DNA of 64,000 nt from a virus (taxonomy: Duplodnaviria; Caudoviricetes): the IMG/VR virus record IMGVR_UViG_3300020576_005257, positions 170,928-234,927 of that record; one strand, 5' to 3'. A program made the translations under genes and the position numbers. Under the pieces are notes generated by a model. The model saw nothing but the letters and a program-made list of their open reading frames with translations. It did not search any database and was not told where the DNA came from. Each line of letters starts with the position of its first letter. Positions within the stretch are counted from its first letter, which is position 1. Below are positions 1 through 64,000 of the stretch, one piece after another.

Positions 1-652
1 AGTCAGCTGCTGCTCTGCCAAGTGTTTCAATCCATCCAGCAGGAATAATCTCCCAATCTACTTGTTCGGGCCAAAGAGTTACCTGTCTAGTTAAAGCCAA
101 TCTGTCATCAATAGCTTGAGTGGAGATCTTAATATCTGTCCTAGTCATAGGCCTTAATACAAAGAAACAGCTCTCAACTTGCACCTTAAATAGAGGAAAT
201 TTGGTTGATTTTTGAAGCTCTGCAATCTCTTCCTCTGAAGGCTCTCCCCAAAATGGAAATGGTTGAATAAGAGTGGTATAAATCTCAGGGGCCAGAATTC
301 TATCAGCAATATCAACATCAAGGAATCCTGATCTTTCTTGTATAACCTTAGATACTGATGGTACTACTCCAACTGGAAGATTATATTTTTCTTCTATTGT
401 GAGTTTAGGCCACAAAACACATTGATCAAACACAGCTTGGTGAACTTCATCTAAAGGTAGATGATTCTTACCATTGCTTTGCTTGGCAGCACTAACCATC
501 TCCATGATATATGTGTATGTCTCTCTAGAAATGGTCTTAAAGATAACCTGATCTTCTCGTCTTGGCCAATCATAGCTAAGAATAGGGATACCAGGATTAA
601 GTGCCTTAATCTCTGCGATTGTCTGTTCGGATGCTTGTCCTTTTCCTATCAT
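1..652 (-). CDS. Probable tail assembly chaperone (3'-truncated by window edge; missing from ORF track)
   Basis: Open frame from ATG at 652 (MIGKGQASEQTIAEIKALNPG...) running off the left edge; two internal repeats (CVLWPK / VTLWPE); lies downstream of tube genes. Confidence 0.55.
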   Translation of the reverse strand, partial: MIGKGQASEQTIAEIKALNPGIPILSYDWPRREDQVIFKTISRETYTYIMEMVSAAKQSNGKNHLPLDEVHQAVFDQCVLWPKLTIEEKYNLPVGVVPSVSKVIQERSGFLDVDIADRILAPEIYTTLIQPFPFWGEPSEEEIAELQKSTKFPLFKVQVESCFFVLRPMTRTDIKISTQAIDDRLALTRQVTLWPEQVDWEIIPAGWIETLGRAAAD

Positions 653-660
653 AATTTCAC

Positions 661-1488
661 TTAATTTTGTAAATCTTCAAATTTAATTACTTGAATGTTT
701 CTAGCCTGGAAAGTATAGCTTTCCATAATTGGCCTACCATCATCACCTATGACTTTAGTTACACCACCCAAACTAACTCCAATGATTTTAAGGCCAGTTG
801 GAATTTTAGTATTTAATTTGGGTTCATGTGTATTAGTGATGCTCGGTGTCATATTATCTGTACCAGAGAATCGTAAAACTTGCTCACTTTTTATTTGGGT
901 GCCATAAGTAATATTTAAATCAAAGCCCTCTTCCTTGGTACGGAACATGGGTGCTTCATTCAGAATAATTGGTGAATAATTACCGCCGCCACTATCCAAT
1001 AAATCATCATTATATACTTGATCTACGATTTTAGATAGGGTCCTACCCTTATAACTTCCAGACCTGATAGCATCAATGGTCGTTTTATCGTATCTAAATA
1101 AACCATACTCTGTTCCTACAGCAGGAACAGGGTTATTTGCTTCGTTGTTTCTAGATCCAGTAAGCCAATTTTCTTCTCGTTTTAGGGCACTTATCAAAGA
1201 AAAAATATAACCATCTTTCTTGAAATTAACACTCAGCTCACCAACAATTAATCTCTGACCATGCACCATACGATCGGGTACATAGCTAGCATAACCATAA
1301 ACAGGCCTAATGGGTTCTATAATCTGATAGCTAACCTGTACAGCTTCTTCTAGTCTGATATTGTTAGCATAAACTCTAACATCCTGCCCAGACCAATAGG
1401 TTGAATCAAATCTATCTACAACCTTCCACTGCTCACCAATTTCATAAGAAGGTGGTCTGTAAGAATTATTATTTGGTGTTAGTGGCAT
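661..1488 (-). CDS. Tail tube-fold protein (paralog 3)
   Basis: YWSGQDVRVY...PVYGY...HGQRLIVGEL motif shared with 2972..3748; ends YTFQAR. Confidence 0.65.
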   Translation of the reverse strand: MPLTPNNNSYRPPSYEIGEQWKVVDRFDSTYWSGQDVRVYANNIRLEEAVQVSYQIIEPIRPVYGYASYVPDRMVHGQRLIVGELSVNFKKDGYIFSLISALKREENWLTGSRNNEANNPVPAVGTEYGLFRYDKTTIDAIRSGSYKGRTLSKIVDQVYNDDLLDSGGGNYSPIILNEAPMFRTKEEGFDLNITYGTQIKSEQVLRFSGTDNMTPSITNTHEPKLNTKIPTGLKIIGVSLGGVTKVIGDDGRPIMESYTFQARNIQVIKFEDLQN

Positions 1489-1697
1489 TAACTATCTCCT
1501 AAATGAACTGCATCCTGAATTTGAGACAATAAAGAAGATATTGAAATATTCAAAGCAGAAGCATCTCGATTAAGTAGAGCATAATTTGCTGTAGTTAAAG
1601 GAGAACCAGGGATAGTTGATTCCTCATAAACAGAGTTAAATGAAGCTTCATAGGGGTTTATGTTTAAAGATTGAATTGTAGTAATAATCTGGTTCAT
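1488..1697 (-). CDS. Small hypothetical virion-module protein
   Basis: 69 aa, stop overlaps next start, AGGAG RBS upstream. Confidence 0.55.
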   Translation of the reverse strand: MNQIITTIQSLNINPYEASFNSVYEESTIPGSPLTTANYALLNRDASALNISISSLLSQIQDAVHLGDS

Positions 1698-1708
1698 CTT
1701 AACTCCTA

Positions 1709-2923
1709 TTAAATTCTAGTAATTGGAATTAAGCTTCCAATAGCTAACAAATTCCCATTACCATCAACCTTCCACTTGTTATGGTGCCATACCCCATTAC
1801 TAAAATATGTATTAGTGGGACCACTTAAAGCTATATTCACAACAGTACCAACCCCAGCTTCTTTTATAGATAAGATCTCTACTGGGTCCAATCTAATATC
1901 AAGTAGTACAGTTTCTAAGGAGAGGTCTGCTGTTATCTGGAAGTTATGGGGGTTTAACGGGTCAATACAGACCCTGTGGGATGTTGAACAGTAAAAAGTA
2001 CCTGTCTTGGTTACAACTTCGTATATGGGCTGATTTTCAATAATGTTTTTTGCAATTACTGTTTCCTCTGTTCCTTTCCAAGAAGTAACCTTATCACCCA
2101 CAATTAAATCTTCTGCTTTAACCAAAGCGAAAGGTGTGTGAATCTCAGAACCTAACAACAAACACTCCGAAGACATCATACCCAAACTACCAGAAGCCGA
2201 AACAGAAGTTATGTTGCTAAAAGCTTCCCCTTTACTTGGCAGATTAGTAGTCTGAACATTGGAGGTTAATACAGCTTTAGGTGGCTCTGGTTGTCTTCTT
2301 TCTGGAATTGAAACTAAATTAAATTGGGATAAATCATTTATGTCAGTAAATGATTGTGCCATAAACCCATAAGAGTCCCCAATATTAGGATCATTGATAT
2401 TAGCATTTCTACCAGAGTCAGTGATCTCAATACCTTTAATCATCAAAAAGGCATTATCATTAGTTGCATGGAGACCTTTAAAGACAACTAATAAATCAAA
2501 TTTAGGTAATTCGTCTGGAAGAAGTCTTAAAGCATTGTAAGCATTTCCAGACCAGGAAGCAAACTCTCTTAACAAAGGGGCGAAGGGGTTTTCATTTATA
2601 AACGTAAAACCCAATGATCCAGCGATCATTCTATGCCCCCTAGTGGTTCCCTTGCTACCACGAGAACCTAAAGAAACAACGGGGTATTTGTCTCTGTGAG
2701 TAGAAATAGCTAAAAGAGCTAAATTATAAAGGGGAACTTCAGTTAATTTGCCCTCTTTGCTGTTTAAAGAAAAAGGAACAAGGGCAGTAACGTGCATATC
2801 GGATGGAGAATATACTTTGGCATTTTTATACATGGCTGGGATTTTAGCTCCCGTTGTGTACACATAGCCATCTAATTCTACATCACCTGCTTGTCTATAG
2901 ATAGGGTCTCTATATTCTGCCAT
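1709..2923 (-). CDS. Tail tube-fold protein with C-terminal Hint (intein-like) domain
   Basis: N-part RGHRMIAGSL...LPDELPKFDL like tube paralogs; C-part CLLLGSEI...STSHRV...TYFSNGVWHHN. Confidence 0.75.
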   Translation of the reverse strand: MAEYRDPIYRQAGDVELDGYVYTTGAKIPAMYKNAKVYSPSDMHVTALVPFSLNSKEGKLTEVPLYNLALLAISTHRDKYPVVSLGSRGSKGTTRGHRMIAGSLGFTFINENPFAPLLREFASWSGNAYNALRLLPDELPKFDLLVVFKGLHATNDNAFLMIKGIEITDSGRNANINDPNIGDSYGFMAQSFTDINDLSQFNLVSIPERRQPEPPKAVLTSNVQTTNLPSKGEAFSNITSVSASGSLGMMSSECLLLGSEIHTPFALVKAEDLIVGDKVTSWKGTEETVIAKNIIENQPIYEVVTKTGTFYCSTSHRVCIDPLNPHNFQITADLSLETVLLDIRLDPVEILSIKEAGVGTVVNIALSGPTNTYFSNGVWHHNKWKVDGNGNLLAIGSLIPITRI

Positions 2924-2932
2924 AAAACATAC

Positions 2933-2959
2933 GGTAGCTAGGGCTTAGCCCTAGCTACC
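2933..2959 (-). terminator. Stem-loop after major tube gene
   Basis: GGTAGCTAGGGC-TTA-GCCCTAGCTACC perfect 12-bp inverted repeat. Confidence 0.6.
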
Positions 2960-2971
2960 CCTCAGTTGGTA

Positions 2972-3748
2972 TTAACCAACTGTAAGCGCAGTCCACGGCG
3001 AGACTGCAAGAGCAACAAAGGCCATACCCATTTGTCCGCCCATATCTGCCTGACTGATACCACCAGTTTCCTGGGTAATCTGCACACCAAACAGTGTACA
3101 TTTTCTAGCTGCTCCTGACTTATTAACACCAACCAACGTGATGTCAAAAGGAGGAATCTGATCTGCGTATTGCAAAATCACATTCTTCGCAGCAGAAGCA
3201 GCATCAATAATTTGCTCCTTCAACTGTGCCTGAAGATCAGTTGCACTAAGTCCACGGAAGTTAGACAATCCACCAAGATTGTTAGCATCTGGGCTTTGGT
3301 AGGTGAAACCACCACCAAGAGCATTAGAGCCAACTACCTGAGTTGTGTCAAAAGTGCCGTTTGACAAGTTAAGTCCATTAGTTCCTTGTGAAAGATTCCA
3401 CAAATCACCAATAACTCCAAGTCTACTTTCATGTAGCCGCCAAATCTCATGTAAGAATGCATGTTGGGCAAATTCTTGTAGAACCAGTGAACCAACGACC
3501 ACCCGTTTGCCTTGGGTAAAGGCAACGGGATCGCGGCGACCCATAACATGGTTACTTACAGTTTCTGTGCTGGTGGTCCAAGAAATGGCCTCAGCGTTAC
3601 CCACTTTAGTATCGTTAAAATAGACTTGATGGTCGTGACCCGAGAAAGTCTTGTCAGCATAGTCCGTTACACTATAACTAGCCTTTTTAGGCTTATAGTT
3701 TGCGGAATATGAAGAGTAGGCTCCTCTTTGAAATGGATTAGTTCTCAT
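2972..3748 (-). CDS. Major tail tube protein
   Basis: Immediately downstream of sheath; FSGHDHQVYF...QGKRVVVGSL...YADQIPPFDI. Confidence 0.75.
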   Translation of the reverse strand: MRTNPFQRGAYSSYSANYKPKKASYSVTDYADKTFSGHDHQVYFNDTKVGNAEAISWTTSTETVSNHVMGRRDPVAFTQGKRVVVGSLVLQEFAQHAFLHEIWRLHESRLGVIGDLWNLSQGTNGLNLSNGTFDTTQVVGSNALGGGFTYQSPDANNLGGLSNFRGLSATDLQAQLKEQIIDAASAAKNVILQYADQIPPFDITLVGVNKSGAARKCTLFGVQITQETGGISQADMGGQMGMAFVALAVSPWTALTVG

Positions 3749-3766
3749 TGTGTTAGTTTATCCTTA

Positions 3767-5521
3767 TTAATCAACCTGTCTAATCGAAACGACAAGCTTA
3801 ATCTGTCTGATTGCGTTGGCAAGAGCCAATTCAATAAAGACGGTAACTATTCCAACGTTACCCTCTGTTCCGAGCATTTCAACTCGATAGTCGTATCCTA
3901 CGCCTCTACTTCCTCTTAGACCACCACTCATGTTGTAGCCTTCAAGAACATTCTCGATTCGGCTTTCCATAGCAGCTCTAACATCAAGCCCACTAGCCTG
4001 ACCCAAGAAGCCGCGAAGCGCGGTTTGAAGGTCTTTCTGGATGGAAGCTGTCATGTGTCTAGCTTGGTAGTTGCGATAATTTGAGTCTCTCTGACCAGCA
4101 GTTACGTCATCATTAACTACAAGGTTGGCTAAAGGATTAACCTGGTCTCTTACTAAGACAACGTAAGCACCTCCACCACTGATATTGTTATTCATATCAG
4201 CACCCACACCATTTTGCAACAATGTCGCATACGTATGGGGGAATGGTCGAGTATAACCCTTAATACCCGGAATAGGAGTTTGAGTTGCTGATTGTTCTGG
4301 CGGAATCGTAGTTAAGAAAGCGGCATAGGCAACTACAGGAGAAGTTGTATAATCTCCACCCATATCTACGTGGCTATAAACCACATCAGGACCCGCAACC
4401 ACGGAAACATTTGTAAATACATCGTTAACAGTACCCCTTGCACCTGCTCGACTTCGACCAGTATAAAGAATAGGACCTGCTTTAATCCACTTGCTAGCTT
4501 GTTTAAAGTAGCCATACGAAGTTGCCAAAAGGTTACTAGTAAGCCAGTTAATGACTTGGTTGTCGTCTCTGGAAGTGAAGCTTCTTGTACCAATAACACC
4601 GTGACACGGCATAATTTCGGCAGACATAGCATCAACCCAATCCGCAAAGTCATTAATGATACTAGTACTAGTAGCATTACCACCAGCAGTTACCTGATCA
4701 TCAACATTAATACCAGTCAGACAAATAATATCTGCTCCGTATCGTTGGTTTCTAAGAGATTGGAAAGTTCCTGTAACCGCTGCTACAAGGCCACCCGCAT
4801 AACCAAACAAACCTGAACCAGCAGCTGTGAAATGTTCTGGGCCAAAAGTTTCGCCTCTTGCAAAACAACCATTAGTACCACCACTAAAACTGGCGGTACC
4901 AGTAATACTGGCTGTTAAAGAGCTTAACGTGGAAGCAAGGAAAGGATTTAATGCATCAGCAGAGTCATCAATTTCAACGACTTTATTAGCAAATGCACCA
5001 TTAACTCGGGTAATAAACTCACCTAAAGTAGTACCACTAGCACTACCTGTAAAACTTAAATTACCGCCCTTACTAAGAGGCTGAGTTAGCGTAAAGGTGT
5101 AAGTGTCCCCGGAAATACCGAGTGACATGGTTTGTGAATTATAGATTCTGCCAGGATTCTGGGCAGTACCTACAAGATAACCACCAGAACCCAATGTTAC
5201 GGTAGCTTTAGTACCGCTAGCTCTAACGACTGTAATATCCTTACAACCAGCTGAAATAGCCTGAGCAATAGCTAGAGGAAGAGTAGCACCTGCATACTTC
5301 CCTGTCTCGGTTCCAGTAATAGGATCTAGGTAACTATTACTATAATTTGCTGGACCAAACAGCTTTTCAGCTTGAGTGGCATCATCAATCCGGACGGGCT
5401 TATTCAACGGCCCATCTAGAGCCGTACCGATAATAAGTAGGCTGTTAGTTGTGGGACCCTCCACAATTTGTTTGATTTTACCACCAATTGTGGTAAAGGT
5501 AATTCCTGGAATAACTGACAT
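3767..5521 (-). CDS. Tail sheath protein
   Basis: LIIGTALDGPLNKPVRI...AEKLFG N-terminus; C-terminal IELALANAIRQIKLVVSI typical of contractile sheaths. Confidence 0.85.
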   Translation of the reverse strand: MSVIPGITFTTIGGKIKQIVEGPTTNSLLIIGTALDGPLNKPVRIDDATQAEKLFGPANYSNSYLDPITGTETGKYAGATLPLAIAQAISAGCKDITVVRASGTKATVTLGSGGYLVGTAQNPGRIYNSQTMSLGISGDTYTFTLTQPLSKGGNLSFTGSASGTTLGEFITRVNGAFANKVVEIDDSADALNPFLASTLSSLTASITGTASFSGGTNGCFARGETFGPEHFTAAGSGLFGYAGGLVAAVTGTFQSLRNQRYGADIICLTGINVDDQVTAGGNATSTSIINDFADWVDAMSAEIMPCHGVIGTRSFTSRDDNQVINWLTSNLLATSYGYFKQASKWIKAGPILYTGRSRAGARGTVNDVFTNVSVVAGPDVVYSHVDMGGDYTTSPVVAYAAFLTTIPPEQSATQTPIPGIKGYTRPFPHTYATLLQNGVGADMNNNISGGGAYVVLVRDQVNPLANLVVNDDVTAGQRDSNYRNYQARHMTASIQKDLQTALRGFLGQASGLDVRAAMESRIENVLEGYNMSGGLRGSRGVGYDYRVEMLGTEGNVGIVTVFIELALANAIRQIKLVVSIRQVD

Positions 5522-5583
5522 GCTTATTTATCTCCTAATATAATAGAGTACGTTCTATTCTCGTTCATTTTCTGTTTATTTTT

Positions 5584-6501
5584 TTAAGAGTCTTCCAATT
5601 CGGACTCTGTAATTCTTTCTGGGAAAGTTTCTACTGGTTTTCTAGAACTAAAAGTCGTAACAGTAGGGGCGAACAAATACTCAATAACAAAATCTTCTCC
5701 TACTTGAGGAGGTGTTCCTGCATCATCTAACCACTTAATTTGGATGGTATTATCATCCATTCTGACTACTTGATAATCAATGCCAGCATAAAGGTTACTT
5801 AGTTCACTGCTGTTAGATCTGAATTTTACTATGGACTTAATGTCTGTAATAGTAAAAGTTGATTTATTAGGAATTGGCACATACAAAGAATTAGAACTTG
5901 TTCTAGTTAACCTTTCGGTTACATCTATATAAGATCCAACTCTTGTCTCCACTACGATTTCTCTGAGTTCTGGAAGGATGACTTTATATCTTACTGGAAG
6001 AACTATGGTGTATCTAATTGTTCTCACATTTAGATCATCTTGACTCTTCCAGTCGTAGTTTGAATCCCCCATTTGTTGCTCAAAAACCAGGACAAGGCCT
6101 GGAAATTGAAGCTGGAGTAATCCTTCACAGTCATTTATAGCATTTTCTAGGTCCCAAGCCAGACTATTGACTTCTGTGTTGGAGGTTCCAAATACAGCAA
6201 ATTCCAAAGTAATTCGAAATTGTTGTTTGTGAGTTTCAACTAATTGACCAAACTCATCTGTGCCCATAGTCCCAGAGTAAGATGCCCCTCTAGACTGTGC
6301 AATTCCATGCTGTCCACCACCAGGGACTCTACGATAGATTCTCCAGGTGATTGTTGGTTGAGTTACAGCTTCTTTAGGGTAACTCTCAGAATATGCAAGT
6401 TTATACTTGTTGACAAAGAATTCTCCAATAAGGTCATAAATATATGACCCAATTGCATACGGATTCACGTCCGCTCTTGTGTCAGTTGGTAAAACCGCCA
6501 T
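5584..6501 (-). CDS. Tail terminator/completion protein
   Basis: Position upstream of sheath; PTITWRIYRR...LEFAVFG..N.EVNSLAWDLE pattern. Confidence 0.55.
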   Translation of the reverse strand: MAVLPTDTRADVNPYAIGSYIYDLIGEFFVNKYKLAYSESYPKEAVTQPTITWRIYRRVPGGGQHGIAQSRGASYSGTMGTDEFGQLVETHKQQFRITLEFAVFGTSNTEVNSLAWDLENAINDCEGLLQLQFPGLVLVFEQQMGDSNYDWKSQDDLNVRTIRYTIVLPVRYKVILPELREIVVETRVGSYIDVTERLTRTSSNSLYVPIPNKSTFTITDIKSIVKFRSNSSELSNLYAGIDYQVVRMDDNTIQIKWLDDAGTPPQVGEDFVIEYLFAPTVTTFSSRKPVETFPERITESELEDS

Positions 6502-6523
6502 AGCTGTCTTACTAAATAGAGGG

Positions 6524-8452
6524 TTAAGCAGTTCTCACATTAAAGGAGATTTTTAGAATTTCTCCATATATAAGTCCTTCTATAAATACCCTCATTACTC
6601 CATCCATATAATCTACTACTACATCTTCGATAGTTACATCTTCAATTACAGCCAACTTAGTTTTCAATTCTGTGGCTATGTTTTGTTGGTATCCTCTTTG
6701 TAACTGGAATCCAATAAATTTACGTAAATAAATTGTAGCTACGCTAGATATTTCTGATAGTCTGGTAGTATAAGAATAGCTAAAAGTAGTATCTAAACAA
6801 ACTCCCTTATCCACTGCAATACCAGAACCAATCCACCTTCTGAATAAATTTATGCCGTTTAAATAAGCTAACTCTAATTCATCTTCTGAGAAGACAGGAT
6901 CTACTCCTAATACTTTTGCCGATTTATTAGTAAGTAAACCATTATTTTGTAAAGTAACTAGTGCAGCAGCAAGAACTGTGGGCTTTTTGTAAGATTGGGC
7001 TCCAATTTGTAAGAAACAATCTCCACCAAACAAAGCCACCATAGGGTGTTTTATTTGAGATCCTCTTATATAAGCTAGTACATCGTCTAAGTTATTACCA
7101 CTCCCAGCAGCAGTTACAACACCTATATAAACATCATCCAGAGTTACTCTACTCGGAATAGCTCCTTGGATGCCACTAAGTGTAACCTTGGTAGCAGGTT
7201 TCTTAAACTGAAGACCCATAAAATGAGCTGTACCAGAAGCTACACCAGTCAAGCTATCAGCGTAGAACATAACCTCATTCCCAGAGTAAGCCTTAACTCT
7301 TAACCTGTACTCGCCAGACCCCAACCAAAAACCTAGACTATTTATCTTATATCCTGTTGAAGGGGGTGTTAAAGTAATTGTAGTAAACGTATTATTAGGA
7401 AAGAGTTGTAAGCCTTTGGTTCCCCCGTGAACTCTGTTATTACCATAACCAGACTGTGTACGATCAATTACCAACCCAGTAGGAGAAACAGAGCAGCTTT
7501 GAAGTACTGAGAGGGATGTATTATGAGTGAACCCCTCAAAACTCTGAGAACCAACCCCAGGATTCTGTAGTTTAAAAGCTGTTTCCGCTGTATTGGCCCC
7601 ATAATAAGGATAAGCACCATCTAAAGAGGGAGCTTGGAAACCCCAAATTCTAAGTTGATAGGTTTGCTCTAGGAAAGAACTATTAAGCAAATCTAAAATA
7701 TTACTGTCTACAGGACCAAGCACAAATACATGAGTGACATCTGGGGGTATGGTGGATGAATTAATGAACTCATTTACAGCATTATAATCAATCACCCCGT
7801 TAAGACCACCTGTCATACTAACAGATGTAAATATGGTGGGTGTTTGTGTAGATTCTGCTATATAGAAAGGAATGATGCCCAAACTAGAATCAGAATTTAT
7901 GTTTTTTACCATATCCTCCACTTCACCTGTATAGGTTCTGGTAGGAAATTGTTGAAAGGCATCAACTATAATACTAGTAGCTGTAGTTGTTAATGTAATA
8001 TCATTAAACTGGAGTCCTTTATAGTTGGACATAAAACTCCAACCATCACGAACAATCGAGGCATAACTACCACCAATACGACATACATAAAACCCAGCCG
8101 CACCATTATCTAGTAAATAATTACTAGCATTTAGAAGATCTGCATCTCCTAAGTATGGGGTGTAAGTAAAATCCATAACATCCCCAGTACCACCGATGGA
8201 TCCGAAATACATAGTGCTTTCTTGAACAGTAGGCCTATATAAAACTCCTGTTCTACCATCAGAACTTTCGTTTTTTACTGAAGATTGGTTTGGGTAATCT
8301 AAAACAACAGAACTGGCCGTCGCTGTGATAAATTCAGTTTGAACATAATCACCACCAAAAATTTGTTTAAGTTTCGCTAAGTTGTCTACCCTTGTTACTA
8401 AGTTACAAGGTCCATTAGTTGCTGTGCCCACAATAAGACAATTAGTCGCCAT
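6524..8452 (-). CDS. Second sheath-like protein with inserted beta-sandwich domain
   Basis: LIVGTATNGPCN...LKQIFG N-terminus paralogous to sheath; sheath-like C-terminus (GEILKISFNV). Confidence 0.7.
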   Translation of the reverse strand: MATNCLIVGTATNGPCNLVTRVDNLAKLKQIFGGDYVQTEFITATASSVVLDYPNQSSVKNESSDGRTGVLYRPTVQESTMYFGSIGGTGDVMDFTYTPYLGDADLLNASNYLLDNGAAGFYVCRIGGSYASIVRDGWSFMSNYKGLQFNDITLTTTATSIIVDAFQQFPTRTYTGEVEDMVKNINSDSSLGIIPFYIAESTQTPTIFTSVSMTGGLNGVIDYNAVNEFINSSTIPPDVTHVFVLGPVDSNILDLLNSSFLEQTYQLRIWGFQAPSLDGAYPYYGANTAETAFKLQNPGVGSQSFEGFTHNTSLSVLQSCSVSPTGLVIDRTQSGYGNNRVHGGTKGLQLFPNNTFTTITLTPPSTGYKINSLGFWLGSGEYRLRVKAYSGNEVMFYADSLTGVASGTAHFMGLQFKKPATKVTLSGIQGAIPSRVTLDDVYIGVVTAAGSGNNLDDVLAYIRGSQIKHPMVALFGGDCFLQIGAQSYKKPTVLAAALVTLQNNGLLTNKSAKVLGVDPVFSEDELELAYLNGINLFRRWIGSGIAVDKGVCLDTTFSYSYTTRLSEISSVATIYLRKFIGFQLQRGYQQNIATELKTKLAVIEDVTIEDVVVDYMDGVMRVFIEGLIYGEILKISFNVRTA

Positions 8453-8489
8453 GTTATCTATTCCTTATATCCTAAGGGAAAAAATTGAT

Positions 8490-9104
8490 TTACCAATAGG
8501 TAGTTCTGTTCCAATCTTCTAATTGGAAGACTGGGATATTAAGCATTAGTGGTAGGTTTCTACCTAAAATGCTGTGTTCTATATTATATGAACGGAGATC
8601 TACTGCCATAAATGCTACTTCTTTCTCAAATCTATCAATAGTAGCTTTAATTTGTACGACATCTGTTACACTTACAATTCTTCTTCGTTGATCTGTTGGA
8701 ACTGACCATACAGGAACATTCCACTCTACAAAAAAGATTATATCTTCGTAGGTAGGTTTAATTTTTCTGGGAAGGTATCCTACAAAATCCCAATTTTCAG
8801 TGTAACCTGGTTCGGTTTTGTTTACATTCATCCCCATAGCGTGACCTTGGAAGATTCTAATGGGAACAATTAATGGTATTACCTTTTTACCAGTCCCCCA
8901 ACAAATAGGACAAGGCTCACCCTCTAATCTTAATCCGTTCTCAGAGCCAGTAGCGTAGTCATAGTGTATTGGGCATGGGTCATTTTGTCTCTTTCTTAGA
9001 TAAACCACATAGTCGGGGTTTTCAAATATGAATCCCTCAGCAGCCTTACCTAAAGGCTTAGAAATCTTCCAGCTACCTTTATCTTGATTCCACTCTGAAC
9101 TCAT
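8490..9104 (-). CDS. Head closure/neck protein with Zn-finger
   Basis: CP...CPICWGTG motif; position between adaptor and tail genes. Confidence 0.6.
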   Translation of the reverse strand: MSSEWNQDKGSWKISKPLGKAAEGFIFENPDYVVYLRKRQNDPCPIHYDYATGSENGLRLEGEPCPICWGTGKKVIPLIVPIRIFQGHAMGMNVNKTEPGYTENWDFVGYLPRKIKPTYEDIIFFVEWNVPVWSVPTDQRRRIVSVTDVVQIKATIDRFEKEVAFMAVDLRSYNIEHSILGRNLPLMLNIPVFQLEDWNRTTYW

Positions 9105-10729
9105 TAAAAGTTTCTACCTCTGTTAATTTCTCCCCAATCTAAAGAAACATCAAAATAGTTGGTCATATCTAAATTAACATCTGACATTCTAGTAGCATAT
9201 CCAATATGACCGCTTGGGGTTAAATAAACTTCCCATTTTATCATTTCGTCAGCTGCTGCTTGTTTGGCATCTTTAATACCAGCAAGAAAATCGTCTGTTA
9301 AAGCTTCTTCATAATCACCAAGTCTTCGTCGTCTACCAACGTTTCTAAGCTCATCAACCAGTATTGAAGCATATAGTTGTACTAAAGTATAAGCTTCAAC
9401 CCACTTAAGAACCCCAAATCCTTTAAGATTATTGGTATCACGAACATAGGTTTCTAATAGTGAATCTCCAAATGTTCCTACTGATCCACCTAAAATCCAT
9501 GCAGAGAATTTAGCTTTAGCTTCTAATGATGCTAAATATATGTAGTAATTAATCAAATCATCTGGCATCGTAGATGCTTCTGATCGTAATCTAGCTTTAA
9601 TAACTCGTATATCTACATAGTAAGGATCATAAAGACTGGAGAATTGATAGGAGAAATTTTCCCCTAAGGTTTGACTGCCATTGTAGCTAGATAATCCTTT
9701 TCTAACTGAGACGGTGTATCTCATATTAGAATAAAATGTTTCACTAGGGGTGAAAGTAGCTACTGTACCACCAACACTCCAACTCCCAGAGACAGTAGAC
9801 TCCAAATAGGAGGCAGGAATATCGTTTCTAGGCAACTGATCTTTTCTTACGACTGAGAAATAAGAATTTAGGCCACCTGTAACTATAGGCTGAGTAAAAG
9901 TTAAACTTATTACTGGAAAAGCAACCTGATTGGTGGATAGGTGCTCGGGGGTAACGCTATCAACTACTAATGGTACAGGGTAACTGTATTCCTCAAAATC
10001 GTAGACCCTTGAAGAAGATGGGTCTGCTGGGGTACTTATCTGTGACCCAGTATCAAACAGAATACTCCATCTAGCAGAAGGTGCAGTATAGTAAACAGTA
10101 CCAGAAGAGTATCCAAAATTAGTTCTGGTAACTACCTCCCAACTTAAAGTTCTACCTTGTAAAGATCCTAAAGTAGCTTCATAACTACCATCAGCTAAAA
10201 CTAATTCGGTACCAACTGAGGTAAAGGTTCCTATGTTAATTCCGTTTTCATAGAAATTAACATCATAAGCTAAGCCAACTACACCTGTGGTAGAAGTAGT
10301 GGGGTTCCAAGTAAAAACATATGGACTCTCTAAGAGGCTGCTTCCATTAGTTGGAGAAAGCAGAGATACCGCTGTGAGCCCTATAGAGGCCGTTGTGAAG
10401 GATATCGTGTAATCTTGTCGGGTCTTTCTTCCATTTGCGTCCTGAAAGCCACTACGGACGATTAAACGGTATTTAGTAGAGCTGCGAAGAACACTGGCAG
10501 GTCTTAAAGTTAATCTCTTATCAGATGCCTCATAAGAAACATAGGTAAGAGCAATAACTGCATTAGTTTCTTCGTCAAAGAGAACGAATCTCTTAGCTAG
10601 TTCATTGGCATCAGTAACCTGAGACAACGAAATATCAATGGACCAATCTAATGTAAAATCAGTGTTTACTGAAATACTGGTAGATCCATTAACGGGGTAA
10701 TTATAGACTAGCTCAGGATAGCCGACCAT
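9104..10729 (-). CDS. Head-tail adaptor-like protein with N-terminal Ig-like domains
   Basis: Big_5-like repeats (YPVNGST...LRSSTKYRLIV...ISFTT; TFTPS...YTVSV); C-terminal YDPYYVDIRVIK...RRLGDYE adaptor-like region. Confidence 0.6.
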   Translation of the reverse strand: MVGYPELVYNYPVNGSTSISVNTDFTLDWSIDISLSQVTDANELAKRFVLFDEETNAVIALTYVSYEASDKRLTLRPASVLRSSTKYRLIVRSGFQDANGRKTRQDYTISFTTASIGLTAVSLLSPTNGSSLLESPYVFTWNPTTSTTGVVGLAYDVNFYENGINIGTFTSVGTELVLADGSYEATLGSLQGRTLSWEVVTRTNFGYSSGTVYYTAPSARWSILFDTGSQISTPADPSSSRVYDFEEYSYPVPLVVDSVTPEHLSTNQVAFPVISLTFTQPIVTGGLNSYFSVVRKDQLPRNDIPASYLESTVSGSWSVGGTVATFTPSETFYSNMRYTVSVRKGLSSYNGSQTLGENFSYQFSSLYDPYYVDIRVIKARLRSEASTMPDDLINYYIYLASLEAKAKFSAWILGGSVGTFGDSLLETYVRDTNNLKGFGVLKWVEAYTLVQLYASILVDELRNVGRRRRLGDYEEALTDDFLAGIKDAKQAAADEMIKWEVYLTPSGHIGYATRMSDVNLDMTNYFDVSLDWGEINRGRNF

Positions 10730-10740
10730 ATCATAATAAA

Positions 10741-10770
10741 TAGAGGTTCCCCCGTTAGGAAGAACCTCTA
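10741..10770 (-). terminator. Intrinsic terminator after major capsid gene
   Basis: TAGAGGTTC...GAACCTCTA inverted repeat followed by TTTATTAT on minus strand; overlaps a CCTCTATTTA motif. Confidence 0.6.
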
Positions 10771-10811
10771 AGAATAAGTCTTCGGCCCCATTTTAACTAG
10801 GGGCCAGAAAC

Positions 10812-12041
10812 TTAGACGGTATTTCGAACCGTAAACAGAGGAGCGAAGTTATCAACAACTCTGATATTTCGAGCAGCCGCCATACCCTTTCCAGCATCCA
10901 TAGCCGACACGTTGAAGTATCGTCTGGCCTTGAGGGTCGTTGCATCATGATACCAATCTTCCATGCTATCGAACTCGTTATCACCACGATTCATAAGAAC
11001 CATTGAGTTGGCCGAGTCAATCACGTACACATCCGTCAGAAGTGCAGCAGCATAGCCTGAACCAGGAGCATTAACCATGACACCTGACTCGTTGTAAGGC
11101 AGAGCATAGTAGGGGACATACGACAAGCCGAATGGCATATTCTGGCTTTGATCGAAATTAGGTCCCTGCTTGTGAATGGTCCCACCAAGTTGTCCCTGAT
11201 GGAAGAACGTACCTCGAATAAGGGGATCTTGGAAGATCACCGGATAGGCGAGAGGATGAATCAAGAGGTGAGATGGGTTATAGCGATTGCCAACCACAAC
11301 ACCTGCGAGGGTCAAGATGTCTCGAAGTGACAATGATGCGTTAGCAGCCTGGCTGACATCAACACCCGTGGTGCGATCAGCAGCAATGCTGTTATCATTA
11401 TCAAAGACTGTAATGGCCTTCTGAACGAGGGCTGTATACAGGAACTCTTCAACTCGACGATTAAGACCGTTTGCCATGAGTTCCAAGTGCAAGGAAATCA
11501 ACGGGTAGATAGAATGTTGCTCAACTTCCTCAGAAAGGGAAGCCATAACACCATACTTCTTCAATCGAAGACTTGCAATGTGCTCTTGGAAGGTGAGAGC
11601 CTGGGGCTTGTATTCACCACCCTCAGCAACTTCGTATGCTTGGTAAGCACCGACAGTTGGGAAGGTAACGGTAAGAGGAGCACTGGCATCAAGCGTAATC
11701 TTCTTAGCAACGTTGTTGGTCAGCCAAGCCGAGGGTTCGGTGGGCTTAACAAGAATTTCGCTAATGACACGCTTAAAGATGACCGAAGAGTCCGAAGAAG
11801 CCATCATTTCACTGATGGGGATGTTCGGGACTACGAGCCTATCACCGTCAAGATTCTCTCGGCGGAACATAGCGTAGACATACTCTTCTGCTTCCTTCAT
11901 TTGGGCAGCAACTTTCTTAGGAGTAGTTTGTCCTTCTTCGGTACCAAAGACCATTCCATTAGCCTTGGTGAATTCCCGAATTTCAGATTCAACCGACTTC
12001 GACGTTGCCTCACTGATTAGTTTAAGGATACTGTTATTCAT
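10812..12041 (-). CDS. Major capsid protein (HK97 fold)
   Basis: 409 aa; AYEVAEGGEY...KKYGVMASLSEE...PSHLLIHPLAY; strongly biased codon use. Confidence 0.9.
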   Translation of the reverse strand: MNNSILKLISEATSKSVESEIREFTKANGMVFGTEEGQTTPKKVAAQMKEAEEYVYAMFRRENLDGDRLVVPNIPISEMMASSDSSVIFKRVISEILVKPTEPSAWLTNNVAKKITLDASAPLTVTFPTVGAYQAYEVAEGGEYKPQALTFQEHIASLRLKKYGVMASLSEEVEQHSIYPLISLHLELMANGLNRRVEEFLYTALVQKAITVFDNDNSIAADRTTGVDVSQAANASLSLRDILTLAGVVVGNRYNPSHLLIHPLAYPVIFQDPLIRGTFFHQGQLGGTIHKQGPNFDQSQNMPFGLSYVPYYALPYNESGVMVNAPGSGYAAALLTDVYVIDSANSMVLMNRGDNEFDSMEDWYHDATTLKARRYFNVSAMDAGKGMAAARNIRVVDNFAPLFTVRNTV

Positions 12042-12094
12042 AGTTTTTTTCTCTTAATTTGTCTGCTGGGGCCAGTTACTGGCCCCATTAAACC

Positions 12095-13561
12095 TTAGTT
12101 TTTCACCAAGAATCTCATTTCTCCTACAACGTCTGCGAAGTTCAAGTGGGCTGGAATACCTGCTCTAGCAGAAGGCACCATACCAGTAGCCGAACCAGTT
12201 CCAGCAGTCACATAACGACCGTCGGTAAGACCTTCGATACCACCACCCCAAAGAACAGCACCATCAACTGACGAAACTGAAGAGTAGGTGACTCGAACCG
12301 CAGTTGCAGTAATATTCACTGCCAGTTCAATCACGCCAGTTCTCCAGTTAAGAGAATGGTATGGTCCATTAAGAGTAGCAACCAAGGACAAGGACGGACC
12401 AGAAGGAAGAGTGTACCAGTTAGCACCAGAGTAGGTGACAGACACACCCGTTGACGGGTCAATGATGGTTCCCTGAATCTCGATAATCACATTATGATTA
12501 ACCGATACGGGGGCATACACAACTCGATAGACAGAACCTGCGACCACAGCGGTTGCTGATTCAGCACTTCGATTAGTGACAGCTTGTCGTTGAGTCATAG
12601 GCGGGTAGTTAAGATAGTCTGCACGAGCCACTTCAACAAACTTGAACAGCTCCTCTCGACTCTTAACATCCGTCAAGGATTGAATTCTAACTACCTCACC
12701 ACCTCTTTGATCGGCAGTATGACCATATTCGTACCAAATCTGAGTACAAGTAGCTGGCAGTGTTGCCACCCAGTTCGTACCATTAAAGGCAAGGGTCGTA
12801 GTACCAGTCACAGGAGTGCTAGAGTTAAGCAATGCAACAACTCGCGGCAACAGACCAGGATAGATAGCCTCGGTAAGGGTAACTGTCGAATTAGCTGCGA
12901 ACACTTGGTATCGCATACTCAAAGCAGTCCACTTAACTGGCTTACCTCGATGGATCCAACCAATTGCAGAAGTGCTAGAAGTACTTCCCCAATAACCAGT
13001 TAACTGATCACCAGCAGTCAAAGCACCCTGTGCGTTGTTCACTTGAAGAACGAACGGCACGGAAGCAAGGAAGCCTCGGCGGAACTTAACATCAGTAGCA
13101 CTCATACCAGAATCCTGGTTGAAGGTGTTACCAGTGGTCCAATAAGAAGCACCAGTGGTCGTATTAGTATTACCACTAGTCATCTGTCCACTACCCTTGA
13201 AGATGTTGTTAACCGAAAGACCCACCGGAGTGAGATTTCGACCATCATGAAGGGTCAGCGTGGTCTTACCACGATCTGTTTGACCAACTCTGTAAGCACT
13301 TACAGAAGCAGCCACACCAGCATTGTCGTAGCTAGCCATTGTCTGGGTAGACGAATAGCCAACAGAAACGAATCGACCAGCCGGAATGACAATGCCACCA
13401 GCCGGATCATAGGGGTCAGCAAACTGAGCAGGAAGAAATGGGTCTACTCGCATTTCCTCCGGCGGAGTTTGGCCTACAGTAGGATTCGAGAGTTCTGTAA
13501 AACCCCCTAGCCATCTCTTAGTCGGCTGAATAGCAGAGCCGTACATATCACCGATACTCAT
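12095..13561 (-). CDS. Abundant head structural/decoration protein
   Basis: Between scaffold and MCP; VIPAGRFV motif; beta-rich, biased codons. Confidence 0.6.
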   Translation of the reverse strand: MSIGDMYGSAIQPTKRWLGGFTELSNPTVGQTPPEEMRVDPFLPAQFADPYDPAGGIVIPAGRFVSVGYSSTQTMASYDNAGVAASVSAYRVGQTDRGKTTLTLHDGRNLTPVGLSVNNIFKGSGQMTSGNTNTTTGASYWTTGNTFNQDSGMSATDVKFRRGFLASVPFVLQVNNAQGALTAGDQLTGYWGSTSSTSAIGWIHRGKPVKWTALSMRYQVFAANSTVTLTEAIYPGLLPRVVALLNSSTPVTGTTTLAFNGTNWVATLPATCTQIWYEYGHTADQRGGEVVRIQSLTDVKSREELFKFVEVARADYLNYPPMTQRQAVTNRSAESATAVVAGSVYRVVYAPVSVNHNVIIEIQGTIIDPSTGVSVTYSGANWYTLPSGPSLSLVATLNGPYHSLNWRTGVIELAVNITATAVRVTYSSVSSVDGAVLWGGGIEGLTDGRYVTAGTGSATGMVPSARAGIPAHLNFADVVGEMRFLVKN

Positions 13562-14847
13562 TATTTATTATCTCCTTTGTTTCTTCCTTTTTTATTTGTT
13601 GGTTTGGTATTCATTTCCATAAACAATCCAAGACCAGAAGTGTTTGAATCATCTTCAACATCTTTGTCTTCTTCTTCAGAAGTCTCTTTGACTTTACCTT
13701 CCACTGGACTAGTGACTGGATCAACCTTAGTGGCATTACTGCCTTCGTCAGTGGGAGTTTGTTTGGGGGCTTCTGTCAGAAGTTTCCTTAAAACTGTAGC
13801 ACCGAAAACCGTGTAAGGTTTGCCGCACTCCTCCAGCTTCTCTAAAGTCAATCCTTCTTTTCTAATAAGTCCAACCAATTTGGCTAACATAGCCTGTTCA
13901 TCGTTCTTATATTCGTGACGAGTAAAGTACGCCATAAGAAATTCGTTGCCAAGTTCAATCGGCTTAGAAAGTTCCTTTTCACTTTGTAATAGAGGGATAA
14001 ATTCTTCGGTCTTGAAAAGAGATTTTTCATTTTCGACTAATTCTGTCAAGAAAGTCTCTACGCTGGTTTTAGCAGCGTCTGTTAAACCATAAGTCTTACA
14101 AAGTAAGGGCAGGTTCTCCAGAGCATTCTTGGCATCCTCTACAGTCTCAATCAGAAGAGGAGTATATTGCAAACTCTCCTTCTTATCATTTACGGTATCA
14201 ATGAAAATCGGAGCATGAGCAAAGGAGCCGTCCTTTTCTACCAATCCAAATTGCTTGCTCTTTTCAAAGATAGCTTCTTTAATGGGTTTTGCAGTTTCCT
14301 CTGTTTGCTTTTCGAGCATCTCTAACGCCTGAACAGCAGATAGTTTATTGATAACTGGAAAAGACTTGTTTGGGCCACAGAATGCTTCTGTGGTTAAAGC
14401 TTGTCTCTGCTTTACCGTAAACTCTGCTTCAGTGTTGAATGATTCATCTGTAGAAGCAAGATTATAAAGCTCACCAAAAGTCAGCTTCTTGTTTGCTTCC
14501 TCTTCTGAGGATTCTAGTACCCCGCCATTCTTTAGATAGGATGCCACCGCTAGTTTAGCAGTGTCAGCATTCCATTCTCCTTCCATCGCATCCATAGCCT
14601 CATCCTGGCACTTGATCATAAGATCAGGGTCCATAATTTTGGCTTCAGTAGATTCTTCTGTTTTAGCTAAAGCATCAATGACACTTTGTGTAGATTTCTC
14701 CACACAGAACTCATTAACTTTTGCATTAAAAGCGGTTTCAAATTGGGTAAGGATTTCTTTTCCTTCCTTTTCTAGACCTGCCTTAACACCCTTAAGCTTA
14801 TCTAAAGAGCCTACACAATCTTCAATCAGATTAGTTAGTTTTTCCAT
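13561..14847 (-). CDS. Capsid scaffold-like protein
   Basis: Glu/Lys-rich helical protein after protease; FCGPNKSFPV motif. Confidence 0.55.
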   Translation of the reverse strand: MEKLTNLIEDCVGSLDKLKGVKAGLEKEGKEILTQFETAFNAKVNEFCVEKSTQSVIDALAKTEESTEAKIMDPDLMIKCQDEAMDAMEGEWNADTAKLAVASYLKNGGVLESSEEEANKKLTFGELYNLASTDESFNTEAEFTVKQRQALTTEAFCGPNKSFPVINKLSAVQALEMLEKQTEETAKPIKEAIFEKSKQFGLVEKDGSFAHAPIFIDTVNDKKESLQYTPLLIETVEDAKNALENLPLLCKTYGLTDAAKTSVETFLTELVENEKSLFKTEEFIPLLQSEKELSKPIELGNEFLMAYFTRHEYKNDEQAMLAKLVGLIRKEGLTLEKLEECGKPYTVFGATVLRKLLTEAPKQTPTDEGSNATKVDPVTSPVEGKVKETSEEEDKDVEDDSNTSGLGLFMEMNTKPTNKKGRNKGDNK

Positions 14848-16282
14848 TCTTTAGTTCCTTAGTGATTATTGTTACCATCTTATCAATGGTTTCAGATTCG
14901 ATAGGCGAAGACTTATCTACACCCCAATTCCTCATTGTTTCCGGCTGAGAACAAGTGTCATAGACTTTTTTGAAGACTTTAGCCCAAGAATAATCACCTT
15001 CTGACCACTCTTTCTTCTCACTTAAAGATAATAGAGGCTCAGCATAAAGGGATTTTTCCTTGAAACTAGCCCCTGGTTTAAAATTCTCAATAAAAAATGA
15101 TTTAAGTTTTGCGTTTACGTTATCTTGTGTTTCCTGTGTTTCACATAAAGTAAGTTTTTTCTTATCTACTTTTCTCATTTCTGGGGTTAATTTATAGCTT
15201 TCTGTAAGAACTAATCTCACTAAAACATCATTCTCATTAACCTTTAAAATCTGTCCTGCGTGACCTTCAAAATTTACCAATTGCTTAGCCGCAAACTCAA
15301 TTGGCGTAACCACCTTAGTATCTTCCTCTTCAGGGGTTTTGTACGACTCCGTTGCATAACTTTTATCCGGAATATTCAGGAAGAAGTATTCAGGGATCTT
15401 CACAGAATCAATTAATTCTAAGTTTGGAGCAAAAGCACTATGCTCTTCCTCTGATAAGTCAAAAAGCTTCTCCAAAGTAAGTGCATCGTAAAATGCGAAT
15501 TCCTTAGATCCAACCTTTTTCTCTCCTAACAGGAGTTTAAGACCATCTACACCAATGTCAGGATCTTCGTTGAAAGCTTCTGTATCACTGGGAACATTAA
15601 CGTAGCTGACCTCAAGGCCCATCATATCATACATGGACCAATAGCATAGTCGTTTCTGGCCATCAATCTCAACAAAGTCACCTTTATTGTAAGGAGGTAG
15701 TTCTTTTCCAGCACGAGACAATGCAACTAAGTCAGCACCAGAGATGGATTCAATAATCTTCCCAACTCTAGAGCCAACCGAAACTGTGTGATAGGCTCCA
15801 CCAAGAACCTTAGGAACTGCTTCCTGATCGGAAATACAAGCCACAAAGCTCATACAACCATCTCCAGAAAGGAAACCAGGCATTCCCTTTGGAGCCGCAA
15901 TTACTTTCTTTGAGTCCTTTTCTGCTTTGTAGGTAGCATATAGGATTCTTCCCATTGGCTTGTCTGCTTGAGTAAAAAACCCATCTTGAAGAGCATGGTT
16001 AGTAATGACAGGCTTAGGGTGCGGGATTACATAACTAGCATAACCAGTAGGCTGTAATTTATTCTTTTTCCCAATGAGAGTTTCTCTCGGGTAGTAAGTA
16101 TTGTTCCGGGTAAGCTTCTCAGAGTTCAAAGCTCTAATAAGAGGATAAACAGCATTAAGATCTTTGACCTTAATATCTGCTACTGAGGCTTCAAGAATTG
16201 GCCTACCAGGATCTGTGTTTATGGGATTCTCAGTCTTGAGATTGAAATGTTCCCTGATTAAACTAATATCTTGATTATTCAT
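14831..16282 (-). CDS. Prohead maturation protease
   Basis: TRNNTYYP, PKPVITNH, PMGRI, YHTVSVGS, EVSYVNVPSD herpes/HK97-type protease motifs. Confidence 0.8.
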   Translation of the reverse strand: MNNQDISLIREHFNLKTENPINTDPGRPILEASVADIKVKDLNAVYPLIRALNSEKLTRNNTYYPRETLIGKKNKLQPTGYASYVIPHPKPVITNHALQDGFFTQADKPMGRILYATYKAEKDSKKVIAAPKGMPGFLSGDGCMSFVACISDQEAVPKVLGGAYHTVSVGSRVGKIIESISGADLVALSRAGKELPPYNKGDFVEIDGQKRLCYWSMYDMMGLEVSYVNVPSDTEAFNEDPDIGVDGLKLLLGEKKVGSKEFAFYDALTLEKLFDLSEEEHSAFAPNLELIDSVKIPEYFFLNIPDKSYATESYKTPEEEDTKVVTPIEFAAKQLVNFEGHAGQILKVNENDVLVRLVLTESYKLTPEMRKVDKKKLTLCETQETQDNVNAKLKSFFIENFKPGASFKEKSLYAEPLLSLSEKKEWSEGDYSWAKVFKKVYDTCSQPETMRNWGVDKSSPIESETIDKMVTIITKELKNGKTN

Positions 16283-16285
16283 TTA

Positions 16286-16642
16286 TTATAACCTAAATTT
16301 GCCGAATCTACCACTCATAGCTCTAGTGCCTAGACGACTAGTTGTACGTAAATGGTTTTGAATAGCATTTTTGTTAAACATAGCATGCCCAGCTCCCACC
16401 ATAGAAACTGCCGATAACCCACCATATAAAGCAGCGGCACCGTTGTTTTGATTGACTCTAGCATCGGCGGATTTTTTAGCCAAAAGACCAGAAGTACCTG
16501 CCATAATACCAGCTCCGATTTGCTGGGAATATTTATGTCCTCCAAGATTTGGGAGATTAATAAGCCCACGGCTTAAACCTTGTCCCATACGACTACCACC
16601 AAAAGTGTTAAGCCCGCCTCTTAGCATTGATCTAAAATTCAT
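16286..16642 (-). CDS. Basic Gly/Ala-rich hypothetical (possible internal virion protein)
   Basis: 118 aa, AGGAG RBS, two Gly-rich hydrophobic segments. Confidence 0.55.
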   Translation of the reverse strand: MNFRSMLRGGLNTFGGSRMGQGLSRGLINLPNLGGHKYSQQIGAGIMAGTSGLLAKKSADARVNQNNGAAALYGGLSAVSMVGAGHAMFNKNAIQNHLRTTSRLGTRAMSGRFGKFRL

Positions 16643-16651
16643 GATTCTCCT

Positions 16652-16876
16652 TTACACACTTAAATCTTCGTCGCCAACTTCCGATTTCTCTTGAACGGGT
16701 GGTTTAAGCAACCAAAACAAAGAACCATCAAAAGCGGGCCATACAATCATAGAAATAGCTTTCAAGCCTGGTCCCCAACTAAAGGGAAGTGGTTGTTCTG
16801 AGAAAGCTAAACCCTTAAAGATTAACCCCCCAAATAACAAAAACGCTTTGGGCATAGCCCATTCAACTTTAGACAT
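16652..16876 (-). CDS. Small membrane protein
   Basis: 74 aa, hydrophobic, overlaps upstream gene. Confidence 0.55.
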   Translation of the reverse strand: MSKVEWAMPKAFLLFGGLIFKGLAFSEQPLPFSWGPGLKAISMIVWPAFDGSLFWLLKPPVQEKSEVGDEDLSV

Positions 16877-17144
16877 GATGGTCTCTATTCTCCTTTTCCA
16901 AAAATTCTAGTCTGGATTCAAACTTATCTTGCCTTTGTGCATTCTCTTCCAGGTCCTCTAGTCTGTCAGTTAATTTATCTACCGCAGTTTTCAAAGAGTC
17001 AATTGAAGCTCTGAATTCTTGCATCAATGTATACATCATCTGTCTATCAGTAGTAGATTGCTTAACAATCCAAGCAACCAATAGAAAAGTAATTAGTGCC
17101 CAGGGTCCTTCTTTTGCGAATGCAGTTAAAAGTTGACTTTCCAT
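16869..17144 (-). CDS. BhlA/UviB-like holin
   Basis: KEGPWALITFLLVAWIVKQS single TM followed by coiled coil. Confidence 0.6.
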   Translation of the reverse strand: MESQLLTAFAKEGPWALITFLLVAWIVKQSTTDRQMMYTLMQEFRASIDSLKTAVDKLTDRLEDLEENAQRQDKFESRLEFLEKENRDHHV

Positions 17145-17150
17145 ATCTTG

Positions 17151-18788
17151 TTATTCCTTATATGCCTCATCAATTAATAAGTGCAGATACAGTAAGACAG
17201 CTTCGGGATCATGAGCCAGATTTGTCAATCCTTCTATGGTCTCGTCAATGTTCACATCAAAAGCTCTATTGAACTCATCTACGAACTCGTCTAATCTGAT
17301 TTTCCCAAAATTCTCTACAAAGAATGATTCCACTTTCTTTTTAGTTGGCTTTGGAGGTTTTGTTGTTGTATCTGGTGCCGCTGCTGCCTTTGCTTCAGCT
17401 TTCGCCTTTTCAATAGGAATTGTGACACGATTATAATAGAGGTCCTCAAAGTTAACTTTTTCTAGGTAACCCATCTCTCTTCTACCTTCTTCAAAGGTAA
17501 TTGAGTTTTTAGTAATCATATCAGTGAAATGGGCTCTAAGCTTAATAAGTCTAGCTTCATCCATTTCTTTGAAAATCAATTTAACTTGATCTTCTTCCTT
17601 ATTGTAAGGATCAAATCCACCTTCCCACAATAACTCATTAAGAAGGAACATTTCCAGATTCGTTGCCAATTCTTGCTGGCAGAATCTAATCCTGTTCATT
17701 AAAAGTTCGATTGCTGCTTCAGCAGTACCAATCGTACCAGGCTCAAATCCCATTAAAAATGGTGAAACACCAAGACCAGCAAAAGCCCTATAAGCACCAT
17801 ATTTAAGATAGCCCTCTGTTCTAAGTACTTGACTCTCAGAACCTAAAATCTTTAACTCATGTGTACCAGGAGTAACAATAACTCCCGCTTGACTCATGTT
17901 TCTATGGCTAGCTAAAGCATTTCTCATCTCCAGCTCTGAATCACCACCAGGAGTTGATGGTCTTAGGATTCTATGCCACAATACAGGAATCGTGTTTTTC
18001 TTTAAAGCAATAGCAGTAGTTTGTTCTTGGTTTCTAAGTAAACTAACATCTTCAAGAGCTGCAAAGGTTAAACCAAAACCATAATGACAATCAGAAGGTC
18101 TTTTATAAGGGGTGTGAATAAGATCCACACCATTCTTAAAAACAGTCTCCTTCCCAGTGTATCTAAGACCCCTAGAAATTAAGGCTTGATTGGATGGAAG
18201 AGGTTCGCCTGAAACAGTAGAAATCTTCTCTTGCGCGTGAGCTTTATTAAACTTCCAGCCATAGTAAACAGAATCCTTTACAAATGGCTCAAAGGAGAGT
18301 GGGTGTACAATGAAAATACCTGAAATTGCATAGGGCTTTTCTTCGTATAGGGGTCGTTTTACATTAACATCCCCACCCTTAGTTCCTCTGGTTTTTAGGA
18401 AGAATGGGTTACCATGCTTAAAATATTCGTGAACATAACGAGTGATAATTAACTGCCAAGGTTCACCTACTTTCAAGCTGATAAGATTTAATCTTCTTTT
18501 AAGATAATCTACTGCCTCTTTTCTACCACCTAAATCAAAGTCCTTAAATAGCTCAGCATGACGATCAACAGCCATTCTGACAAAACCATCTACAACATAG
18601 GCCTTACAGCCTCTGGCAATGGTTTTTTGGGCATTTTGACCATTAAAACTAGATGCCTTATCAATTAGATCCCAACTATTTCCACCAGTTGTTAAGGGGT
18701 CCTCAATGAGTTTAATACCTTCTTGTCTAAGAGAAGGTGCTTGGAGGCTATATTCGAATCCTACGTTATTTGTAAATCTACGCTCCAT
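17151..18788 (-). CDS. Portal protein
   Basis: 545 aa between terminase and protease; YFKHGNPF, LIH...YGFG, AGLGVSPFLMG, ITFEEGRREMG. Confidence 0.85.
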   Translation of the reverse strand: MERRFTNNVGFEYSLQAPSLRQEGIKLIEDPLTTGGNSWDLIDKASSFNGQNAQKTIARGCKAYVVDGFVRMAVDRHAELFKDFDLGGRKEAVDYLKRRLNLISLKVGEPWQLIITRYVHEYFKHGNPFFLKTRGTKGGDVNVKRPLYEEKPYAISGIFIVHPLSFEPFVKDSVYYGWKFNKAHAQEKISTVSGEPLPSNQALISRGLRYTGKETVFKNGVDLIHTPYKRPSDCHYGFGLTFAALEDVSLLRNQEQTTAIALKKNTIPVLWHRILRPSTPGGDSELEMRNALASHRNMSQAGVIVTPGTHELKILGSESQVLRTEGYLKYGAYRAFAGLGVSPFLMGFEPGTIGTAEAAIELLMNRIRFCQQELATNLEMFLLNELLWEGGFDPYNKEEDQVKLIFKEMDEARLIKLRAHFTDMITKNSITFEEGRREMGYLEKVNFEDLYYNRVTIPIEKAKAEAKAAAAPDTTTKPPKPTKKKVESFFVENFGKIRLDEFVDEFNRAFDVNIDETIEGLTNLAHDPEAVLLYLHLLIDEAYKE

Positions 18789-19314
18789 TCAAAGCCTCAT
18801 AAATTCTTTTAGCTACTGATTGTTGTGTACAGGGGTCTTCCCAATTAAATACCAGTAACTTAGGTTTCTGTTTTCCGCTTACAGAAGCTAGTTTAGGTAC
18901 CATAACCTCTAAAGCAGCAATATCAGATAATTCTAAATCTCTTTCTTGTTTACTAATGCCATACCTCTTAGCAACTTCATAAGATGCTGATGCAGGACTA
19001 CCTATATAAATATAGAGTGCTAATTTTGGACAAAAGAAGTGAAAATGTGGTACTTTGCTACTGGGGAGGGGGAAATAGTTATAGGTACCACCTTCGATTA
19101 CATTTAGTGGTTCTAAATCTAAATCTTCTAAACCACGATCTTTTTGTTGACTAATAAATAGATCATTTAGGAATGTGTGAATAACATTACCTATAATTTC
19201 AGCTTTTTCTTTCTGAATTTTGGAGAGATCATTTTTCTCCAACTTCCATAAAATACTAAGTAACAATTTAATAAACTTCTGTTTAAGTTTTTCTATCAAA
19301 ATTTTAGGCTCCAA
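18778..19314 (-). CDS. Hypothetical, Vsr/DUF559-like fold probably inactive
   Basis: HFHFFCPKLALYIYIG...ERD...LLVFNWED spacing resembles the family but the acidic catalytic residues are absent. Confidence 0.35.
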   Translation of the reverse strand: MEPKILIEKLKQKFIKLLLSILWKLEKNDLSKIQKEKAEIIGNVIHTFLNDLFISQQKDRGLEDLDLEPLNVIEGGTYNYFPLPSSKVPHFHFFCPKLALYIYIGSPASASYEVAKRYGISKQERDLELSDIAALEVMVPKLASVSGKQKPKLLVFNWEDPCTQQSVAKRIYEALNGA

Positions 19315-20546
19315 TTCTTTAACATCTGGGCCGCTTGTAAGGCTTTCATACTAGGATCTATGGGAGGGAATTTCTCAAAATCACTGCTCTTGATTCTTAG
19401 TGTATTTTTAACAGTCTCAAATAACACCTGTGGGTCTTTTAAAGATGATAAGTTTCTTTCTAATTGCCCCAATACATCAACAGCCTGAACAAATAATTTA
19501 GCATTGACATTCTGTTTAAGGTTATCAAATATTAAAGTTCTAGCTTCTGTGGACTGATAAAATTGTTGGTCAGTTCTGGAAATTTCTGATTCTATTTTTG
19601 TTAAAGACCTAAATAAAGCATTATCTAACATTCTTCTAAACTGGTAAATATGTGGATCAGGGGTCAGGATATTGTTAGAAGTCTCCATATCCTCAGTCCT
19701 ATCTAACATTCCTTGGGTAAAGCCAAACAAAACTCCAAGATTTTGACTGTTAGTATTCTTAGCATACGATAACATACTAATTTGACCTATAACAGAATCA
19801 AGTGAATTTTCTAGGAGTTTAAACTGGTCAAATAAACTATCGATCTCTGTGGTAATTAAATAATTGGCTTGATTGGAAAATTTCCTAATAAAATCAGGGT
19901 ATTTTGTACTAAAATCACCAATACTATCAAAAAAACCATCCCCCAAAGAGAAGTTCTTAAAAGAATTGATGTCAGATAAGAAAGTTTGTAAGTGTCGTAT
20001 AATGTTTTGATCTTTATACAACATTAAAGACAATAATTGAGAAGTAGATACCTGTTCAAAAAACCCAGTGTTCTGGTTAATAATGGGCAGATAGCTGCTT
20101 TGATAAGAGTGTTCGATTACTGCCACCTGTGCTCTTGCACGATAGGCATCTTTAATCAGAATAATTCTAGGATCTTTTTGTCTTCTATAAACATCTCTTT
20201 CTACAATCTTCTGTATATTGTCTGGTGGGACTGGATTAGATTTATATGGTCCATCAAGAGGGGTAGTAAATTGGGTTCTTGCTGAGGAAAAGAAGGCATC
20301 AAAAACAATATCAGATTGATATTGTTTGGTAATATCATTTAAAAAACGATCATATTCTTCTCTTACAGCTTTGGCAGTATTAAAGACATCTAGTGCTAGT
20401 TGATTAGGAGGGGTTTCTTGTATAGTTCTAACAAAATCAACCTCAGTGCCCGCAATTGGTCCAACTTTATTAGAAATTTCAGATACAAGCTGATCAACTT
20501 TCTTCTCAATTGTTTTTGTATCTATGAATTTACCAAATGCACTCAT
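19296..20546 (-). CDS. Hypothetical helical protein
   Basis: 416-aa ORF coupled to terminase stop. Confidence 0.6.
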   Translation of the reverse strand: MSAFGKFIDTKTIEKKVDQLVSEISNKVGPIAGTEVDFVRTIQETPPNQLALDVFNTAKAVREEYDRFLNDITKQYQSDIVFDAFFSSARTQFTTPLDGPYKSNPVPPDNIQKIVERDVYRRQKDPRIILIKDAYRARAQVAVIEHSYQSSYLPIINQNTGFFEQVSTSQLLSLMLYKDQNIIRHLQTFLSDINSFKNFSLGDGFFDSIGDFSTKYPDFIRKFSNQANYLITTEIDSLFDQFKLLENSLDSVIGQISMLSYAKNTNSQNLGVLFGFTQGMLDRTEDMETSNNILTPDPHIYQFRRMLDNALFRSLTKIESEISRTDQQFYQSTEARTLIFDNLKQNVNAKLFVQAVDVLGQLERNLSSLKDPQVLFETVKNTLRIKSSDFEKFPPIDPSMKALQAAQMLKNWSLKF

Positions 20547-22927
20547 TAAAAATTACTCCTGTTGTACCCAAATGTATTAGTATCTAGTTCTGATCTATCG
20601 AAATAGAAACTGCTACCATCTCTGTCTTCTTTATCTTGAAGCATCAGTGTTTTCATTGTAGATCTGAACATATCTTCATCATTAGGAACCTGAATGACCC
20701 CCAATCTCTCAAAAGTCTTATTATTTTCAGGGTAAGGGTTTTCGTAATACTGGAAAATGGCCCACATAGTCATTAACCAGTTATCTATATAGTGTTCTTC
20801 CCCACCAGAATATTTAGTAGTTCTCTTGGTTTCTCCTTTGATTTTGAAGTTAACAAACTGTTTTTTGTAATCTTCTCTGTGTAAAGGAATCCTAATTAAA
20901 TCTTTTTGGAACTTGTTTTTAAGCATATCAACAAGATATGGCTTAACCTGAATTGAAATATCCTCTTCAGTTATGGGATCAGGGACTTTAATTGATTTAT
21001 TAAACGGCAGTTGTAAAAGTTTTGAATGAAGTTGTAGATCAGTTCTTCGATTAGCCACAGTAATTAGATCTTCCCATTGCTTCATTCCAGACCCAAGATC
21101 CACTACAATAAGTTCTGGGTCAAAAACCTCTACTAGTTTTTCAATTTCCTCAATAGCAAAGGTATAAGTCATTTCGCTGGGCGGAACTTCTACATGATAA
21201 AGATGTCTGGCAGTTTTATTAATAGGATCATATTGGGCAAGTAAAATATTTGTACCTGCTTGAACTTTATCCCAGTCAACTGTTAAGAAGACAGGTAAAT
21301 TTGGATTTCTATACTTAGAACTTGGCTCCCAATCTTCTGAGAACACACTTTCAATATCTTCTAACCTGAAAACACAATTATCAGCCTGAGTGACTTGCAG
21401 TAAATACTCAGTCTTCCAGATCTCGTCTGGAACTGATAACCTCTCCTCCTCAACCATTTCCTCAGTATAATCTGGGTTTTGATCAATTGGGACTTTTATT
21501 ACGGTCTCTTTTTTAGTGGGCTCTAGAAGATCAATTTTCTTGTAATAATAACCATCTGCTCGGTTCAGAGTTCCTGCAATATAGCATCTAATCTTATCTC
21601 TACGAGTAAGGTCACCTCGCATAATAGGAATAAGAACTCGCCAATCTTCGTCAGAGAATCCCTGAGACTCGTCCAAAATACAAATATCAGCTGTGATACC
21701 TCTTAATTTATCAGGAGCAACACCATTGACACCAAGAATATGTCCCTCAATAAATGATCCAGTAATAAAAGATCTAAGTGGAGGTGTTGTTGTATTTCCT
21801 ACAGGACTCTTGAAACCTTGTAGAAGAGGATTAGCCGCAATCCAGTCATCTAAAACATCAAAGAACTCTGTAATTTGAACAGATGATGGTGCAAAGAGAT
21901 GTATTTTTTTATTTTGTTGCGTTACAGCATGCCACAACGCAATAACAATAAAGGAGAAACTATTGTGAATTATGGTATTATTGGCAACAAAATTAGTGTC
22001 TGGGTGCCCTACACATAACTCATAAACATCTTTGAGTCCTGCGTCTTTCTTATTTACAACTAAATCCCATCTACGACTACTTTTAGTTTCAAATACTTCT
22101 ACATCTGCATCTAGGATAACACCCAGAAAAAGATTACGCTCTAACTCTTCATCTATGCGTAAAATCCCATCTTTTGTAACTCTGGAATATATTTCAAAAC
22201 GATATAAAAGATGTTGAACATCAAATGCGAGATTTTTGTTAAAAAATGATAAAGTAATATTCTGATTTTTATGGTCAAATCTACCATAATAAGAGAATAA
22301 AGCCTTTAAATAAAGATGTAAACAATAGTTATTGTAGTTAAAAATTTCATCAGGAATTCTGCTTTTATTAATTGTAGCTTCATAAGTTTGAAGGATTGTT
22401 TCCTCACTTACTTCGTTATCCCCCTCTGGAAATTTACTGGCTGCAAGTAATTCTTGTCCAATTCGTACATCCCCAGCAGGAATCCACCCCATTTTCCTTT
22501 CCAACACCATATGGTCTGTAGAAAGGGTTAAAGCTACCCCCGATTCAAGTCGAATACTAACACACAGTTTCTTTCCAGAATACTCCCACTCAGCAATACT
22601 GGACTCTACAATATTTTTCTCAAAATCAAAACAATATGTATTCTTTACTTTAGCAGCTTGATCTATACGAAGAGGTCTGCGGGTAGTAGAATCTATAACG
22701 TATGAGTTCCCTGCTGCTGACTTACCTCCACGACGATGTACACATACCCAAGTATCTCTCTTCTTGGAAGAAAGAACTATTCTTTGAGGATAATTGGCCT
22801 TAAATGCAGTAAAAGGAGGCCCAGGGTTGGGGCTCTTTAAAAATTGCTCAGCAAAACTAAGAGGACTACTCCTAGCTTTGATTAGCCTTTCTTTATCTTC
22901 TGGAGAAAGCTTATCAAACTCAAACAT
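20546..22927 (-). CDS. terL: Terminase large subunit containing an intein
   Basis: Walker A HRRGGK/S, LRGITADICILDESQ Walker B, nuclease TVDWD and HYIDN. Confidence 0.92.
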   Translation of the reverse strand: MFEFDKLSPEDKERLIKARSSPLSFAEQFLKSPNPGPPFTAFKANYPQRIVLSSKKRDTWVCVHRRGGKSAAGNSYVIDSTTRRPLRIDQAAKVKNTYCFDFEKNIVESSIAEWEYSGKKLCVSIRLESGVALTLSTDHMVLERKMGWIPAGDVRIGQELLAASKFPEGDNEVSEETILQTYEATINKSRIPDEIFNYNNYCLHLYLKALFSYYGRFDHKNQNITLSFFNKNLAFDVQHLLYRFEIYSRVTKDGILRIDEELERNLFLGVILDADVEVFETKSSRRWDLVVNKKDAGLKDVYELCVGHPDTNFVANNTIIHNSFSFIVIALWHAVTQQNKKIHLFAPSSVQITEFFDVLDDWIAANPLLQGFKSPVGNTTTPPLRSFITGSFIEGHILGVNGVAPDKLRGITADICILDESQGFSDEDWRVLIPIMRGDLTRRDKIRCYIAGTLNRADGYYYKKIDLLEPTKKETVIKVPIDQNPDYTEEMVEEERLSVPDEIWKTEYLLQVTQADNCVFRLEDIESVFSEDWEPSSKYRNPNLPVFLTVDWDKVQAGTNILLAQYDPINKTARHLYHVEVPPSEMTYTFAIEEIEKLVEVFDPELIVVDLGSGMKQWEDLITVANRRTDLQLHSKLLQLPFNKSIKVPDPITEEDISIQVKPYLVDMLKNKFQKDLIRIPLHREDYKKQFVNFKIKGETKRTTKYSGGEEHYIDNWLMTMWAIFQYYENPYPENNKTFERLGVIQVPNDEDMFRSTMKTLMLQDKEDRDGSSFYFDRSELDTNTFGYNRSNF
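21962..22720 (-). mobile_element. Intein (253 aa) in terminase Walker A with degenerate homing endonuclease
   Basis: Starts S1 after GGK, block B STDH, block F/G VYELCV...NFVANNTIIHN followed by Ser; central LYLKALFSYYG LAGLIDADG remnant. Confidence 0.88.
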
Positions 22928-22930
22928 AAT

Positions 22931-23422
22931 TTATCTACGGAGGTACCGACCAGCCATTACGCTAGCCTCACTTCCAATCATTCCACTATTATTGTTCATA
23001 GTATTTTTAGCCATTTGAAAAGAATAATTTGCTAATTCCATCCCCTGACTAGAATAACTAAAAGGCACAGCAGCCATGGTTCTGCTACTATACTCCGATC
23101 TTATTGATGCCCCTACTTTCTTGGTGTAATCTCCAGCATGAAATGCCGCATTAATAAGAGCACCACCAAAGAACTGACCAAAAAATCCAAAACCCATAAA
23201 GAGATAGGAAGAAGCAATAGTTCCCGCTGTATCCCTTAATTTTGTCTCTTGCGGGGCAAACATATAAGTTAAACCCCCGGCAATTAAAGTGTTTTGAGCT
23301 AAAGCCCATACAGGATTCCCAGAAAATCTGGATCCTGCTTTTAAGGCACCCATAGATAAAAATCTACTGCTACCTTTTCCTAATACTGCCTTAGTCCCAG
23401 CATTTAGGAGTCTTCCCCACAT
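22931..23422 (-). CDS. Gly/Ala-rich hydrophobic protein (possible ejection/internal protein)
   Basis: 163 aa, coupled to neighbours. Confidence 0.55.
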   Translation of the reverse strand: MWGRLLNAGTKAVLGKGSSRFLSMGALKAGSRFSGNPVWALAQNTLIAGGLTYMFAPQETKLRDTAGTIASSYLFMGFGFFGQFFGGALINAAFHAGDYTKKVGASIRSEYSSRTMAAVPFSYSSQGMELANYSFQMAKNTMNNNSGMIGSEASVMAGRYLRR

Positions 23423-24072
23423 TACCGTCTCCTACCCATGACAGCCTGACCATATCTGGCGTTAGCTCCCATATCATTAATTTGACGGATATTTGTACCA
23501 TCATAATAAACTGTTGGATCAGATGGCTGGTAACCGATGCCTTGCACTAATCCTTTGGAACTAGAGTATACAGTTGCACCAATAGCTACATTTCTAACTA
23601 TATTAGCATTTAAAGCAAACTTCCGTTCGTCAGCAACAGTCTCCATTACAACTCTTCGAGCACCGCCACCAACTCCCACATGACCTAATTTCATGCCAGA
23701 TAGCTTCTTTTTAGCATCTCTGTTTACAGCATTCTGCATCAAATCATCCATACTAATGTCGTGATGAGTAAAGGCAGGGCCGTGTCCCTTCATACCAGAT
23801 CCTTTAAATCCATTTTTCTCTAAGAAGTCTGGTTTAACAAGTTTAGATAGATTCCCATGATTAACAGCCCTATCAACAGTGCTGTTAAAATGAGGAAAAA
23901 TTTTCTTTAATGCTTCTTGACCAGTTTTAGCCCTTTTACTGAAGGGAAGCAGTAGATTAGATGCAAAAGTTAATGCTCCTTCACTACCTCTAGCAGCAGA
24001 TCCTGCAATATTAGCTCCGACTGCACCAGTAGTAGCTAACTTAGAAAATATCTTGGCGAAAACATTAAACAT
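23422..24072 (-). CDS. Basic Gly/Ala-rich protein (possible ejection/internal protein)
   Basis: 216 aa, coupled to neighbours. Confidence 0.55.
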   Translation of the reverse strand: MFNVFAKIFSKLATTGAVGANIAGSAARGSEGALTFASNLLLPFSKRAKTGQEALKKIFPHFNSTVDRAVNHGNLSKLVKPDFLEKNGFKGSGMKGHGPAFTHHDISMDDLMQNAVNRDAKKKLSGMKLGHVGVGGGARRVVMETVADERKFALNANIVRNVAIGATVYSSSKGLVQGIGYQPSDPTVYYDGTNIRQINDMGANARYGQAVMGRRR

Positions 24073-24827
24073 TATTCTTCAGGTTCTTCAGTAGGATCAA
24101 CAGGAGGCAAAGCTTCTGGTTCTTCGTCAACATTAAAGTTGAAAATAGAGAGCAAAGCTTCTTTTTCCTTGCCAAATTGTGCAGCAGCTTGCAGCCTGTC
24201 TTTTCTGGATGCAACCAAGGATTTTTGAGCCTTGTCAATCATACTATCAATTCTTTCTGCTGTCTTTAATAGGGGATGTTCTTTTATTTCACCGAACTTC
24301 TCATTTGTTTTTCTATCTACATCAACAGCGGCAAGAACAGTCAACCCTTCCAAAGCGATTTGCCAGTCTACTCGTCTGCGATAAATCATCCACCTGACAA
24401 GGTTAGCAACGTTAATAATGTCAACAGTCTGATTTGGTTCAATATTAAGGTCTTTAACGAGTGAAGTAAAGTGTTGTACCCCTAAAATCCGATCTGCTCT
24501 ACATTGTGACCCTATCATAGATCCAACGTCCTTTTCCTTCATAATAGCAATGACTGGACACAGCTGAGCATATTTGCAATTATGTCCCATACAATACATC
24601 GGTACGTCTGAGATAATAGGAATCTTTTTAGGAATACGTACTTGCTTGGTGGGGTCCCAGCTAGTACCAAACAACATATAGGTGCCTAATTTTTGTAAGG
24701 CATCTGTAAACTCTTCTTCAGTAATTGGGGCTGCTAAATTAAACTTTTTAGCATCCTCAGCAATAAGTGCCTTATCTACCGAACTTAGAGGGGTTAAGAT
24801 ATTGTCTATTGAGTTGTCTGAGATCAT
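24072..24827 (-). CDS. Probable terminase small subunit
   Basis: Upstream of terL; Cys cluster CMGHNCKYAQLCP; EHPLL...SLVASRKDR resembles TerS C-termini. Confidence 0.5.
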   Translation of the reverse strand: MISDNSIDNILTPLSSVDKALIAEDAKKFNLAAPITEEEFTDALQKLGTYMLFGTSWDPTKQVRIPKKIPIISDVPMYCMGHNCKYAQLCPVIAIMKEKDVGSMIGSQCRADRILGVQHFTSLVKDLNIEPNQTVDIINVANLVRWMIYRRRVDWQIALEGLTVLAAVDVDRKTNEKFGEIKEHPLLKTAERIDSMIDKAQKSLVASRKDRLQAAAQFGKEKEALLSIFNFNVDEEPEALPPVDPTEEPEE

Positions 24828-25203
24828 GTTTGACCTTTTCTAGGCAAAAAACTTTTACTGGTGTAGAAGGTTTGATTTTAGGGTGAACCTCTAGAAATGT
24901 TTCTATGTCCTGCGGTCCCCACATTAATTGCCATTCTGGACGAAGGATATCTTTAAGTCTAGTATCCCTTATATAGCGAACATCATAAAATTGAGTGCTT
25001 TTGACTGGTTGATTAGGTTCTACCTCTCTTTCAAAAAAATTCTCATCTTCATAAACTTGAAGTTGTATTGATGTCTCCAATTGAGTAGTTTTACAAAATG
25101 GATTTTCAGGATCTGCAAGTATACAGAAAACCTTATAACGACCAAATATCTGATAATCAGACTCAGGAACAGGCAATTCACTGTGAAACATGTTTGCACC
25201 CAT
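24772..25203 (-). CDS. Hypothetical protein
   Basis: 143-aa ORF, first gene of late operon. Confidence 0.55.
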   Translation of the reverse strand: MGANMFHSELPVPESDYQIFGRYKVFCILADPENPFCKTTQLETSIQLQVYEDENFFEREVEPNQPVKSTQFYDVRYIRDTRLKDILRPEWQLMWGPQDIETFLEVHPKIKPSTPVKVFCLEKVKHDLRQLNRQYLNPSKFGR

Positions 25204-25228
25204 TAATAATTAGTGTATACTTTACAGA

Positions 25229-25293
25229 CCTCTATTTATTCCTTTAAATATGTTTTTATACAAAGAAATAGAGGCTAAATGAACCCTATTTAT
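25229..25293. promoter_or_regulatory. Divergent candidate late promoters (CCTCTATTT on both strands)
   Basis: CCTCTATTTA + at 25229, CCTCTATTTC - at 25265-25274, CCCTATTTA + at 25284, between divergent genes. Confidence 0.55.
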
Positions 25294-25304
25294 GGTAGAC
25301 ATCT

Positions 25305-28300
25305 ATGAATCCCCTAGATAATGGTATAGAAAATATAGATGATTTAGATTTAGGACAAGCCGCCCCCAGCCTAAATGTTATCAAAAACGTCCCAGTTAAT
25401 GGGCAAGACACCAATGTCTTTTTCCGTGATATTGGTGGTAAAACTCCAGAAGTAGCTTCTAAGTTAATTGAGCTTGTTAATAGGAATAAGCTCTCTGGTG
25501 GCAAACAATCTCAACTTATTGCTGCTCATTTAGCTGAGAATGAGAAGTTCTTTGAAAGGGCTTTACTTCTTAATTCTGTTGAGGCTGGAAGGATTGATGT
25601 TGGAGCAGCATTAAAATCTTTCTTTGCCAGTAAATTTACTGTAGCAGATGCCCAGAGAAGACATGGGTACGAAATTGAAATACTCAGAGCTAAGGTTATT
25701 GCCTCAACAACAGGCATACCTCTCCATAAAAAAGCATTACAACAACACCAAGCATATTTAGCTGGAAATGGACAACATCCTTTAGGAGAATTACGCAAAT
25801 CACCCATTGACCCATATAAAAATACTAAGGGTTATTATCATATTGAAAGAGATAAAAATGGTAACAACGTCATTTACCTTAACGATATCCAAGCTGGTGC
25901 TATGGTTGTTGATATGGACGGTGACGAACTTACTGCTACCATAGCTCGTAAGAGAGATAAAAGCGGGAATATCATAGAAGAGTTTATGATTCCTGTTAAA
26001 GAACCATTACTTCAAAATCTACCTGTTTTTCGTAATATTAACTACGAAAAAGGTGTTAATTTTGATAAAACCAAGCTATTTGGTAAGTTTACAGGCTTAA
26101 ATTTCGGAGATCTGGGTGATAGGTTAGATCCAGACAGCATTAAATCAGCCTTTAGTAATGAGCTTTCTTCCAGAAAATACTCGGTTGTAGGTGATTTTTT
26201 AAGGGCTTATGATAAGCCAGAGTCCAGAGCAGGGTTTGGTGGGGTTCGTAATTTAGATTCAGTAAGAAAATATATAGCGGAAAAATCATTAGCAGCAAAT
26301 GAAACTGGTATTTTCACTATAGCTCACGACCAAAGAGCTATAATTACCAACCTATATGAGTTGCATAGAATGAGAGAGGCTGAGCCTAATAAGTATTTAA
26401 GTATGCTTAAAGAGCAGCAAGAAGCAGCCAGAGCACAGCTAGAAATTCTAAGACGAGAACCAAATAAAACTGCTAAAGTAATTGGTGGTAAAGCTTTTGG
26501 TGTATATAATGCTCAAGGTGAGTTAATTCAAGCAAATGAAGAAACATTTTTAGAAAGTATGCTTCATTTTAGTGATGACCCCACTAAAAACCTTAATTTA
26601 CGCAGAAAAACTGAAATTGACTACATATCCAAACATATGCTTGACGACCCAGAGCGATTAGACGATATTGAAGTCAGATCGTTGAAAGTTGGACGTAATG
26701 CTAATGCAATTTCTAGGTCCGATGCTTTAAGTATTGTTGACACCTTCAAAGAATATGTAAATGATCCTTTGTTAATGAGAGTTAAAACAATTACTCAGCT
26801 TAATGATAGAATTCACGCCTCATTAATTAGTTCTTTAGTATCAAAAACTGATGATGAAACCTTCTTTGATGTAACTAACAGAGCTTTCTTAAATGTCAAC
26901 ATAGATGATATTCAGACTAGAAAAGGGGATATTGAACCACGTTCTCCTATTAATTATGGGGATTATTCTGGAAGAAGACAAGGAACCACTTTAGGTAGGT
27001 TATCACAGGTGCCTGTGGTTGATAATAAACCACTTATTCAATTCCAAGAACTCAATGGTTTTGAGGGTATTGTTACAGCTGATCATCTAAAAGATAATAT
27101 TAACTATCGGCCAGCACCTTTAGCTATCACCATTAGAAATGCTCAAGGTCAAGTTGTAGCCCCTCAAATTGGCGGTAGTAATGGTAATGATATTACCCAA
27201 GTTAGTTTATTTGGTAATATAGCTAGCCCCTCAAATGGTGGTGTTGCTCTTCATAATCGCAGAGAATACCTAGCTACAGAGCTAGAAAGAAGACTCCAAG
27301 AACAGTATGGTAATACTAGACAATTTGGTGATACTTCTGGTGAACTTGAATTTCATACTATTCTACAAAGATTAACTCAAGATAGTGATACTAAACGACA
27401 AATTGCTTCTTCTTACGGTATTGATCCTAACAACATAGATCAGGTCAATTCGTTTAGCAGAACCATGCGTCAAAAGCTAGAAACTGCTGGTGCTGGAAGT
27501 GCTTTACACCAAGAAATAGCCTTAAAATACGATGTTACTCATAGGGGAGCTATGCTTACCACTATTCAGAAGCATCTTAATGATATTATAAGCCATGCTA
27601 ACGGTTTAACTGATGCAGCTGTAGAAATTGATCCTAATACAGGGTATATTAAGGCTGCTAATCCTCTTGATGTTCGCAGAGTATCAGCAAGATATGGTCT
27701 TGATGTAAGAGGACAAAACCTCTCTCCAGAGGTAAAAACCGACACCATTATGCAAGCTCTGCACAGTTTTGGTGGTTTTATTAGTAAAAATACATCTAGT
27801 GGTTCTGATAGATATATGCAGATGGCTTTTGGATCTGCTCCCGGTGATATTAGAACCGTTGGAATGGATCTAAGATATTTTACACCTTTAGAGCAAGCTA
27901 AACGACAAACAGACATTCAAAGACAAATGGCTGGGGGTATTAGGCTTGGTAAAGCTCGTATGGTGTTGGCTGATACTGAAATTCCTTTAGAATATTTCAG
28001 AATGACTGATCCAAATGCTTCTATGGGTCTAAAAAGACCTGATGAAGGTGTGATTTTAATGTCTCGTAGTTTTAGAGACAGATCTATTGAGCAGATTAAA
28101 ACTAAACTACAAATAGGTCCCACTTTGACCCAAGATAAATTAGGTGGGTCTATGGAAGATTATGTTGCCTATATGTTAGGTGACAGACAGCTTGCTAATG
28201 GAAGAAGATTAACTAGACTGGAAGAACAACATCTTCGTACTAAATTCCAAAAAGAATTTATGGGTATGTGGGATAAGAAGCAGATAGGTGGTAATACTAT

Positions 28301-29087
28301 TTATCATCTTAACGAAAAGGGCATGGATACTACTTTAAACAGAGTATTTAAAATGGGTTCTCTTTTCGGTGATAAAGCAGTTGTTCACACAGTAGATGAT
28401 ATGAGAGATGCAGAAGGCAAATTAATTGATGTCTTGATGCATATTAACCAATCTAGATCGCGTGGTAATGAAATTCCCAGATATCAACAGGTACTCCAAA
28501 CAGCTATTAATGAAGGAAGACTTAGTATTGATGATTTGGGAGAAGAATTTAGAGCTGGAGCCAGAGGTGGTCTTATTAATTTTGAAGAGGTCTTTGAAAA
28601 ACACGGACACGACCAAGATACCTTTCTTTCCAGAATTAAAACAGGCTTTATTGATCCACTAGAAAAAGTTCAACAAAATATTACGTTAACTGATCGTGGG
28701 GCAACTCAGGCTTTTAGTGGTTTAGTGGCAGAAACAGATGATCTATTTGCTGCTGGTAACTACGGTGATGTTTATAAGAGCTTTAAGGAAACTAATTTAA
28801 CTAGTAGAACTCTCGGTAGACCCAAATTGCTTGGTAAAATTGCTAATGCGTTAGACGATGAATTTGGCAATAATATTGCTGGTATAGGGGCACAGTTTAT
28901 TTTCCATGCCATGGGTTCTTTTGCCAAACAAATGTCAGAAGCTAATGTGGTTGGTGCAGGAATTAAAGAAAGTTTTAGTGCTGCTGAAATAATAAACTCT
29001 TCCAAGCAAGTTGTCCGTGGTGGACGAGAAGCTGGAAGAGCTTTACAGGATAGCCTAATGAATGAGGCTGGGATACCTAAACTTTAA
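25305..29087 (+). CDS. Single-chain two-barrel RNA polymerase (candidate virion RNAP)
   Basis: Catalytic-type DMDGD (25911-25925); beta-type FKMGSLFGDKAVV...EGKLIDVLMH...SRG with both conserved lysines (28350, 28374). Confidence 0.8.
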   Translation: MNPLDNGIENIDDLDLGQAAPSLNVIKNVPVNGQDTNVFFRDIGGKTPEVASKLIELVNRNKLSGGKQSQLIAAHLAENEKFFERALLLNSVEAGRIDVGAALKSFFASKFTVADAQRRHGYEIEILRAKVIASTTGIPLHKKALQQHQAYLAGNGQHPLGELRKSPIDPYKNTKGYYHIERDKNGNNVIYLNDIQAGAMVVDMDGDELTATIARKRDKSGNIIEEFMIPVKEPLLQNLPVFRNINYEKGVNFDKTKLFGKFTGLNFGDLGDRLDPDSIKSAFSNELSSRKYSVVGDFLRAYDKPESRAGFGGVRNLDSVRKYIAEKSLAANETGIFTIAHDQRAIITNLYELHRMREAEPNKYLSMLKEQQEAARAQLEILRREPNKTAKVIGGKAFGVYNAQGELIQANEETFLESMLHFSDDPTKNLNLRRKTEIDYISKHMLDDPERLDDIEVRSLKVGRNANAISRSDALSIVDTFKEYVNDPLLMRVKTITQLNDRIHASLISSLVSKTDDETFFDVTNRAFLNVNIDDIQTRKGDIEPRSPINYGDYSGRRQGTTLGRLSQVPVVDNKPLIQFQELNGFEGIVTADHLKDNINYRPAPLAITIRNAQGQVVAPQIGGSNGNDITQVSLFGNIASPSNGGVALHNRREYLATELERRLQEQYGNTRQFGDTSGELEFHTILQRLTQDSDTKRQIASSYGIDPNNIDQVNSFSRTMRQKLETAGAGSALHQEIALKYDVTHRGAMLTTIQKHLNDIISHANGLTDAAVEIDPNTGYIKAANPLDVRRVSARYGLDVRGQNLSPEVKTDTIMQALHSFGGFISKNTSSGSDRYMQMAFGSAPGDIRTVGMDLRYFTPLEQAKRQTDIQRQMAGGIRLGKARMVLADTEIPLEYFRMTDPNASMGLKRPDEGVILMSRSFRDRSIEQIKTKLQIGPTLTQDKLGGSMEDYVAYMLGDRQLANGRRLTRLEEQHLRTKFQKEFMGMWDKKQIGGNTIYHLNEKGMDTTLNRVFKMGSLFGDKAVVHTVDDMRDAEGKLIDVLMHINQSRSRGNEIPRYQQVLQTAINEGRLSIDDLGEEFRAGARGGLINFEEVFEKHGHDQDTFLSRIKTGFIDPLEKVQQNITLTDRGATQAFSGLVAETDDLFAAGNYGDVYKSFKETNLTSRTLGRPKLLGKIANALDDEFGNNIAGIGAQFIFHAMGSFAKQMSEANVVGAGIKESFSAAEIINSSKQVVRGGREAGRALQDSLMNEAGIPKL

Positions 29088-29440
29088 TCTTCTATTTTAC
29101 ATGTGACTTCATACCAAATAGGAGGACTACCAGGTCTTGGTATGCCTCTATCTTTTTCCCAGGGATATGGGTTTAAGGGATTATAAGGAGTAGGTCTTGG
29201 GTTGGTAATTGGTTGGGGTAGAGGTGGTAATGTGGGAATATCTAATCCCGCATAAATAATCACTAAATCAGAAATAGCCACTAATTTCTTTAAAGAATTA
29301 TTAAGGTTATTTATTTTGGTAGAATAAGTTTTAACAAGTGCCTGTGTGTCAACAGAAATTTCTATTAACTCTTGCTCAATACAAGCTACAATTTCTATAA
29401 AATTGGCTTTAGTTGTAAATTTGATATTATAAACTGACAT
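29084..29440 (-). CDS. Hypothetical protein with Pro-rich C-terminus
   Basis: 118 aa overlapping rmlA stop. Confidence 0.55.
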   Translation of the reverse strand: MSVYNIKFTTKANFIEIVACIEQELIEISVDTQALVKTYSTKINNLNNSLKKLVAISDLVIIYAGLDIPTLPPLPQPITNPRPTPYNPLNPYPWEKDRGIPRPGSPPIWYEVTCKIED

Positions 29441-30497
29441 TACTATCGTCTCCTAGTACGAAAACCTTGAATTGTTTAGCTTGATCTTCATTTTTTGGTT
29501 CTTCTTCTAAGTATACGTTCCTACCAATTAAAGAGTTTCTACAAGCTTTGATTGAATATAGTGAGGATCCATCCATTACAATTGAATTTTCAATATGAGT
29601 ATTCTCAATAAACACATTATTTCCAATTGAAGTAAATGCTCCCACATAACTATTGGCTATCACTGTATTTTCTCCAATAATAGCTGGTCCTTCAATTAGT
29701 GAATTGATAACTTTAGCTGTTTTATGTAAAATTACGTGGTCTGTAACGACACTATCATAAATTTCACCTGCTAAATCTTCTGAAATAGACGATAAAACCA
29801 CCTCATTTGCCTCAATTAGAGCCTCACTACTGCCTGTATCTTTCCACCAAGCCTCATTAATGGTGTGATGAAGTACAGTGTGCTTGTAGTCCAAGAGTGT
29901 CTGTATAGCCTCAGTAATTTCGTATTCTCCTCTTTTTGAGGGCAATAATTTCTCAATTGCGGCATGAATGATAGGAGAAAAAAGATAAATACCCACCAAA
30001 GCGAGATCGGATTTGGGTTCTACAGGCTTCTCTACGAGATTCACAACAACATCCCCCTCAATTTCTGCTACTCCGAATTGGCTGGGATTTTCTACTTGCT
30101 TTAAAAGGATTGTAGCAGCTGGATTTTGTAGTTTAAATTCTTGTATAACTGGAGATATATCTGCATTTATGAGGTTATCCCCTAAATACATTACAAATGG
30201 ATCGTCCATCAAGAAAGGATGGGCAGTTTTAACAGCGTGTGCGAGTCCTAGAGGCTCATCTTGTACAATATAGGTAAAAGTACACCCCCATCTCTCTCCA
30301 TCGCCACAGGAGCCAATTATAGGGCTATCATGTTCCGATATAATAATGCCAATATTAGTAATTCCAGCCTTTACAAGGGCTTCAATCCCATATTCCACCA
30401 CAGGTTTATTAGCAATAGGTATAAGTTGCTTAGAAATCGAGTAGGTAAGGGGTCTAAGCCTTGTTCCTTTACCACCTGCAAGTATTAATCCTTTCAA
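29427..30497 (-). CDS. rmlA: Glucose-1-phosphate thymidylyltransferase (long form)
   Basis: MKGLILAGGKGTRLRPLT, KQLIPIANKP, YLGDN, EKP, RGEYEIT, C-terminal beta-helix. Confidence 0.95.
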   Translation of the reverse strand: MKGLILAGGKGTRLRPLTYSISKQLIPIANKPVVEYGIEALVKAGITNIGIIISEHDSPIIGSCGDGERWGCTFTYIVQDEPLGLAHAVKTAHPFLMDDPFVMYLGDNLINADISPVIQEFKLQNPAATILLKQVENPSQFGVAEIEGDVVVNLVEKPVEPKSDLALVGIYLFSPIIHAAIEKLLPSKRGEYEITEAIQTLLDYKHTVLHHTINEAWWKDTGSSEALIEANEVVLSSISEDLAGEIYDSVVTDHVILHKTAKVINSLIEGPAIIGENTVIANSYVGAFTSIGNNVFIENTHIENSIVMDGSSLYSIKACRNSLIGRNVYLEEEPKNEDQAKQFKVFVLGDDSNVSL

Positions 30498-31531
30498 AGG
30501 TCTTCTCCTAAACTTTTAGAGTAAAACTGAGTGACAAAGTTCCTATAATCATCAGTTTCCTGAATTTCTTTCCACCAATTCTCGTTTTCTTTGTACCAAT
30601 TGATGGTTTCTTTAAGTCCATCATCAAAATTTTTCTTAGCTTTCCAGCCTAATTCTGTTTCAATCTTATCAGTACAGAGAGAATACCTCATATCGTGGGC
30701 ATTTTTTCTCGGATCTTCAATGTATTTAATCAAATCCTCCCCCTTTTCAGTCTCAGCAAGAAGAATTTGTACAATTTCCATATTGTTCCTTTCATTTACA
30801 TCACCAATATTGTAAATTTCCCCAATTTTCCCTCTCTCCAAAACTGAAAGTACACCTTCTGCGTGATCTTCAGCATGAATCCATTCTCTTACAGCCGATC
30901 CATTACCATAAACAGGAATTTTTTTGTTTTCTAGAAGCCTGGTAAGGAAAAAAGGAATCAGTTTTTCTGGGTATTGGTTAGGACCATAGGTGTTTCCCCC
31001 TCTCGTAATACAAACAGGGGTCCCAAATGTATTATGGTGGGCTAGTGCGATTAATTCACCCCCAGCCTTAGCTGCTGAGTAAGGAGTATTAGGATGAATA
31101 GGATCAGTTTCCTTAAAACTACCGTTCTTAATACTACCATATGATTCATCAGTAGATACATGAACTAGCTTCTTAACAGAAAATTTATTGGCTAAATCAC
31201 AAAGAACTCCAACTCCTTCCACATTTGTCTCAATAAAAGATGTAGGATTAGTTAGTGATCTATCATTATGGGTCTCAGCCGCAAAGTTTACAATATAATC
31301 AGGAACTTCTTTTTCAAACCAGGAAGATAAAAGAATTCTATCTTGAATTAATCCTTTTACCAAAGGAATATTTGGAGGTAAGTTATGAGGATTACCAGCA
31401 TAGGTAAGGGCATCATAAACAACAATGCTGGCTTCTGGATACTTTTGTTTAACTAACTTAGCAAAAGTAGAACCAATGAAACCAGCACCACCGCAAACCA
31501 ATATAGAAGATTTAGTTAAATCTACTTTCAT
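30494..31531 (-). CDS. rmlB: dTDP-glucose 4,6-dehydratase (start corrected to MKVDL)
   Basis: GGAGFIGS, DALTYAGN, NFAAETHNDRS, STDESYG, YSAAK, YGPNQYPEKLIP; longer start would overlap tRNA-Cys. Confidence 0.95.
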   Translation of the reverse strand: MKVDLTKSSILVCGGAGFIGSTFAKLVKQKYPEASIVVYDALTYAGNPHNLPPNIPLVKGLIQDRILLSSWFEKEVPDYIVNFAAETHNDRSLTNPTSFIETNVEGVGVLCDLANKFSVKKLVHVSTDESYGSIKNGSFKETDPIHPNTPYSAAKAGGELIALAHHNTFGTPVCITRGGNTYGPNQYPEKLIPFFLTRLLENKKIPVYGNGSAVREWIHAEDHAEGVLSVLERGKIGEIYNIGDVNERNNMEIVQILLAETEKGEDLIKYIEDPRKNAHDMRYSLCTDKIETELGWKAKKNFDDGLKETINWYKENENWWKEIQETDDYRNFVTQFYSKSLGEDL

Positions 31532-31545
31532 TACAGAAGTAGTGT

Positions 31546-31622
31546 TGGAGGACCAAGAGGGAATCGAACCCCCGAAAATCACCAGGTTGCAACTGGTTGC
31601 CTTACCATTTGGCTATTGGTCC
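31546..31622 (-). tRNA. tRNA-Cys(GCA)
   Basis: GGACCAA/TTGGTCC acceptor, ACCAG-TTGCAAC-CTGGT anticodon arm, TTCGATT T-loop, U73, encoded CCA. Confidence 0.9.
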
Positions 31623-31630
31623 CATTAAAA

Positions 31631-31716
31631 TGGAGGAAGACCGAGGAATCGAACCCCAACCCTTGTAGGTCGTTCTGTTTTCAAGACAGCCCCCAGCCCA
31701 GCCAGGGTGATCTTCC
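31631..31716 (-). tRNA. tRNA-Ser(UGA), non-canonical (possible 8/4 fold)
   Basis: GGAAGATC/GGTCTTCC acceptor, CTTGAAA loop, long variable arm, TTCGATT, TCCA end. Confidence 0.8.
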
Positions 31717-31724
31717 TTAAATCA

Positions 31725-32226
31725 TGGTGATAGCTGTAGGATTCGAACCTACGCGCTTTTTACAGACTAAGATTCCCAAAAATCTAAAGAACCAACAATG
31801 AGTTTATATTTCTCTTTATCTTTTCCTAAAGATATTGCAGTAGAACCACATATTGATGAAGGTAATAAATATGTCTCCCCTTCATTTGTTAGAACAAAAA
31901 CAAAATCTACAAATGATGGATCGAATTTCTTAATGGTAGATCTAGATTTATTTCCACCACAGACTTTTAAACAAACTACAAAAATATCGTATCTAGGTTT
32001 TGATGTTGTAGTTTTTACTTGAATTTTTTTTAATCCATTCAAGTCAACTACTAAGTCATAATCTTGGCTATCTGTTAAGGGAATACAGACAGTCAAACCC
32101 TTAGAAGTAAAATAACTAATCGCACTACCAAGACCGACATCCCCTTGTTTTTTACTGTTTTGTTGGGTTAGCATATTAGATAGTGTTGTCAAAGCCTCGT
32201 GCAATCGTCCACTCTGCCAAACTATC
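31725..32226 (-). pseudogene. Leu-like tRNA gene interrupted in the anticodon loop by an endonuclease ORF
   Basis: 5' half 32226-32191 (GATAGTT TG GCAG AGTGGACGA TTGC A CGAGG CT); 3' half about 31775-31725 (GTAGG TTCGAAT CCTAC AGCTATC ACCA); acceptor strands complementary. Confidence 0.75.
31767..32174 (-). CDS. PD-(D/E)XK homing-type endonuclease (I-Ssp6803I/PDDEXK_5-like)
   Basis: KQGDVG...VCIPLTDSQDYDLVVD...KIQVKT...VDFVFV; start at MLTQQ since a longer start overlaps the tRNA half. Confidence 0.85.
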   Translation of the reverse strand: MLTQQNSKKQGDVGLGSAISYFTSKGLTVCIPLTDSQDYDLVVDLNGLKKIQVKTTTSKPRYDIFVVCLKVCGGNKSRSTIKKFDPSFVDFVFVLTNEGETYLLPSSICGSTAISLGKDKEKYKLIVGSLDFWES

Positions 32227-32238
32227 ACTTAAAATTAC

Positions 32239-32886
32239 TTAAACAGTGTCGTGTGTTCTACCAATATTTGCAGTCACAAGATCCTGATCTACAGCATCCA
32301 CTTCCTCTGAGTTATCCAAATCTGCATACCTTCCAGCAGTACTCCAAGTAGGATCACTAGGAGTAGCACCAAGTACACTGATTGCATAATCTACGTCAGC
32401 AGCATCAACTACACCATCACCATTACAATCACCAGTATAGATAGTTGTAGTCACAGGTGTAGCAGTTCCAGTTTTAGTAAAAACCACATTTCTAACTACT
32501 CGATTCAATCTTGGCCTACCAGCTTTAATTAGAACAGAATAAGTGCCCACAGGCAAACCAGTAATTGAAGAAGAATAAACTTCACCCATATCAACTGAAA
32601 CATTTTTAGTATTACAAAGCTTACCTTGTTTCCAGAATTCAAAAGTTACAGTAATCGGGCTTTGTACGGCAGCATCAGCAAAAGTGAGTGTACCACCAAA
32701 TGTTTTAGCTGGTGTTAGTTGTCCTGTAGTACTAAAAGTAATAGAGTCAGCAGGTAGTAATAGTTCAGGAAGCTGTGTATCCCCTTCCCCAAACGTATCA
32801 AATGAACGTCCAAGTGTTACATCATAAGGAATACCATCATCACTGATAATAAGGCCTGGCGTAATCATACCATCTTGATTAATCAT
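32239..32886 (-). CDS. Beta-sandwich plus dockerin-like (double Ca-loop) protein
   Basis: GDCNGDGVVDAAD...ADLDNSEEVDAVD duplicated motif. Confidence 0.8.
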   Translation of the reverse strand: MINQDGMITPGLIISDDGIPYDVTLGRSFDTFGEGDTQLPELLLPADSITFSTTGQLTPAKTFGGTLTFADAAVQSPITVTFEFWKQGKLCNTKNVSVDMGEVYSSSITGLPVGTYSVLIKAGRPRLNRVVRNVVFTKTGTATPVTTTIYTGDCNGDGVVDAADVDYAISVLGATPSDPTWSTAGRYADLDNSEEVDAVDQDLVTANIGRTHDTV

Positions 32887-33140
32887 TAAAATTGCTCCCT
32901 TGCTGCTCTAAGAACATCCTCAGTCATAGTAGCCTTAGCAGTGGCACCAGGGTACCTAGTAAGAACTGTACCAGATGCAGAAAGACCAGAGGTATCAGCT
33001 ATAGTGACACCAGTAACACCTAAACTAAAAACAGAATTAGCAAACTCTGAGAAAGGTCCAGGTAAAGTGGGGTTATCTAAAGCTAGGTTAATAAATGTAC
33101 CTAAGCTTGTTTCAGTTAATCGTTTCCCAGAAAGTATCAT
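32886..33140 (-). CDS. Hypothetical protein
   Basis: 84 aa, AGGAG RBS and CCTCTATTA upstream. Confidence 0.6.
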   Translation of the reverse strand: MILSGKRLTETSLGTFINLALDNPTLPGPFSEFANSVFSLGVTGVTIADTSGLSASGTVLTRYPGATAKATMTEDVLRAAREQF

Positions 33141-33177
33141 AATGATAGGTGTCTCCTATCCTATAATAGAGGAAAAA

Positions 33178-33375
33178 TTAAGAATACTTTTTATGTTGTG
33201 AGTTTCTAGTGGGGGTTGGATGGATTTTCATGTGTCGATAATGTCTAACTATCAAAAAGAATAAAATGGCTCCTGTTAAAAGTTTGATAGCTAAAATAAT
33301 ATCATACTGAAAAAATAAAATAGATGCAAACAATAAAGCCATCAATTCGAAGTAGGGATAAGATGGTTTATTCAT
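33178..33375 (-). CDS. Small two-TM membrane protein
   Basis: 65 aa, two hydrophobic stretches, GAGAGG RBS. Confidence 0.5.
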   Translation of the reverse strand: MNKPSYPYFELMALLFASILFFQYDIILAIKLLTGAILFFLIVRHYRHMKIHPTPTRNSQHKKYS

Positions 33376-33429
33376 AGACTAAGCCTCTCATTAAGAATAG
33401 AGGAAAAAATAATAAAAGAATAATAAAAA

Positions 33430-34080
33430 AAGAAGCAGATGGCTAGTCTACTTCTTTACATTTAAATTCAGCTTCGCAACATCATGGCTAGGCCTCCTAG
33501 GTAATTTCGGGGACCACGTTATCAACGGAGTCCGTGCTGCTTCTACACATGGCAGACCAGCTTATTAATTTCAGAGTTGTCGTTAATTCGACTCAATTCC
33601 ACATTTGGGAAGCCAACCCACCCTATTTTCAGGAATTGTATTAGGGCCACTCGCCTGTATACAGGCCACTCCGAAACTAAACTTAAAATAAGAACCTTTT
33701 CTGGTTCCTACAGCGAAAGTAGCAGATTGTGTCGCTAAGGACACCGCCGTCTACCGGGTTATTCTTCCCCACTAATCTACCCATTTATCAAGAAAATATC
33801 AAAAACTAATAAATGAAAAATCTACGTACTAAACGTAAACCTCCGACTTCGCAGGGAAAACTGATATACACAGGGAGGGCGGGTCGCGTCGGGCGGCCCG
33901 TGGCTTAGCAACTAAAGGAAGAAGCCCCCTCCCATGTGTGCGGTATGTTCTACTAACTCTATTAATTTTTCTCCCCACTCAAATAAGAGTTACTCAGAGT
34001 AGAACTAAATTGATTTATTCGTACTATACCAAACGATCTATTAAGTTTTCAATTTACTAATCACTATACTAGACGCATTT
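33430..34080 (-). ncRNA. Unidentified structured non-coding region (2-3 units)
   Basis: No ORF >60 aa; GC-richer than flanks; closing stems TTTCGGAG/CCCCGAAA and CACAGGGAGGGC/GCCCCCTCCCATGTG; CCTCTATA motif upstream at 34108. Confidence 0.45.
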
Positions 34081-34133
34081 AGTGTCTAAAAAGTTTCAAC
34101 AATTTTATATAGAGGGGAAAAATTTATTAAATT

Positions 34134-34412
34134 TTACTCTTTATATCCCATATGGAAGTCTAAAGCTTCAACTTGATCCCAGAAAATGGCTTGGTATCCA
34201 CCTTCTCGATCAGTATAAATAATATGAGACTCGTCCACGTATCCACTGTCACCCAAATGTATTGAGTGAATAACACCAGAAGCCAATTTTACTTGTGCTT
34301 CACCATGATTAGTTAAAATACTCAGAAACACCAGAGCCTTAGAGTTATTAACTTCTTCTCCCAAGAGTTCCTTGAAAGGTTTAAGCGTTGATTTTAATCC
34401 ATTATTTGCCAT
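34134..34412 (-). CDS. Small beta-rich protein (possibly Sm/SH3-like)
   Basis: 92 aa; VKLASG...IIYTD...AIFWDQVEAL pattern. Confidence 0.5.
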   Translation of the reverse strand: MANNGLKSTLKPFKELLGEEVNNSKALVFLSILTNHGEAQVKLASGVIHSIHLGDSGYVDESHIIYTDREGGYQAIFWDQVEALDFHMGYKE

Positions 34413-34418
34413 TTTATT

Positions 34419-35183
34419 TTATTCCTCATCCTCACACAATCTAAACCACATAACTGTATCGTCAGTCTTAGTGTAAAATCTATCATAAATGTAACTAAGA
34501 TCATCCACCAATCCTTCCTCTCCTCCAGTTAAATCAAAGTCAGTAATATTATCTGCATCTTCAATACAGAAAGTAACGTAACCATGCCCAGGCTCAGAGA
34601 AGAAATCCATCATCATAGAGGTAAAAGTAACGAGATCTTCCTCTGTCTTAATATATACAGCATCTTCTGGTGTTCCTTCTAAGTCTTCATGTAAATCCCA
34701 GTTATACTCTTCTACTGGATATTCAAGTTCTTGGTCCATTAATCCAGTTAACCCCTCTGGGTTAGAATTGACTGGAAATCTATTGCTGTAAGCTCTCTCT
34801 ACGTTAGCTTTAATTGCTGCTGGGCAGTTATCTAGTCCAAAGAATCTCTCAAATTCTTCGCCCCCGTGGAAACTAATAGTTTCTTCAATACTGGAGGAAT
34901 TGACATGTCCTGTTAGCTTAAACTCCTTCATTCTTAATACAGGGTAATGGAATACTTCATATACATCTTTACCGTGATTAATTACTACCCATAATTTATA
35001 TTTCAAACCATGTATCTTAGAGTCTTTATACACAGTATACAAATCAAATTGATCAGTCTTAAGAAAGCTTAGGATAGGTTCATGAGGATTTAAAACAATC
35101 CCCTGTAAAAAATCCAACTGCTTAATAGGTTCATGCTCCAATTGTAGGTAAGTACTTACGTTTTCCGTTGTTGAGATTATCAT
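34419..35183 (-). CDS. Acidic hypothetical protein
   Basis: 254-aa ORF. Confidence 0.6.
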   Translation of the reverse strand: MIISTTENVSTYLQLEHEPIKQLDFLQGIVLNPHEPILSFLKTDQFDLYTVYKDSKIHGLKYKLWVVINHGKDVYEVFHYPVLRMKEFKLTGHVNSSSIEETISFHGGEEFERFFGLDNCPAAIKANVERAYSNRFPVNSNPEGLTGLMDQELEYPVEEYNWDLHEDLEGTPEDAVYIKTEEDLVTFTSMMMDFFSEPGHGYVTFCIEDADNITDFDLTGGEEGLVDDLSYIYDRFYTKTDDTVMWFRLCEDEE

Positions 35184-35275
35184 TCTTTATTTATTTCCGT
35201 AGTGTTGTTCTAGGTTTAAACCTGTATGGGGTACAGTGTGTTCCTTAGTATAGTTGTCCGTAGGCATCGTTATGT

Positions 35276-35920
35276 TTAACCCACATTTTCTTCCAATATG
35301 TTATTTAAGTTGCTTGGGGTATGGATCCAAATTACATCAGTATGAATAGATTTAAAAATTTCTCTTGCTTTTATATAATCTTTCTCTGAGAGTTCGTCAC
35401 AAATGACGTATGCATAAGGATCCTTAATTGCAGTTATAAACTCTAGTTTTCTATCATTAATAGATAAAAAATCTAAATGTGTTTGCTTTCCAAAAAATTT
35501 CTGTAAATTTCTTTGTGTTGTCTTTCCCATACTTTGATTAGGACTCAAAACTAATATGGGCAGTAAGAACTGATTGGCTAAGTATCCAGCAATCGTTGAC
35601 TTACCAGACCTTCTCACCATTGTTATCTCATTCACTCTTGCCTTTCTATGTGAAATTAAAGATAACACAGTTTCTTGGGTCTCTGTCGGTTCTTTGCAAG
35701 ATGGTTTATTAGTAATGTTTGCTAAACTTAATTTAAGGTGTAGATCATCAAAAGGAAAATTTATTGAAACCCACCCAGGAATTCTAATTAGTGGAAATAG
35801 TTTGTTTAAATCTTCAAGCTTTATATAGGGGTCATTAAAACACATTCCACTAGATCTAGGAGTAAATGCTACATGGTCTCTTTTGTTACTAAAAAGTTTT
35901 TTTAAGAAATTCTTTTTCAT
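35276..35920 (-). CDS. Truncated P-loop NTPase-like protein
   Basis: RRSGKST Walker A and YVICDE Walker B. Confidence 0.6.
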   Translation of the reverse strand: MKKNFLKKLFSNKRDHVAFTPRSSGMCFNDPYIKLEDLNKLFPLIRIPGWVSINFPFDDLHLKLSLANITNKPSCKEPTETQETVLSLISHRKARVNEITMVRRSGKSTIAGYLANQFLLPILVLSPNQSMGKTTQRNLQKFFGKQTHLDFLSINDRKLEFITAIKDPYAYVICDELSEKDYIKAREIFKSIHTDVIWIHTPSNLNNILEENVG

Positions 35921-36013
35921 TCCTTATATAGTGTAACAACAGAATCGTACAGTAAACCCCTTCACCTTCTACATGAAGGTGAACTTCGTTTCCATCCAAG
36001 TGTTACATCAAAA

Positions 36014-36424
36014 TCATTTTGAATGATTTTGTGCAGTTTGGGTTTTCCAACCCAAACTGACATCATTTGCTTTCCAGATTGGAAGCAAATTAGTATACAG
36101 AGTACAATCAAAAGGAGGATTCCCATAGACTAAAGCATCTACACAATCACCATGTACACATACTACAATAGCCTTATATACCTGGGGGTTTCTATTGATC
36201 TTCTTACCCTTATTGGAAATAGCCTTAGGAGGTTCATGTACCTCAATTTCAGCTCCAATAGATACTGCTGGAATAGGGTTATCTAGGAGCATAGCAATTT
36301 CTTGCTCAGCTTCTAACAGTGTGTCAAATGATTTCATTTTACTGTTAGAGATTGCATCCCATACCTGATACTGCTTACTAAAGTAAGTAATATAGGGTTT
36401 GATATCATCTTTCTTTTTTTCCAT
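36014..36424 (-). CDS. Hypothetical protein (start probably MEKKKD)
   Basis: ORF track 36014..36472; first ATG with purine-rich leader at 36424. Confidence 0.5.
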   Translation of the reverse strand: MEKKKDDIKPYITYFSKQYQVWDAISNSKMKSFDTLLEAEQEIAMLLDNPIPAVSIGAEIEVHEPPKAISNKGKKINRNPQVYKAIVVCVHGDCVDALVYGNPPFDCTLYTNLLPIWKANDVSLGWKTQTAQNHSK

Positions 36425-36598
36425 AGAACTACCCTTTCCTGGGAAACCTATACACATGAGGTTTGTCTTCAATACTGGAAATATACTATTCTACTTTTAT
36501 TTATGGTCCTTAACCTAAAAAGTTTCATCTTCCAGATTTTGGTTTTATATTTTTTCTATGTACAGCAGAAATAGAGTAAAAGGGAAACTGGAAATTAT

Positions 36599-36784
36599 AC
36601 CCCCACCCCTTTTATATAAAGGTTTAACTATGCTCCTTCTTACTTGTGAATAGTAGGTCTTAGGTCCTAGACAAATAATAACCATTAAAACTTCACTGTT
36701 AGCTCATCAAAGATAAAATCATTACAAACTCATATATGTATATGAATGGGGGGTACCTACTATTTAAGACCCCCACCCCTTTTT
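36599..36784 (+). repeat. 15-bp direct repeat ACCCCCACCCCTTTT x2 at the strand switch
   Basis: Copies begin at 36599 and 36769. Confidence 0.8.
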
Positions 36785-36870
36785 CCAGGATTTGTGGTGA
36801 TCGCCATTCATATTACATTCTTCAGAATTTACGGAGAGTTATGGATGCATCAAGCATTCGAAAGGTTAAC

Positions 36871-37101
36871 ATGAAAATCTCACCTATCGTTCTCATCATC
36901 ACAGCATGTGTCATCATGGTCGGCTCTTGGACTATATTGAAACTTCAGTATCAGGTATACGAAAAGACTGCCTACACAGAAGGCTACACACAAGCACTCA
37001 AGGACATCCGCTCGTCATTCAAAGGATCTGTCCCTGCTGAGGTGGAGTACAAAGGCAAAGCATTATTAGCTGGTGCTGATGCTACCAAACTCGCTCTCTA
37101 G
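36871..37101 (+). CDS. Small N-terminally anchored protein
   Basis: MKISPIVLIITACVIMVGSW hydrophobic N-terminus; AAGG leader. Confidence 0.6.
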   Translation: MKISPIVLIITACVIMVGSWTILKLQYQVYEKTAYTEGYTQALKDIRSSFKGSVPAEVEYKGKALLAGADATKLAL

Positions 37102-37129
37102 TCTCTCGTCACACACATAGGTAACTACT

Positions 37130-37264
37130 ATGAAATTCGCTCGTAACAAAACCAAGTCTCGTAATGCTCGCCGCTACTACCGTGGTGAAACGACCGCTCG
37201 TAATCACAAGCCTATCCGCAAGGACAGACTTCACAACCACAACACAGGAGTCTGCACAGCATGA
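37130..37264 (+). CDS. 44-aa very basic protein (not in ORF track)
   Basis: MKFARNKTKSRNARRYYRGE...; AGGT leader; ATGA overlap with next gene. Confidence 0.55.
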   Translation: MKFARNKTKSRNARRYYRGETTARNHKPIRKDRLHNHNTGVCTA

Positions 37265-37467
37265 TGTCCTGGCTCTATGACCAAGCATCTCCAACTACAT
37301 CCAACCTTTTAAAGGCTGGGTACACGTTGGCAGAAGTCAACAAAATCAGATGCAGTGAAGGTCGCACCTGTACGGGGTGTAATCAACCCATTCACTGGTC
37401 TCGGTACAACGAAACGTTGTGTCCCAACTGTCTCTCTGAGGAATACGCACAGCAATGCTCGGCGTAG
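37261..37467 (+). CDS. Small Zn-finger protein
   Basis: CTGC...CPNC. Confidence 0.6.
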   Translation: MMSWLYDQASPTTSNLLKAGYTLAEVNKIRCSEGRTCTGCNQPIHWSRYNETLCPNCLSEEYAQQCSA

Positions 37468-37528
37468 CTCTCATCGCCATCGGACTCCTCTTCGGAGGGG
37501 TCTACTACTCTTGTCTCGGTAAACACTC

Positions 37529-37786
37529 ATGAAAGTTCCCGCATTCTTCGGCTCAGCACTACGTGCTCCTTCCCACATCATCTCCACACTTGCTATCAAG
37601 CAACAGGAGATCAAGTCTCAACCAAGCCAAACAGCAATGGCTCTCGACCGCATGGAGAAACTCCAAGCAAGGGTCAACGAAACCAAGCTCACTCTGGATG
37701 AAGCCAAGGACGCAGTTACTCGTGCTCAACTGAGTTACGATACGGCTGTCCAAAACCTGGCTATCTTCCGGAATTCGATCCGCTAA
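37529..37786 (+). CDS. Small coiled-coil protein
   Basis: 85 aa flanked by hairpins. Confidence 0.6.
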   Translation: MKVPAFFGSALRAPSHIISTLAIKQQEIKSQPSQTAMALDRMEKLQARVNETKLTLDEAKDAVTRAQLSYDTAVQNLAIFRNSIR

Positions 37787-38006
37787 CAAAATCCTACTAC
37801 CTGGTACTAACTGGGTAGTAGGTAAAATTTTTTCTCGTCCGACCGATATGTGGCATACCTCTCCGTAAAGGGGAGGATGGATGGTATGACCTACAAGCTG
37901 AAGCTACTCGCTTCGCTCGTCGGAGACCTGCGGTAGGTTGGGGGAGAGGGGAGTCTTGGACCTACCATTAGACTCTCCCTTAGTCTAAAATCAATCATGG
38001 GTATTT

Positions 38007-38099
38007 ATGCAACTAATCCTGCTGTTCCTAATCTTCGTCGTCGTTCCGGCTTTACTGATCGGACTCGTCGTCCATCTACTGGACAAATGGCAGATCTAG
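38007..38099 (+). CDS. 30-aa single-TM peptide (not in ORF track)
   Basis: MQLILLFLIFVVVPALLIGLVVHLLDKWQI; codon style matches neighbours. Confidence 0.5.
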   Translation: MQLILLFLIFVVVPALLIGLVVHLLDKWQI

Positions 38100-38761
38100 A
38101 TCTGCCAGGAGCCACCTTGTTCACCAAGGTTCCCCCGAAGGGGGTGGCTCGGGGCCACGAAGTGGCCCACATAAAGAACAGCACACTTGCTTTCTTTACT
38201 CTCTTATTCTATACAGGGAGTTTCTTTACTTCACCTATGGGTGAGTCAATTACTGCTCCTTCAGGAGATGTTAATTGTTACTCATGGTCGAAAACCTCTG
38301 GTTTTCTAGACCTTTCCCATTCTGAGACTTCACTAAAAAATCCCTCTGTCTAAAATAATTTATTTGAGCCTAGGGGTCTATGTTAAGTCTCTCTCATGTA
38401 ACCCTTAATAGCCCCCAATCCGGGGGGTGTTAATTGTTACAACACTTGAAAAAGTACCTTTTTCACCTAGTTTGACTCATCAACTAGGCTTTTTGCTCTC
38501 TCTGTACTAGTCTTCTGGTTTACCCATAGATCAATTACTCCTCCCATGGGGGGGATAAAAACAATGATCTCTTCCAGAATACAAGTACAAACTCTACCTA
38601 TGTGCAACCTTTAGGTTGCACGAGAAAGAACTAACCACGTATGTGAGTTGGTAACTTCACTAAGTTAGCTTTCTTTCTCCCTACTGGAAATATAGACTTC
38701 ATGTCTTGTTTCCCTCTACACACTCTATTCTATTCTCTCTCTTCTCTTTCTCCTTTCATCT

Positions 38762-39148
38762 ATGCCCCGTATCTACTGGGCTACCTATTCCAAACTCTCT
38801 CACAAAACTATGAAATACTCTGATCTCCGTCCTGGTGATACTCTCACCTATGCTACCTACGTCTCTCGTGTTGATTACCTCGACATCCCCAAGTATTGGA
38901 TGGAGTCTTCAACACTTCGAACTACCAACCTATGGGGTAGTATGGTCAGCACTACATATATTGAAGTTGCTGATAACCTTCCTTCTGACATTCTCATGGT
39001 TCGTCGTAATGACAAACCAATCTATGTCAAGGGTCTACCTTATCCACTTCCCATTCCCAAACCTAAAGGTGACATCCGCAAACGGCTTGATGCTCACCGT
39101 GTCCTTAAGTCTTCTTCTACAAAGACAAAGGGATACTGGCATCTATGA
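38762..39148 (+). CDS. Hypothetical protein
   Basis: 128-aa ORF; DLRPGD motif. Confidence 0.55.
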   Translation: MPRIYWATYSKLSHKTMKYSDLRPGDTLTYATYVSRVDYLDIPKYWMESSTLRTTNLWGSMVSTTYIEVADNLPSDILMVRRNDKPIYVKGLPYPLPIPKPKGDIRKRLDAHRVLKSSSTKTKGYWHL

Positions 39149-39346
39149 AGTACTCTTCCAATTCTTTGGATTAGTCTTCAACAACATAGTGAAAAAAATC
39201 AACTATGGGTATATTTCAGACCCATAGCTTTTCACTATTTCTCATCCTTCCAGGTTGTGCATTACAAATGCTTCTACAACCACTCTCTCTAGGTCACGGA
39301 GGTACCTTTACTTGGGGCTAGGTTCCACTTAGCCCCACTCTCACTC

Positions 39347-39682
39347 ATGTACAACTTTGGTCAATTCATGGGGCACCTTGGTGTCCTCATCTCTCGTATT
39401 TTCACCGAAGCATATCGCCAATCTCAGTTCACTGAATTGGAGGATGCTGTTACTGGTAGAAAACCCAAACCTACCCTTCAGGTAGTTAACACTGACTACG
39501 GCACTATCACCGTTAAATACGGCGATGAGCAAGTAGTCCTTGAACGTGTACGTCGTACTGACTCTTGGCAACCCATCGGGATGTTCCAAGGGGAAGTAGG
39601 CTACCTACGACCTGGCAAACTACCAATCCCTGGAAGGGATGCTGCCATCTGCTGGGCTAAATCCTACTTAGGTGCAGCCTAG
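39347..39682 (+). CDS. Hypothetical protein
   Basis: 111 aa, preceded by hairpin. Confidence 0.6.
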   Translation: MYNFGQFMGHLGVLISRIFTEAYRQSQFTELEDAVTGRKPKPTLQVVNTDYGTITVKYGDEQVVLERVRRTDSWQPIGMFQGEVGYLRPGKLPIPGRDAAICWAKSYLGAA

Positions 39683-39929
39683 TCTCACCTGGAGTCTCAC
39701 ACCTATGATGTTCCTCATCTCACTCATGCCATTCTTGGCAATCAACTTCTTCACTGTACTCTGTCTCATGACAGGGGACTACTCATCTGCAAGGGGTTAT
39801 TTCATGACCTCCTTGCCATTCCTCTCCTTCGTTATCTTGGTTCCATTCTTCCACACCTTGTGGAGACGGAACCTTAAGCTCCTCAAAGAGCTTAAAGTCA
39901 AACAAGGAGGAGATAATGATCTCCTCTAA
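39672..39929 (+). CDS. Two-TM membrane protein
   Basis: Two hydrophobic segments, overlapping neighbours. Confidence 0.55.
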   Translation: MQPSLTWSLTPMMFLISLMPFLAINFFTVLCLMTGDYSSARGYFMTSLPFLSFVILVPFFHTLWRRNLKLLKELKVKQGGDNDLL

Positions 39930-40497
39930 CAGCACTGAATCTCTCTTCCCAGAGGACTTCCCTAATGTGTATCGCATTGGCATCACTGGACACCGACCAC
40001 GGGGGTTACTTTCAGTACCCAACCATGGTTATGTGGACTATGCCTACTGCAATACCAAACTCCTTGAGTTCATGCGGTCAACTATGTTCCCCATGATACT
40101 CAACAAATACCCAGATCCTGTCTGTATCTCAGGCATGGCTCTGGGTGCTGATCAAGCTTACATGCAAGTTGCTCAAGAGCTAGGATTCAAGACTGTTGCT
40201 GTTGTACCCTACCCGGAACAACCCAACATCTGGCCTAAAGCTGCCCAGGAACACTATCACCAACTGTGTGCTAATGCCACAGAAGTGATTACAGTGTTTC
40301 CTTCAGGCGAAGCTGGCCTTCTTGATTTCCGTCAAATGCTCTTTATACGCGACAACCGTCTTGTTGACCGATGCACCAATATGGTTGCACTACACAATGG
40401 CCTACCTTCTGGTACTGGTCATACTGTAGGCTATGCTCACCAACAAGGCAAACCTGTCGCCAACTTCTGGAAGCTATGGAGACAATATCTCAAATGA
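39916..40497 (+). CDS. SLOG superfamily, YspA/DUF1273-like protein
   Basis: IGITGHRP, ISGMALGADQ, VVPYPEQ...W, RDNRLVD, SGTGHTVGYA. Confidence 0.9.
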   Translation: MISSNSTESLFPEDFPNVYRIGITGHRPRGLLSVPNHGYVDYAYCNTKLLEFMRSTMFPMILNKYPDPVCISGMALGADQAYMQVAQELGFKTVAVVPYPEQPNIWPKAAQEHYHQLCANATEVITVFPSGEAGLLDFRQMLFIRDNRLVDRCTNMVALHNGLPSGTGHTVGYAHQQGKPVANFWKLWRQYLK

Positions 40498-40817
40498 AGA
40501 AAACTCACCCTACTCTTACCAGTCACCTCAAAGATTTTGAAGTCAATATCAAAACTTTTGAGGAGGCAGTCGGTACGTCTGCCGATATCACTGGTTATAC
40601 GCTCAAAATGCGTACCCATTTTCACACTCTGCATGAGAAGGGCTTTATAAGCCCTGAACTTTATGCCAAGTTCAACAAGCATCTTGATTCCATCAATGAT
40701 ACTCTCCATGATCTTGGTCACGAAGCCTTCATCGTTTACGATTCTCTCACTGAGGAACAACTGTTCCTTGTACAACTCACTCAGAACTCAGTTCCACCTG
40801 AGTTCATTGATCGTTAG
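40494..40817 (+). CDS. Hypothetical helical protein (start MKKTHP)
   Basis: ATGA overlap with SLOG gene. Confidence 0.6.
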   Translation: MKKTHPTLTSHLKDFEVNIKTFEEAVGTSADITGYTLKMRTHFHTLHEKGFISPELYAKFNKHLDSINDTLHDLGHEAFIVYDSLTEEQLFLVQLTQNSVPPEFIDR

Positions 40818-40896
40818 CAAGCATTCGCTTGCCATGTCCTAGCACTCCAAAGGAAGTGCTTACCCTAGCTATGCTAGGGGTTGTCTCACTAGTAAC

Positions 40897-41538
40897 ATGC
40901 AACACGTTCGATATGGTACAGCTCTGCTGACCCTTCCTACAATTCCTGCTCCCACTTCTGGTGGTGAGCCTCTACAACATCCTGTCGTTCGGCATCTTCT
41001 TGCCGGACGTATTGACGATGCAATCGTTGGTATTCGAGAGCTGGGTCTTACCCAAGCTCGCCATGCTAATGGTACCACTGTGTACTCTGGTGAAGGAATT
41101 GAAATCCTTCACACCACAATTGCATTGTCAGCTGAACTCAAACCTGACACATTCTCCCTAGACATCAACGACCGCTGTGTCATTAATGACAAACAGGGAC
41201 GGTCTATGGACTGGGACTGCGATGGTGATCCCATTCAACTTATCCTCTTCAAGGAATTAGTTGATGGGGAAATTATCACCAAAGCTATTCACGTCAAATT
41301 TCCAGCCCCCAAACTTCCACCTGTGTGGAAGATGGTTCCTCTGCCAGAACCTGTTCTCAAAGGTCTTTCCAAAGCCAAGGCAACTTCATTGATTAATGAA
41401 GGTCCTCCAGTTCCTGACTGGATTGCTGCTATGAAAAAGACTTTTACTCCACAGCCTATTGGCACCGTCACCATTAGATGGTGGAACCATATCATGTCTC
41501 TTTATCATCAAGCATTTCTTAATGCTTCTAACAACTGA
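40897..41538 (+). CDS. Second RNA polymerase, catalytic (beta-prime-like) fragment
   Basis: NDKQGRSMDWDCDGD...GEIITKAIHVKFP aligns with NDIQAGAMVVDMDGD...GNIIEEFMIPVKEP of 25305..29087. Confidence 0.75.
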   Translation: MQHVRYGTALLTLPTIPAPTSGGEPLQHPVVRHLLAGRIDDAIVGIRELGLTQARHANGTTVYSGEGIEILHTTIALSAELKPDTFSLDINDRCVINDKQGRSMDWDCDGDPIQLILFKELVDGEIITKAIHVKFPAPKLPPVWKMVPLPEPVLKGLSKAKATSLINEGPPVPDWIAAMKKTFTPQPIGTVTIRWWNHIMSLYHQAFLNASNN

Positions 41539-41633
41539 TCGTTGCTCTCTTAGAGCACTATTCAAAAGCTCCAACGTCGGTTGGACTTCCCGTCGGATGC
41601 TAGTCCGATAACTCACGCCTGGTTACTAATAAC

Positions 41634-43415
41634 ATGAACCTCAGTCTGTTCAAATCAATTGTTTCTCCTTTGTCACAGGCTTTCCGTGACGACCTTGAAG
41701 GTCGCACTATGAAAGCCGCCCGTAAGGGCGAAGGAGCTGAACGTCCTCTCATCTTCGACCTCCCAGTCGAATCAATGGATCCAATTACTGCCGTATTCTA
41801 TGGTAGTCGTGGAGCCATCTCCCAATCTGCCAATCTTGGCTATTCCTGGGATGAGGTGGAACTTGCGGCCAACGGCCATATGCAATTCACCGAAGCCCGT
41901 AAACACAAAGATCCTAATCCAACCCGTCAGGCTTGGACTGATGATCCTGTTCAGAGTGATTATTCACTCGTTGCTTGGCTCATCAAAGGGGGCTACTTGC
42001 AAGTTCAAGAACTTGCTGCCACCCGTAAAGGTGTTCCACCTGCTATCTCTGTGTCTCTCTTCAATCCAGCTACTGGAAAACATTCGGCATTCGTCTGGAA
42101 GAAGGATATGGGTGGTGATCACGTCGGTTTCTCAACCGTTCTGTATCCCGCCTATGTCTACGAACCTTCCACTGGAGAAGGCCGTGTAATGAGTCCTCTC
42201 GAACACTTGTCACTTTACGTGACTCGTCACTATGGTTGCTCTTGCAACATCACTACTCTGGGCTATGTCTCAGCCATCTTCAAAGGTGGCGGAGCTTATG
42301 CCCTTGAGTCATGCCTCAAGAAGTTCGTTGAACTTTTTGGCGATGTTGTCCCATCTACCATCACAGATGGTAGGCACACACCCTACAAGAATGCGAAGTT
42401 CTTCGCTTCTCGTACTGTTGTTGTGGACCATAGCTCCTTCCCCAGTTTCATGGGTAAGGAAACCAGCATTGATGTAATGATGCGTATTACCGCCCAAGCT
42501 TCCAAAGCTTTTGGTGGTATCCATTATCCATCAACTGGTAGTCGTCCTTCTCTCCGCAAGCATTTCCTTGCTGGCGAGAATCGTTTCCCAGAGTTCTGCT
42601 CTGGTATGAGCGAAGCTCATCGACCTGGCCGCAATCGTTCTCTGCTTGTTCGCACTCTGCGTACCAGCAATATGAAGGTTGCACTTGTGGTCACTGATTC
42701 CCTTCAGTGCTACATCACTCCCACAGGTATCGAGAAATCAAAACCTGAAATTGATACCTTCCTTCCACAGGTATCATTCGAGCCAGTTGAAAACTGGCCT
42801 ATGCTTGAACTCTCCAGTTGGTCTGGTAAGACCACTACTGTTTGGGTTTCTCCAAACCCTAAACAAGAGTCCAAGCGTGTTGGCAAGCTCCTTGACCAAG
42901 AGGGGTCTCGTTTCGAGCCCCGTGAGGTTGGACAATGGACTACTGAAGATGGTACTCCCATCGACGTTCTCTACTCCACTGCTGAAGCTGAAGACAAAAA
43001 GCTCATGGCTTTCTTTCTCAGCAAAGCCACACCTCAGACCATCATTGGTCCAAAGGGTGAACAGATCAAAACTTATGTTTTTGATCATCACCTATTCCGT
43101 TCCGGTGTCGCATCCGAAAACATTCAACCACGTTTCTTGAAACAGTGGACTGTTGAAAGTTTCACAGGCAAGCTCCTTGCTTGTGTACTTCAGGATGAAG
43201 ACCTTCGTTTCACAACCCGGAACAACTTCCAGATGCTAAGAGCTAAAGCTCTTTATGAGTCAGCAGAACTGCTTGCTCATCAACCAGAGGGTACTGAAGT
43301 GGAGCTTCTCAAAGAACTCCCATCTGACTTGTCAGATGAACAACTTCAAGATGAAGACACTCACGAAGCACTTACTGTGCCAATCGGTGAGATTGTCGGC
43401 ATCGAAGTCCTCTGA
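41634..43415 (+). CDS. Second RNA polymerase, large fragment (trigger-loop-like plus beta-like)
   Basis: DDLEGRTMKAARK vs DDIEVRSLKVGRN; GKLLDQEGSR...EDGTPIDVLYS beta DPBB motif. Confidence 0.72.
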   Translation: MNLSLFKSIVSPLSQAFRDDLEGRTMKAARKGEGAERPLIFDLPVESMDPITAVFYGSRGAISQSANLGYSWDEVELAANGHMQFTEARKHKDPNPTRQAWTDDPVQSDYSLVAWLIKGGYLQVQELAATRKGVPPAISVSLFNPATGKHSAFVWKKDMGGDHVGFSTVLYPAYVYEPSTGEGRVMSPLEHLSLYVTRHYGCSCNITTLGYVSAIFKGGGAYALESCLKKFVELFGDVVPSTITDGRHTPYKNAKFFASRTVVVDHSSFPSFMGKETSIDVMMRITAQASKAFGGIHYPSTGSRPSLRKHFLAGENRFPEFCSGMSEAHRPGRNRSLLVRTLRTSNMKVALVVTDSLQCYITPTGIEKSKPEIDTFLPQVSFEPVENWPMLELSSWSGKTTTVWVSPNPKQESKRVGKLLDQEGSRFEPREVGQWTTEDGTPIDVLYSTAEAEDKKLMAFFLSKATPQTIIGPKGEQIKTYVFDHHLFRSGVASENIQPRFLKQWTVESFTGKLLACVLQDEDLRFTTRNNFQMLRAKALYESAELLAHQPEGTEVELLKELPSDLSDEQLQDEDTHEALTVPIGEIVGIEVL

Positions 43416-43429
43416 CATCTGTCACAATT

Positions 43430-43457
43430 ACCCCCGTAGGTGCAAGCCTACGGGGGT
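43430..43457 (+). promoter_or_regulatory. Conserved-loop hairpin 1
   Basis: ACCCCCGTAGG-TGCAAG-CCTACGGGGGT. Confidence 0.55.
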
Positions 43458-43763
43458 GTACATTTTTTCTTGAAACTATTCACGGTCCTTCTGGCATTCG
43501 CCTCCAGGAACATTCATAGTTTCACTAGGTTAGACTTCTAACATTTAAAATGTTTTAGACTTCTTGGAATACTGTTTCCTAGAGGTAGAAAAATCAATTT
43601 TGGGTAACAGCCTGAGCTATGCTCTCGTCACTTACCAATACTTTTTTTTGGCTAGCCCTACCACTGGGTGTAGACAATCTCAAGTACTGGTATAGACTAC
43701 GAGTAAAATCAATCTCGGGTTCTGTGAAACCCAAATTCAAAACAGAGGTCTAACTTCAAAACA

Positions 43764-44636
43764 ATGATTACCAAATCACCTTCCGCCACTCTCAATCTGA
43801 GTGCTCTCCGTACTGCTAACGAAGCAGTCGTTCTGGAGAACTTCACGATTGACCTTACTCTCTCCACTCCTGAGCCAATCGCAGAAGGTCCATTCAAGGG
43901 CCTTCCTCAAGTCGTTGGCGAAGGCATCTCCTTCCGGGGCACCGGAGGCGTCGAAAACCGTGTGTATCCCACACGCATCGAAGTCCGAGCAGTCGAGTCT
44001 TCCAAGAATCTTCTTGAAGAAGACGAAGACGCTGAGGACCTCATCGGCTTCATCGGTCAACGAGTGACCACAGTTCATTCTGTCCTCTTCGGACGCAAGA
44101 TGATCCCCGATCCCGATGCCAAGGTTGGCAAGCCCAAGATGATCTTGAGCCCTGACGAAGTGGAACTCCAGACCATGCGTACTGGTCTTTCGTTCAACAA
44201 GAACTCGGCCAATCCCAACATGCGTTCTGTGTCTTTCATGCGAAAGAACACCAACTTGTTCATCCCACCAGGTGACAAGGCCGCAGCTGCTGAAGCAGCC
44301 GACTCCGAATCCAAGGCTTCTGCTACTAGCGAAGTTGGTAAGCGAGTCCTCAATGCGTTCAATGCAATTGAGCGAGCTGTTCGTGACTCCTTTGAGGGCA
44401 TTGACCTCAAACGATTCGAACAGGGCGGCGATCTCGCTCATCTCAGCAAGGAAGTCAAGGACGAATTCCGTGCTTACGACACAGCTGTTCGCAAAGTCGC
44501 AGCTCATCTCAAGAATTGGAAGCGTCCTTCAACTGATGCCAAGCCGAGTGTCACAAACACTCCAGCTCAGGCTAAGGTTGAAAAGACCGAGCCAATGTCC
44601 ATTGACGATCTGGAGGCAGAAGTTAAGTCTTCTTGA
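43764..44636 (+). CDS. Highly expressed hypothetical protein (possible nucleic-acid-binding cofactor)
   Basis: 290 aa, strong C-ending codon bias, beta-rich N-half, acidic tail. Confidence 0.65.
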   Translation: MITKSPSATLNLSALRTANEAVVLENFTIDLTLSTPEPIAEGPFKGLPQVVGEGISFRGTGGVENRVYPTRIEVRAVESSKNLLEEDEDAEDLIGFIGQRVTTVHSVLFGRKMIPDPDAKVGKPKMILSPDEVELQTMRTGLSFNKNSANPNMRSVSFMRKNTNLFIPPGDKAAAAEAADSESKASATSEVGKRVLNAFNAIERAVRDSFEGIDLKRFEQGGDLAHLSKEVKDEFRAYDTAVRKVAAHLKNWKRPSTDAKPSVTNTPAQAKVEKTEPMSIDDLEAEVKSS

Positions 44637-44651
44637 TTCCAGCTTCATCAT

Positions 44652-44677
44652 CCCCCTAGGTGTAACAGCCTAGGGGG
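44652..44677 (+). promoter_or_regulatory. Conserved-loop hairpin 2
   Basis: CCCCCTAGG-TGTAACAG-CCTAGGGGG, no U-tract. Confidence 0.55.
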
Positions 44678-44703
44678 TATCAGATAAGCAACCGGAGAAA
44701 ACT

Positions 44704-45153
44704 ATGAGTTTCTTTATGCTCCTAGTCGCCACTACGCTGGCGATCTTCATCCTTATGGCTTCCATCAAAGCCATCCTTACCGCTGTCAGAATGTGGCGTA
44801 ATGGGGCACAAGTGTCCTCGACTGCCATGTTTATGTCAGCAGCAGCTGGAATCCTTCTGGTTTCCATGATGTTTACCAACCCAGTAACCTGGGCTGTACT
44901 CGGTATCACCGCGATGTACACCATTGCAATCGACATCTGTCGTGGCATTCTGTACAACCTCGCTGAATGGGAAACTGAGTATGCTGCTGCTCCAATCACC
45001 TCGACTTTCGTAGGTCTTTGGAACAAAGGCAAGACTTGGAACGCAGACCGTAAGGTCAAACGTGCCGAGAAGCTTCCCAACACCGAGTATCAACAGGATC
45101 CTGGTGTTCCAGGTGCTGTCATCCAAGGTACTCCAGAACCTGTAGGAGCGTAA
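44704..45153 (+). CDS. Multi-TM membrane protein
   Basis: Three hydrophobic segments, GGAG RBS. Confidence 0.7.
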   Translation: MSFFMLLVATTLAIFILMASIKAILTAVRMWRNGAQVSSTAMFMSAAAGILLVSMMFTNPVTWAVLGITAMYTIAIDICRGILYNLAEWETEYAAAPITSTFVGLWNKGKTWNADRKVKRAEKLPNTEYQQDPGVPGAVIQGTPEPVGA

Positions 45154-45159
45154 TCTTAA

Positions 45160-45555
45160 TTGATTACACTCTTCCTCTTCATCAATGCCCTTGCACTTTT
45201 AACTATTGCGTATAACGCAGCAGTGTGCATGGTCTTCTCTGCCAAACAACAAGACTTGGTAGGAGCCCTTATTCAAGGTCTCGTATCAGCCTTCTCTCTC
45301 CTGCTTGCAGGATGTTGGATTATGCTAATGTTTGCTGGTCTTACATACCTGTTGCCTGGCGACTTTCTGCTACTTGGAGTCAACATTGTGTTGGCTATCT
45401 GGTATTCAATAATCGCCAGCTCTGTCAAGGAGGAGATGGGGTATTCTGCCCCAATTTGTGCATTCGTCACAAATAAAGTACTGCCTGGTATAGCCAGCTG
45501 GGGTGACAAACGTCGCACCACTAAGGCAATCTCAGCCGACCCTGTTGCAGTTTAA
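45160..45555 (+). CDS. Multi-TM membrane protein
   Basis: Three hydrophobic segments, AGGAG RBS. Confidence 0.65.
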   Translation: MITLFLFINALALLTIAYNAAVCMVFSAKQQDLVGALIQGLVSAFSLLLAGCWIMLMFAGLTYLLPGDFLLLGVNIVLAIWYSIIASSVKEEMGYSAPICAFVTNKVLPGIASWGDKRRTTKAISADPVAV

Positions 45556-45571
45556 TCTGCAACCAAAAATC

Positions 45572-45597
45572 AGCTGTGGGTGTAACAACCCACAGCT
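45572..45597 (+). promoter_or_regulatory. Conserved-loop hairpin 3
   Basis: AGCTGTGGG-TGTAACAA-CCCACAGCT, no U-tract. Confidence 0.55.
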
Positions 45598-45620
45598 CTA
45601 CTCAAACGGAGTCTCACCAA

Positions 45621-45905
45621 ATGTTTGTTTACATCATCATCGGCCTTGCTACAGTTAGTGTAGCATTCGAGCTATTCTTGTTCTCCAAGTTCCCAGCTCT
45701 TCTCAAATTTTGCAAGCAGTTCCCACTTGTAGGTATTGGCTTGTCCATGTTCCTCAGTGTATTCCTAGCTGGATTGTTCCATGCTGGAGGAATGGCAGTG
45801 GCTGCTGCTGCTATCATTTCCACTCTTGCAACCGCTATCTATTACTCGGTTGCTAATGGTTGCCGTGCAATCATGGATCGTTTTTTCTCTTGGCGTGAGT
45901 GCTGA
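45621..45905 (+). CDS. Multi-TM membrane protein (start MFVYII)
   Basis: GGAG leader, three hydrophobic segments. Confidence 0.65.
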   Translation: MFVYIIIGLATVSVAFELFLFSKFPALLKFCKQFPLVGIGLSMFLSVFLAGLFHAGGMAVAAAAIISTLATAIYYSVANGCRAIMDRFFSWREC

Positions 45906-45944
45906 TAAGCACCATGGCTCATGGCCATGTGTGTAAAACAACGG

Positions 45945-46950
45945 GGTCCCTTTGAAACTTGGGACCCCTATTTTCCCCCGCCCCACTCACGTCCAACCCC
46001 AATTAACTGGGGTTATTTCCCGGCCACCACCGGGAATGTTCCTGAGTTGGCTAAGGCAGCTAAGTGAGACTCGCTGCTGAAAGCCAACTTTGGATAACTT
46101 AAATCAATTTCGGGTTCTACCAATTACTGGAAATATCTGGTATTATGGCCCGACTGACGGAGGATGATTAACTATCATGAAGCTCACCTAAGACCACCCG
46201 TAAATGAGAAAAAACCGTTAAGAGCGGTATGATATACTGAGATTTTTTGTAGTCTACCTCATAGGTGTTAAAAGCATCTATGGGGTAATTCCCAATTTGA
46301 CCGACTGACATTAGTTTCCTTGATGCTACTTGTTAGTGGTTAAAAACCAAAAATGGGTTGAACAACAACAGGGTTAAACCTGGTTCAAACCAAACAACAC
46401 AAACATGCAGATCTTCCAGAATTTCTGCATCATAGTGGATAAGAGGGGATCACTCACCTCAAAAGAGAACACCAAATAAGAACCAGCAAAATACTGGTTC
46501 GCTAATTCGACAGTTAAGTCCAACATGAAAATCGGAGTTTCATCCATTCTCCTTCTCGCCATGTATAAACTTTGTCGAATATAAGCAAATCTCAATCACG
46601 ATCTATCTGGTATGATCGGTGAAAGAAAAACCCCAGGGTGACGATCAGCAATGGTTGTCACCCCTAAACACATGAAGGGATTCTGTATAAGAATAACCTA
46701 TGGCTAAGGCCTTCAAAGCCCGAATAATGAGTGAGTAGGAGAAACCCCTACTCCTTTCACCTAAAGTTTTTCAGCCCGAGTAATGGTACAATCTCGGGTT
46801 CTGTTAATAAAAGTTGGGAAGCAATTCTTAACAAAATAGGACGGAGTAAATGAAAGAGCGAAATAGGGTCAAACCTAATAGTAACTCAAATGCAACAAGG
46901 AATATAGCTGGATTACAAGGCATTCCTGTACCAATTGATATGAGCAATTA
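45945..46950 (+). ncRNA. About 1 kb non-coding region rich in stem-loops
   Basis: No convincing ORF; hairpins such as AGTTGGCT...AGCCAACT, GGGTGACGATC..GGTTGTCACCC, CAGCCCGAG..CTCGGGTT. Confidence 0.45.
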
Positions 46951-47001
46951 TGTCAATTAGCAAACAGTGTTTACATTGTTTTACTTGTAGTCCACCAATG
47001 T

Positions 47002-47082
47002 GTGAGGGTACCTCAGCGGTCAGAGGACCATCTCCGTCAAACGAGAAGGAAGTCATAGGTTCGAATCCTATTCCTTGCACCA
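47002..47082 (+). tRNA. tRNA-like gene with extended 22-nt anticodon arm; identity undetermined
   Basis: GTGAGGG/TCCTTGC acceptor, CCTC/GAGG D-stem, ATAGG-TTCGAAT-CCTAT, ACCA. Confidence 0.75.
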
Positions 47083-47117
47083 ATCTCCTTGCTTTCCTTT
47101 TAAGGAATCAAAACGTC

Positions 47118-47516
47118 ATGCTACAACTTACAGCTCAGAATGTTGAAAATATCTTTCTTGATTGTTTGTTCAAGGAAAATGAACCAACCGATGGTTACAC
47201 CTTAGCTCAAGGTATCATGACTAATGTAGGATTCCATCCTGAAAGATTGAAGTCTCATCGTAATGAGATTGCTCAACTTTTCTCTCAACTACCTGACGAA
47301 TTCATGCATGATAAAGGAAAAGGAATGTCATTCCTTAATGCCTGTAATACTAAGGATGATGTCCAATGGGGAGAACACCAAGATATGGAACAATTGTTCC
47401 TACTTGGTTTAGCTTCTAACCTTGTAACTCAACCATTTCCACGAGAACAATGGCATATGCTTCCTGGTAACGTTCCATACTACGTTGTGGATATATCCAG
47501 TGAGCTTGTCTCTTAA
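47118..47516 (+). CDS. Phage hypothetical protein (start MLQLTA)
   Basis: AAGGA RBS; GMSFLNAC...QWGEH..MEQLF motif. Confidence 0.7.
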   Translation: MLQLTAQNVENIFLDCLFKENEPTDGYTLAQGIMTNVGFHPERLKSHRNEIAQLFSQLPDEFMHDKGKGMSFLNACNTKDDVQWGEHQDMEQLFLLGLASNLVTQPFPREQWHMLPGNVPYYVVDISSELVS

Positions 47517-47524
47517 CTAATTTT

Positions 47525-47599
47525 CAGGAGATAGCTCAGCGGTAGAGCAGCTCATTTCAATCGAGCGGGTCGGTGATTCGAATTCATCTCTCCTGACCA
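47525..47599 (+). tRNA. tRNA with UCA anticodon (candidate opal suppressor)
   Basis: CAGGAGA/TCTCCTG acceptor, GCTC/GAGC D-stem, GCTCA-TTTCAAT-CGAGC, GGTGA-TTCGAAT-TCATC, ACCA. Confidence 0.8.
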
Positions 47600-47605
47600 A
47601 TTTCA

Positions 47606-47948
47606 GACCACTACTAGTGTAATTGTGTCAGCAAGAACACTAGGTAAAGGATGTCTCTCACAAGGCAACCGAAATCACTGTGACTCAACCTGATAAGTTG
47701 ATGCTCACGGTGGCGGTCGCAGTTTAAAAATGTAGCCCAGCAGAAAGCTACTGATGGTTTCCTGTTCCACCCTAGTCGTAAAACAGGATACAATTTCTAG
47801 GTACTAAGTGGCCGCAAGCCATGATAAAGGATCGCAAGTCCTTTTGAAAAGCTTGGTTAAAATAACATCAATAAGGAAGGGCACATGCGTGGAGTTCCTG
47901 ACCAATCCGGAATGGTCCAGCCCTAAGCAGGAGTTGCTGTTAACCTAG
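47606..47948 (+). ncRNA. Two unidentified multibranch RNAs
   Basis: Closing stems AGACCA/TGGTTT and CTAGGT/ACCTAG, each after CAATTTC/CAATTT; GCAA and GAAA tetraloop hairpins. Confidence 0.45.
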
Positions 47949-47968
47949 ATCAAAAAATAGGAGCACCA

Positions 47969-48286
47969 ATGAACATCACAACTAACATTGAAGAACAGAT
48001 ATCTCGCATAATTCTGGAAGATGGACAATCTTCTCAATATGGTGTTCAGTATCTTAACTGTGATTCTGCTGAGACTCACACAAAAATGTTTAATAGCAAG
48101 GAAGAAGCTGTTAAAATCTTCTTGGCTTGTTCCGAATTATTAATGATCTGTTCCCCATCAGTGTTATCCAACAATGGGTTTATCTATGATCATCTTTTCC
48201 TTCTCAAAAAAGACTTCGTTAACCACAGGTTAACACCCATAGATGAGTTTCCAGATCTTAATAGAGATCTAAGTGAGCTAACTTGA
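47969..48286 (+). CDS. Hypothetical protein
   Basis: AGGAG RBS, 105 aa. Confidence 0.65.
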   Translation: MNITTNIEEQISRIILEDGQSSQYGVQYLNCDSAETHTKMFNSKEEAVKIFLACSELLMICSPSVLSNNGFIYDHLFLLKKDFVNHRLTPIDEFPDLNRDLSELT

Positions 48287-48291
48287 CAATT

Positions 48292-48451
48292 TCTAGCAGC
48301 CCTGTCAAGAAACGGGTATCTGACTATTTAGAAAACGTGACAACTTCTTGGTAGCTCCTTGAAGCTCTAAACCGACTACTAGATAGTATTTACTATGTAA
48401 GTGATCATAGCATAGTAGGTTGTTGGTTCGAATCCAACCAGGGTTGCTAGA
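48292..48451 (+). ncRNA. tRNA-mimic RNA (long terminal stem plus T-arm)
   Basis: TCTAGCAGCCCTG/CAGGGTTGCTAGA 13-bp stem stacked next to GTTGG-TTCGAAT-CCAAC. Confidence 0.65.
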
Positions 48452-48567
48452 CTCCGTAAACCCGTAAAGGGTTCTGACGAAGACGAATGGTAAGGTTGTA
48501 CAGCCTCTGGTAGTCGAATAGTGGTGGGTTCTGGGACTACGACAGCACCAATCGGAGACTTAAAACT

Positions 48568-48879
48568 ATGAAACAATTCTTGAAAATTCAAACTCAGTTT
48601 GGTGAACTGATAGTTCATGAAAATGAAAATGGCTTAGATATACATCTTCCAAAATGTATTCTTACAGAAGAATCTAAGCTCATGACTATTTCAATTCCAC
48701 AATGTGATGTACCAGGGATTCAAAGCAATTACCAACTTTCTCTATATCACTTCTCTGAACATGAGAAACAAGAAGCAATATCTTTAGCCAATTTCCCGGA
48801 AGGGAAACCCAGTCACCATGTCATGGTGACTGGGTTAAAATTTGATAGAACATTAAAGCCGCCTGAGGCAGGATCCTAG
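48568..48879 (+). CDS. Hypothetical protein
   Basis: GGAG RBS, 103 aa. Confidence 0.6.
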   Translation: MKQFLKIQTQFGELIVHENENGLDIHLPKCILTEESKLMTISIPQCDVPGIQSNYQLSLYHFSEHEKQEAISLANFPEGKPSHHVMVTGLKFDRTLKPPEAGS

Positions 48880-48887
48880 GTGAGAAA

Positions 48888-49247
48888 GTGAAATATCTTT
48901 CACCTGCTGTGGCGGCTCTAAGAAAGTTTGAGGTAAGATCTATGATAACAGCAAACGAAGCAAGAAACCAGAATCCAAAATATGAGGTAAATCCTGAGTT
49001 GTTTAAGATTGCTACTCTTCCTGCTGAATTCATTTCTCTTATTGAGGCAATTATTCAACTAGAGATAGATAAGAATCCTACTTACCCCGAAGTTGTGTTT
49101 AACTGTGAAGATACTAAGATGATGTACAATGATTGTGGCATACAGAAGTTTAGCCATATAGGAAAACATGTACATGAGATTCTTACTAATAATGGTTACA
49201 TTGTTGACATGATAGAACATCAACATAAACTAATTGTGAGATGGTAA
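48888..49247 (+). CDS. Hypothetical protein
   Basis: ITANEAR...LTNNGYIV...LIVRW pattern common in small phage proteins. Confidence 0.6.
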   Translation: MKYLSPAVAALRKFEVRSMITANEARNQNPKYEVNPELFKIATLPAEFISLIEAIIQLEIDKNPTYPEVVFNCEDTKMMYNDCGIQKFSHIGKHVHEILTNNGYIVDMIEHQHKLIVRW

Positions 49248-49755
49248 GTTAATCCAATTTGAGTCTTCGGACTCAGAACTTCCCAAACTAGTGCAAGTCA
49301 GATGTTGGGCAAGGTTTATTGACTTGCTAAAGTGTAGGTGTATAAAGAAACTTACGGTGATGAAATCTACTTTAACCGTTTAACCAGGACGAAAGTATCC
49401 ACGTTGTGGAAAACTTAATAGTATTAAAAGAAATAAGAAACCTTCTTAACAATTTTGCTTGGGAAAATGAGGTGGATCCCTCCTCTAAAGTTCGCACAAG
49501 ACATCAGTAAAGGTACCCTAGATTACTGATTGAGTGAGTGGTTGGAAGTTGAGAAACAATATGATAGCTACATGTCTCATATTAATCTCCACTGTCATCG
49601 GACAATGCAATCAGGGCAGTTGATTGTCATAACCAAGCATTACAATTTAGAGCAACTAGTGGGAGTTATCCTAGGTAAAAAGGGAAAAGTACTTGTTGCT
49701 ATCCTGTCTTCTGCTGGTTGCTTTAAAACAATTTCAATAAACAGGAAAGAGTCTC

Positions 49756-50430
49756 ATGGTAAAACAGGTAGCAAACATTGAATTTCCCGAGTTCTCAGGC
49801 ATTAGGTGCTTGATGATGCCTTACATCCAAGGTGATGTTACTTCATTACCAAAAGAATACAAACCTTATTTTTCTATCTTAGAATTACTAATTCTGGAAG
49901 AAGGGAAGATTGGCTTCCTTACCATTGATGAATCTCCAGTTAAAGCAGGACTTCCTCATAGAGGAACAAGAGCTAAGTATGATAGAGCACTTCATACAGA
50001 AGTTGGTAGAAACTCTTTAAAGGCTTACCGATGGGGTGATGGTGGCTCATGGGGAGACAGCAAACCCGAACCAGGTGGCAGATGGGGTGGAGATACTGGT
50101 GGTAGATGGGGAAGTAGTAATGAAGTTGAACTTGATTACGATGTTCAAATTCTCTTAGCTAATAACCTTAATTTAAGCTGTGCTATTTGGGATACTGAAC
50201 ACCCTAACACAACTTCAGATGGAGATCTAGGAGAGTTTAGTCATCTTTACCCATATGAAGAGGCTATTTTTACCAAGTCTGGTGAGGTATGGCAAATTGG
50301 AATCCTTACTCCTCATGAGAGTATTCCAGTTAAGGAAGACTTTAATCGACAATTCATCAGAATTATTTCCTCTGGTGTTCATGGTAGAGAACCTTACTTT
50401 ACTGAGAATCCCTTGGTACCTTACAACTAA
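49756..50430 (+). CDS. Probable 2OG-Fe(II) dioxygenase-like protein
   Basis: LHTE...PHES.P...RQFIR triad spacing; GGxWG repeats inserted. Confidence 0.6.
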   Translation: MVKQVANIEFPEFSGIRCLMMPYIQGDVTSLPKEYKPYFSILELLILEEGKIGFLTIDESPVKAGLPHRGTRAKYDRALHTEVGRNSLKAYRWGDGGSWGDSKPEPGGRWGGDTGGRWGSSNEVELDYDVQILLANNLNLSCAIWDTEHPNTTSDGDLGEFSHLYPYEEAIFTKSGEVWQIGILTPHESIPVKEDFNRQFIRIISSGVHGREPYFTENPLVPYN

Positions 50431-50438
50431 ACCGCATC

Positions 50439-50627
50439 ATGAAACAAACCTTTCTCAATTACATTCTTCCATGTTTGTTGTTTTGTATTATTACTACTAT
50501 TGTAGTAATGCAGTTTAATCAAATAGTTGCAACTGGAAAAGCTAATGGACAACTAGCCTTGCTTGGTGTTGTTCTCTGCATTTCTTACAAGCTTATTCAC
50601 AATCGTCTTGACTTAACATGGAGATAA
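50439..50627 (+). CDS. Small two-TM protein
   Basis: 62 aa hydrophobic. Confidence 0.55.
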   Translation: MKQTFLNYILPCLLFCIITTIVVMQFNQIVATGKANGQLALLGVVLCISYKLIHNRLDLTWR

Positions 50628-50633
50628 TAATAC

Positions 50634-50969
50634 ATGCCACAAGAACTCAAAATAGAAGTACTCTCACCAAGCGAAATCCAACTTGATTCTAACATGTTCT
50701 GTGGTAGTGATTTTGGTAAGTCTGAATTTGAGCAAATGGCTTACAACCTTGTAGTAATCTTTAGAAACAACCAAGATTTCTGGTTTCCTTTTACCTATGA
50801 TCAATATGCTTTTATGGTTAACCACAAGATTCCAGATACTCCTGGACATTCCAAAGACCGACGGATTTTGGATGAGATGGTAGATAATGGTTTCCTCACT
50901 CTTGATAAAAGTGAGTATGAGTGTACCCAAAAGTTTCACAATGCTTTGAGAAAGTACGCAATTAAGTAG
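50634..50969 (+). CDS. Hypothetical, winged-helix-like
   Basis: LDEMVDNGFL...YECTQKF. Confidence 0.55.
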   Translation: MPQELKIEVLSPSEIQLDSNMFCGSDFGKSEFEQMAYNLVVIFRNNQDFWFPFTYDQYAFMVNHKIPDTPGHSKDRRILDEMVDNGFLTLDKSEYECTQKFHNALRKYAIK

Positions 50970-50973
50970 ACTT

Positions 50974-51219
50974 ATGACTGTACAAGAACTAAGAGTTGGA
51001 GACTATATACAACTTGGCACAGTTAAAGTCAGAGTTTTAACTAGACCTAACACTGATAAGAATGGTTCAGTGTTAGTAACTGTCAATGACCCCATAGTTC
51101 CAGTTTGGTGTATCTCTTGGAAAACTTTGAATGCTGGTAAAAAGTTCAGATCTGATCTCTCAGTATTTAGAAAAGGAAGATTACTACACCCAGTAATCAA
51201 ATCAAAAACAGGTAAGTAA
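50974..51219 (+). CDS. Small SH3-like protein
   Basis: ELRVGDYIQ motif. Confidence 0.55.
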   Translation: MTVQELRVGDYIQLGTVKVRVLTRPNTDKNGSVLVTVNDPIVPVWCISWKTLNAGKKFRSDLSVFRKGRLLHPVIKSKTGK

Positions 51220-51222
51220 AGT

Positions 51223-51540
51223 ATGGGAATGTTAACTGTTGTTGTTATTCATCACGACTACGTAAATCAGATTGAAACAGATCCATCTGAGTTTACTTCT
51301 GAGTTGCTAAATGCAATTAGATCTAATACTCAACATCCTCTTGATCTTCCTAGTTTTTCGGGTGCCTTCATCATGCCTTGCCACCATTCACAGGATAGTG
51401 TGCTTTATTTGATGGCTGGTAACACTTTGGTTGAGTGTCATTCTGGTCTTCTTAGAGATACTAATAACTTTCAAAAGTTTTTCAAATCAGCTTTGGAAGC
51501 TATGGGTATTACTTGGAGACCCAAATGGGCTAAAAAATAA
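51223..51540 (+). CDS. Hypothetical phage protein
   Basis: MGMLTVVVIHHD...CHHSQD. Confidence 0.6.
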   Translation: MGMLTVVVIHHDYVNQIETDPSEFTSELLNAIRSNTQHPLDLPSFSGAFIMPCHHSQDSVLYLMAGNTLVECHSGLLRDTNNFQKFFKSALEAMGITWRPKWAKK

Positions 51541-51547
51541 AACAATT

Positions 51548-51845
51548 TCTTGGGCAGTTCTTGAAGAATACTTCACGATAAAAGCCCTAAACTTACTGGT
51601 ATTCCAGTAAGGCAGTCAAGCAGAAAAGCTATCTTTATTCGAGCTGGGTCAGGCCAGCAGGATAGTGCTACTACGTTCGCAAGACAGGTAGATCTGACGA
51701 AGCAAGTTGGTTGACAGGGTAGGACTATCTAGCACTTTTAAGTGACTATATAAAGAGCCGACCACACTCCTGTTTAACTATGTATCCCTACAGTAGAAAG
51801 TGTGGATAAGAGGAGTAATTACCCTTTCAACGGATGGCTCTAAAC
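51548..51845 (+). ncRNA. Possible structured RNA(s)
   Basis: Non-coding, starts after CAATTT, stems GGGC/GCCC, CTTACTGG/CCAGTAAG, GAGCC/GGCTC. Confidence 0.35.
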
Positions 51846-51852
51846 AATTTTT

Positions 51853-52260
51853 GTGAGACCCATAAACATGTCTAATGTAAGTAAATACGAATGGAGCAGA
51901 CAGGAACAAGCTAGATATAATCTTGCACAAGAAGTCAACGAAGCTGCCAAACGTGGATGCTTTACGAAAGGTACAGAAGAGTATCGAGCACTTGTAGCTC
52001 CTTGTATGCAATCTATACCTGAAGGCTTACATCACCTATGGTTTTCACCTACTCACCAAGAACATCTTCATGATTGTGATGCTTGGGAAGGTCATCCTTA
52101 TCATGAAGTTATTTACCAACTGGAGGATGGTAGTTTGGTTGCCATTACTGAAGCCACTAAACCAGGTGTTCCGCCCTCTGTACCAAAGACTGATTTAAAG
52201 TATCTTGGTGCAGGGAAGTTTCATTCTATGAAGAATCTAGGAGTGAGACAGACCTTGTAA
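51853..52260 (+). CDS. Hypothetical protein
   Basis: 135-aa ORF. Confidence 0.6.
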   Translation: MRPINMSNVSKYEWSRQEQARYNLAQEVNEAAKRGCFTKGTEEYRALVAPCMQSIPEGLHHLWFSPTHQEHLHDCDAWEGHPYHEVIYQLEDGSLVAITEATKPGVPPSVPKTDLKYLGAGKFHSMKNLGVRQTL

Positions 52261-52295
52261 AAAACTATTGACTTAAAAAATCAATAGTTTTTTTT
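52259..52295. terminator. Bidirectional terminator-like hairpin
   Basis: AAAAAACTATTGA...TCAATAGTTTTTTTT. Confidence 0.6.
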
Positions 52296-52353
52296 AACCT
52301 TAGACAACTAATTACATAGTTTAATAGCATCCAATATCAACTATGGGAGTAAC

Positions 52354-52710
52354 ATGAATACACTTCAACAACCACAAACTCAGGAATACAACTTTCGAGA
52401 TCTTTTAGAGTCTACTGTAATCAAATATGGTATTGATTCTGAAATTGTTTCTAAAACTCCTAGCTTGCAATTAATAAACTTACTGGAAAAGTTTAATCCT
52501 TCTAAGTTTCAAACTATTAACACAGTGATTTGTGAGTTTTTGTCTGAACTTGAAATCTTTGATGTTTTAGAATTCTCTGAAACTGTTTGGGTGAGAAAAG
52601 ATTCTAAAGGTTTTTACCTGAACTATAAACAAGGATATATTCACTTTCTTGATGAAAAGATTGGTAAGCTTGCTTACTTACTAAAAGAGGAGTTTCTAGC
52701 TTCACAATGA
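52354..52710 (+). CDS. Hypothetical protein
   Basis: GGGAG RBS, 118 aa. Confidence 0.6.
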   Translation: MNTLQQPQTQEYNFRDLLESTVIKYGIDSEIVSKTPSLQLINLLEKFNPSKFQTINTVICEFLSELEIFDVLEFSETVWVRKDSKGFYLNYKQGYIHFLDEKIGKLAYLLKEEFLASQ

Positions 52711-53483
52711 GCAGATTAGCAGCTATAGGTGATATTCATGGAGACCATGATAGATTCTTAGAACTTTTAGTTCAACACAACTTTACTACTACCAATGGTA
52801 ATTGGATTGCTGGAAGCGATACTCTTGTTTGTACTGGTGATTTGACTGATAGAGGTACTCAAGACCTTGAAGTTTTAAGACTTTGTGAGGACCTACAAAT
52901 TCAGGCCCAACAAGCAGGTGGTGATTTCATATCACTTATGGGTAATCATGATGCCATGTTTATTTCTATTGCTTTGGACTATTCAAACAAAACGGTACCT
53001 AGCACTGGTAATAGTTACTTTTTTAGAATTAATGGTGGTAATCAGCAAGCAGCTGAAAATTGTCCTAACCACCTTCTTAAATGGTTACAAGATAGACCAG
53101 CCATGGTTAAGATAGGAAACACTCTCTTCCAGCATTGTGACAGTGCTAGATTGTATTTACAACTAGGTGGAGATATTGAGATAGTTAATAACTATTTTAA
53201 GATAGCTTCCACTAAATCAGACTCAGCCTGGGATCTTTTTGAAATTATGACTGATGGAAGACTCTGGGGTTATGGTAGTAGACAAATACCAGATTATCTC
53301 CCATCACTCGACAATTATTTTGAAGAAATGGCTTGTGATATAATTGTTCATGGTCATACTAGACATAAACTACCTAATGCTTTAACTTACTACAACGGTA
53401 AAATCATTAACGTTGATGGTAGTCTTAGTAATGGTTATGGAAATAATCCTGATAGGGGTTTTATTCATTTTCTAGACAACTAA
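52707..53483 (+). CDS. Calcineurin-like metallophosphoesterase (Shewanella-like phosphatase type)
   Basis: GDIHGD, GDLTDRG, GNHD, HGHT, INVDG. Confidence 0.92.
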   Translation: MSRLAAIGDIHGDHDRFLELLVQHNFTTTNGNWIAGSDTLVCTGDLTDRGTQDLEVLRLCEDLQIQAQQAGGDFISLMGNHDAMFISIALDYSNKTVPSTGNSYFFRINGGNQQAAENCPNHLLKWLQDRPAMVKIGNTLFQHCDSARLYLQLGGDIEIVNNYFKIASTKSDSAWDLFEIMTDGRLWGYGSRQIPDYLPSLDNYFEEMACDIIVHGHTRHKLPNALTYYNGKIINVDGSLSNGYGNNPDRGFIHFLDN

Positions 53484-53611
53484 AAACCATTTGTGGGTAT
53501 GTTAAATTCCAAGTTTCTCTCAGCCTTCTCTTGGTTTGGTTTTCTAACCATCTCTCTTAGCGTACTGTGGATTTGTTTACAAGTAGCCACAACTTTCATC
53601 CAGGACTTAAA

Positions 53612-54049
53612 ATGATTGAAATTAAAGGCAATATCTTTGACATTGAAGCTGATGCTATTTGTGTGACAACTAATGGTCTCACAAATACCAAAGGTGAACT
53701 TATAATGGGTAAAGGTTTAGCCTTACAATTTAAGGAGAGGTTTCCTTATCTTCCATACTACTTTGGTAGAAATGTCTTGGAACATGGTAACCAGGTTTTC
53801 TATATTAAACATTTTTCTGATCCAACGATTTTTTCTTTTCCTACTAAGCATCATTGGAGAAATCCTTCTGACATTAATTTGATTAAGCAATCTGCAATAC
53901 AACTTGCTAATCATGTTACTTTGTTAAAGTTAAAGAAGGTCTTACTTACAAGACCAGGAACTGGGTTAGGTGGATTGCTATGGGAACAAGTCAAACCAGT
54001 AATTGAGTCTATACTGGATGATAGATTCTATATTGTTTCACCGGAGTAA
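53612..54049 (+). CDS. Macrodomain protein (DarG/Poa1p-like)
   Basis: KGNIF, TTN..MGKGLALQFKERFP, FPTKHHW, PGTGLGGLLWEQV. Confidence 0.9.
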   Translation: MIEIKGNIFDIEADAICVTTNGLTNTKGELIMGKGLALQFKERFPYLPYYFGRNVLEHGNQVFYIKHFSDPTIFSFPTKHHWRNPSDINLIKQSAIQLANHVTLLKLKKVLLTRPGTGLGGLLWEQVKPVIESILDDRFYIVSPE

Positions 54050-54055
54050 TTAATA

Positions 54056-54331
54056 ATGCCTAAACCTGCAATTGGAACACCTGAAAGAGCTAGATTACAT
54101 TTGAGAGAAAGTAATGTTTACCGCTTTACTGAGCAATTAACTCAACAAGGATTTATCTCAGCCGATAATCTTTCTGACTATCACGCTATTGAGTTTATGA
54201 TCTTTAAAGGAATAGTTCTTCCTGGTGAAATCTTTCATCCGTCATTAAGAGGATATTACTTGCCTTTTTCTCTTAATCCAAACATATCTCAAATTCCACA
54301 TCAATTAGTAGCTAGGAAAAATTTATCATGA
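54056..54331 (+). CDS. Hypothetical protein
   Basis: 91 aa, coupled to alkB. Confidence 0.55.
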   Translation: MPKPAIGTPERARLHLRESNVYRFTEQLTQQGFISADNLSDYHAIEFMIFKGIVLPGEIFHPSLRGYYLPFSLNPNISQIPHQLVARKNLS

Positions 54332-54945
54332 TTAAGGTTGTTGAAAGATTGACTATTAAAGATCAAATAGCACTCTTCAACTCTTTAAAACCTGTCACTA
54401 AATTAGCTCCTTTCTTTGATAAGTTTCTTCCTCGCTCTGGTGCTAGATTTAATTATAGGTGTACTAGTGCTGGAAAATACGGATGGTACAGTGATAAAGA
54501 TGGTGGATACAGATATGAAACTAAACATCCCCATAATCATACTCCCTTTCCAGAAATACCAATAGAAGTACTGGAAATAGTTGAAAGATGTAAAGTAATT
54601 ACAGGTGAAACAACTTTTGTCGCAGAAACCTGTTTGATTAACATCTATAATGAAACTTCTAGTCTAGGCATTCATCAAGATAATACTGAAAGTAATCTTG
54701 AACCTATGATTATTTCAATCTCTCTTGGAGAAGATGTAGTCTTTCATCATTGTCATTCTTCAGCTGGTAGGTATGGAACTAAAGAGAAACTACTCCTTAA
54801 ATCAGGAGATGTATTAATCTTTTCAGAAGATGATAGAATGTGTTTTCATGGTGTTCCTGAACCACCTATTAAAGGAACTATGCCAAACAACTTTCCACTT
54901 AAACCAGGCTATAGGATTAACCTTACAATCAGACAGGTAAATTAA
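54328..54945 (+). CDS. alkB: AlkB-family dioxygenase
   Basis: GWYSDKDGGYRY..HP, CLINIY, LGIHQD, SISLG, FHGV, RINLTIR. Confidence 0.92.
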   Translation: MIKVVERLTIKDQIALFNSLKPVTKLAPFFDKFLPRSGARFNYRCTSAGKYGWYSDKDGGYRYETKHPHNHTPFPEIPIEVLEIVERCKVITGETTFVAETCLINIYNETSSLGIHQDNTESNLEPMIISISLGEDVVFHHCHSSAGRYGTKEKLLLKSGDVLIFSEDDRMCFHGVPEPPIKGTMPNNFPLKPGYRINLTIRQVN

Positions 54946-55295
54946 TGGATAAATTTGTAACTATTGAAGAACTTCTAAAACAAGTTGCTGATATTCCTAG
55001 TGATTATCAAATTTGTTTTTGTGTTCATAAAAATCCAAATCCTCTTGATCAGTATGATACTAAAACTAGAGATGCATTTATTGGTATTTGTCAAACATAC
55101 AATGTTAATAATTTCCGTATGGGAATACCTATGAGTTATGTTAAGGATATCCCCTTTTCACCTTGGCAATTAGAACTAGATTACTTACCTATCGACCTTC
55201 TAATTGGTAATTTACCAGCAATTTCTTTTTATAGATACCTTCCTGAGTCTATGAAAGATTGGTTAGATTTAAATGGTGCTTCTCATGCCCTATAA
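54945..55295 (+). CDS. Hypothetical protein
   Basis: Coupled ORF. Confidence 0.55.
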   Translation: MDKFVTIEELLKQVADIPSDYQICFCVHKNPNPLDQYDTKTRDAFIGICQTYNVNNFRMGIPMSYVKDIPFSPWQLELDYLPIDLLIGNLPAISFYRYLPESMKDWLDLNGASHAL

Positions 55296-55605
55296 AAAAC
55301 TGTCAGAACAAAATGTTCATCCCAAAAACTATGGGCTATCTAAAGCTTTAATCAATAAGGGATTTATTTGGCATCCTTGTAGAGAAACTAATAAATGGTA
55401 TCTTATAGATGAAAGTAATCTTCCTGGTTATCTTAGAAACTATGTGGCAACCATTGAAGTTAAAGCTGATCCAGGTAATATGTTTACCTATGCTATTTGG
55501 TTTGAATTAACCATTGGTAACCGTTTCTATAAGGGTCTTATCAGAACCTTCCCTTGTCAAACAATTGAAGAAGCTTATGAGAAAGCTAACGCTGAATTAG
55601 TGTAA
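55273..55605 (+). CDS. Hypothetical protein
   Basis: Coupled ORF. Confidence 0.55.
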   Translation: MVLLMPYKKLSEQNVHPKNYGLSKALINKGFIWHPCRETNKWYLIDESNLPGYLRNYVATIEVKADPGNMFTYAIWFELTIGNRFYKGLIRTFPCQTIEEAYEKANAELV

Positions 55606-55622
55606 ACATCTAGGTAAAAAAA

Positions 55623-57680
55623 ATGAGCACATCTCTCCAACACGCACAAAAGCTTGATTTCAAGCCACTCAAAAATGCAATCCAGCTTCAATTTAATAAG
55701 ATGGTTGCTACTGGTCCAATCTTCCAGGCTGACATTGATAAAGATTATATCTATGAGCTTTATCTAGATTCTTTCCCAGACGGAACAAATCCTATGTTCA
55801 GGAACCGTACTGAACATGATTGTTCTTGTTGTAGGTCTTTCATCCGTAAGGCTGGAAGCATGGTTCAAATTGTTGATGGTCAACTAACTTCCATTTGGGA
55901 TATTAAGATTGACAGCCCATATCAGATTGTTGTTGATGCTTTGGCTGACTATGTTAAATCTCAAACAATCAACAACTTTTTCCTTCATACGGAAAATCTT
56001 ATTGGTACTGACCAAAACAGGGAGAATTTTGAGAATCAAATCCTAACTTGGCATCATTTCTCTATTCAACTTCCACCATCTTTGGTTTGTAAGGGTGAAG
56101 AAATTGGTCCTAGAACTTCAGAGTTTCGTGCTCAACACGATGTCCTTTTAAGATCTCTGAAAGAGATTGATGATCAGTCTATTGACATTGTTCTTGATCT
56201 AATAAGTCAAAACTCACTGTATCGGGGAGCTGAAAAGAAGAAAATTGTAGATGCTTTCTCTGAAATCAAAAAGCGATATACTAAGAAAGTACTTCAAGAA
56301 GGACAAAATGAAGATTTATTTGTTTGGAATGAAGTTGCTGGTCCTAATAATTGGGTCTGTAAGATCAAAAATGATGTTATTGGTACTCTTTTAAGTGATC
56401 TTTCTGAAGGTTATGATTTGGAAGATGCAGTCAAGAGCTTTGAAGATAAGGTCTCTGGTACTAACTACAAACGACCAACAGCTTTAGTTACTCCTAAAAT
56501 GAGGGATGACGCTAAGAAGGTAATTGAAGAACTCGGTTTATTACCATCTTTAGACCGACAATATGCAAAATTGGAACATATTAACATTCACAATGTCCTT
56601 TTTGCTGATAGGTCTATCAAGAAAAAACTTAATGGTGATGTCTTTGATGAAATTTCTGTCAAGACAGCAGAAGTTAAGAATCTTGACAAAGTTGAAGAAA
56701 TTACTATTGCTAAGTTCATTGCTGACGTTCTACCTAACATTGAATCTTTGGAAGTATTCTTTGACAATGATCATCAAAATCGATTAGTTTCTTTGATTGC
56801 TCCTTACGACTTCACAGCTAAGCAACTATTCAAGTGGGATAATCCCTTCTCTTGGAGCTATACAGGAGATGTTGCTGATTCTATTAAGGAAAGAGTCAAA
56901 GCAGCAGGTGGTAGAATTAATGCAGATGTATGCTGTAGACTAGCTTGGTCAAACTATGATGATTTGGATCTTCATATGACTGAAGATCTAGGTTACATCA
57001 AGAACCATATTTACTATTCATCAAGAAAATCTACTCATACTGGAGGACATCTTGATGTTGATATGAATGCTGGTCATGGTTCAACCAGAACTCCAGTTGA
57101 AAACATTTACTATCCTGATAGGAAGCAAATGAAGCCAGGTGTTTATACTTTATTTGTTCAGCAATTTTGGAGCAGAGAAACTGAGAATGTAGGTTTTGAG
57201 GTTGAACTAGAAGTTCTTGGAGAAACACATTATCTTTCTTATCCTAACGCAATGAGAAACAAGCAAAATGTTGAAGTTGCTAAACTGATTGTTGATAACA
57301 AAAACATTACAGTTCAATGTGCTCTTCCTTCTACCAAAGCCTCTAAGGATCTTTGGGGTCTCAAAACTGGTACCTTTATTCCAGTTGAAGCAGTTATGCT
57401 TTCTCCTAATTGCTGGGATGACAAAGAAATTGGTAATAAGCATTTCTTCTTCATGCTTAATGGTTGTAAGAACGATGGCTCAGCAAGAGGATTTTACAAT
57501 GAATTTCTTAGAGGTGAACTAGAACCTCACAGAAAAACTATGGAGCTTGTTGGCTCTAAGATGCGAACTGAAGAAGGCCAAGAACAGATGAGTGGTCTTG
57601 GATTCTCTTCAACTTTGGGAGGTTCTTTAGTTGTTAAAGTAAAGGGTTCCTTTACTAGAATGCTAAAGATTAATTTCTAA
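55623..57680 (+). CDS. Large phage protein with C-terminal YfaP/DUF2135-like domain
   Basis: HDCSCCRSFI, WHHF, NYKRPT; LAWSNYDDLDLH...GGHLDVDMNAG...PVENIY. Confidence 0.7.
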   Translation: MSTSLQHAQKLDFKPLKNAIQLQFNKMVATGPIFQADIDKDYIYELYLDSFPDGTNPMFRNRTEHDCSCCRSFIRKAGSMVQIVDGQLTSIWDIKIDSPYQIVVDALADYVKSQTINNFFLHTENLIGTDQNRENFENQILTWHHFSIQLPPSLVCKGEEIGPRTSEFRAQHDVLLRSLKEIDDQSIDIVLDLISQNSLYRGAEKKKIVDAFSEIKKRYTKKVLQEGQNEDLFVWNEVAGPNNWVCKIKNDVIGTLLSDLSEGYDLEDAVKSFEDKVSGTNYKRPTALVTPKMRDDAKKVIEELGLLPSLDRQYAKLEHINIHNVLFADRSIKKKLNGDVFDEISVKTAEVKNLDKVEEITIAKFIADVLPNIESLEVFFDNDHQNRLVSLIAPYDFTAKQLFKWDNPFSWSYTGDVADSIKERVKAAGGRINADVCCRLAWSNYDDLDLHMTEDLGYIKNHIYYSSRKSTHTGGHLDVDMNAGHGSTRTPVENIYYPDRKQMKPGVYTLFVQQFWSRETENVGFEVELEVLGETHYLSYPNAMRNKQNVEVAKLIVDNKNITVQCALPSTKASKDLWGLKTGTFIPVEAVMLSPNCWDDKEIGNKHFFFMLNGCKNDGSARGFYNEFLRGELEPHRKTMELVGSKMRTEEGQEQMSGLGFSSTLGGSLVVKVKGSFTRMLKINF

Positions 57681-57705
57681 AGTTTTTGCTAGGAAGAAAA
57701 TAACT

Positions 57706-58128
57706 ATGAACACTGATGATATGTTTGCATATGCTTCTAAAAGGAAGCTCCGATTTGATACCACCAAAGGTCAGATTTCGACTGAAGACCTTTGGGATCT
57801 TGAACTAACTAATTCTAGGCCCAACCAGTCTAGCTTAGATAGTATCGCTATTGCTTTGAATAAGCAAATCAAGGATACTGGAGAAGTTACTTCTTTTGTA
57901 ACTAATGTTACAAGTGAGAATAAAGAGCTTAAAACAAAGTTTGCTATTGTTCTCCACATTATTGAGCAGAAGAAGATTGCTGCTGATCGTATTGCGGCTG
58001 CTAATAACACTCGCCAGAGGAATCAGCGCATTATGGAACTTATTGAGCAGAAGAAGGATGGCGATCTTGCACAGAAGTCTGTTGAAGAGCTTACTGCCTT
58101 GCTTGCAGTTCCTGTAACTCTTGAATAA
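57706..58128 (+). CDS. Helical phage protein
   Basis: FAYASKRKLRFDTTKGQISTEDLWDL motif; coiled-coil C-terminus. Confidence 0.7.
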   Translation: MNTDDMFAYASKRKLRFDTTKGQISTEDLWDLELTNSRPNQSSLDSIAIALNKQIKDTGEVTSFVTNVTSENKELKTKFAIVLHIIEQKKIAADRIAAANNTRQRNQRIMELIEQKKDGDLAQKSVEELTALLAVPVTLE

Positions 58129-58139
58129 CTTCAAACCTT

Positions 58140-58436
58140 ATGGTAGGCCAGAATTTCTGGCCTACCATATTAGGACTTAATATGGCTTGTATTTCTAGAA
58201 CAAATGTACTTCCTTCAGGATTTTCTGATGTAGATTTTCATCATGAATTTGTAGATATCTACAATGAGGAAACTACTCAGTCTTGGGCTCAAGGAGTACC
58301 ACCTGCGCCCAGTGGTGCTGGTTTAGCTAATCAAAATATTCCTGCAATTATTGAGAAATATAAGCTAATAGATACTAAAAAGACTTATGTTCACTCAGTC
58401 TGTAAATATTGTGGAATAATTGTAGGTAAGAAATAA
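58140..58436 (+). CDS. Hypothetical protein
   Basis: HHEF...CKYCG Zn-binding pattern. Confidence 0.5.
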   Translation: MVGQNFWPTILGLNMACISRTNVLPSGFSDVDFHHEFVDIYNEETTQSWAQGVPPAPSGAGLANQNIPAIIEKYKLIDTKKTYVHSVCKYCGIIVGKK

Positions 58437-59726
58437 ATGGATAACAAAAAAATAGTCATTTTTGGTGGTGGAATCTTCGAAGATGTAAGACCACATTTAG
58501 CTTTAGCAGTAAGAGCATTTGGGCATACTGCCAGGAAACTCAATCAGATTTGTATCCAAAAAGCACAAAGCCTAGATACTGAACTAATTTTAACTAAAAT
58601 GGCCGATCCTCTTAATGGATTAATTGTAAATCGTTCTGATTTACTTAAAGCAGCAGAAGAAGTTATTGCAGACCCATTAACCAAGATTGTTTTCTTTAAC
58701 GCAGCTGTAGTAGATTTTGAACCTGGGTTTATTAACAGAGAAACCCAATCAGCCTCATTATTAGCTAGTAACTGGGAAGCTGCTCCTCCTGGAAGATTAA
58801 ATTCTCATTTTCGACATGTTTCAGAGTTAATTCCTGTTTCTAAAATCATATCAAAATTTAGGTATGAAGAAGGAGGTAGAAAAGATATTTTCCTAGTAGG
58901 TTGGAAAGCTACTTCTGGAGCTACTCCTCAACAACAATATGAACAAGGGTTAAATTTACTCAAAAAGAACTCTTGTAATCTAGTTCTAGCAAATGATATT
59001 GAAACAAGAAACTGTATGATTATTTGCCCAGAAGAAGCAGTGTATCACGAAAGCACAGATTTAGATTATGTACTGGAAAATCTTGTTGAGATGACATTAC
59101 TTAGATCTCATCTTACCTTTACTCGGTCTACGGTAGTAGCTGGTGAGTCTGTACCTTGGGATTCTGAACTAGTTCCCCAAACTTTAAGAGATGTTGTAGA
59201 CTATTGTATTGAAAGGGGAGCCTATAAACAATTTCTTGGAGTAACTGCTGGTCACTTTGCAGTGAAACTTTCTGATACTACATTTCTAACTTCTAGAAGG
59301 AAAACTGATTTCAACGATATGAAACAGGTTGGATTAGTTTTAGTAGAAACAGATGGCCCTGATACTGTTATTGCTTATGGATCCAAACCTTCAGTTGGAG
59401 GTCAATCTCAAAGGATAGTATTTGAACAACATCCACAGGATAACTGTGTGGTACATTTTCACTGTCCTTTAAGAGAAGGTTCACAAGTACCAGTAGCTTC
59501 TCAGAGAGAATATGAGTGTGGCTCACACGCATGTGGTAATAACACAGCTACAAATTTGAAACAATTTGGAAACTTGAAAGCAGTTATGCTTGATCAACAT
59601 GGTCCTAATATTGTTTTCAATAGCAACATTGATCCTCAAGAAGTAATTGACTTTATTGAAGCGAACTTTAATTTGGAAGAGAAAACTGGAGGATACCAAC
59701 TACCAAAAGTCTCTGAGAAAATCTAG
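58437..59726 (+). CDS. CoaB-like (phosphopantothenate-cysteine ligase fold) fused to class II aldolase-like domain
   Basis: FNAAVVDF, LVGWKAT, NLVLAND; then AGHFAVK..FLTSRR, KPSV, VVHFH, CGS, DQHG. Confidence 0.7.
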   Translation: MDNKKIVIFGGGIFEDVRPHLALAVRAFGHTARKLNQICIQKAQSLDTELILTKMADPLNGLIVNRSDLLKAAEEVIADPLTKIVFFNAAVVDFEPGFINRETQSASLLASNWEAAPPGRLNSHFRHVSELIPVSKIISKFRYEEGGRKDIFLVGWKATSGATPQQQYEQGLNLLKKNSCNLVLANDIETRNCMIICPEEAVYHESTDLDYVLENLVEMTLLRSHLTFTRSTVVAGESVPWDSELVPQTLRDVVDYCIERGAYKQFLGVTAGHFAVKLSDTTFLTSRRKTDFNDMKQVGLVLVETDGPDTVIAYGSKPSVGGQSQRIVFEQHPQDNCVVHFHCPLREGSQVPVASQREYECGSHACGNNTATNLKQFGNLKAVMLDQHGPNIVFNSNIDPQEVIDFIEANFNLEEKTGGYQLPKVSEKI

Positions 59727-59749
59727 TACTCTTAACTATAACCACTACT

Positions 59750-60373
59750 ATGGCACAACAAACTGGTCTTGATAAAATCTTTGGAACTCCTGCTGGAGGG
59801 ACTTCTGTACTCCTAGATGTTCTTAGTGGAATGTCTTCAAATGAAGCTATTGAAAAACAAGAAAAAGAAGGCCAAAAAGAAACTTTAAACTCTGACAGAA
59901 TAGCTAAAAAAGGAACCAAAAACCGGAAACTTTGGGAAAGTTTAGGTTTTGTCTTTGGTAAAGATATAGATGACTTGTTTGTTTCAGTAATCTTTCCTGA
60001 AGGTTGGAAGATAGATGCTACTGATCATAATATGTGGTGTAAACTTCTTGACGATCAGGGGAGACCAAGAGGAGCCCAGTTTTACAAAGCAGCTTTCTAT
60101 GATAGAGATGCCAGTATTCACTTGGATTCCAGATATCACATTGAAACCTGGCCTACAGATGTTGACAACAAAGTAACTGTCAACATTGTTGACAAAGCTA
60201 CTAATCAAAGTATTAGAAGCTTCCAAGTTGACAAACTAAACCCTGCTTTATTTTCTACTAAAGATGATTTTGAAAGAGACTGTTATAGAAAACGAAGTAC
60301 CCTAACTGAACAAGCACAAACTTGGCTTGATGAAAACTATCCAGATTATAAAGATCCATTAGCTTATTGGTAA
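59750..60373 (+). CDS. Hypothetical phage protein
   Basis: AIEKQEKEGQ, LGFVFG..DDLF, PEGWK..TDH, FYKAAFYDR. Confidence 0.7.
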   Translation: MAQQTGLDKIFGTPAGGTSVLLDVLSGMSSNEAIEKQEKEGQKETLNSDRIAKKGTKNRKLWESLGFVFGKDIDDLFVSVIFPEGWKIDATDHNMWCKLLDDQGRPRGAQFYKAAFYDRDASIHLDSRYHIETWPTDVDNKVTVNIVDKATNQSIRSFQVDKLNPALFSTKDDFERDCYRKRSTLTEQAQTWLDENYPDYKDPLAYW

Positions 60374-60379
60374 CTTACC

Positions 60380-61288
60380 ATGAATGAAGAAAAACAGACA
60401 TATAAAGAAATCTTAGCTAAATATCAGAAATCTTATATTAAGTATTTTGATAGACCATGGATGGTATTTACTTTATTTGTAGACTTTGTAATTAGTCAAA
60501 TTCTCTTTTATTGGTTTCTTTCTCCTGATTGGTTTGGTTCACCTTATTGGTTAAACCAAAGAGAATTTTGGGTTTCTGGTTGGTATATCAATATCCTCAC
60601 TTTAGCTATACCTCTTATTGCTTTTATTAATATTATTGATCTACTAGATGATTCTTTTCCTGACCTTTTTAAACCTATTGTAGGCCCTCTTGGTCTTCTT
60701 AGTATATATCTTTATAGACTGGAAGAAAGACAACTTGCTAGGAAAGAATTCAATGAGTTAAAATCTAATACTCCCAAATTTATGATTGTCAAATCAGAGA
60801 TGGGTTCTAAGCTAGTACAAGCTAGATTTAACTCTCTCAAGAAATCTATAGACGATCAGTATCGTAAAGTAGAAGATCAAATTGTTAAAATGATCGCTAT
60901 TAGGAAACGTCTTAAAGAGTCTACAGCTCCCGATAGCTTTAAACCTAGACGACAACATATTCTTGAACATGTTAACAAACAGATTGATGATCTATCTTCA
61001 GTAAAATCGGATCTGTTAAATCAACGTAATAAAATAGACATGGTTCTCTCTCAGTTTAATTTACAAGTTACTGAGTATCAAGATGCTTTACAAGTAGAGG
61101 CAGATCTATTTGCAATTTCTGATTCAATGATTATTGTTAATCAGTCAAAAGAATTAATCAAGTATACTAATGCTGATTTTGAAGCTCTCAAGTCTACCTT
61201 CTTAGATTCCCTTGATGGTATAAAAGAGAACTTTGAAGAAGCTAAGGCTCGTATTCCTGCAAGAGCAGAAATTTTATCACTGAACTAA
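60380..61288 (+). CDS. Membrane-anchored coiled-coil protein
   Basis: N-terminal TM segments then long heptad region. Confidence 0.7.
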   Translation: MNEEKQTYKEILAKYQKSYIKYFDRPWMVFTLFVDFVISQILFYWFLSPDWFGSPYWLNQREFWVSGWYINILTLAIPLIAFINIIDLLDDSFPDLFKPIVGPLGLLSIYLYRLEERQLARKEFNELKSNTPKFMIVKSEMGSKLVQARFNSLKKSIDDQYRKVEDQIVKMIAIRKRLKESTAPDSFKPRRQHILEHVNKQIDDLSSVKSDLLNQRNKIDMVLSQFNLQVTEYQDALQVEADLFAISDSMIIVNQSKELIKYTNADFEALKSTFLDSLDGIKENFEEAKARIPARAEILSLN

Positions 61289-61289
61289 T

Positions 61290-61964
61290 ATGGCATTCTT
61301 TAAGAAAAAAGTTACTCCACAACTACCAGCTAAGTCTAACTTAGACTATGGTACTAGTTTTGTTAAAGATCTTAATGCTAAGGACACTAAGGAAAACCCT
61401 AATTCTGAACTTAGTATTATTTCTTTAGAGAACAAACTTAGTACTTTAACTGGTCAAGAACTTATTAAAGAAATTCAATCTCATGCTAGTACAGTATCTG
61501 CTAAGTACCGTTCAATTGAAAGCAGAGTTGATAGTAAGATTGCGGAACTTTCAACTCAAAAAGATAAACTTATGTACCCGAAAACTTGGCAAAGCCTGCC
61601 TCAAGACGACTATAGAAATATAGTTACACATGATATCGTTTACAAACTAGTTTTTCGTAAAGACTATGTTACACGAAATCAACATGGGGAGAAAATCCGT
61701 TTCAAGAAAAATCAAACTATTGACATAGCTGGAGAAGACACTGTTTTGATTAATGGTGAACTATACTTCTTAGTTTATAGTTATGGTTATTTCTACTTTA
61801 AGGTGCCTGAGAAGCTAGTTAAAATTAAAGTCCCTAAAATACACCCAGAAACCCAAAGTTTGATTGATAAAGGTGATCTCTTCTGTCTTAATATGGTTAA
61901 TCATTTTTGGCCTAAAGTAACACAGTATTATTATAAACAAGGAAATAAAAATGAATTTCTTTAG
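61290..61964 (+). CDS. Coiled-coil protein, paralog of 61951..62820
   Basis: MAFFKKK..LPA; LSTLTGQELIKEIQ. Confidence 0.65.
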   Translation: MAFFKKKVTPQLPAKSNLDYGTSFVKDLNAKDTKENPNSELSIISLENKLSTLTGQELIKEIQSHASTVSAKYRSIESRVDSKIAELSTQKDKLMYPKTWQSLPQDDYRNIVTHDIVYKLVFRKDYVTRNQHGEKIRFKKNQTIDIAGEDTVLINGELYFLVYSYGYFYFKVPEKLVKIKVPKIHPETQSLIDKGDLFCLNMVNHFWPKVTQYYYKQGNKNEFL

Positions 61965-62820
61965 AAAGAAACCAGAGTCTCACCTACCTGCTGTAGTAAA
62001 ACAGAATACTATACTCCAACAGCCTCATATAATTAACAATATCCAAACTTTAGATTTAACTCATGAACATTCTTATTTAGCTACCAGATTAAACAGTTTG
62101 TCTGGAGACGAGTTAATTTTAGAAATTCAAAAACAATCTAAGATTGTTGAAGCGAAATATGAATCTATTAAAGACAGAATAAAAACAAAGATTAATGAAC
62201 TAAAGTTACAAGAAACTAAGCTTTCTGATATTAAGCTTAAAATAGCCTATAATCCTGACATTGTTGATCCAGATCGAACTACTATTATTAATAGCTTGCA
62301 AAGTAAGATTGCTAGCTGTCAGAAAGAATTAAGAAATCAGTTAGCTGAAGCAAATGGTTATCAGTGTGATTTTGCTAAAAAAGTTTCTACAATTGTAACT
62401 ACAATAGAAGTTGATAGGGATTTAGTTGAATTAATGAATACTCAAGATATGATTACTGAAGCTGAAAACTTTATTATCAGTAATAAGAATGCTTTCCATC
62501 TTTTGCAGCAAGCGCAACAAGTTATGGTTGAAGCATTGGAAGCTAAAACCCAAGATCAGATTAATACTGTGGAAGCAAGACATGAAGTTATTCTTCTTCA
62601 TAGAACAGCAGAAGATGTTTCTGATTTGAAAGAGTTACCTGTTGTAATACCAGACAAAAAACCAAAACAAGAAGGAGCATATTATAAAAGAAGGCAAGGT
62701 GTTGTAAAACCAAAACCTTCCGACTTTGAATTTCAACCAACAACTACTACTTATTCTCAATCAGCAACTTGTATGACTGAATCTCAAGCTGCTATGTCTA
62801 ATTCAAAGGCATCAGAATGA
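61951..62820 (+). CDS. Coiled-coil protein, paralog of 61290..61964
   Basis: MNFFRKK..LPA; LNSLSGDELILEIQ. Confidence 0.65.
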   Translation: MNFFRKKPESHLPAVVKQNTILQQPHIINNIQTLDLTHEHSYLATRLNSLSGDELILEIQKQSKIVEAKYESIKDRIKTKINELKLQETKLSDIKLKIAYNPDIVDPDRTTIINSLQSKIASCQKELRNQLAEANGYQCDFAKKVSTIVTTIEVDRDLVELMNTQDMITEAENFIISNKNAFHLLQQAQQVMVEALEAKTQDQINTVEARHEVILLHRTAEDVSDLKELPVVIPDKKPKQEGAYYKRRQGVVKPKPSDFEFQPTTTTYSQSATCMTESQAAMSNSKASE

Positions 62821-62999
62821 TCATTGATGGTAACAAACATGACATAGGTGATACTGAGTGTACTGCTTGTTGGGGTAATTATCCTAAACCATGCCAATGT
62901 GGTGGCTTAATCCATGCATCTTTTGGAGATGAAACTTGGGATGGATACTGGCTTTATTACAAATGTGATAAATGTGGTAGTACAGAATCTGATGATTAA
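62817..62999 (+). CDS. Small Cys-rich Zn-ribbon protein
   Basis: CTAC, CQCGG.IH, CDKCG. Confidence 0.6.
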   Translation: MIIDGNKHDIGDTECTACWGNYPKPCQCGGLIHASFGDETWDGYWLYYKCDKCGSTESDD

Positions 63000-63013
63000 G
63001 AATATTTTATTTC

Positions 63014-63976
63014 TTACAAACCTAAACCAAGTCCGTAAGCGTAGCCTCTAGTTCCTTGAGTGGATCCTGTAGAGAAAACCAAAAATGGAATTCCTAGTTT
63101 GTAACAAACAGATTTTAAATCAGCAAACCATCTAGCAGCACTTCCATCGTCAAACCCAAACTGTTTGAAGATACCAGCTTCTGTAATTAGGAATTCAGTA
63201 CCAGTTGCAATACAATCACGTAAGATTGTTTCCATACTTAATTTATTGAAACCTACTGCTTTCTGGAGTTCTTGTTTTCCACGTTCCGTAATTCTTGGAG
63301 AGTCTTTAACAATTCTATCAGCTACTTCTTGAGTTAGAGGATATGGTATAGGTGCATCAAGTCCTAGTTCTGAAGTCCACCAATGGGTAACTACAAATGG
63401 TTCATAAAATCCTACTCTTGCTACAGTATTTGTAGCTGGTAGTTTATATCCAACTAAATCACTTGGATTTGACCAATTTTTAGTTGAGCAAACAAACATC
63501 AATGTTGGGTAGGTTTTACGTAGCTCTCCAATAAGGTAAGATTGCATATTGAACTTTAAAGTTGAATCTATGTTTCCTGGAGCTTCAACATCCATAGCAT
63601 AAGCAAACGTTTTAGAAAAGGGTAAGGTTCCTGCTATACTAAGAATTCTTTGGTGGAATCTAAGCTGTTCAGCCCAGGTTGCTGGGTCTTGCTTACTTTC
63701 GTAATGAGCTTTATCTCTCCCATGATCTCCAACAAGAAGAGTTGAAGTCCCTGGTAGAACTGAAAACCTAAGAAGAATGTCAACTACAGCTTTTAGTTGA
63801 GCATCACTAAAGTCTGTTCTAGGCATAGCACATAACTTCTTATGAGTTTTATGGATTTTAATTAACCTAGCATCAGTGTATTCAGCTGATATTCTCTCAG
63901 GAGTCCACTCTTTCTTAAGCGATAGTATCTCGTCTGTTGCGCCAAGTACTCTAGAAGTCATTATAGGGTGCTTCAT
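63014..63976 (-). CDS. Divergent GH5-like glycoside hydrolase fold protein
   Basis: GFYEPFVVTH...PYP and ITEAG...WFADL...LGIPFLVF match GH5 C-terminal strands; NEP motif degenerate (VEAP). Confidence 0.55.
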   Translation of the reverse strand: MKHPIMTSRVLGATDEILSLKKEWTPERISAEYTDARLIKIHKTHKKLCAMPRTDFSDAQLKAVVDILLRFSVLPGTSTLLVGDHGRDKAHYESKQDPATWAEQLRFHQRILSIAGTLPFSKTFAYAMDVEAPGNIDSTLKFNMQSYLIGELRKTYPTLMFVCSTKNWSNPSDLVGYKLPATNTVARVGFYEPFVVTHWWTSELGLDAPIPYPLTQEVADRIVKDSPRITERGKQELQKAVGFNKLSMETILRDCIATGTEFLITEAGIFKQFGFDDGSAARWFADLKSVCYKLGIPFLVFSTGSTQGTRGYAYGLGLGL

Positions 63977-64000
63977 TCTTTTTATCCAATATTAATAGAG

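Follow-up and report, generated by a model that had tools for sequence, protein, structure and literature searches.

A 64,000-nucleotide stretch of a Caudoviricetes genome (the window) carries two loci for which a sequence-only reading had proposed two related, minimal two-barrel RNA polymerases, one packaged in the virion and the other made from the early region that the first transcribes, which raises the question of whether these proteins are polymerases, whether they are kin, and what part each could play in transcription. We refer to the single-chain protein as RNAP-A (A) and to the adjacent pair as RNAP-B (B), with the following features:

25305..29087, plus strand: RNAP-A gene, open reading frame call, 1260 aa, single chain
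RNAP-A, about aa 115-465: β′-like part, on the N-terminal side of the β-like part
25911..25925, plus strand: putative catalytic Asp loop of RNAP-A, D203-D205-D207, three Asp invariant in 9/9 covering rows
25998..26006, plus strand: RNAP-A K232-x-P234, 3′ of the Asp loop, K and P invariant (9/9)
RNAP-A, about aa 565-1160: β-like part, after the β′-like part
28350..28376, plus strand: RNAP-A β-type lysine pair K1016 and K1024, within the part aligned to β
RNAP-A, after the β-like part: C-terminal helical bundle, poorly modelled
40897..41538, plus strand: RNAP-B N-half, 213 aa, β′-like, aligning to the N-termini of fused homologues
41215..41229, plus strand: RNAP-B Asp loop D107-D109-D111, kept in all N-halves and fused forms
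41296-41304, plus strand: RNAP-B K134-x-P136, after the Asp loop
41539..41633, plus strand: spacer between the RNAP-B halves, 95 nt, three small hairpins
41634..43415, plus strand: RNAP-B C-half, 593 aa, with putative trigger loop, β lobes and β barrel
42885-42911, plus strand: RNAP-B basic pair K418 and R426 of the C-half
43430..43457, plus strand: 11-bp, G+C-rich, putatively terminator-like hairpin just 3′ of RNAP-B
43764..44636, plus strand: 290-aa gene directly 3′ of RNAP-B, kept in 6/6 loci compared (16-37% identity)

All three reading frames that had been claimed are present at these positions, and the motifs quoted from them were found in the translations. The DxDGD motif is the Mg-binding loop of β′, while K-x7-K together with G..iD marks the β barrel. 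Using Foldseek with predicted structures of A (pLDDT 66.7) and of B, for which the fused homologue P0007 was modelled (39-41% identical to this phage's B; pLDDT 79, pTM 0.74), RNA polymerase β-type chains occupied all of the best 50 rows, with weak best E-values of 3.6e-4 and 6.9e-3, respectively. Likewise, the top nine rows of a VIA structure search were RNA polymerase β-type, with modest Z-scores of 9.1-11.0 for A and 7.3-9.2 for B; P0007 aligned to residues 125-1243 of E. coli β over 290 residues (Z 10.3, rmsd 4.7), and B residues 590-748 also matched isolated double-psi barrels. Structure match and conservation together thus give both A and B a β-type double-psi barrel with two basic residues. 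The first lysine of the A pair is present in 10/10 rows and the second, at that column, in 9/10; in B the second basic residue is an arginine in seven close homologues (K-x7-R) and a lysine in two distant ones, so the K-x7-K that had been given for both loci does not hold for B. The DxDxD triad is conserved in nine A rows and in all B N-halves and fused forms, its three aspartates being invariant in both families down to 23% identity. In the models a long helix with a conserved K..GxxT, and an E..K block that is likewise conserved, lie where the bridge helix and trigger loop would be expected, an assignment by position only, as profile matches to these elements were not significant. The proposal of two related two-barrel-type RNA polymerases is upheld by the predicted β-part fold and the conserved aspartates, and from sequence and models the Asp triad would bind Mg and the β barrel would supply the two basic residues.

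Kinship of A and B was barely visible in single sequences. BLAST of A against the B N-half gave E=0.008, around DxDGD only, and against the C-half E=0.27; pairwise similarity was barely above chance, and three-row profiles reached 1.7%. With deeper family profiles (12 and 13 rows), hhalign returned 94.5% and E=8e-8, and a relaxed local profile alignment was collinear over 580 columns with a score of 76, compared with 30.5 for the best of 30 block-shuffles. The match is centred on the non-catalytic middle and pairs the blocks first read from the sequence, namely DxDGD, the KxP-ended strand, GxxT, DIE/DLE..K, K-x7-K/R and G..iD, which bears out the claim of shared collinear blocks. A further proposed block, FAAG/FRSG, is missing from the 580-column alignment, yet the structural end points are consistent with it (residue 1062 of the A model and residue 741 of the B model both align to plastid β residue 954), and the 'IMSLY' half of another is not conserved by B homologues. 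Single-sequence controls of A and B against gp64, gp96 and gp99 gave no match, and the A profile against a single B sequence also scored only 29; these controls are underpowered, so A and B are not proven to be each other's nearest kin. Both proteins are conserved throughout a group of related ~235-kb myoviruses and co-occur in four lineages; together with the profile match, this suggests that both predate the radiation of the clade and share a common ancestor, duplication and old acquisition being inseparable on these data.

The sequence-only reading had described B as a split partner, which is correct for this phage, but five B homologues form one chain, and the split, which three phages share at one position, is a lineage-specific and not a defining feature. 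A sequencing error or read-through was rejected, because the halves occupy different frames, another stop comes four codons on, and the break is shared by L004 and L005-L007; the start contexts of the two halves are near-identical. In L006 the B homologue carries a group-I-like intron with a homing nuclease inside the Asp loop, as expected if the site is essential. Prediction of the complex of the two halves scored 0.86, with a best control of 0.00, at least 89% contact agreement between runs and partner pLDDT of at least 85; the mark for this score was reached by 58/80 solved pairs and 2/110 mismatched pairs, although halves of split genes pass it easily, so that it speaks only for likeness to one chain. 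The N-half holds the Asp loop and a putative bridge helix, and in this phage the two halves of B would work together as a heterodimer. The 290-aa neighbour, which had no sequence match in Pfam, PHROG or PDB, is a candidate accessory factor.

RNAP-A is free-standing, as had been proposed: its full-length homologues (n=7; 23-55% identity) are all single chains of 1181-1318 aa with no tape measure fusion, and DxDGD is absent from the giant ORFs of the phage genome. Sigma-region-2-like matches to the C-terminal bundle (Z 5.3-6.4) fall in a region with pLDDT under 50 and are a weak lead only. Neither A nor B had a sequence match in Pfam, PHROGs, PDB or cultured phages, scanning viral and genome contigs for patterns returned no relatives, and ESM Atlas feature searches were uninformative. 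Among the matches listed in structure searches there was no QDE-1 and, within the best 50 rows, no gp64 or gp96. A 798-aa protein of Acinetobacter phage ME3, matched in BFVD, was dropped as it has neither DxDxD nor a profile match. A literature search, mainly outside subscription papers, found no reversed-order enzyme, and A and B appear to form a family so far undescribed and unannotated.

The surroundings of A connect it with virion genes:

20546..25203, minus strand: terminase operon, read divergently from RNAP-A; TerL with an intein, plus four upstream genes
25230..25291, no strand: divergent late-type motif cluster between the terminase operon and RNAP-A
25230, plus strand: late-type motif CTCTATTT
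25266-25273, minus strand: late-type motif facing the terminase operon
25284, plus strand: late-type motif CCCTATTT, facing RNAP-A

This layout is the same in L001, L002, L009 and L011, with the first two genes in L010, and the back-to-back motif pair recurs before the A homologues of L001, L009, L010 and L011. Of 51 genome copies of CTCTATT, 24 are non-coding against 12% expected, and the non-coding copies lie ahead of genes for sheath, head-tail, baseplate and the terminase operon, as well as of A. As had been read, A lies under a late-type motif, here beside the terminase operon, and B in a separate region, an all-plus-strand block. The nearest cultured phages by terminase include 0305phi8-36 (24-26% identity), and the phage GroEL, 40-45% identical to those of many phyla, does not place the host. 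The motif search of the genome revealed no early promoter motif in common; the genome also encodes a sigma-70-type factor and a 419+476-aa pair that is probably a third small two-subunit polymerase.

We consider it reasonably likely that A and B are compact, β′-first RNA polymerases, A virion-borne and B serving a later gene class, within a cascade of more than two steps. The late-type motif common to A and the structural genes makes packaging of A plausible; A would probably be made late alongside the packaging genes, be carried in the virion and start transcription of the early block containing B, and B might then transcribe a later class. The two-step cascade first envisaged is probably too simple given the sigma-70-type factor and the probable third polymerase, and this third enzyme, or the host's polymerase together with the sigma factor of the phage, would probably take another class.

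Both enzymes could instead be active with A unpackaged, host polymerase acting first, B from early to middle and A late, where it would read CTCTATTT, including its own promoter, in positive feedback. A late-type motif reports timing and not packaging, the YonO-type gp99 of the terminase-related phage 0305phi8-36 has no virion annotation, and the missing early phage-specific motif also fits; however, an enzyme that appears only late could not readily initiate late transcription, the fixed linkage to the packaging operon at five loci fits a virion cargo, and virion/non-virion pairs serve P23-45, phiKZ and AR9 (PMC10770324, PMC7824862), and we regard an unpackaged A as unlikely. It is less probable still that one or both proteins were repurposed, as makers of primers or other nucleic acids or, for A, as a packaged protein that pulls DNA or protects it and whose active site is a relic. 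Neither family has a conserved RxP or [RK]xP 20-100 aa upstream of DxDxD, where RxP is tied to ribonucleotide choice in cellular enzymes, the catalytic barrel seems short of strands, and the genome holds other candidate transcription machinery. Set against this, neither family has lost any of the Asp or the basic pair, the β lobes holding downstream DNA are retained, and an invariant KxP lies 25-37 aa downstream of the triad (73 in a homologue that carries an insertion) and could stand in for RxP, a role for which the KxP of A is a candidate.

Least probable, and in our estimate very improbable, is that only the β-like half derives from a polymerase and the DxDGD domain at the N-terminus has an unrelated fold that binds metal, leaving no two-barrel polymerase. 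No structure search aligned the N-terminal part of A or B to the β′ barrel, but the larger domain prevails in these searches, so a missing match does not count as a test; N-terminal profile scores against β′ (E 0.001-0.08) arise from the Asp loop. The whole models place five main strands and one helix around this loop. The strand-helix-DxDGD-strand pattern is spaced as in β′, and the confident B interface includes residues 104-110 of the N-half together with 418 and 426-428 of the C-half, which argues against an unrelated fold. A more far-reaching form of the polymerase reading, in which the family is permuted twice (β′ before β, and the strand with the nucleotide-contacting basic residue after the Asp loop, not before it) and forms with the 419+476-aa pair three own two-barrel polymerases in a host-independent relay, is tentative and in our view doubtful; a barrel-rewiring test with permuted β′ profiles did not tell the arrangements apart.

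If A and B are β′-first polymerases as we favour, a reversed-order enzyme of ~800 aa, both fused and split, would show free re-threading and the minimal size of the universal transcription core. The proteins offer for testing a minimal polymerase made from two genes and, in a myovirus lineage distinct from the phiKZ group, a candidate virion enzyme; they also suggest that more reversed-order enzymes lie among hypothetical phage proteins. To our knowledge, natural fusions and single-chain viral enzymes have β joined to β′. Compared with the cellular core, the β lobes and barrel align over ~290 residues to E. coli β 125-1243, whereas the β′-to-β junction is reversed and most of β′ is absent. The four- and five-subunit RNA polymerases of jumbo phages gave the best β-barrel matches (A: Z 11.0, rmsd 3.9, 192 residues; B: Z 9.2, rmsd 3.4, 142 residues) and are also paired, but belong to phages without sigma factors, while A and B comprise one or two chains of 800-1260 aa, with a short hairpin/helical insert inside the β barrel, in a genome with a sigma factor gene. 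Unlike phiKZ and AR9, where β and β′ are each spread over several subunits, A and fused B are one chain and split B is two. The YonO-like/crAss-type enzymes, 0305phi8-36 gp99 and phi14:2 gp66 (PDB 6VR4), carry both barrels on a single chain, as A would, but gp99 is β-first with RxP before D573 and did not match A or B, and gp66 matched them structurally only at Z 4.7-5.7; from YonO-like and crAss-type enzymes alike, A and B differ in having the β′ part first. The β barrel likewise comes first in the solved single-chain two-barrel polymerases that have been compared, and the survey concerned required RxP upstream of DxDxD (PMC10770324), a filter that the A/B family fails for want of a conserved upstream RxP. 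A parallel in organisation is P23-45, whose tape-measure-fused virion enzyme gp96 and non-virion gp64 are, like A and B on our reading, two related compact two-barrel enzymes (PMC10770324) with a DxDGD loop, one of them associated with virion genes and the other lying in an early block. Profile comparison of A and B with gp64 or gp96 gave no match, single-sequence controls being weak. In the P23-45 enzymes the β barrel comes first and is followed by RxP..DxDGD (RxP 38 aa before D326 in gp64; D779 in gp96), while in A and B, encoded by an uncultured 235-kb myovirus, the Asp loop is N-terminal with KxP after it, A is free-standing and B is sometimes split. This reversed domain order, which the sequence-only reading had missed, makes the P23-45 pair a functional analogy and not the same family.

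The three open reading frames that the sequence-only reading had assigned to two RNA polymerases, RNAP-A (A) and RNAP-B (B), were all present where it had called them, and are listed here with the gene that follows them.

25305..29087, plus strand: A, 1260 aa, a beta-prime-like part and then a beta-like part
40897..41538, plus strand: N-half of B, 213 aa
41634..43415, plus strand: C-half of B, 593 aa
43764-44636: 290-aa gene directly after B, conserved in six loci, with no family or structure match

Family libraries and the sequences of solved structures did not recognise A or B, and comparing the two pairwise gave only weak similarity, with E 0.008 in the region of the Asp loop and E 0.27 for the 593-aa protein; the case therefore depends on homologues and folds. 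The virus record (234,927 bp, 35.9% G+C, about 95% complete, with the window as its final 64 kb) has genes for a capsid protein and for a sheath-like one, and the closest cultured relatives of its terminase (22-26% identity) are Bacillus phages KLEB27-3, WH1 and 0305phi8-36, Moorella phage MTATph1 and Acinetobacter phage ME3. The terminase (window 20546-22927) bears an intein, which is absent in one relative (L002) and larger in two others (L009 and L011), and a Hint-like domain was seen by eye at the end of a 404-aa tail-tube-like protein (window 1709-2923).

Homologues of A comprise seven full-length proteins (1181-1318 aa, 23-55% identity), one diverged partial and two fragments. As the proposal required of the Asp loop, its three Asp are invariant or nearly so across the family, as are the GxxT block, the E..K block, the first K of K-x7-K and a K-x-P 25-29 residues past the three Asp. 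No homologue carries a tape measure fusion, which agrees with the proposal of a free-standing enzyme. The C-terminal bundle of A (window about 28790-29030), a low-confidence region of the model, matches many sigma-region-2 domains (Z 5.3-6.4), and may be either an integral module for opening promoters or merely a common helical bundle.

The C-half of B has six homologues, four of which (809-866 aa) start with the 213-aa part; a fifth fused protein, 933 aa long, is encoded 6 kb away from the most distantly related A homologue. B is split at the identical place in two other phages, and the halves are in different frames with matching start contexts and no read-through, so that the split partner is genuine. 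Modelled together, the window halves pack tightly against each other (score 0.86, best control 0.00; the mark for this score was attained by 58/80 solved and 2/110 mismatched pairs), with at least 89% of contacts in common between models and partner pLDDT of at least 85; because split halves readily pass such tests, this shows their ability to rebuild the fused protein and no more. In one relative (L006) an insertion at 4711-5623 containing a LAGLIDADG gene breaks the Asp loop of the B homologue ahead of its last Asp, with U ending the upstream exon and G ending the insertion. Group I introns likewise follow an exon ending in U and themselves end in G, and the insertion would thus be a group-I-like intron in the catalytic loop, while an Rfam search detected no group I intron there.

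The similarity claimed between the two loci was borne out at the level of family profiles, for which hhalign gives 94.5% (E 8e-8) over 244 columns in the non-catalytic middle, although pairwise matches are weak. Relaxed alignment gave 580 collinear columns from Asp loop to beta barrel (score 76, best shuffle 30.5), and the families have two rare traits in common, reversed domain order and a downstream KxP. Common ancestry of A and B is well supported by these sequence comparisons; they are likely each other's nearest kin, which is unproven because the controls use single known enzymes and are weak.

Using Foldseek with models of A (pLDDT 66.7) and of P0007, a fused B homologue (pLDDT 79.1, pTM 0.74), RNA polymerase beta-type chains filled all top rows. 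With VIA-align, A reached Z 11.0 against phiKZ (rmsd 3.9, 192 residues) and scored Z 9-11 with the beta chains of plastid, Pol I, AR9 and bacterial enzymes, while the B model gave Z 9.2, and Z 10.3 against E. coli beta 125-1243 (rmsd 4.7, 290 residues), with B residues 590-748 resembling isolated double-psi barrels. Of the two barrels proposed, the modelled folds thus show the beta half to be polymerase-derived, whereas no model search of A or B aligned the other half to beta-prime, for which the invariant triad, the strand-helix-loop-strand spacing and the interface position alone argue. A putative bridge helix and trigger loop were placed by position, and at the second-lysine site of B the close homologues have Arg and the distant homologues Lys. 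In the viral fold search with B, the second match (E 7.5e-3) was a 798-aa uncharacterised protein of phage ME3 (L034:3152-5548), which may be beta-like and is without DxDxD.

Gene A is divergent from the terminase operon in four long loci, and a short contig has the first two operon genes beside an A homologue. The motif CTCTATT, with 24/51 copies in non-coding DNA versus 12% expected, sits before gene A, before the terminase operon and before genes for sheath, head-tail and baseplate proteins. Between A and the terminase operon it forms a back-to-back pair, which four relatives, some of them high in G+C, have retained; this makes A most likely a late gene. Across the genome a second motif, ACACTA, occurs 8-35 nt upstream of about ten gene starts, and a Shine-Dalgarno-like word is present in only 77/254 genes. 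Directly convergent on A are genes for a long-form rmlA and an rmlB-like dehydratase (window 29427-31582), followed by tRNA-Cys and tRNA-Ser, and a 215-aa protein (window 32239-32886) carries a dockerin domain at its C-terminus (Pfam E 2.7e-7). The block that contains B spans 16 kb and has 21 genes, all on the plus strand, at 43.5% G+C; relatives' B genes adjoin SLOG, NADAR or macro-domain genes, and these features fit an early block.

Late production beside packaging genes would best be explained if A were packed in the virion, as is the polymerase of P23-45 and phiKZ-like phages (PMC10770324, PMC7824862); we infer the polymerase activity of A and B and the order in which they would be used during infection. 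The proposed host independence of this cascade is not established. A 201-aa ECF-like sigma-70-type factor with regions 2 and 4 (genome 20436-21041, L015) points to use of the host polymerase at some stage, and the genome encodes a further candidate pair.

Genome 50556-53472 (L019:4657-7573), outside the window: 419-aa and 476-aa proteins, with RxP..DGDGD in the 419-aa protein

The RxP is canonical and 68 residues before the DGDGD loop, the pair is preceded by adjacent SF2 helicase and HTH protein genes, and no profile match to A or B was found. This is probably a third polymerase, a very small one of two subunits whose motif order is canonical. Two tRNA-like genes, with anticodons called UCA (window 47525-47599, 75 nt, enlarged anticodon loop) and CUA (genome 21181-21260, 80 nt), are possible stop suppressors, although TGA (35/197 genes) and TAG (20/197) serve as normal stops.

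In both A and B the Asp loop is near the N-terminus and is followed by the beta lobes and barrel, and the two termini of the chain fall close to the points at which cellular beta stops and beta-prime starts. Neither family has a conserved RxP ahead of the triad, and both have an invariant KxP downstream. In the B pair model the strand at the C-terminus of the C-half pairs with residues 60-62 and 70-71 of the N-half. The secondary structure suggests the hypothesis that the catalytic barrel lacks a strand and a helix, and that the strand bearing KxP is threaded back after the loop; a permuted-profile test did not discriminate between arrangements. A published survey filtered on RxP upstream of DxDxD (PMC10770324) and would have missed A and B. 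The two are a real and unusual two-barrel polymerase variant with reversed order, and an uncultured clade of jumbo phages carries them throughout as a related pair. YonO-like gp99 and P23-45 gp64 and gp96 have the opposite domain order; thus, the comparison with P23-45 drawn from sequence holds for the probable mode of working of the pair, but not for membership of that family.

Follow-up and report, generated by a model that had tools for sequence, protein, structure and literature searches.

The largest subunit of the archaeal RNA polymerase is split between bridge helix and trigger loop (PMC8131849, PMC2675907). Small two-barrel polymerases are also encoded by phages. Thermus phage P23-45 carries two paralogous ones, gp64 (non-virion) and gp96 (virion), and a 798-aa fragment of the clamp-less gp96 (residues 327–1124) is active (bioRxiv 10.1101/2022.12.01.518664 = PMC10770324). 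YonO of Bacillus phage SPbeta is a processive enzyme of ∼100 kDa (PMC5467207, PMC2919709). In polymerases of the phiKZ/AR9 type, the cut in beta′ comes right after the barrel, which is also the cyanobacterial arrangement, and is explicitly stated not to be that of archaea (PMC7598289); mobile introns in the corresponding genes have been proposed as a source of splits (PMC7598289, PMC7824862). Lastly, Orf6 of the Kluyveromyces killer plasmid (982 aa) and Corynebacterium NCgl1702 are beta::beta′ fusions (PMC2919709).

Here we report on two adjacent genes in a 64,000-nt stretch of the genome of an uncultured giant phage (the window, whose positions are used throughout; Table 1), which probably encode the two chains of a single DNA-dependent two-barrel RNA polymerase of the phage, divided by one old fission. 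A profile built from 54 members of their family is covered by gene 1 at positions 36–205 (E = 5e-44) and by gene 2 at positions 217–753 (E = 1e-151), and at the level of sequence these matches are not chance. From their lengths, masses of ∼23 kDa and ∼65 kDa were estimated for subunits 1 and 2, respectively. The beta-like part of gene 2 comprises a lobe/protrusion-type domain and the second barrel.

Pfam and PHROGs searches with both ORFs and a 1260-aa paralog yielded nothing useful, no protein of the window had a PHROG match, and none of the 54 family members matched Pfam. PDB sequences gave no match to the family, by single protein or by profile, and this included gp64 and gp96 of P23-45. 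GenBank phages (tblastn), IMG/VR pattern scans, GTDB genomes and the ESM Atlas (by features) likewise returned nothing useful, so that neither a cultured relative nor a host came to light. Nothing relevant on a permuted or beta′-first two-barrel polymerase was found in the literature, of which the supplements could hold a prior description. The one-gene relatives apparently constitute an undescribed family with the halves in reverse order.

Table 1. Features of the polymerase locus and its paralog, in window coordinates
Feature	Coordinates	Strand	Remarks
Single-chain paralog, 1260 aa	25305..29087	+	beta′-first order as in the pair; family profile E = 5.4e-9
AAAATCAATYWYGGGT, repeated motif, candidate phage promoter	39195..39210	+	upstream of the gene run ending in the polymerase pair
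Gene 1, 213 aa	40897..41538	+	beta′-like subunit, made up of short N-terminal helices, an Mg-binding barrel and a bridge-helix-like segment
Catalytic aspartate triad D107-C-D109-G-D111	41215..41229	+	each Asp invariant (49/49 aligned N-terminal regions)
K134-x-P136, proposed counterpart of beta′ R-x-P (Rpb1 R446/P448)	41296..41304	+	P in 49/49, K in 48/49
Bridge-helix-like segment, residues 174–207	41416..41517	+	K181 and G189-x-x-T192 conserved; G 47/49, T 47/49
Intergenic gap, 95 nt	41539..41633	+	stop in each of three frames; gene 2 frame differs from gene 1
Gene 2, 593 aa	41634..43415	+	trigger-loop-like helix, linker, beta-like part, C-terminal segment predicted to pack onto subunit 1
Trigger-loop-like motif R18-D-D-L-E22-x3-M26-K27-x2-R30	41685..41726	+	in the family, E 47/47, K 44/48
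Q358, Gln in the loop of the beta metal-B acidic pair	42705..42707	+	Q in 41/52
K418-x7-R426, basic pair of the beta barrel (Rpb2 K979/K987)	42885..42911	+	spacing 8; first K 52/52
Probable terminator, strong hairpin and T run	43429..43458	+	3′ of gene 2; z −5.4

The split is present in the DNA, and purifying selection acts on both genes

A first-pass annotation of the window had described a polymerase divided over two genes on the + strand, with a 95-nt gap, a change of frame and stops in all three frames, and had not seen in a single sequencing indel an obvious cause. The two ORFs, the gap, the change of frame and the stops were borne out. The gene boundaries and the gap are identical in three other JGI assemblies, two of which are strain variants with 13–14 SNPs, which argues against an assembly slip. 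As annotated, gene 1 ends shortly after PIGTVTIRWW (residues 187–196 of 213), and gene 2 opens with LEGRTMKAARK (residues 21–31 of 593) and then continues into the beta-like part. Relaxed selection, which would have spoken for a pseudogene, was not found: the strain SNPs comprise 11 synonymous and 2 non-synonymous changes (binomial p = 6e-6), and the end branches of the split members (0.76–0.84) are ordinary compared with those of the fused sisters P0008 and P0007 (0.62–0.87). Both genes are under purifying selection, and the split is present in the DNA without loss of conserved sequence.

Conceivably, the locus could still be a duplicate in decay, or have been misassembled, in a phage that uses its other polymerases. 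The genome does contain other polymerase genes, most relatives (50) are fused, and other breaks in the family look artefactual; in L015 the break falls at a run of N, and in L016 it consists of one in-frame TAG on a contig at 3x coverage, so that neither was accepted as a further split. We nevertheless regard this explanation as exceedingly improbable and largely refuted, since three assemblies with strain SNPs reproduce the boundaries, purifying selection is strong, every family-invariant residue is kept, phages that are 40% identical share the break, and a long branch is absent.

Split members form one clade within a family of fused proteins

The family includes 50 fused proteins of 743–977 aa and three split members, and no more split members were found in the searched data. 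The other two split phages, L001 and L003, are ∼40% identical to the pair described here and are broken in the same loop; homologs are thus not always fused, a point on which the first-pass annotation had made its reading depend. In trees built on subsets of 19 and 15 rows, the three split members formed one clade under two models (94/94 and 94/96; a clade bootstrap of 94 is just under the star mark) that was nested among the fused proteins, which points to one old fission that was subsequently kept. The split is shown to be shared by this three-member clade; the gene that underwent the fission would have been a fused one of ∼800 aa.

If the loop were instead a permissive site that had been broken three times independently, the function of the pair would be as proposed and its history alone would differ. 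Such a course of events would fit the three different junctions (TAA-ATG in L001, an ATGA overlap in L003 and the 95-nt gap in this phage), the variable length of the loop, which holds an 80-aa insertion in the paralog, and the bootstrap value of 94. It is improbable, however, in view of the fact that the split members cluster in 94–97% of the bootstrap trees with no fused member among them.

The two genes are probably translated separately

The gap contains three short hairpins in tandem (z −3.1) and ends in CTAATAAC-ATG at the start of gene 2, while CTAGTAAC-ATG is found at the start of gene 1. An Rfam search of the 95 nt matched no intron or other RNA. In principle, the two ORFs could yield one chain, either by ribosomal hopping over the gap, of which T4 gene 60 is an example, or by its removal through splicing. 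Gene 1 ends in AAC-TGA and an AAC codon stands immediately 5′ of the gene 2 ATG; moreover, the hairpins follow the gene 1 stop, and the joined break would have exactly the length of that in the fused P0007 (a break-spanning motif distance of 43 aa in both). However, TAAC-ATG also precedes gene 1 and other genes, so that it reads like a start signal, the gap lacks an Rfam intron match, and L001 and L003 have no gap, other junction geometries and 20–25 additional terminal residues (break-spanning distance 63–66 aa). A 98-nt hop would, in addition, be about twice that of T4 gene 60. A single chain is therefore very unlikely. Since no terminator-like site was found on the + strand of the gap and one follows gene 2, the two genes are probably co-transcribed, and we favour their separate translation into two subunits.

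Catalytic motifs and fold

The DxDxD triad of the beta′-type barrel, a feature of the two-barrel superfamily, is present in gene 1. The K-x-P motif stands after DxDGD, not before it, and a strand hairpin likewise comes after DxDGD; only 28–30 residues separate DxDGD from the first barrel strand's end, leaving no room for an R-x-P strand. We infer that K134-x-P136 is equivalent to R-x-P, and the catalytic barrel appears to be re-wired, with ∼60 residues aligning weakly to Rpb1 barrels (3.1–3.2 Å, Z 3.6–3.9). In the model of a fused relative (pLDDT 91.6, pTM 0.89), helices 182–190 and 195–216 are located at the bridge-helix-like segment, which we take to resemble beta′ KTANSGYLTRRL, and the break corresponds to the loop between helices 195–216 and 222–251. 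Alignments of the beta′-like part repeatedly cover Rpb1 342–1081 at Z scores within background (3.5–3.9), and with model residues 241–250 they end at Rpb1 1080–1081 (Z 3.7–3.8, weak and at background level). Fold searches restricted to the first 260 residues yielded helical hairpins for the most part. Because the Rpb1 match is at background, the names bridge helix and trigger loop rest largely on the motifs; the annotated position of the break between these two elements fits the model and the weak, repeated Rpb1 alignments.

The C-terminal half of the fused model matches beta/Rpb2 (Foldseek best E = 1e-4, Z 9.7–10.8), with alignments that reach ∼320 residues at 4.3–4.9 Å. Model residues 456/526–715 align to beta barrels over 142–147 residues (Z 8.8–9.9, 3.0–3.2 Å). 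Bacterial beta is matched at Z up to 10.8, the second double-psi barrel being present, and the phiKZ and AR9 polymerases are matched by the beta barrel at Z 9.6 and 8.8; gp64/gp96 of P23-45, gp66 and QDE-1 were not among the fold matches listed. In fused members DxDGD lies at ∼residue 100–240 and the beta barrel at ∼560–715, which places the beta′ part first. Most of the clamp is missing, and additional subunits may for this reason be needed. The second basic residue of the beta barrel is K in 43 sequences and R in 9, the latter representing the whole close clade, fused and split. R426, to which attention had been drawn in the annotation, is indeed there and is common to six fused relatives; as a clade-wide residue it was rejected as a sign of decay.

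No conserved Asp or Glu was found at the beta metal-B site (Rpb2 D837) in columns 573–579 of 52 sequences, where the register of the loop follows from motif and strand pattern and not from residue-level superposition. The beta aspartate is listed among eight residues that are invariant in two-barrel polymerases (PMC2919709). Its absence, the displacement of R-x-P and its change to K-x-P, the reduced clamp and the presence of two other polymerase candidates in the genome could all mean that the pair is a two-barrel homolog but not an ordinary transcriptase, and that its products are primers or short oligonucleotides, that it is a DNA polymerase like the two-barrel PolD, or that a partner has to contribute the acidic residue it lacks. 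We consider this unlikely, as the beta-like half retains the N-terminal lobe/protrusion region (cellular beta is aligned from ∼92 to 1245), the motifs of bridge-helix and trigger-loop type show conservation, a promoter-like motif accompanies the gene, and the clamp-less gp96 is an active RNA polymerase. The pair is presumed to have polymerase activity, and the conserved Glu of the trigger loop, or a Glu of the barrel, may substitute for the missing beta Asp.

Predicted assembly and role of the pair

When the two chains were modelled together, as proposed in the annotation, the halves docked with a complex score of 0.85, compared with 0.00 for the best of 3 controls. The score mark was reached by 58 of 80 solved pairs and by 2 of 110 mismatched pairs. 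At least 92% of the contacts agreed between runs, which used their own alignments, and the partner pLDDT was at least 84; halves of split genes tend to pass. The modelled interface involves K418, R426, the aspartate loop and C-terminal residues 498–544 of gene 2. On docking, the aspartate loop of subunit 1 would meet K418 and R426 of subunit 2, and the C-terminus of subunit 2 is predicted to add a strand and helices to subunit 1, such that the dimer would be held together without alpha or omega. The fission site would be a surface loop that joined bridge helix and trigger loop in the ancestral chain. Made after infection, the pair would follow the two-barrel mechanism in adding NTPs, one chain providing the bridge helix and the other the trigger loop.

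Further copies of the candidate promoter motif occur at 37987, 43590, 43705 and 46100 (5 found versus 0.03 expected), and in L003 and L006 the polymerase gene is directly followed by a similar motif. A conserved 290-aa protein is encoded downstream of the pair. The pair may transcribe early or middle phage genes, this stage being a guess because of the two other polymerase candidates. The 1260-aa paralog, which lies beside virion genes, might act first, as in P23-45. It was found with the family profile among the 262 ORFs of the genome; the match is significant for the N-terminal blocks only, and direct comparisons of the split halves with the paralog by BLAST and hhalign were weak. A charged insertion of ∼100 aa had been ascribed to the paralog at the position of the break. 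Extra sequence is indeed present there (motif distance 118 aa versus a family median of 37, range 33–46), but it amounts to ∼80 aa and, with 29% charged residues against 26% in the whole protein, is not notably charged.

Comparison with known polymerases

As in archaeal Rpo1N/Rpo1C (A′/A″, e.g. PDB 2WB1), the aspartate triad and bridge helix are on the first piece and, subject to the motif assignment, the trigger loop lies close to the N-terminus of the second. The annotation had heard in this an echo of the archaeal split, and the cut does lie between the same two elements (PMC8131849, PMC2675907). Descent from A′/A″ was rejected; since the split arose inside the fused phage family, the likeness is one of convergence. 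Archaeal A″ consists of trigger loop, jaw and clamp C-terminus and is complemented by a separate Rpo2 and small subunits, whereas the second phage chain takes in the entire beta-like part as well, the ancestral chain having had beta′ ahead of beta. The pair of 213 + 593 aa compares with an archaeal enzyme of ∼370 kDa and 13 subunits, and its link between the bridge-helix-like and trigger-loop-like elements is ∼40 aa.

With gp64/gp96 the phage shares the presence of two paralogs, the sufficiency of ∼800 aa and a sequence that is unrecognisable outside DxDGD, but no split form is described there (PMC10770324). A total of ∼800 aa, singled out earlier as very small for a two-barrel RNA polymerase, is small indeed, but has a precedent in the active gp96 fragment. 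gp64/gp96, YonO and crAss phi14:2 gp66 are single chains with the beta barrel before the beta′ barrel, the reverse of the order seen here. YonO, gp66 and QDE-1-type RdRPs are likewise minimal two-barrel enzymes without alpha/omega (PMC5467207, PMC2919709), but they run beta-then-beta′, possess the beta Asp and carry R-x-P ahead of DxDGD, and in the searches run the beta half of the phage family was closer to cellular beta/Rpb2 than to any of them. Split beta/beta′-like pieces without alpha and omega are also found in phiKZ/AR9 (PDB 7OGP, 7S00; PMC7598289, PMC7824862); these enzymes are far larger, with four or five core chains, whereas here two chains span the whole family profile and the cut follows the bridge-helix-like segment. 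Orf6 and NCgl1702 are similarly shrunken fusions of both catalytic subunits (PMC2919709), but they are unsplit and ordered beta then beta′, and Orf6 lacks a detectable trigger motif.

The broader proposal is evenly poised: phages would possess an undescribed family of ∼800-aa RNA polymerases in which the beta′ part comes first, the catalytic barrel is re-wired, with its strands in the order 1-2-5-6-3-4, and the beta metal-B aspartate is lacking. The chains of 213 and 593 aa would act as a heterodimer of this family, its break falling between bridge helix and trigger loop; a virus would have come to the cut seen in archaea independently, and the heterodimer would rank among the smallest two-barrel enzymes of transcription. 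If active, the pair would be a naturally dissected minimal transcription engine, its ∼23-kDa chain bearing the Mg barrel and bridge helix and its ∼65-kDa chain the trigger loop together with the beta barrel, so that mutations or exchanges could be made in the bridge helix or the trigger loop, each on its own chain, with the fused natural relatives as control. The link between these elements would then have been cut twice in evolution, in archaea and in this phage clade, implying that covalent coupling there is dispensable, and host-independent transcription would be added to a 215–245-kb phage group outside the phiKZ/AR9 type. Because the beta aspartate is absent and the R-x-P element apparently comes from elsewhere in the chain, the family would also test the need for 'invariant' two-barrel features.

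In L003, a LAGLIDADG intron is inserted inside DxDGD, and its splicing restores the open frame. An Rfam search did not recognise this intron, which we take to belong to group I from its splice junctions (following a U and a G, respectively), its LAGLIDADG ORF and its core motifs. Elements of the LAGLIDADG type favour conserved sites of needed genes.

The split and its history

Gene 1 (213 aa) and gene 2 (593 aa) had been described in the first-pass annotation as one RNA polymerase broken in two. Their lengths, the quoted motifs, the different reading frames and the 95-nt gap with stops in all three frames were recovered as stated, with DCDGD at residues 107-111 of gene 1. Since gene 1 covered positions 36-205 and gene 2 positions 217-753 in a profile of 54 relatives, the two genes are successive parts of a single protein family. 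Gene boundaries were identical in three JGI assemblies, one of them identical in sequence and two with 13 and 14 SNPs and no indel, which argues against an assembly slip as the cause of the break. Furthermore, 11 of 13 coding SNPs were synonymous and 2 non-synonymous, against a share of about 76% for non-synonymous sites (binomial p 6e-6), and the split members did not exceed the fused sisters P0008 and P0007 in end-branch length. The relaxed selection of a pseudogene was thus not seen. The observation of the split was confirmed, with one correction.

With a fused relative as the query against 1.84 billion representatives, 63 matches were obtained; together with one later match these gave a set of 50 single-chain, full-length members, 743-977 aa long with a median of 844. 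In nearly all fused single chains, DxDGD lies ~100-240 residues from the N-terminus. While most homologs are fused, two other phages (loci L001 and L003) carry the gene cut in the same loop, and the three split pairs are mutually only about 40% identical. In the trees, the split members formed a single branch (94/94 under LG+G4, 94/96 under LG+C20) nested in a starred clade, of which the remaining four members, like the outgroups, are fused. The simplest history for these data is a single fission of a fused ancestor. Across the break, the flanking motifs are 43 residues apart in the window pair, as in fused P0007 (family range 33-46), and the L001 and L003 pairs gained ~20-25 terminal residues there.

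Breaks at two further loci looked like artefacts: one (L015, 2265-2275) sits at a run of N, and the other (L016, 803-805) consists of one TAG stop in frame, in a contig with 3x coverage. The first subunit gene of L003 carries an insert, and its removal between ...GGT and ...TTAG gave DWDCDGDP and restored the open frame. This insert is probably a group I-like intron; a search with Rfam did not recognize it.

Fold and position of the break

Searches of Pfam, PHROGs and PDB sequences gave no match that would name the family. When an AlphaFold2 model of P0007 (pLDDT 91.6, pTM 0.89) was compared with the PDB by Foldseek, the best 50 matches were all beta/Rpb2 chains (best E 1e-4). Residues ~335-715 could be aligned to bacterial beta (92-1245) and to its counterparts from eukaryotes, archaea and viruses (Z 9.7-10.8); for the second barrel by itself, beta pieces of plastid, phiKZ and AR9 enzymes aligned at 3.0-3.2 A. 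In the basic pair of the beta barrel (fused numbering), K636 was present in 52/52 sequences and residue 644 was K in 43 and R in 9. The Arg noted earlier as replacing the second lysine is indeed present in the window pair, and marks the whole close clade of six fused and three split members.

The N-terminal 260 residues, modelled alone (pLDDT 89), matched many Rpb1 chains at Z 3.5-3.9, which by score is background level. Among these weak matches, yeast 342-1081 paired with model 63-245 over 107 residues (3.6 A), and ASFV 317-484 with model 64-150 over 62 residues (3.2 A). The aligned Rpb1 ranges agreed with one another: the barrel comes first, and the alignments stop at the base of the trigger loop, where model 241-250 meets Rpb1 1080-1081. 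The loop that holds the break connects helix 195-216, whose conserved G-x-x-T may be compared with beta' SGYLTRRL, to helix 222-251, whose E-x3-M-K-x2-R was compared with TQLTMRTFH. For the proposed placement between bridge-helix-like and trigger-loop-like segments, motifs and position give good support, and superposition of the model gives weak support.

Among the 262 genome ORFs, the family profile detected the 1260-aa paralog (E 5.4e-9) in blocks 188-343 and 434-504, either side of the break site. Extra sequence is present there, as had been claimed, but it measures ~80 rather than ~100 aa and is not specially charged (29% vs 26% overall). Because the paralog has these extra residues, it shows that the loop is permissive. 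The paralog also has an acidic pair (PDEGV, by eye) at a site that lacks one in the 800-aa family.

In three respects the family as a whole, and not just its split members, differs from known enzymes. Across the family the beta' part comes first and the beta part last, the reverse of the beta-then-beta' order described for fused and single-chain enzymes in PMC2919709 and the P23-45 paper. Between the end of strand 1 of the barrel and DxDGD there are just 28-30 residues, a stretch too short to hold the helix and strand pair in which R-x-P is normally found, and K-x-P (P 49/49, K 48/49) ends a strand hairpinning back after DxDGD. The catalytic barrel would have the strand order 1-2-5-6-3-4 with sheet geometry kept; this re-wiring, if right, would explain the poor beta' structural matches. 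The paralog shares both the beta'-first order and K-x-P after DxDGD. Finally, no conserved acidic residue corresponds to the beta metal-B aspartate, which PMC2919709 counts among eight invariant residues, and a nearby Gln is conserved. The role of the aspartate might be taken over by the invariant Glu of the trigger loop or by Glu residues of the barrel; its absence is the chief ground for doubting ordinary RNA-polymerase chemistry. Within limited library coverage, the literature yielded no description of a two-barrel polymerase that is beta'-first or re-wired.

Assembly and comparison with known enzymes

Complex prediction of the two chains, which the first-pass annotation had proposed, scored 0.85 against 0.00 for the best control, a mark reached by 58/80 solved complexes and 2/110 mismatched pairs. 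At least 92% of contacts were shared between runs, and partner pLDDT was at least 84. Because split-gene halves usually pass such a test, and because the alignments used here were derived from fused relatives by cutting, the model shows fit, not binding. The predicted interface (~460 contacts) includes the chain 1 aspartate loop (104-110) and chain 2 K418, R426 and Q358. Its most confident contacts join large chain 501-527 to small chain 59-71, by which the C-terminus of the beta-like part closes, in the model, onto the N-terminus of the beta'-like part, as a circular permutation of the usual beta-then-beta' order would predict.

In archaea, the bridge helix is part of Rpo1N and the trigger loop is part of Rpo1C (PMC2675907, PMC8131849). 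The suggested echo of this A'/A'' split holds for the functional joint, which is cut in both, but the window pair arose separately and its second subunit differs. Jumbo-phage enzymes are cut after the barrel and not at the archaeal site (PMC7598289). The pair is small, at about 800 aa, but this size has precedent in the 798-aa active fragment of P23-45 gp96 and in YonO (100 kDa). With these qualifications the original interpretation is supported: sequence and models make it quite probable that the pair is a working heterodimeric RNA polymerase. The break itself is a conserved, selected fission within a family of miniature phage two-barrel polymerases that runs in reverse order and appears to be undescribed.

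Genome setting and expression

The virus record comprises 234,927 bases (estimated 95% complete), of which the window is the final 64 kb. Matches to terminase, portal, major capsid and tail-sheath genes on the minus strand at 3.7-23 kb point to a large contractile-tailed phage. The split pair sits within a plus-strand run of mostly small genes beginning at ~36.7 kb, and GC is 0.43-0.49 with C-rich skew over 36000-46000 (the putative early block) vs 0.33-0.39 on both flanks. No cultured relatives of either gene were found among GenBank phages (tblastn) or GTDB genomes.

No plus-strand terminator-like site was found in the 95-nt gap, and a strong one lies 3' of gene 2. Both spacers end in CTA(G/A)TAAC-ATG, a 12-mer with only one further copy in the genome, and neither contains a Shine-Dalgarno-like run. 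A ribosome hop from AAC-TGA to AAC-ATG, joining the products of genes 1 and 2, is conceivable but fits the junctions of the other two split pairs poorly; we read the hairpins and end of the gap as a putative separate start signal for gene 2. Five copies of AAAATCAATYWYGGGT occur between 37987 and 46115 (0.03 expected), clustered around the polymerase genes, and in two relatives, one split and one fused, the motif also lies just 3' of the polymerase gene, making it a candidate phage promoter. If P23-45 is taken as a guide, this region might be transcribed initially by the paralog, which adjoins the virion module, and the role of non-virion polymerase would fall to the split enzyme.

Coordinates of features in the window and at loci of relatives
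Feature	Position	Strand	Remarks
Paralog	25305-29087	+	1260 aa; head-to-head with virion gene module
Nucleotide-sugar genes	29427-31582	-	adjoining paralog
AAAATCAATYWYGGGT	37987, 39195, 43590, 43705, 46100 (+); L003:11742, 11886, 13134; L006:12383		candidate promoter
SLOG (DprA/YpsA-like), NADAR, Macro or DUF4326 genes	39916-40497 (+); L001:7201-8193; L003:6460-6843 and 7572-8030; L005:848-1348; L019:2948-3931		
Spacer before gene 1	40817-40896		three tandem short hairpins (z about -3); ends CTAGTAAC-ATG
Gap before gene 2	41539-41633		three tandem short hairpins (z about -3); ends CTAATAAC-ATG
290-aa gene	43764-44636	+	directly 3' of polymerase pair
685-aa gene	55623-57680	+	phrog_1735
L001 split pair	245-kb contig		249 + 601 aa; junction TAA-ATG
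L003 split pair			245 + 573 aa; junction ATGA
Intron-like insert	L003:8711-9623 (also L002, L004)		913 nt with LAGLIDADG_2 ORF; interrupts DxDGD (DCDG/D) of first subunit gene
419-aa ORF and 476-aa neighbour	G000:C1:50556-53472	+	outside window

The 290-aa gene has homologs (23-35% identity) after the polymerase gene in L001, L003, L006 and L013, and one gene on in L018; its product is a candidate accessory or specificity subunit, or DNA-binding protein. In split as well as fused relatives, SLOG, NADAR, Macro or DUF4326 genes are repeatedly present 5' of the polymerase at a distance of a few genes, suggesting that the same early block also encodes ADP-ribose or nucleotide counter-defence. The profile of the 800-aa family did not detect (E 0.33 and above) two ORFs that lie outside the window, one of 419 aa with DGDGD and its 476-aa neighbour. 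By sequence motif, the genes adjoining the paralog are glucose-1-phosphate thymidylyltransferase-like and dTDP-glucose 4,6-dehydratase-like. The 685-aa protein, of a family found in 553 phage records, is ~50% identical to proteins of Caulobacter phiCbK-like phages.
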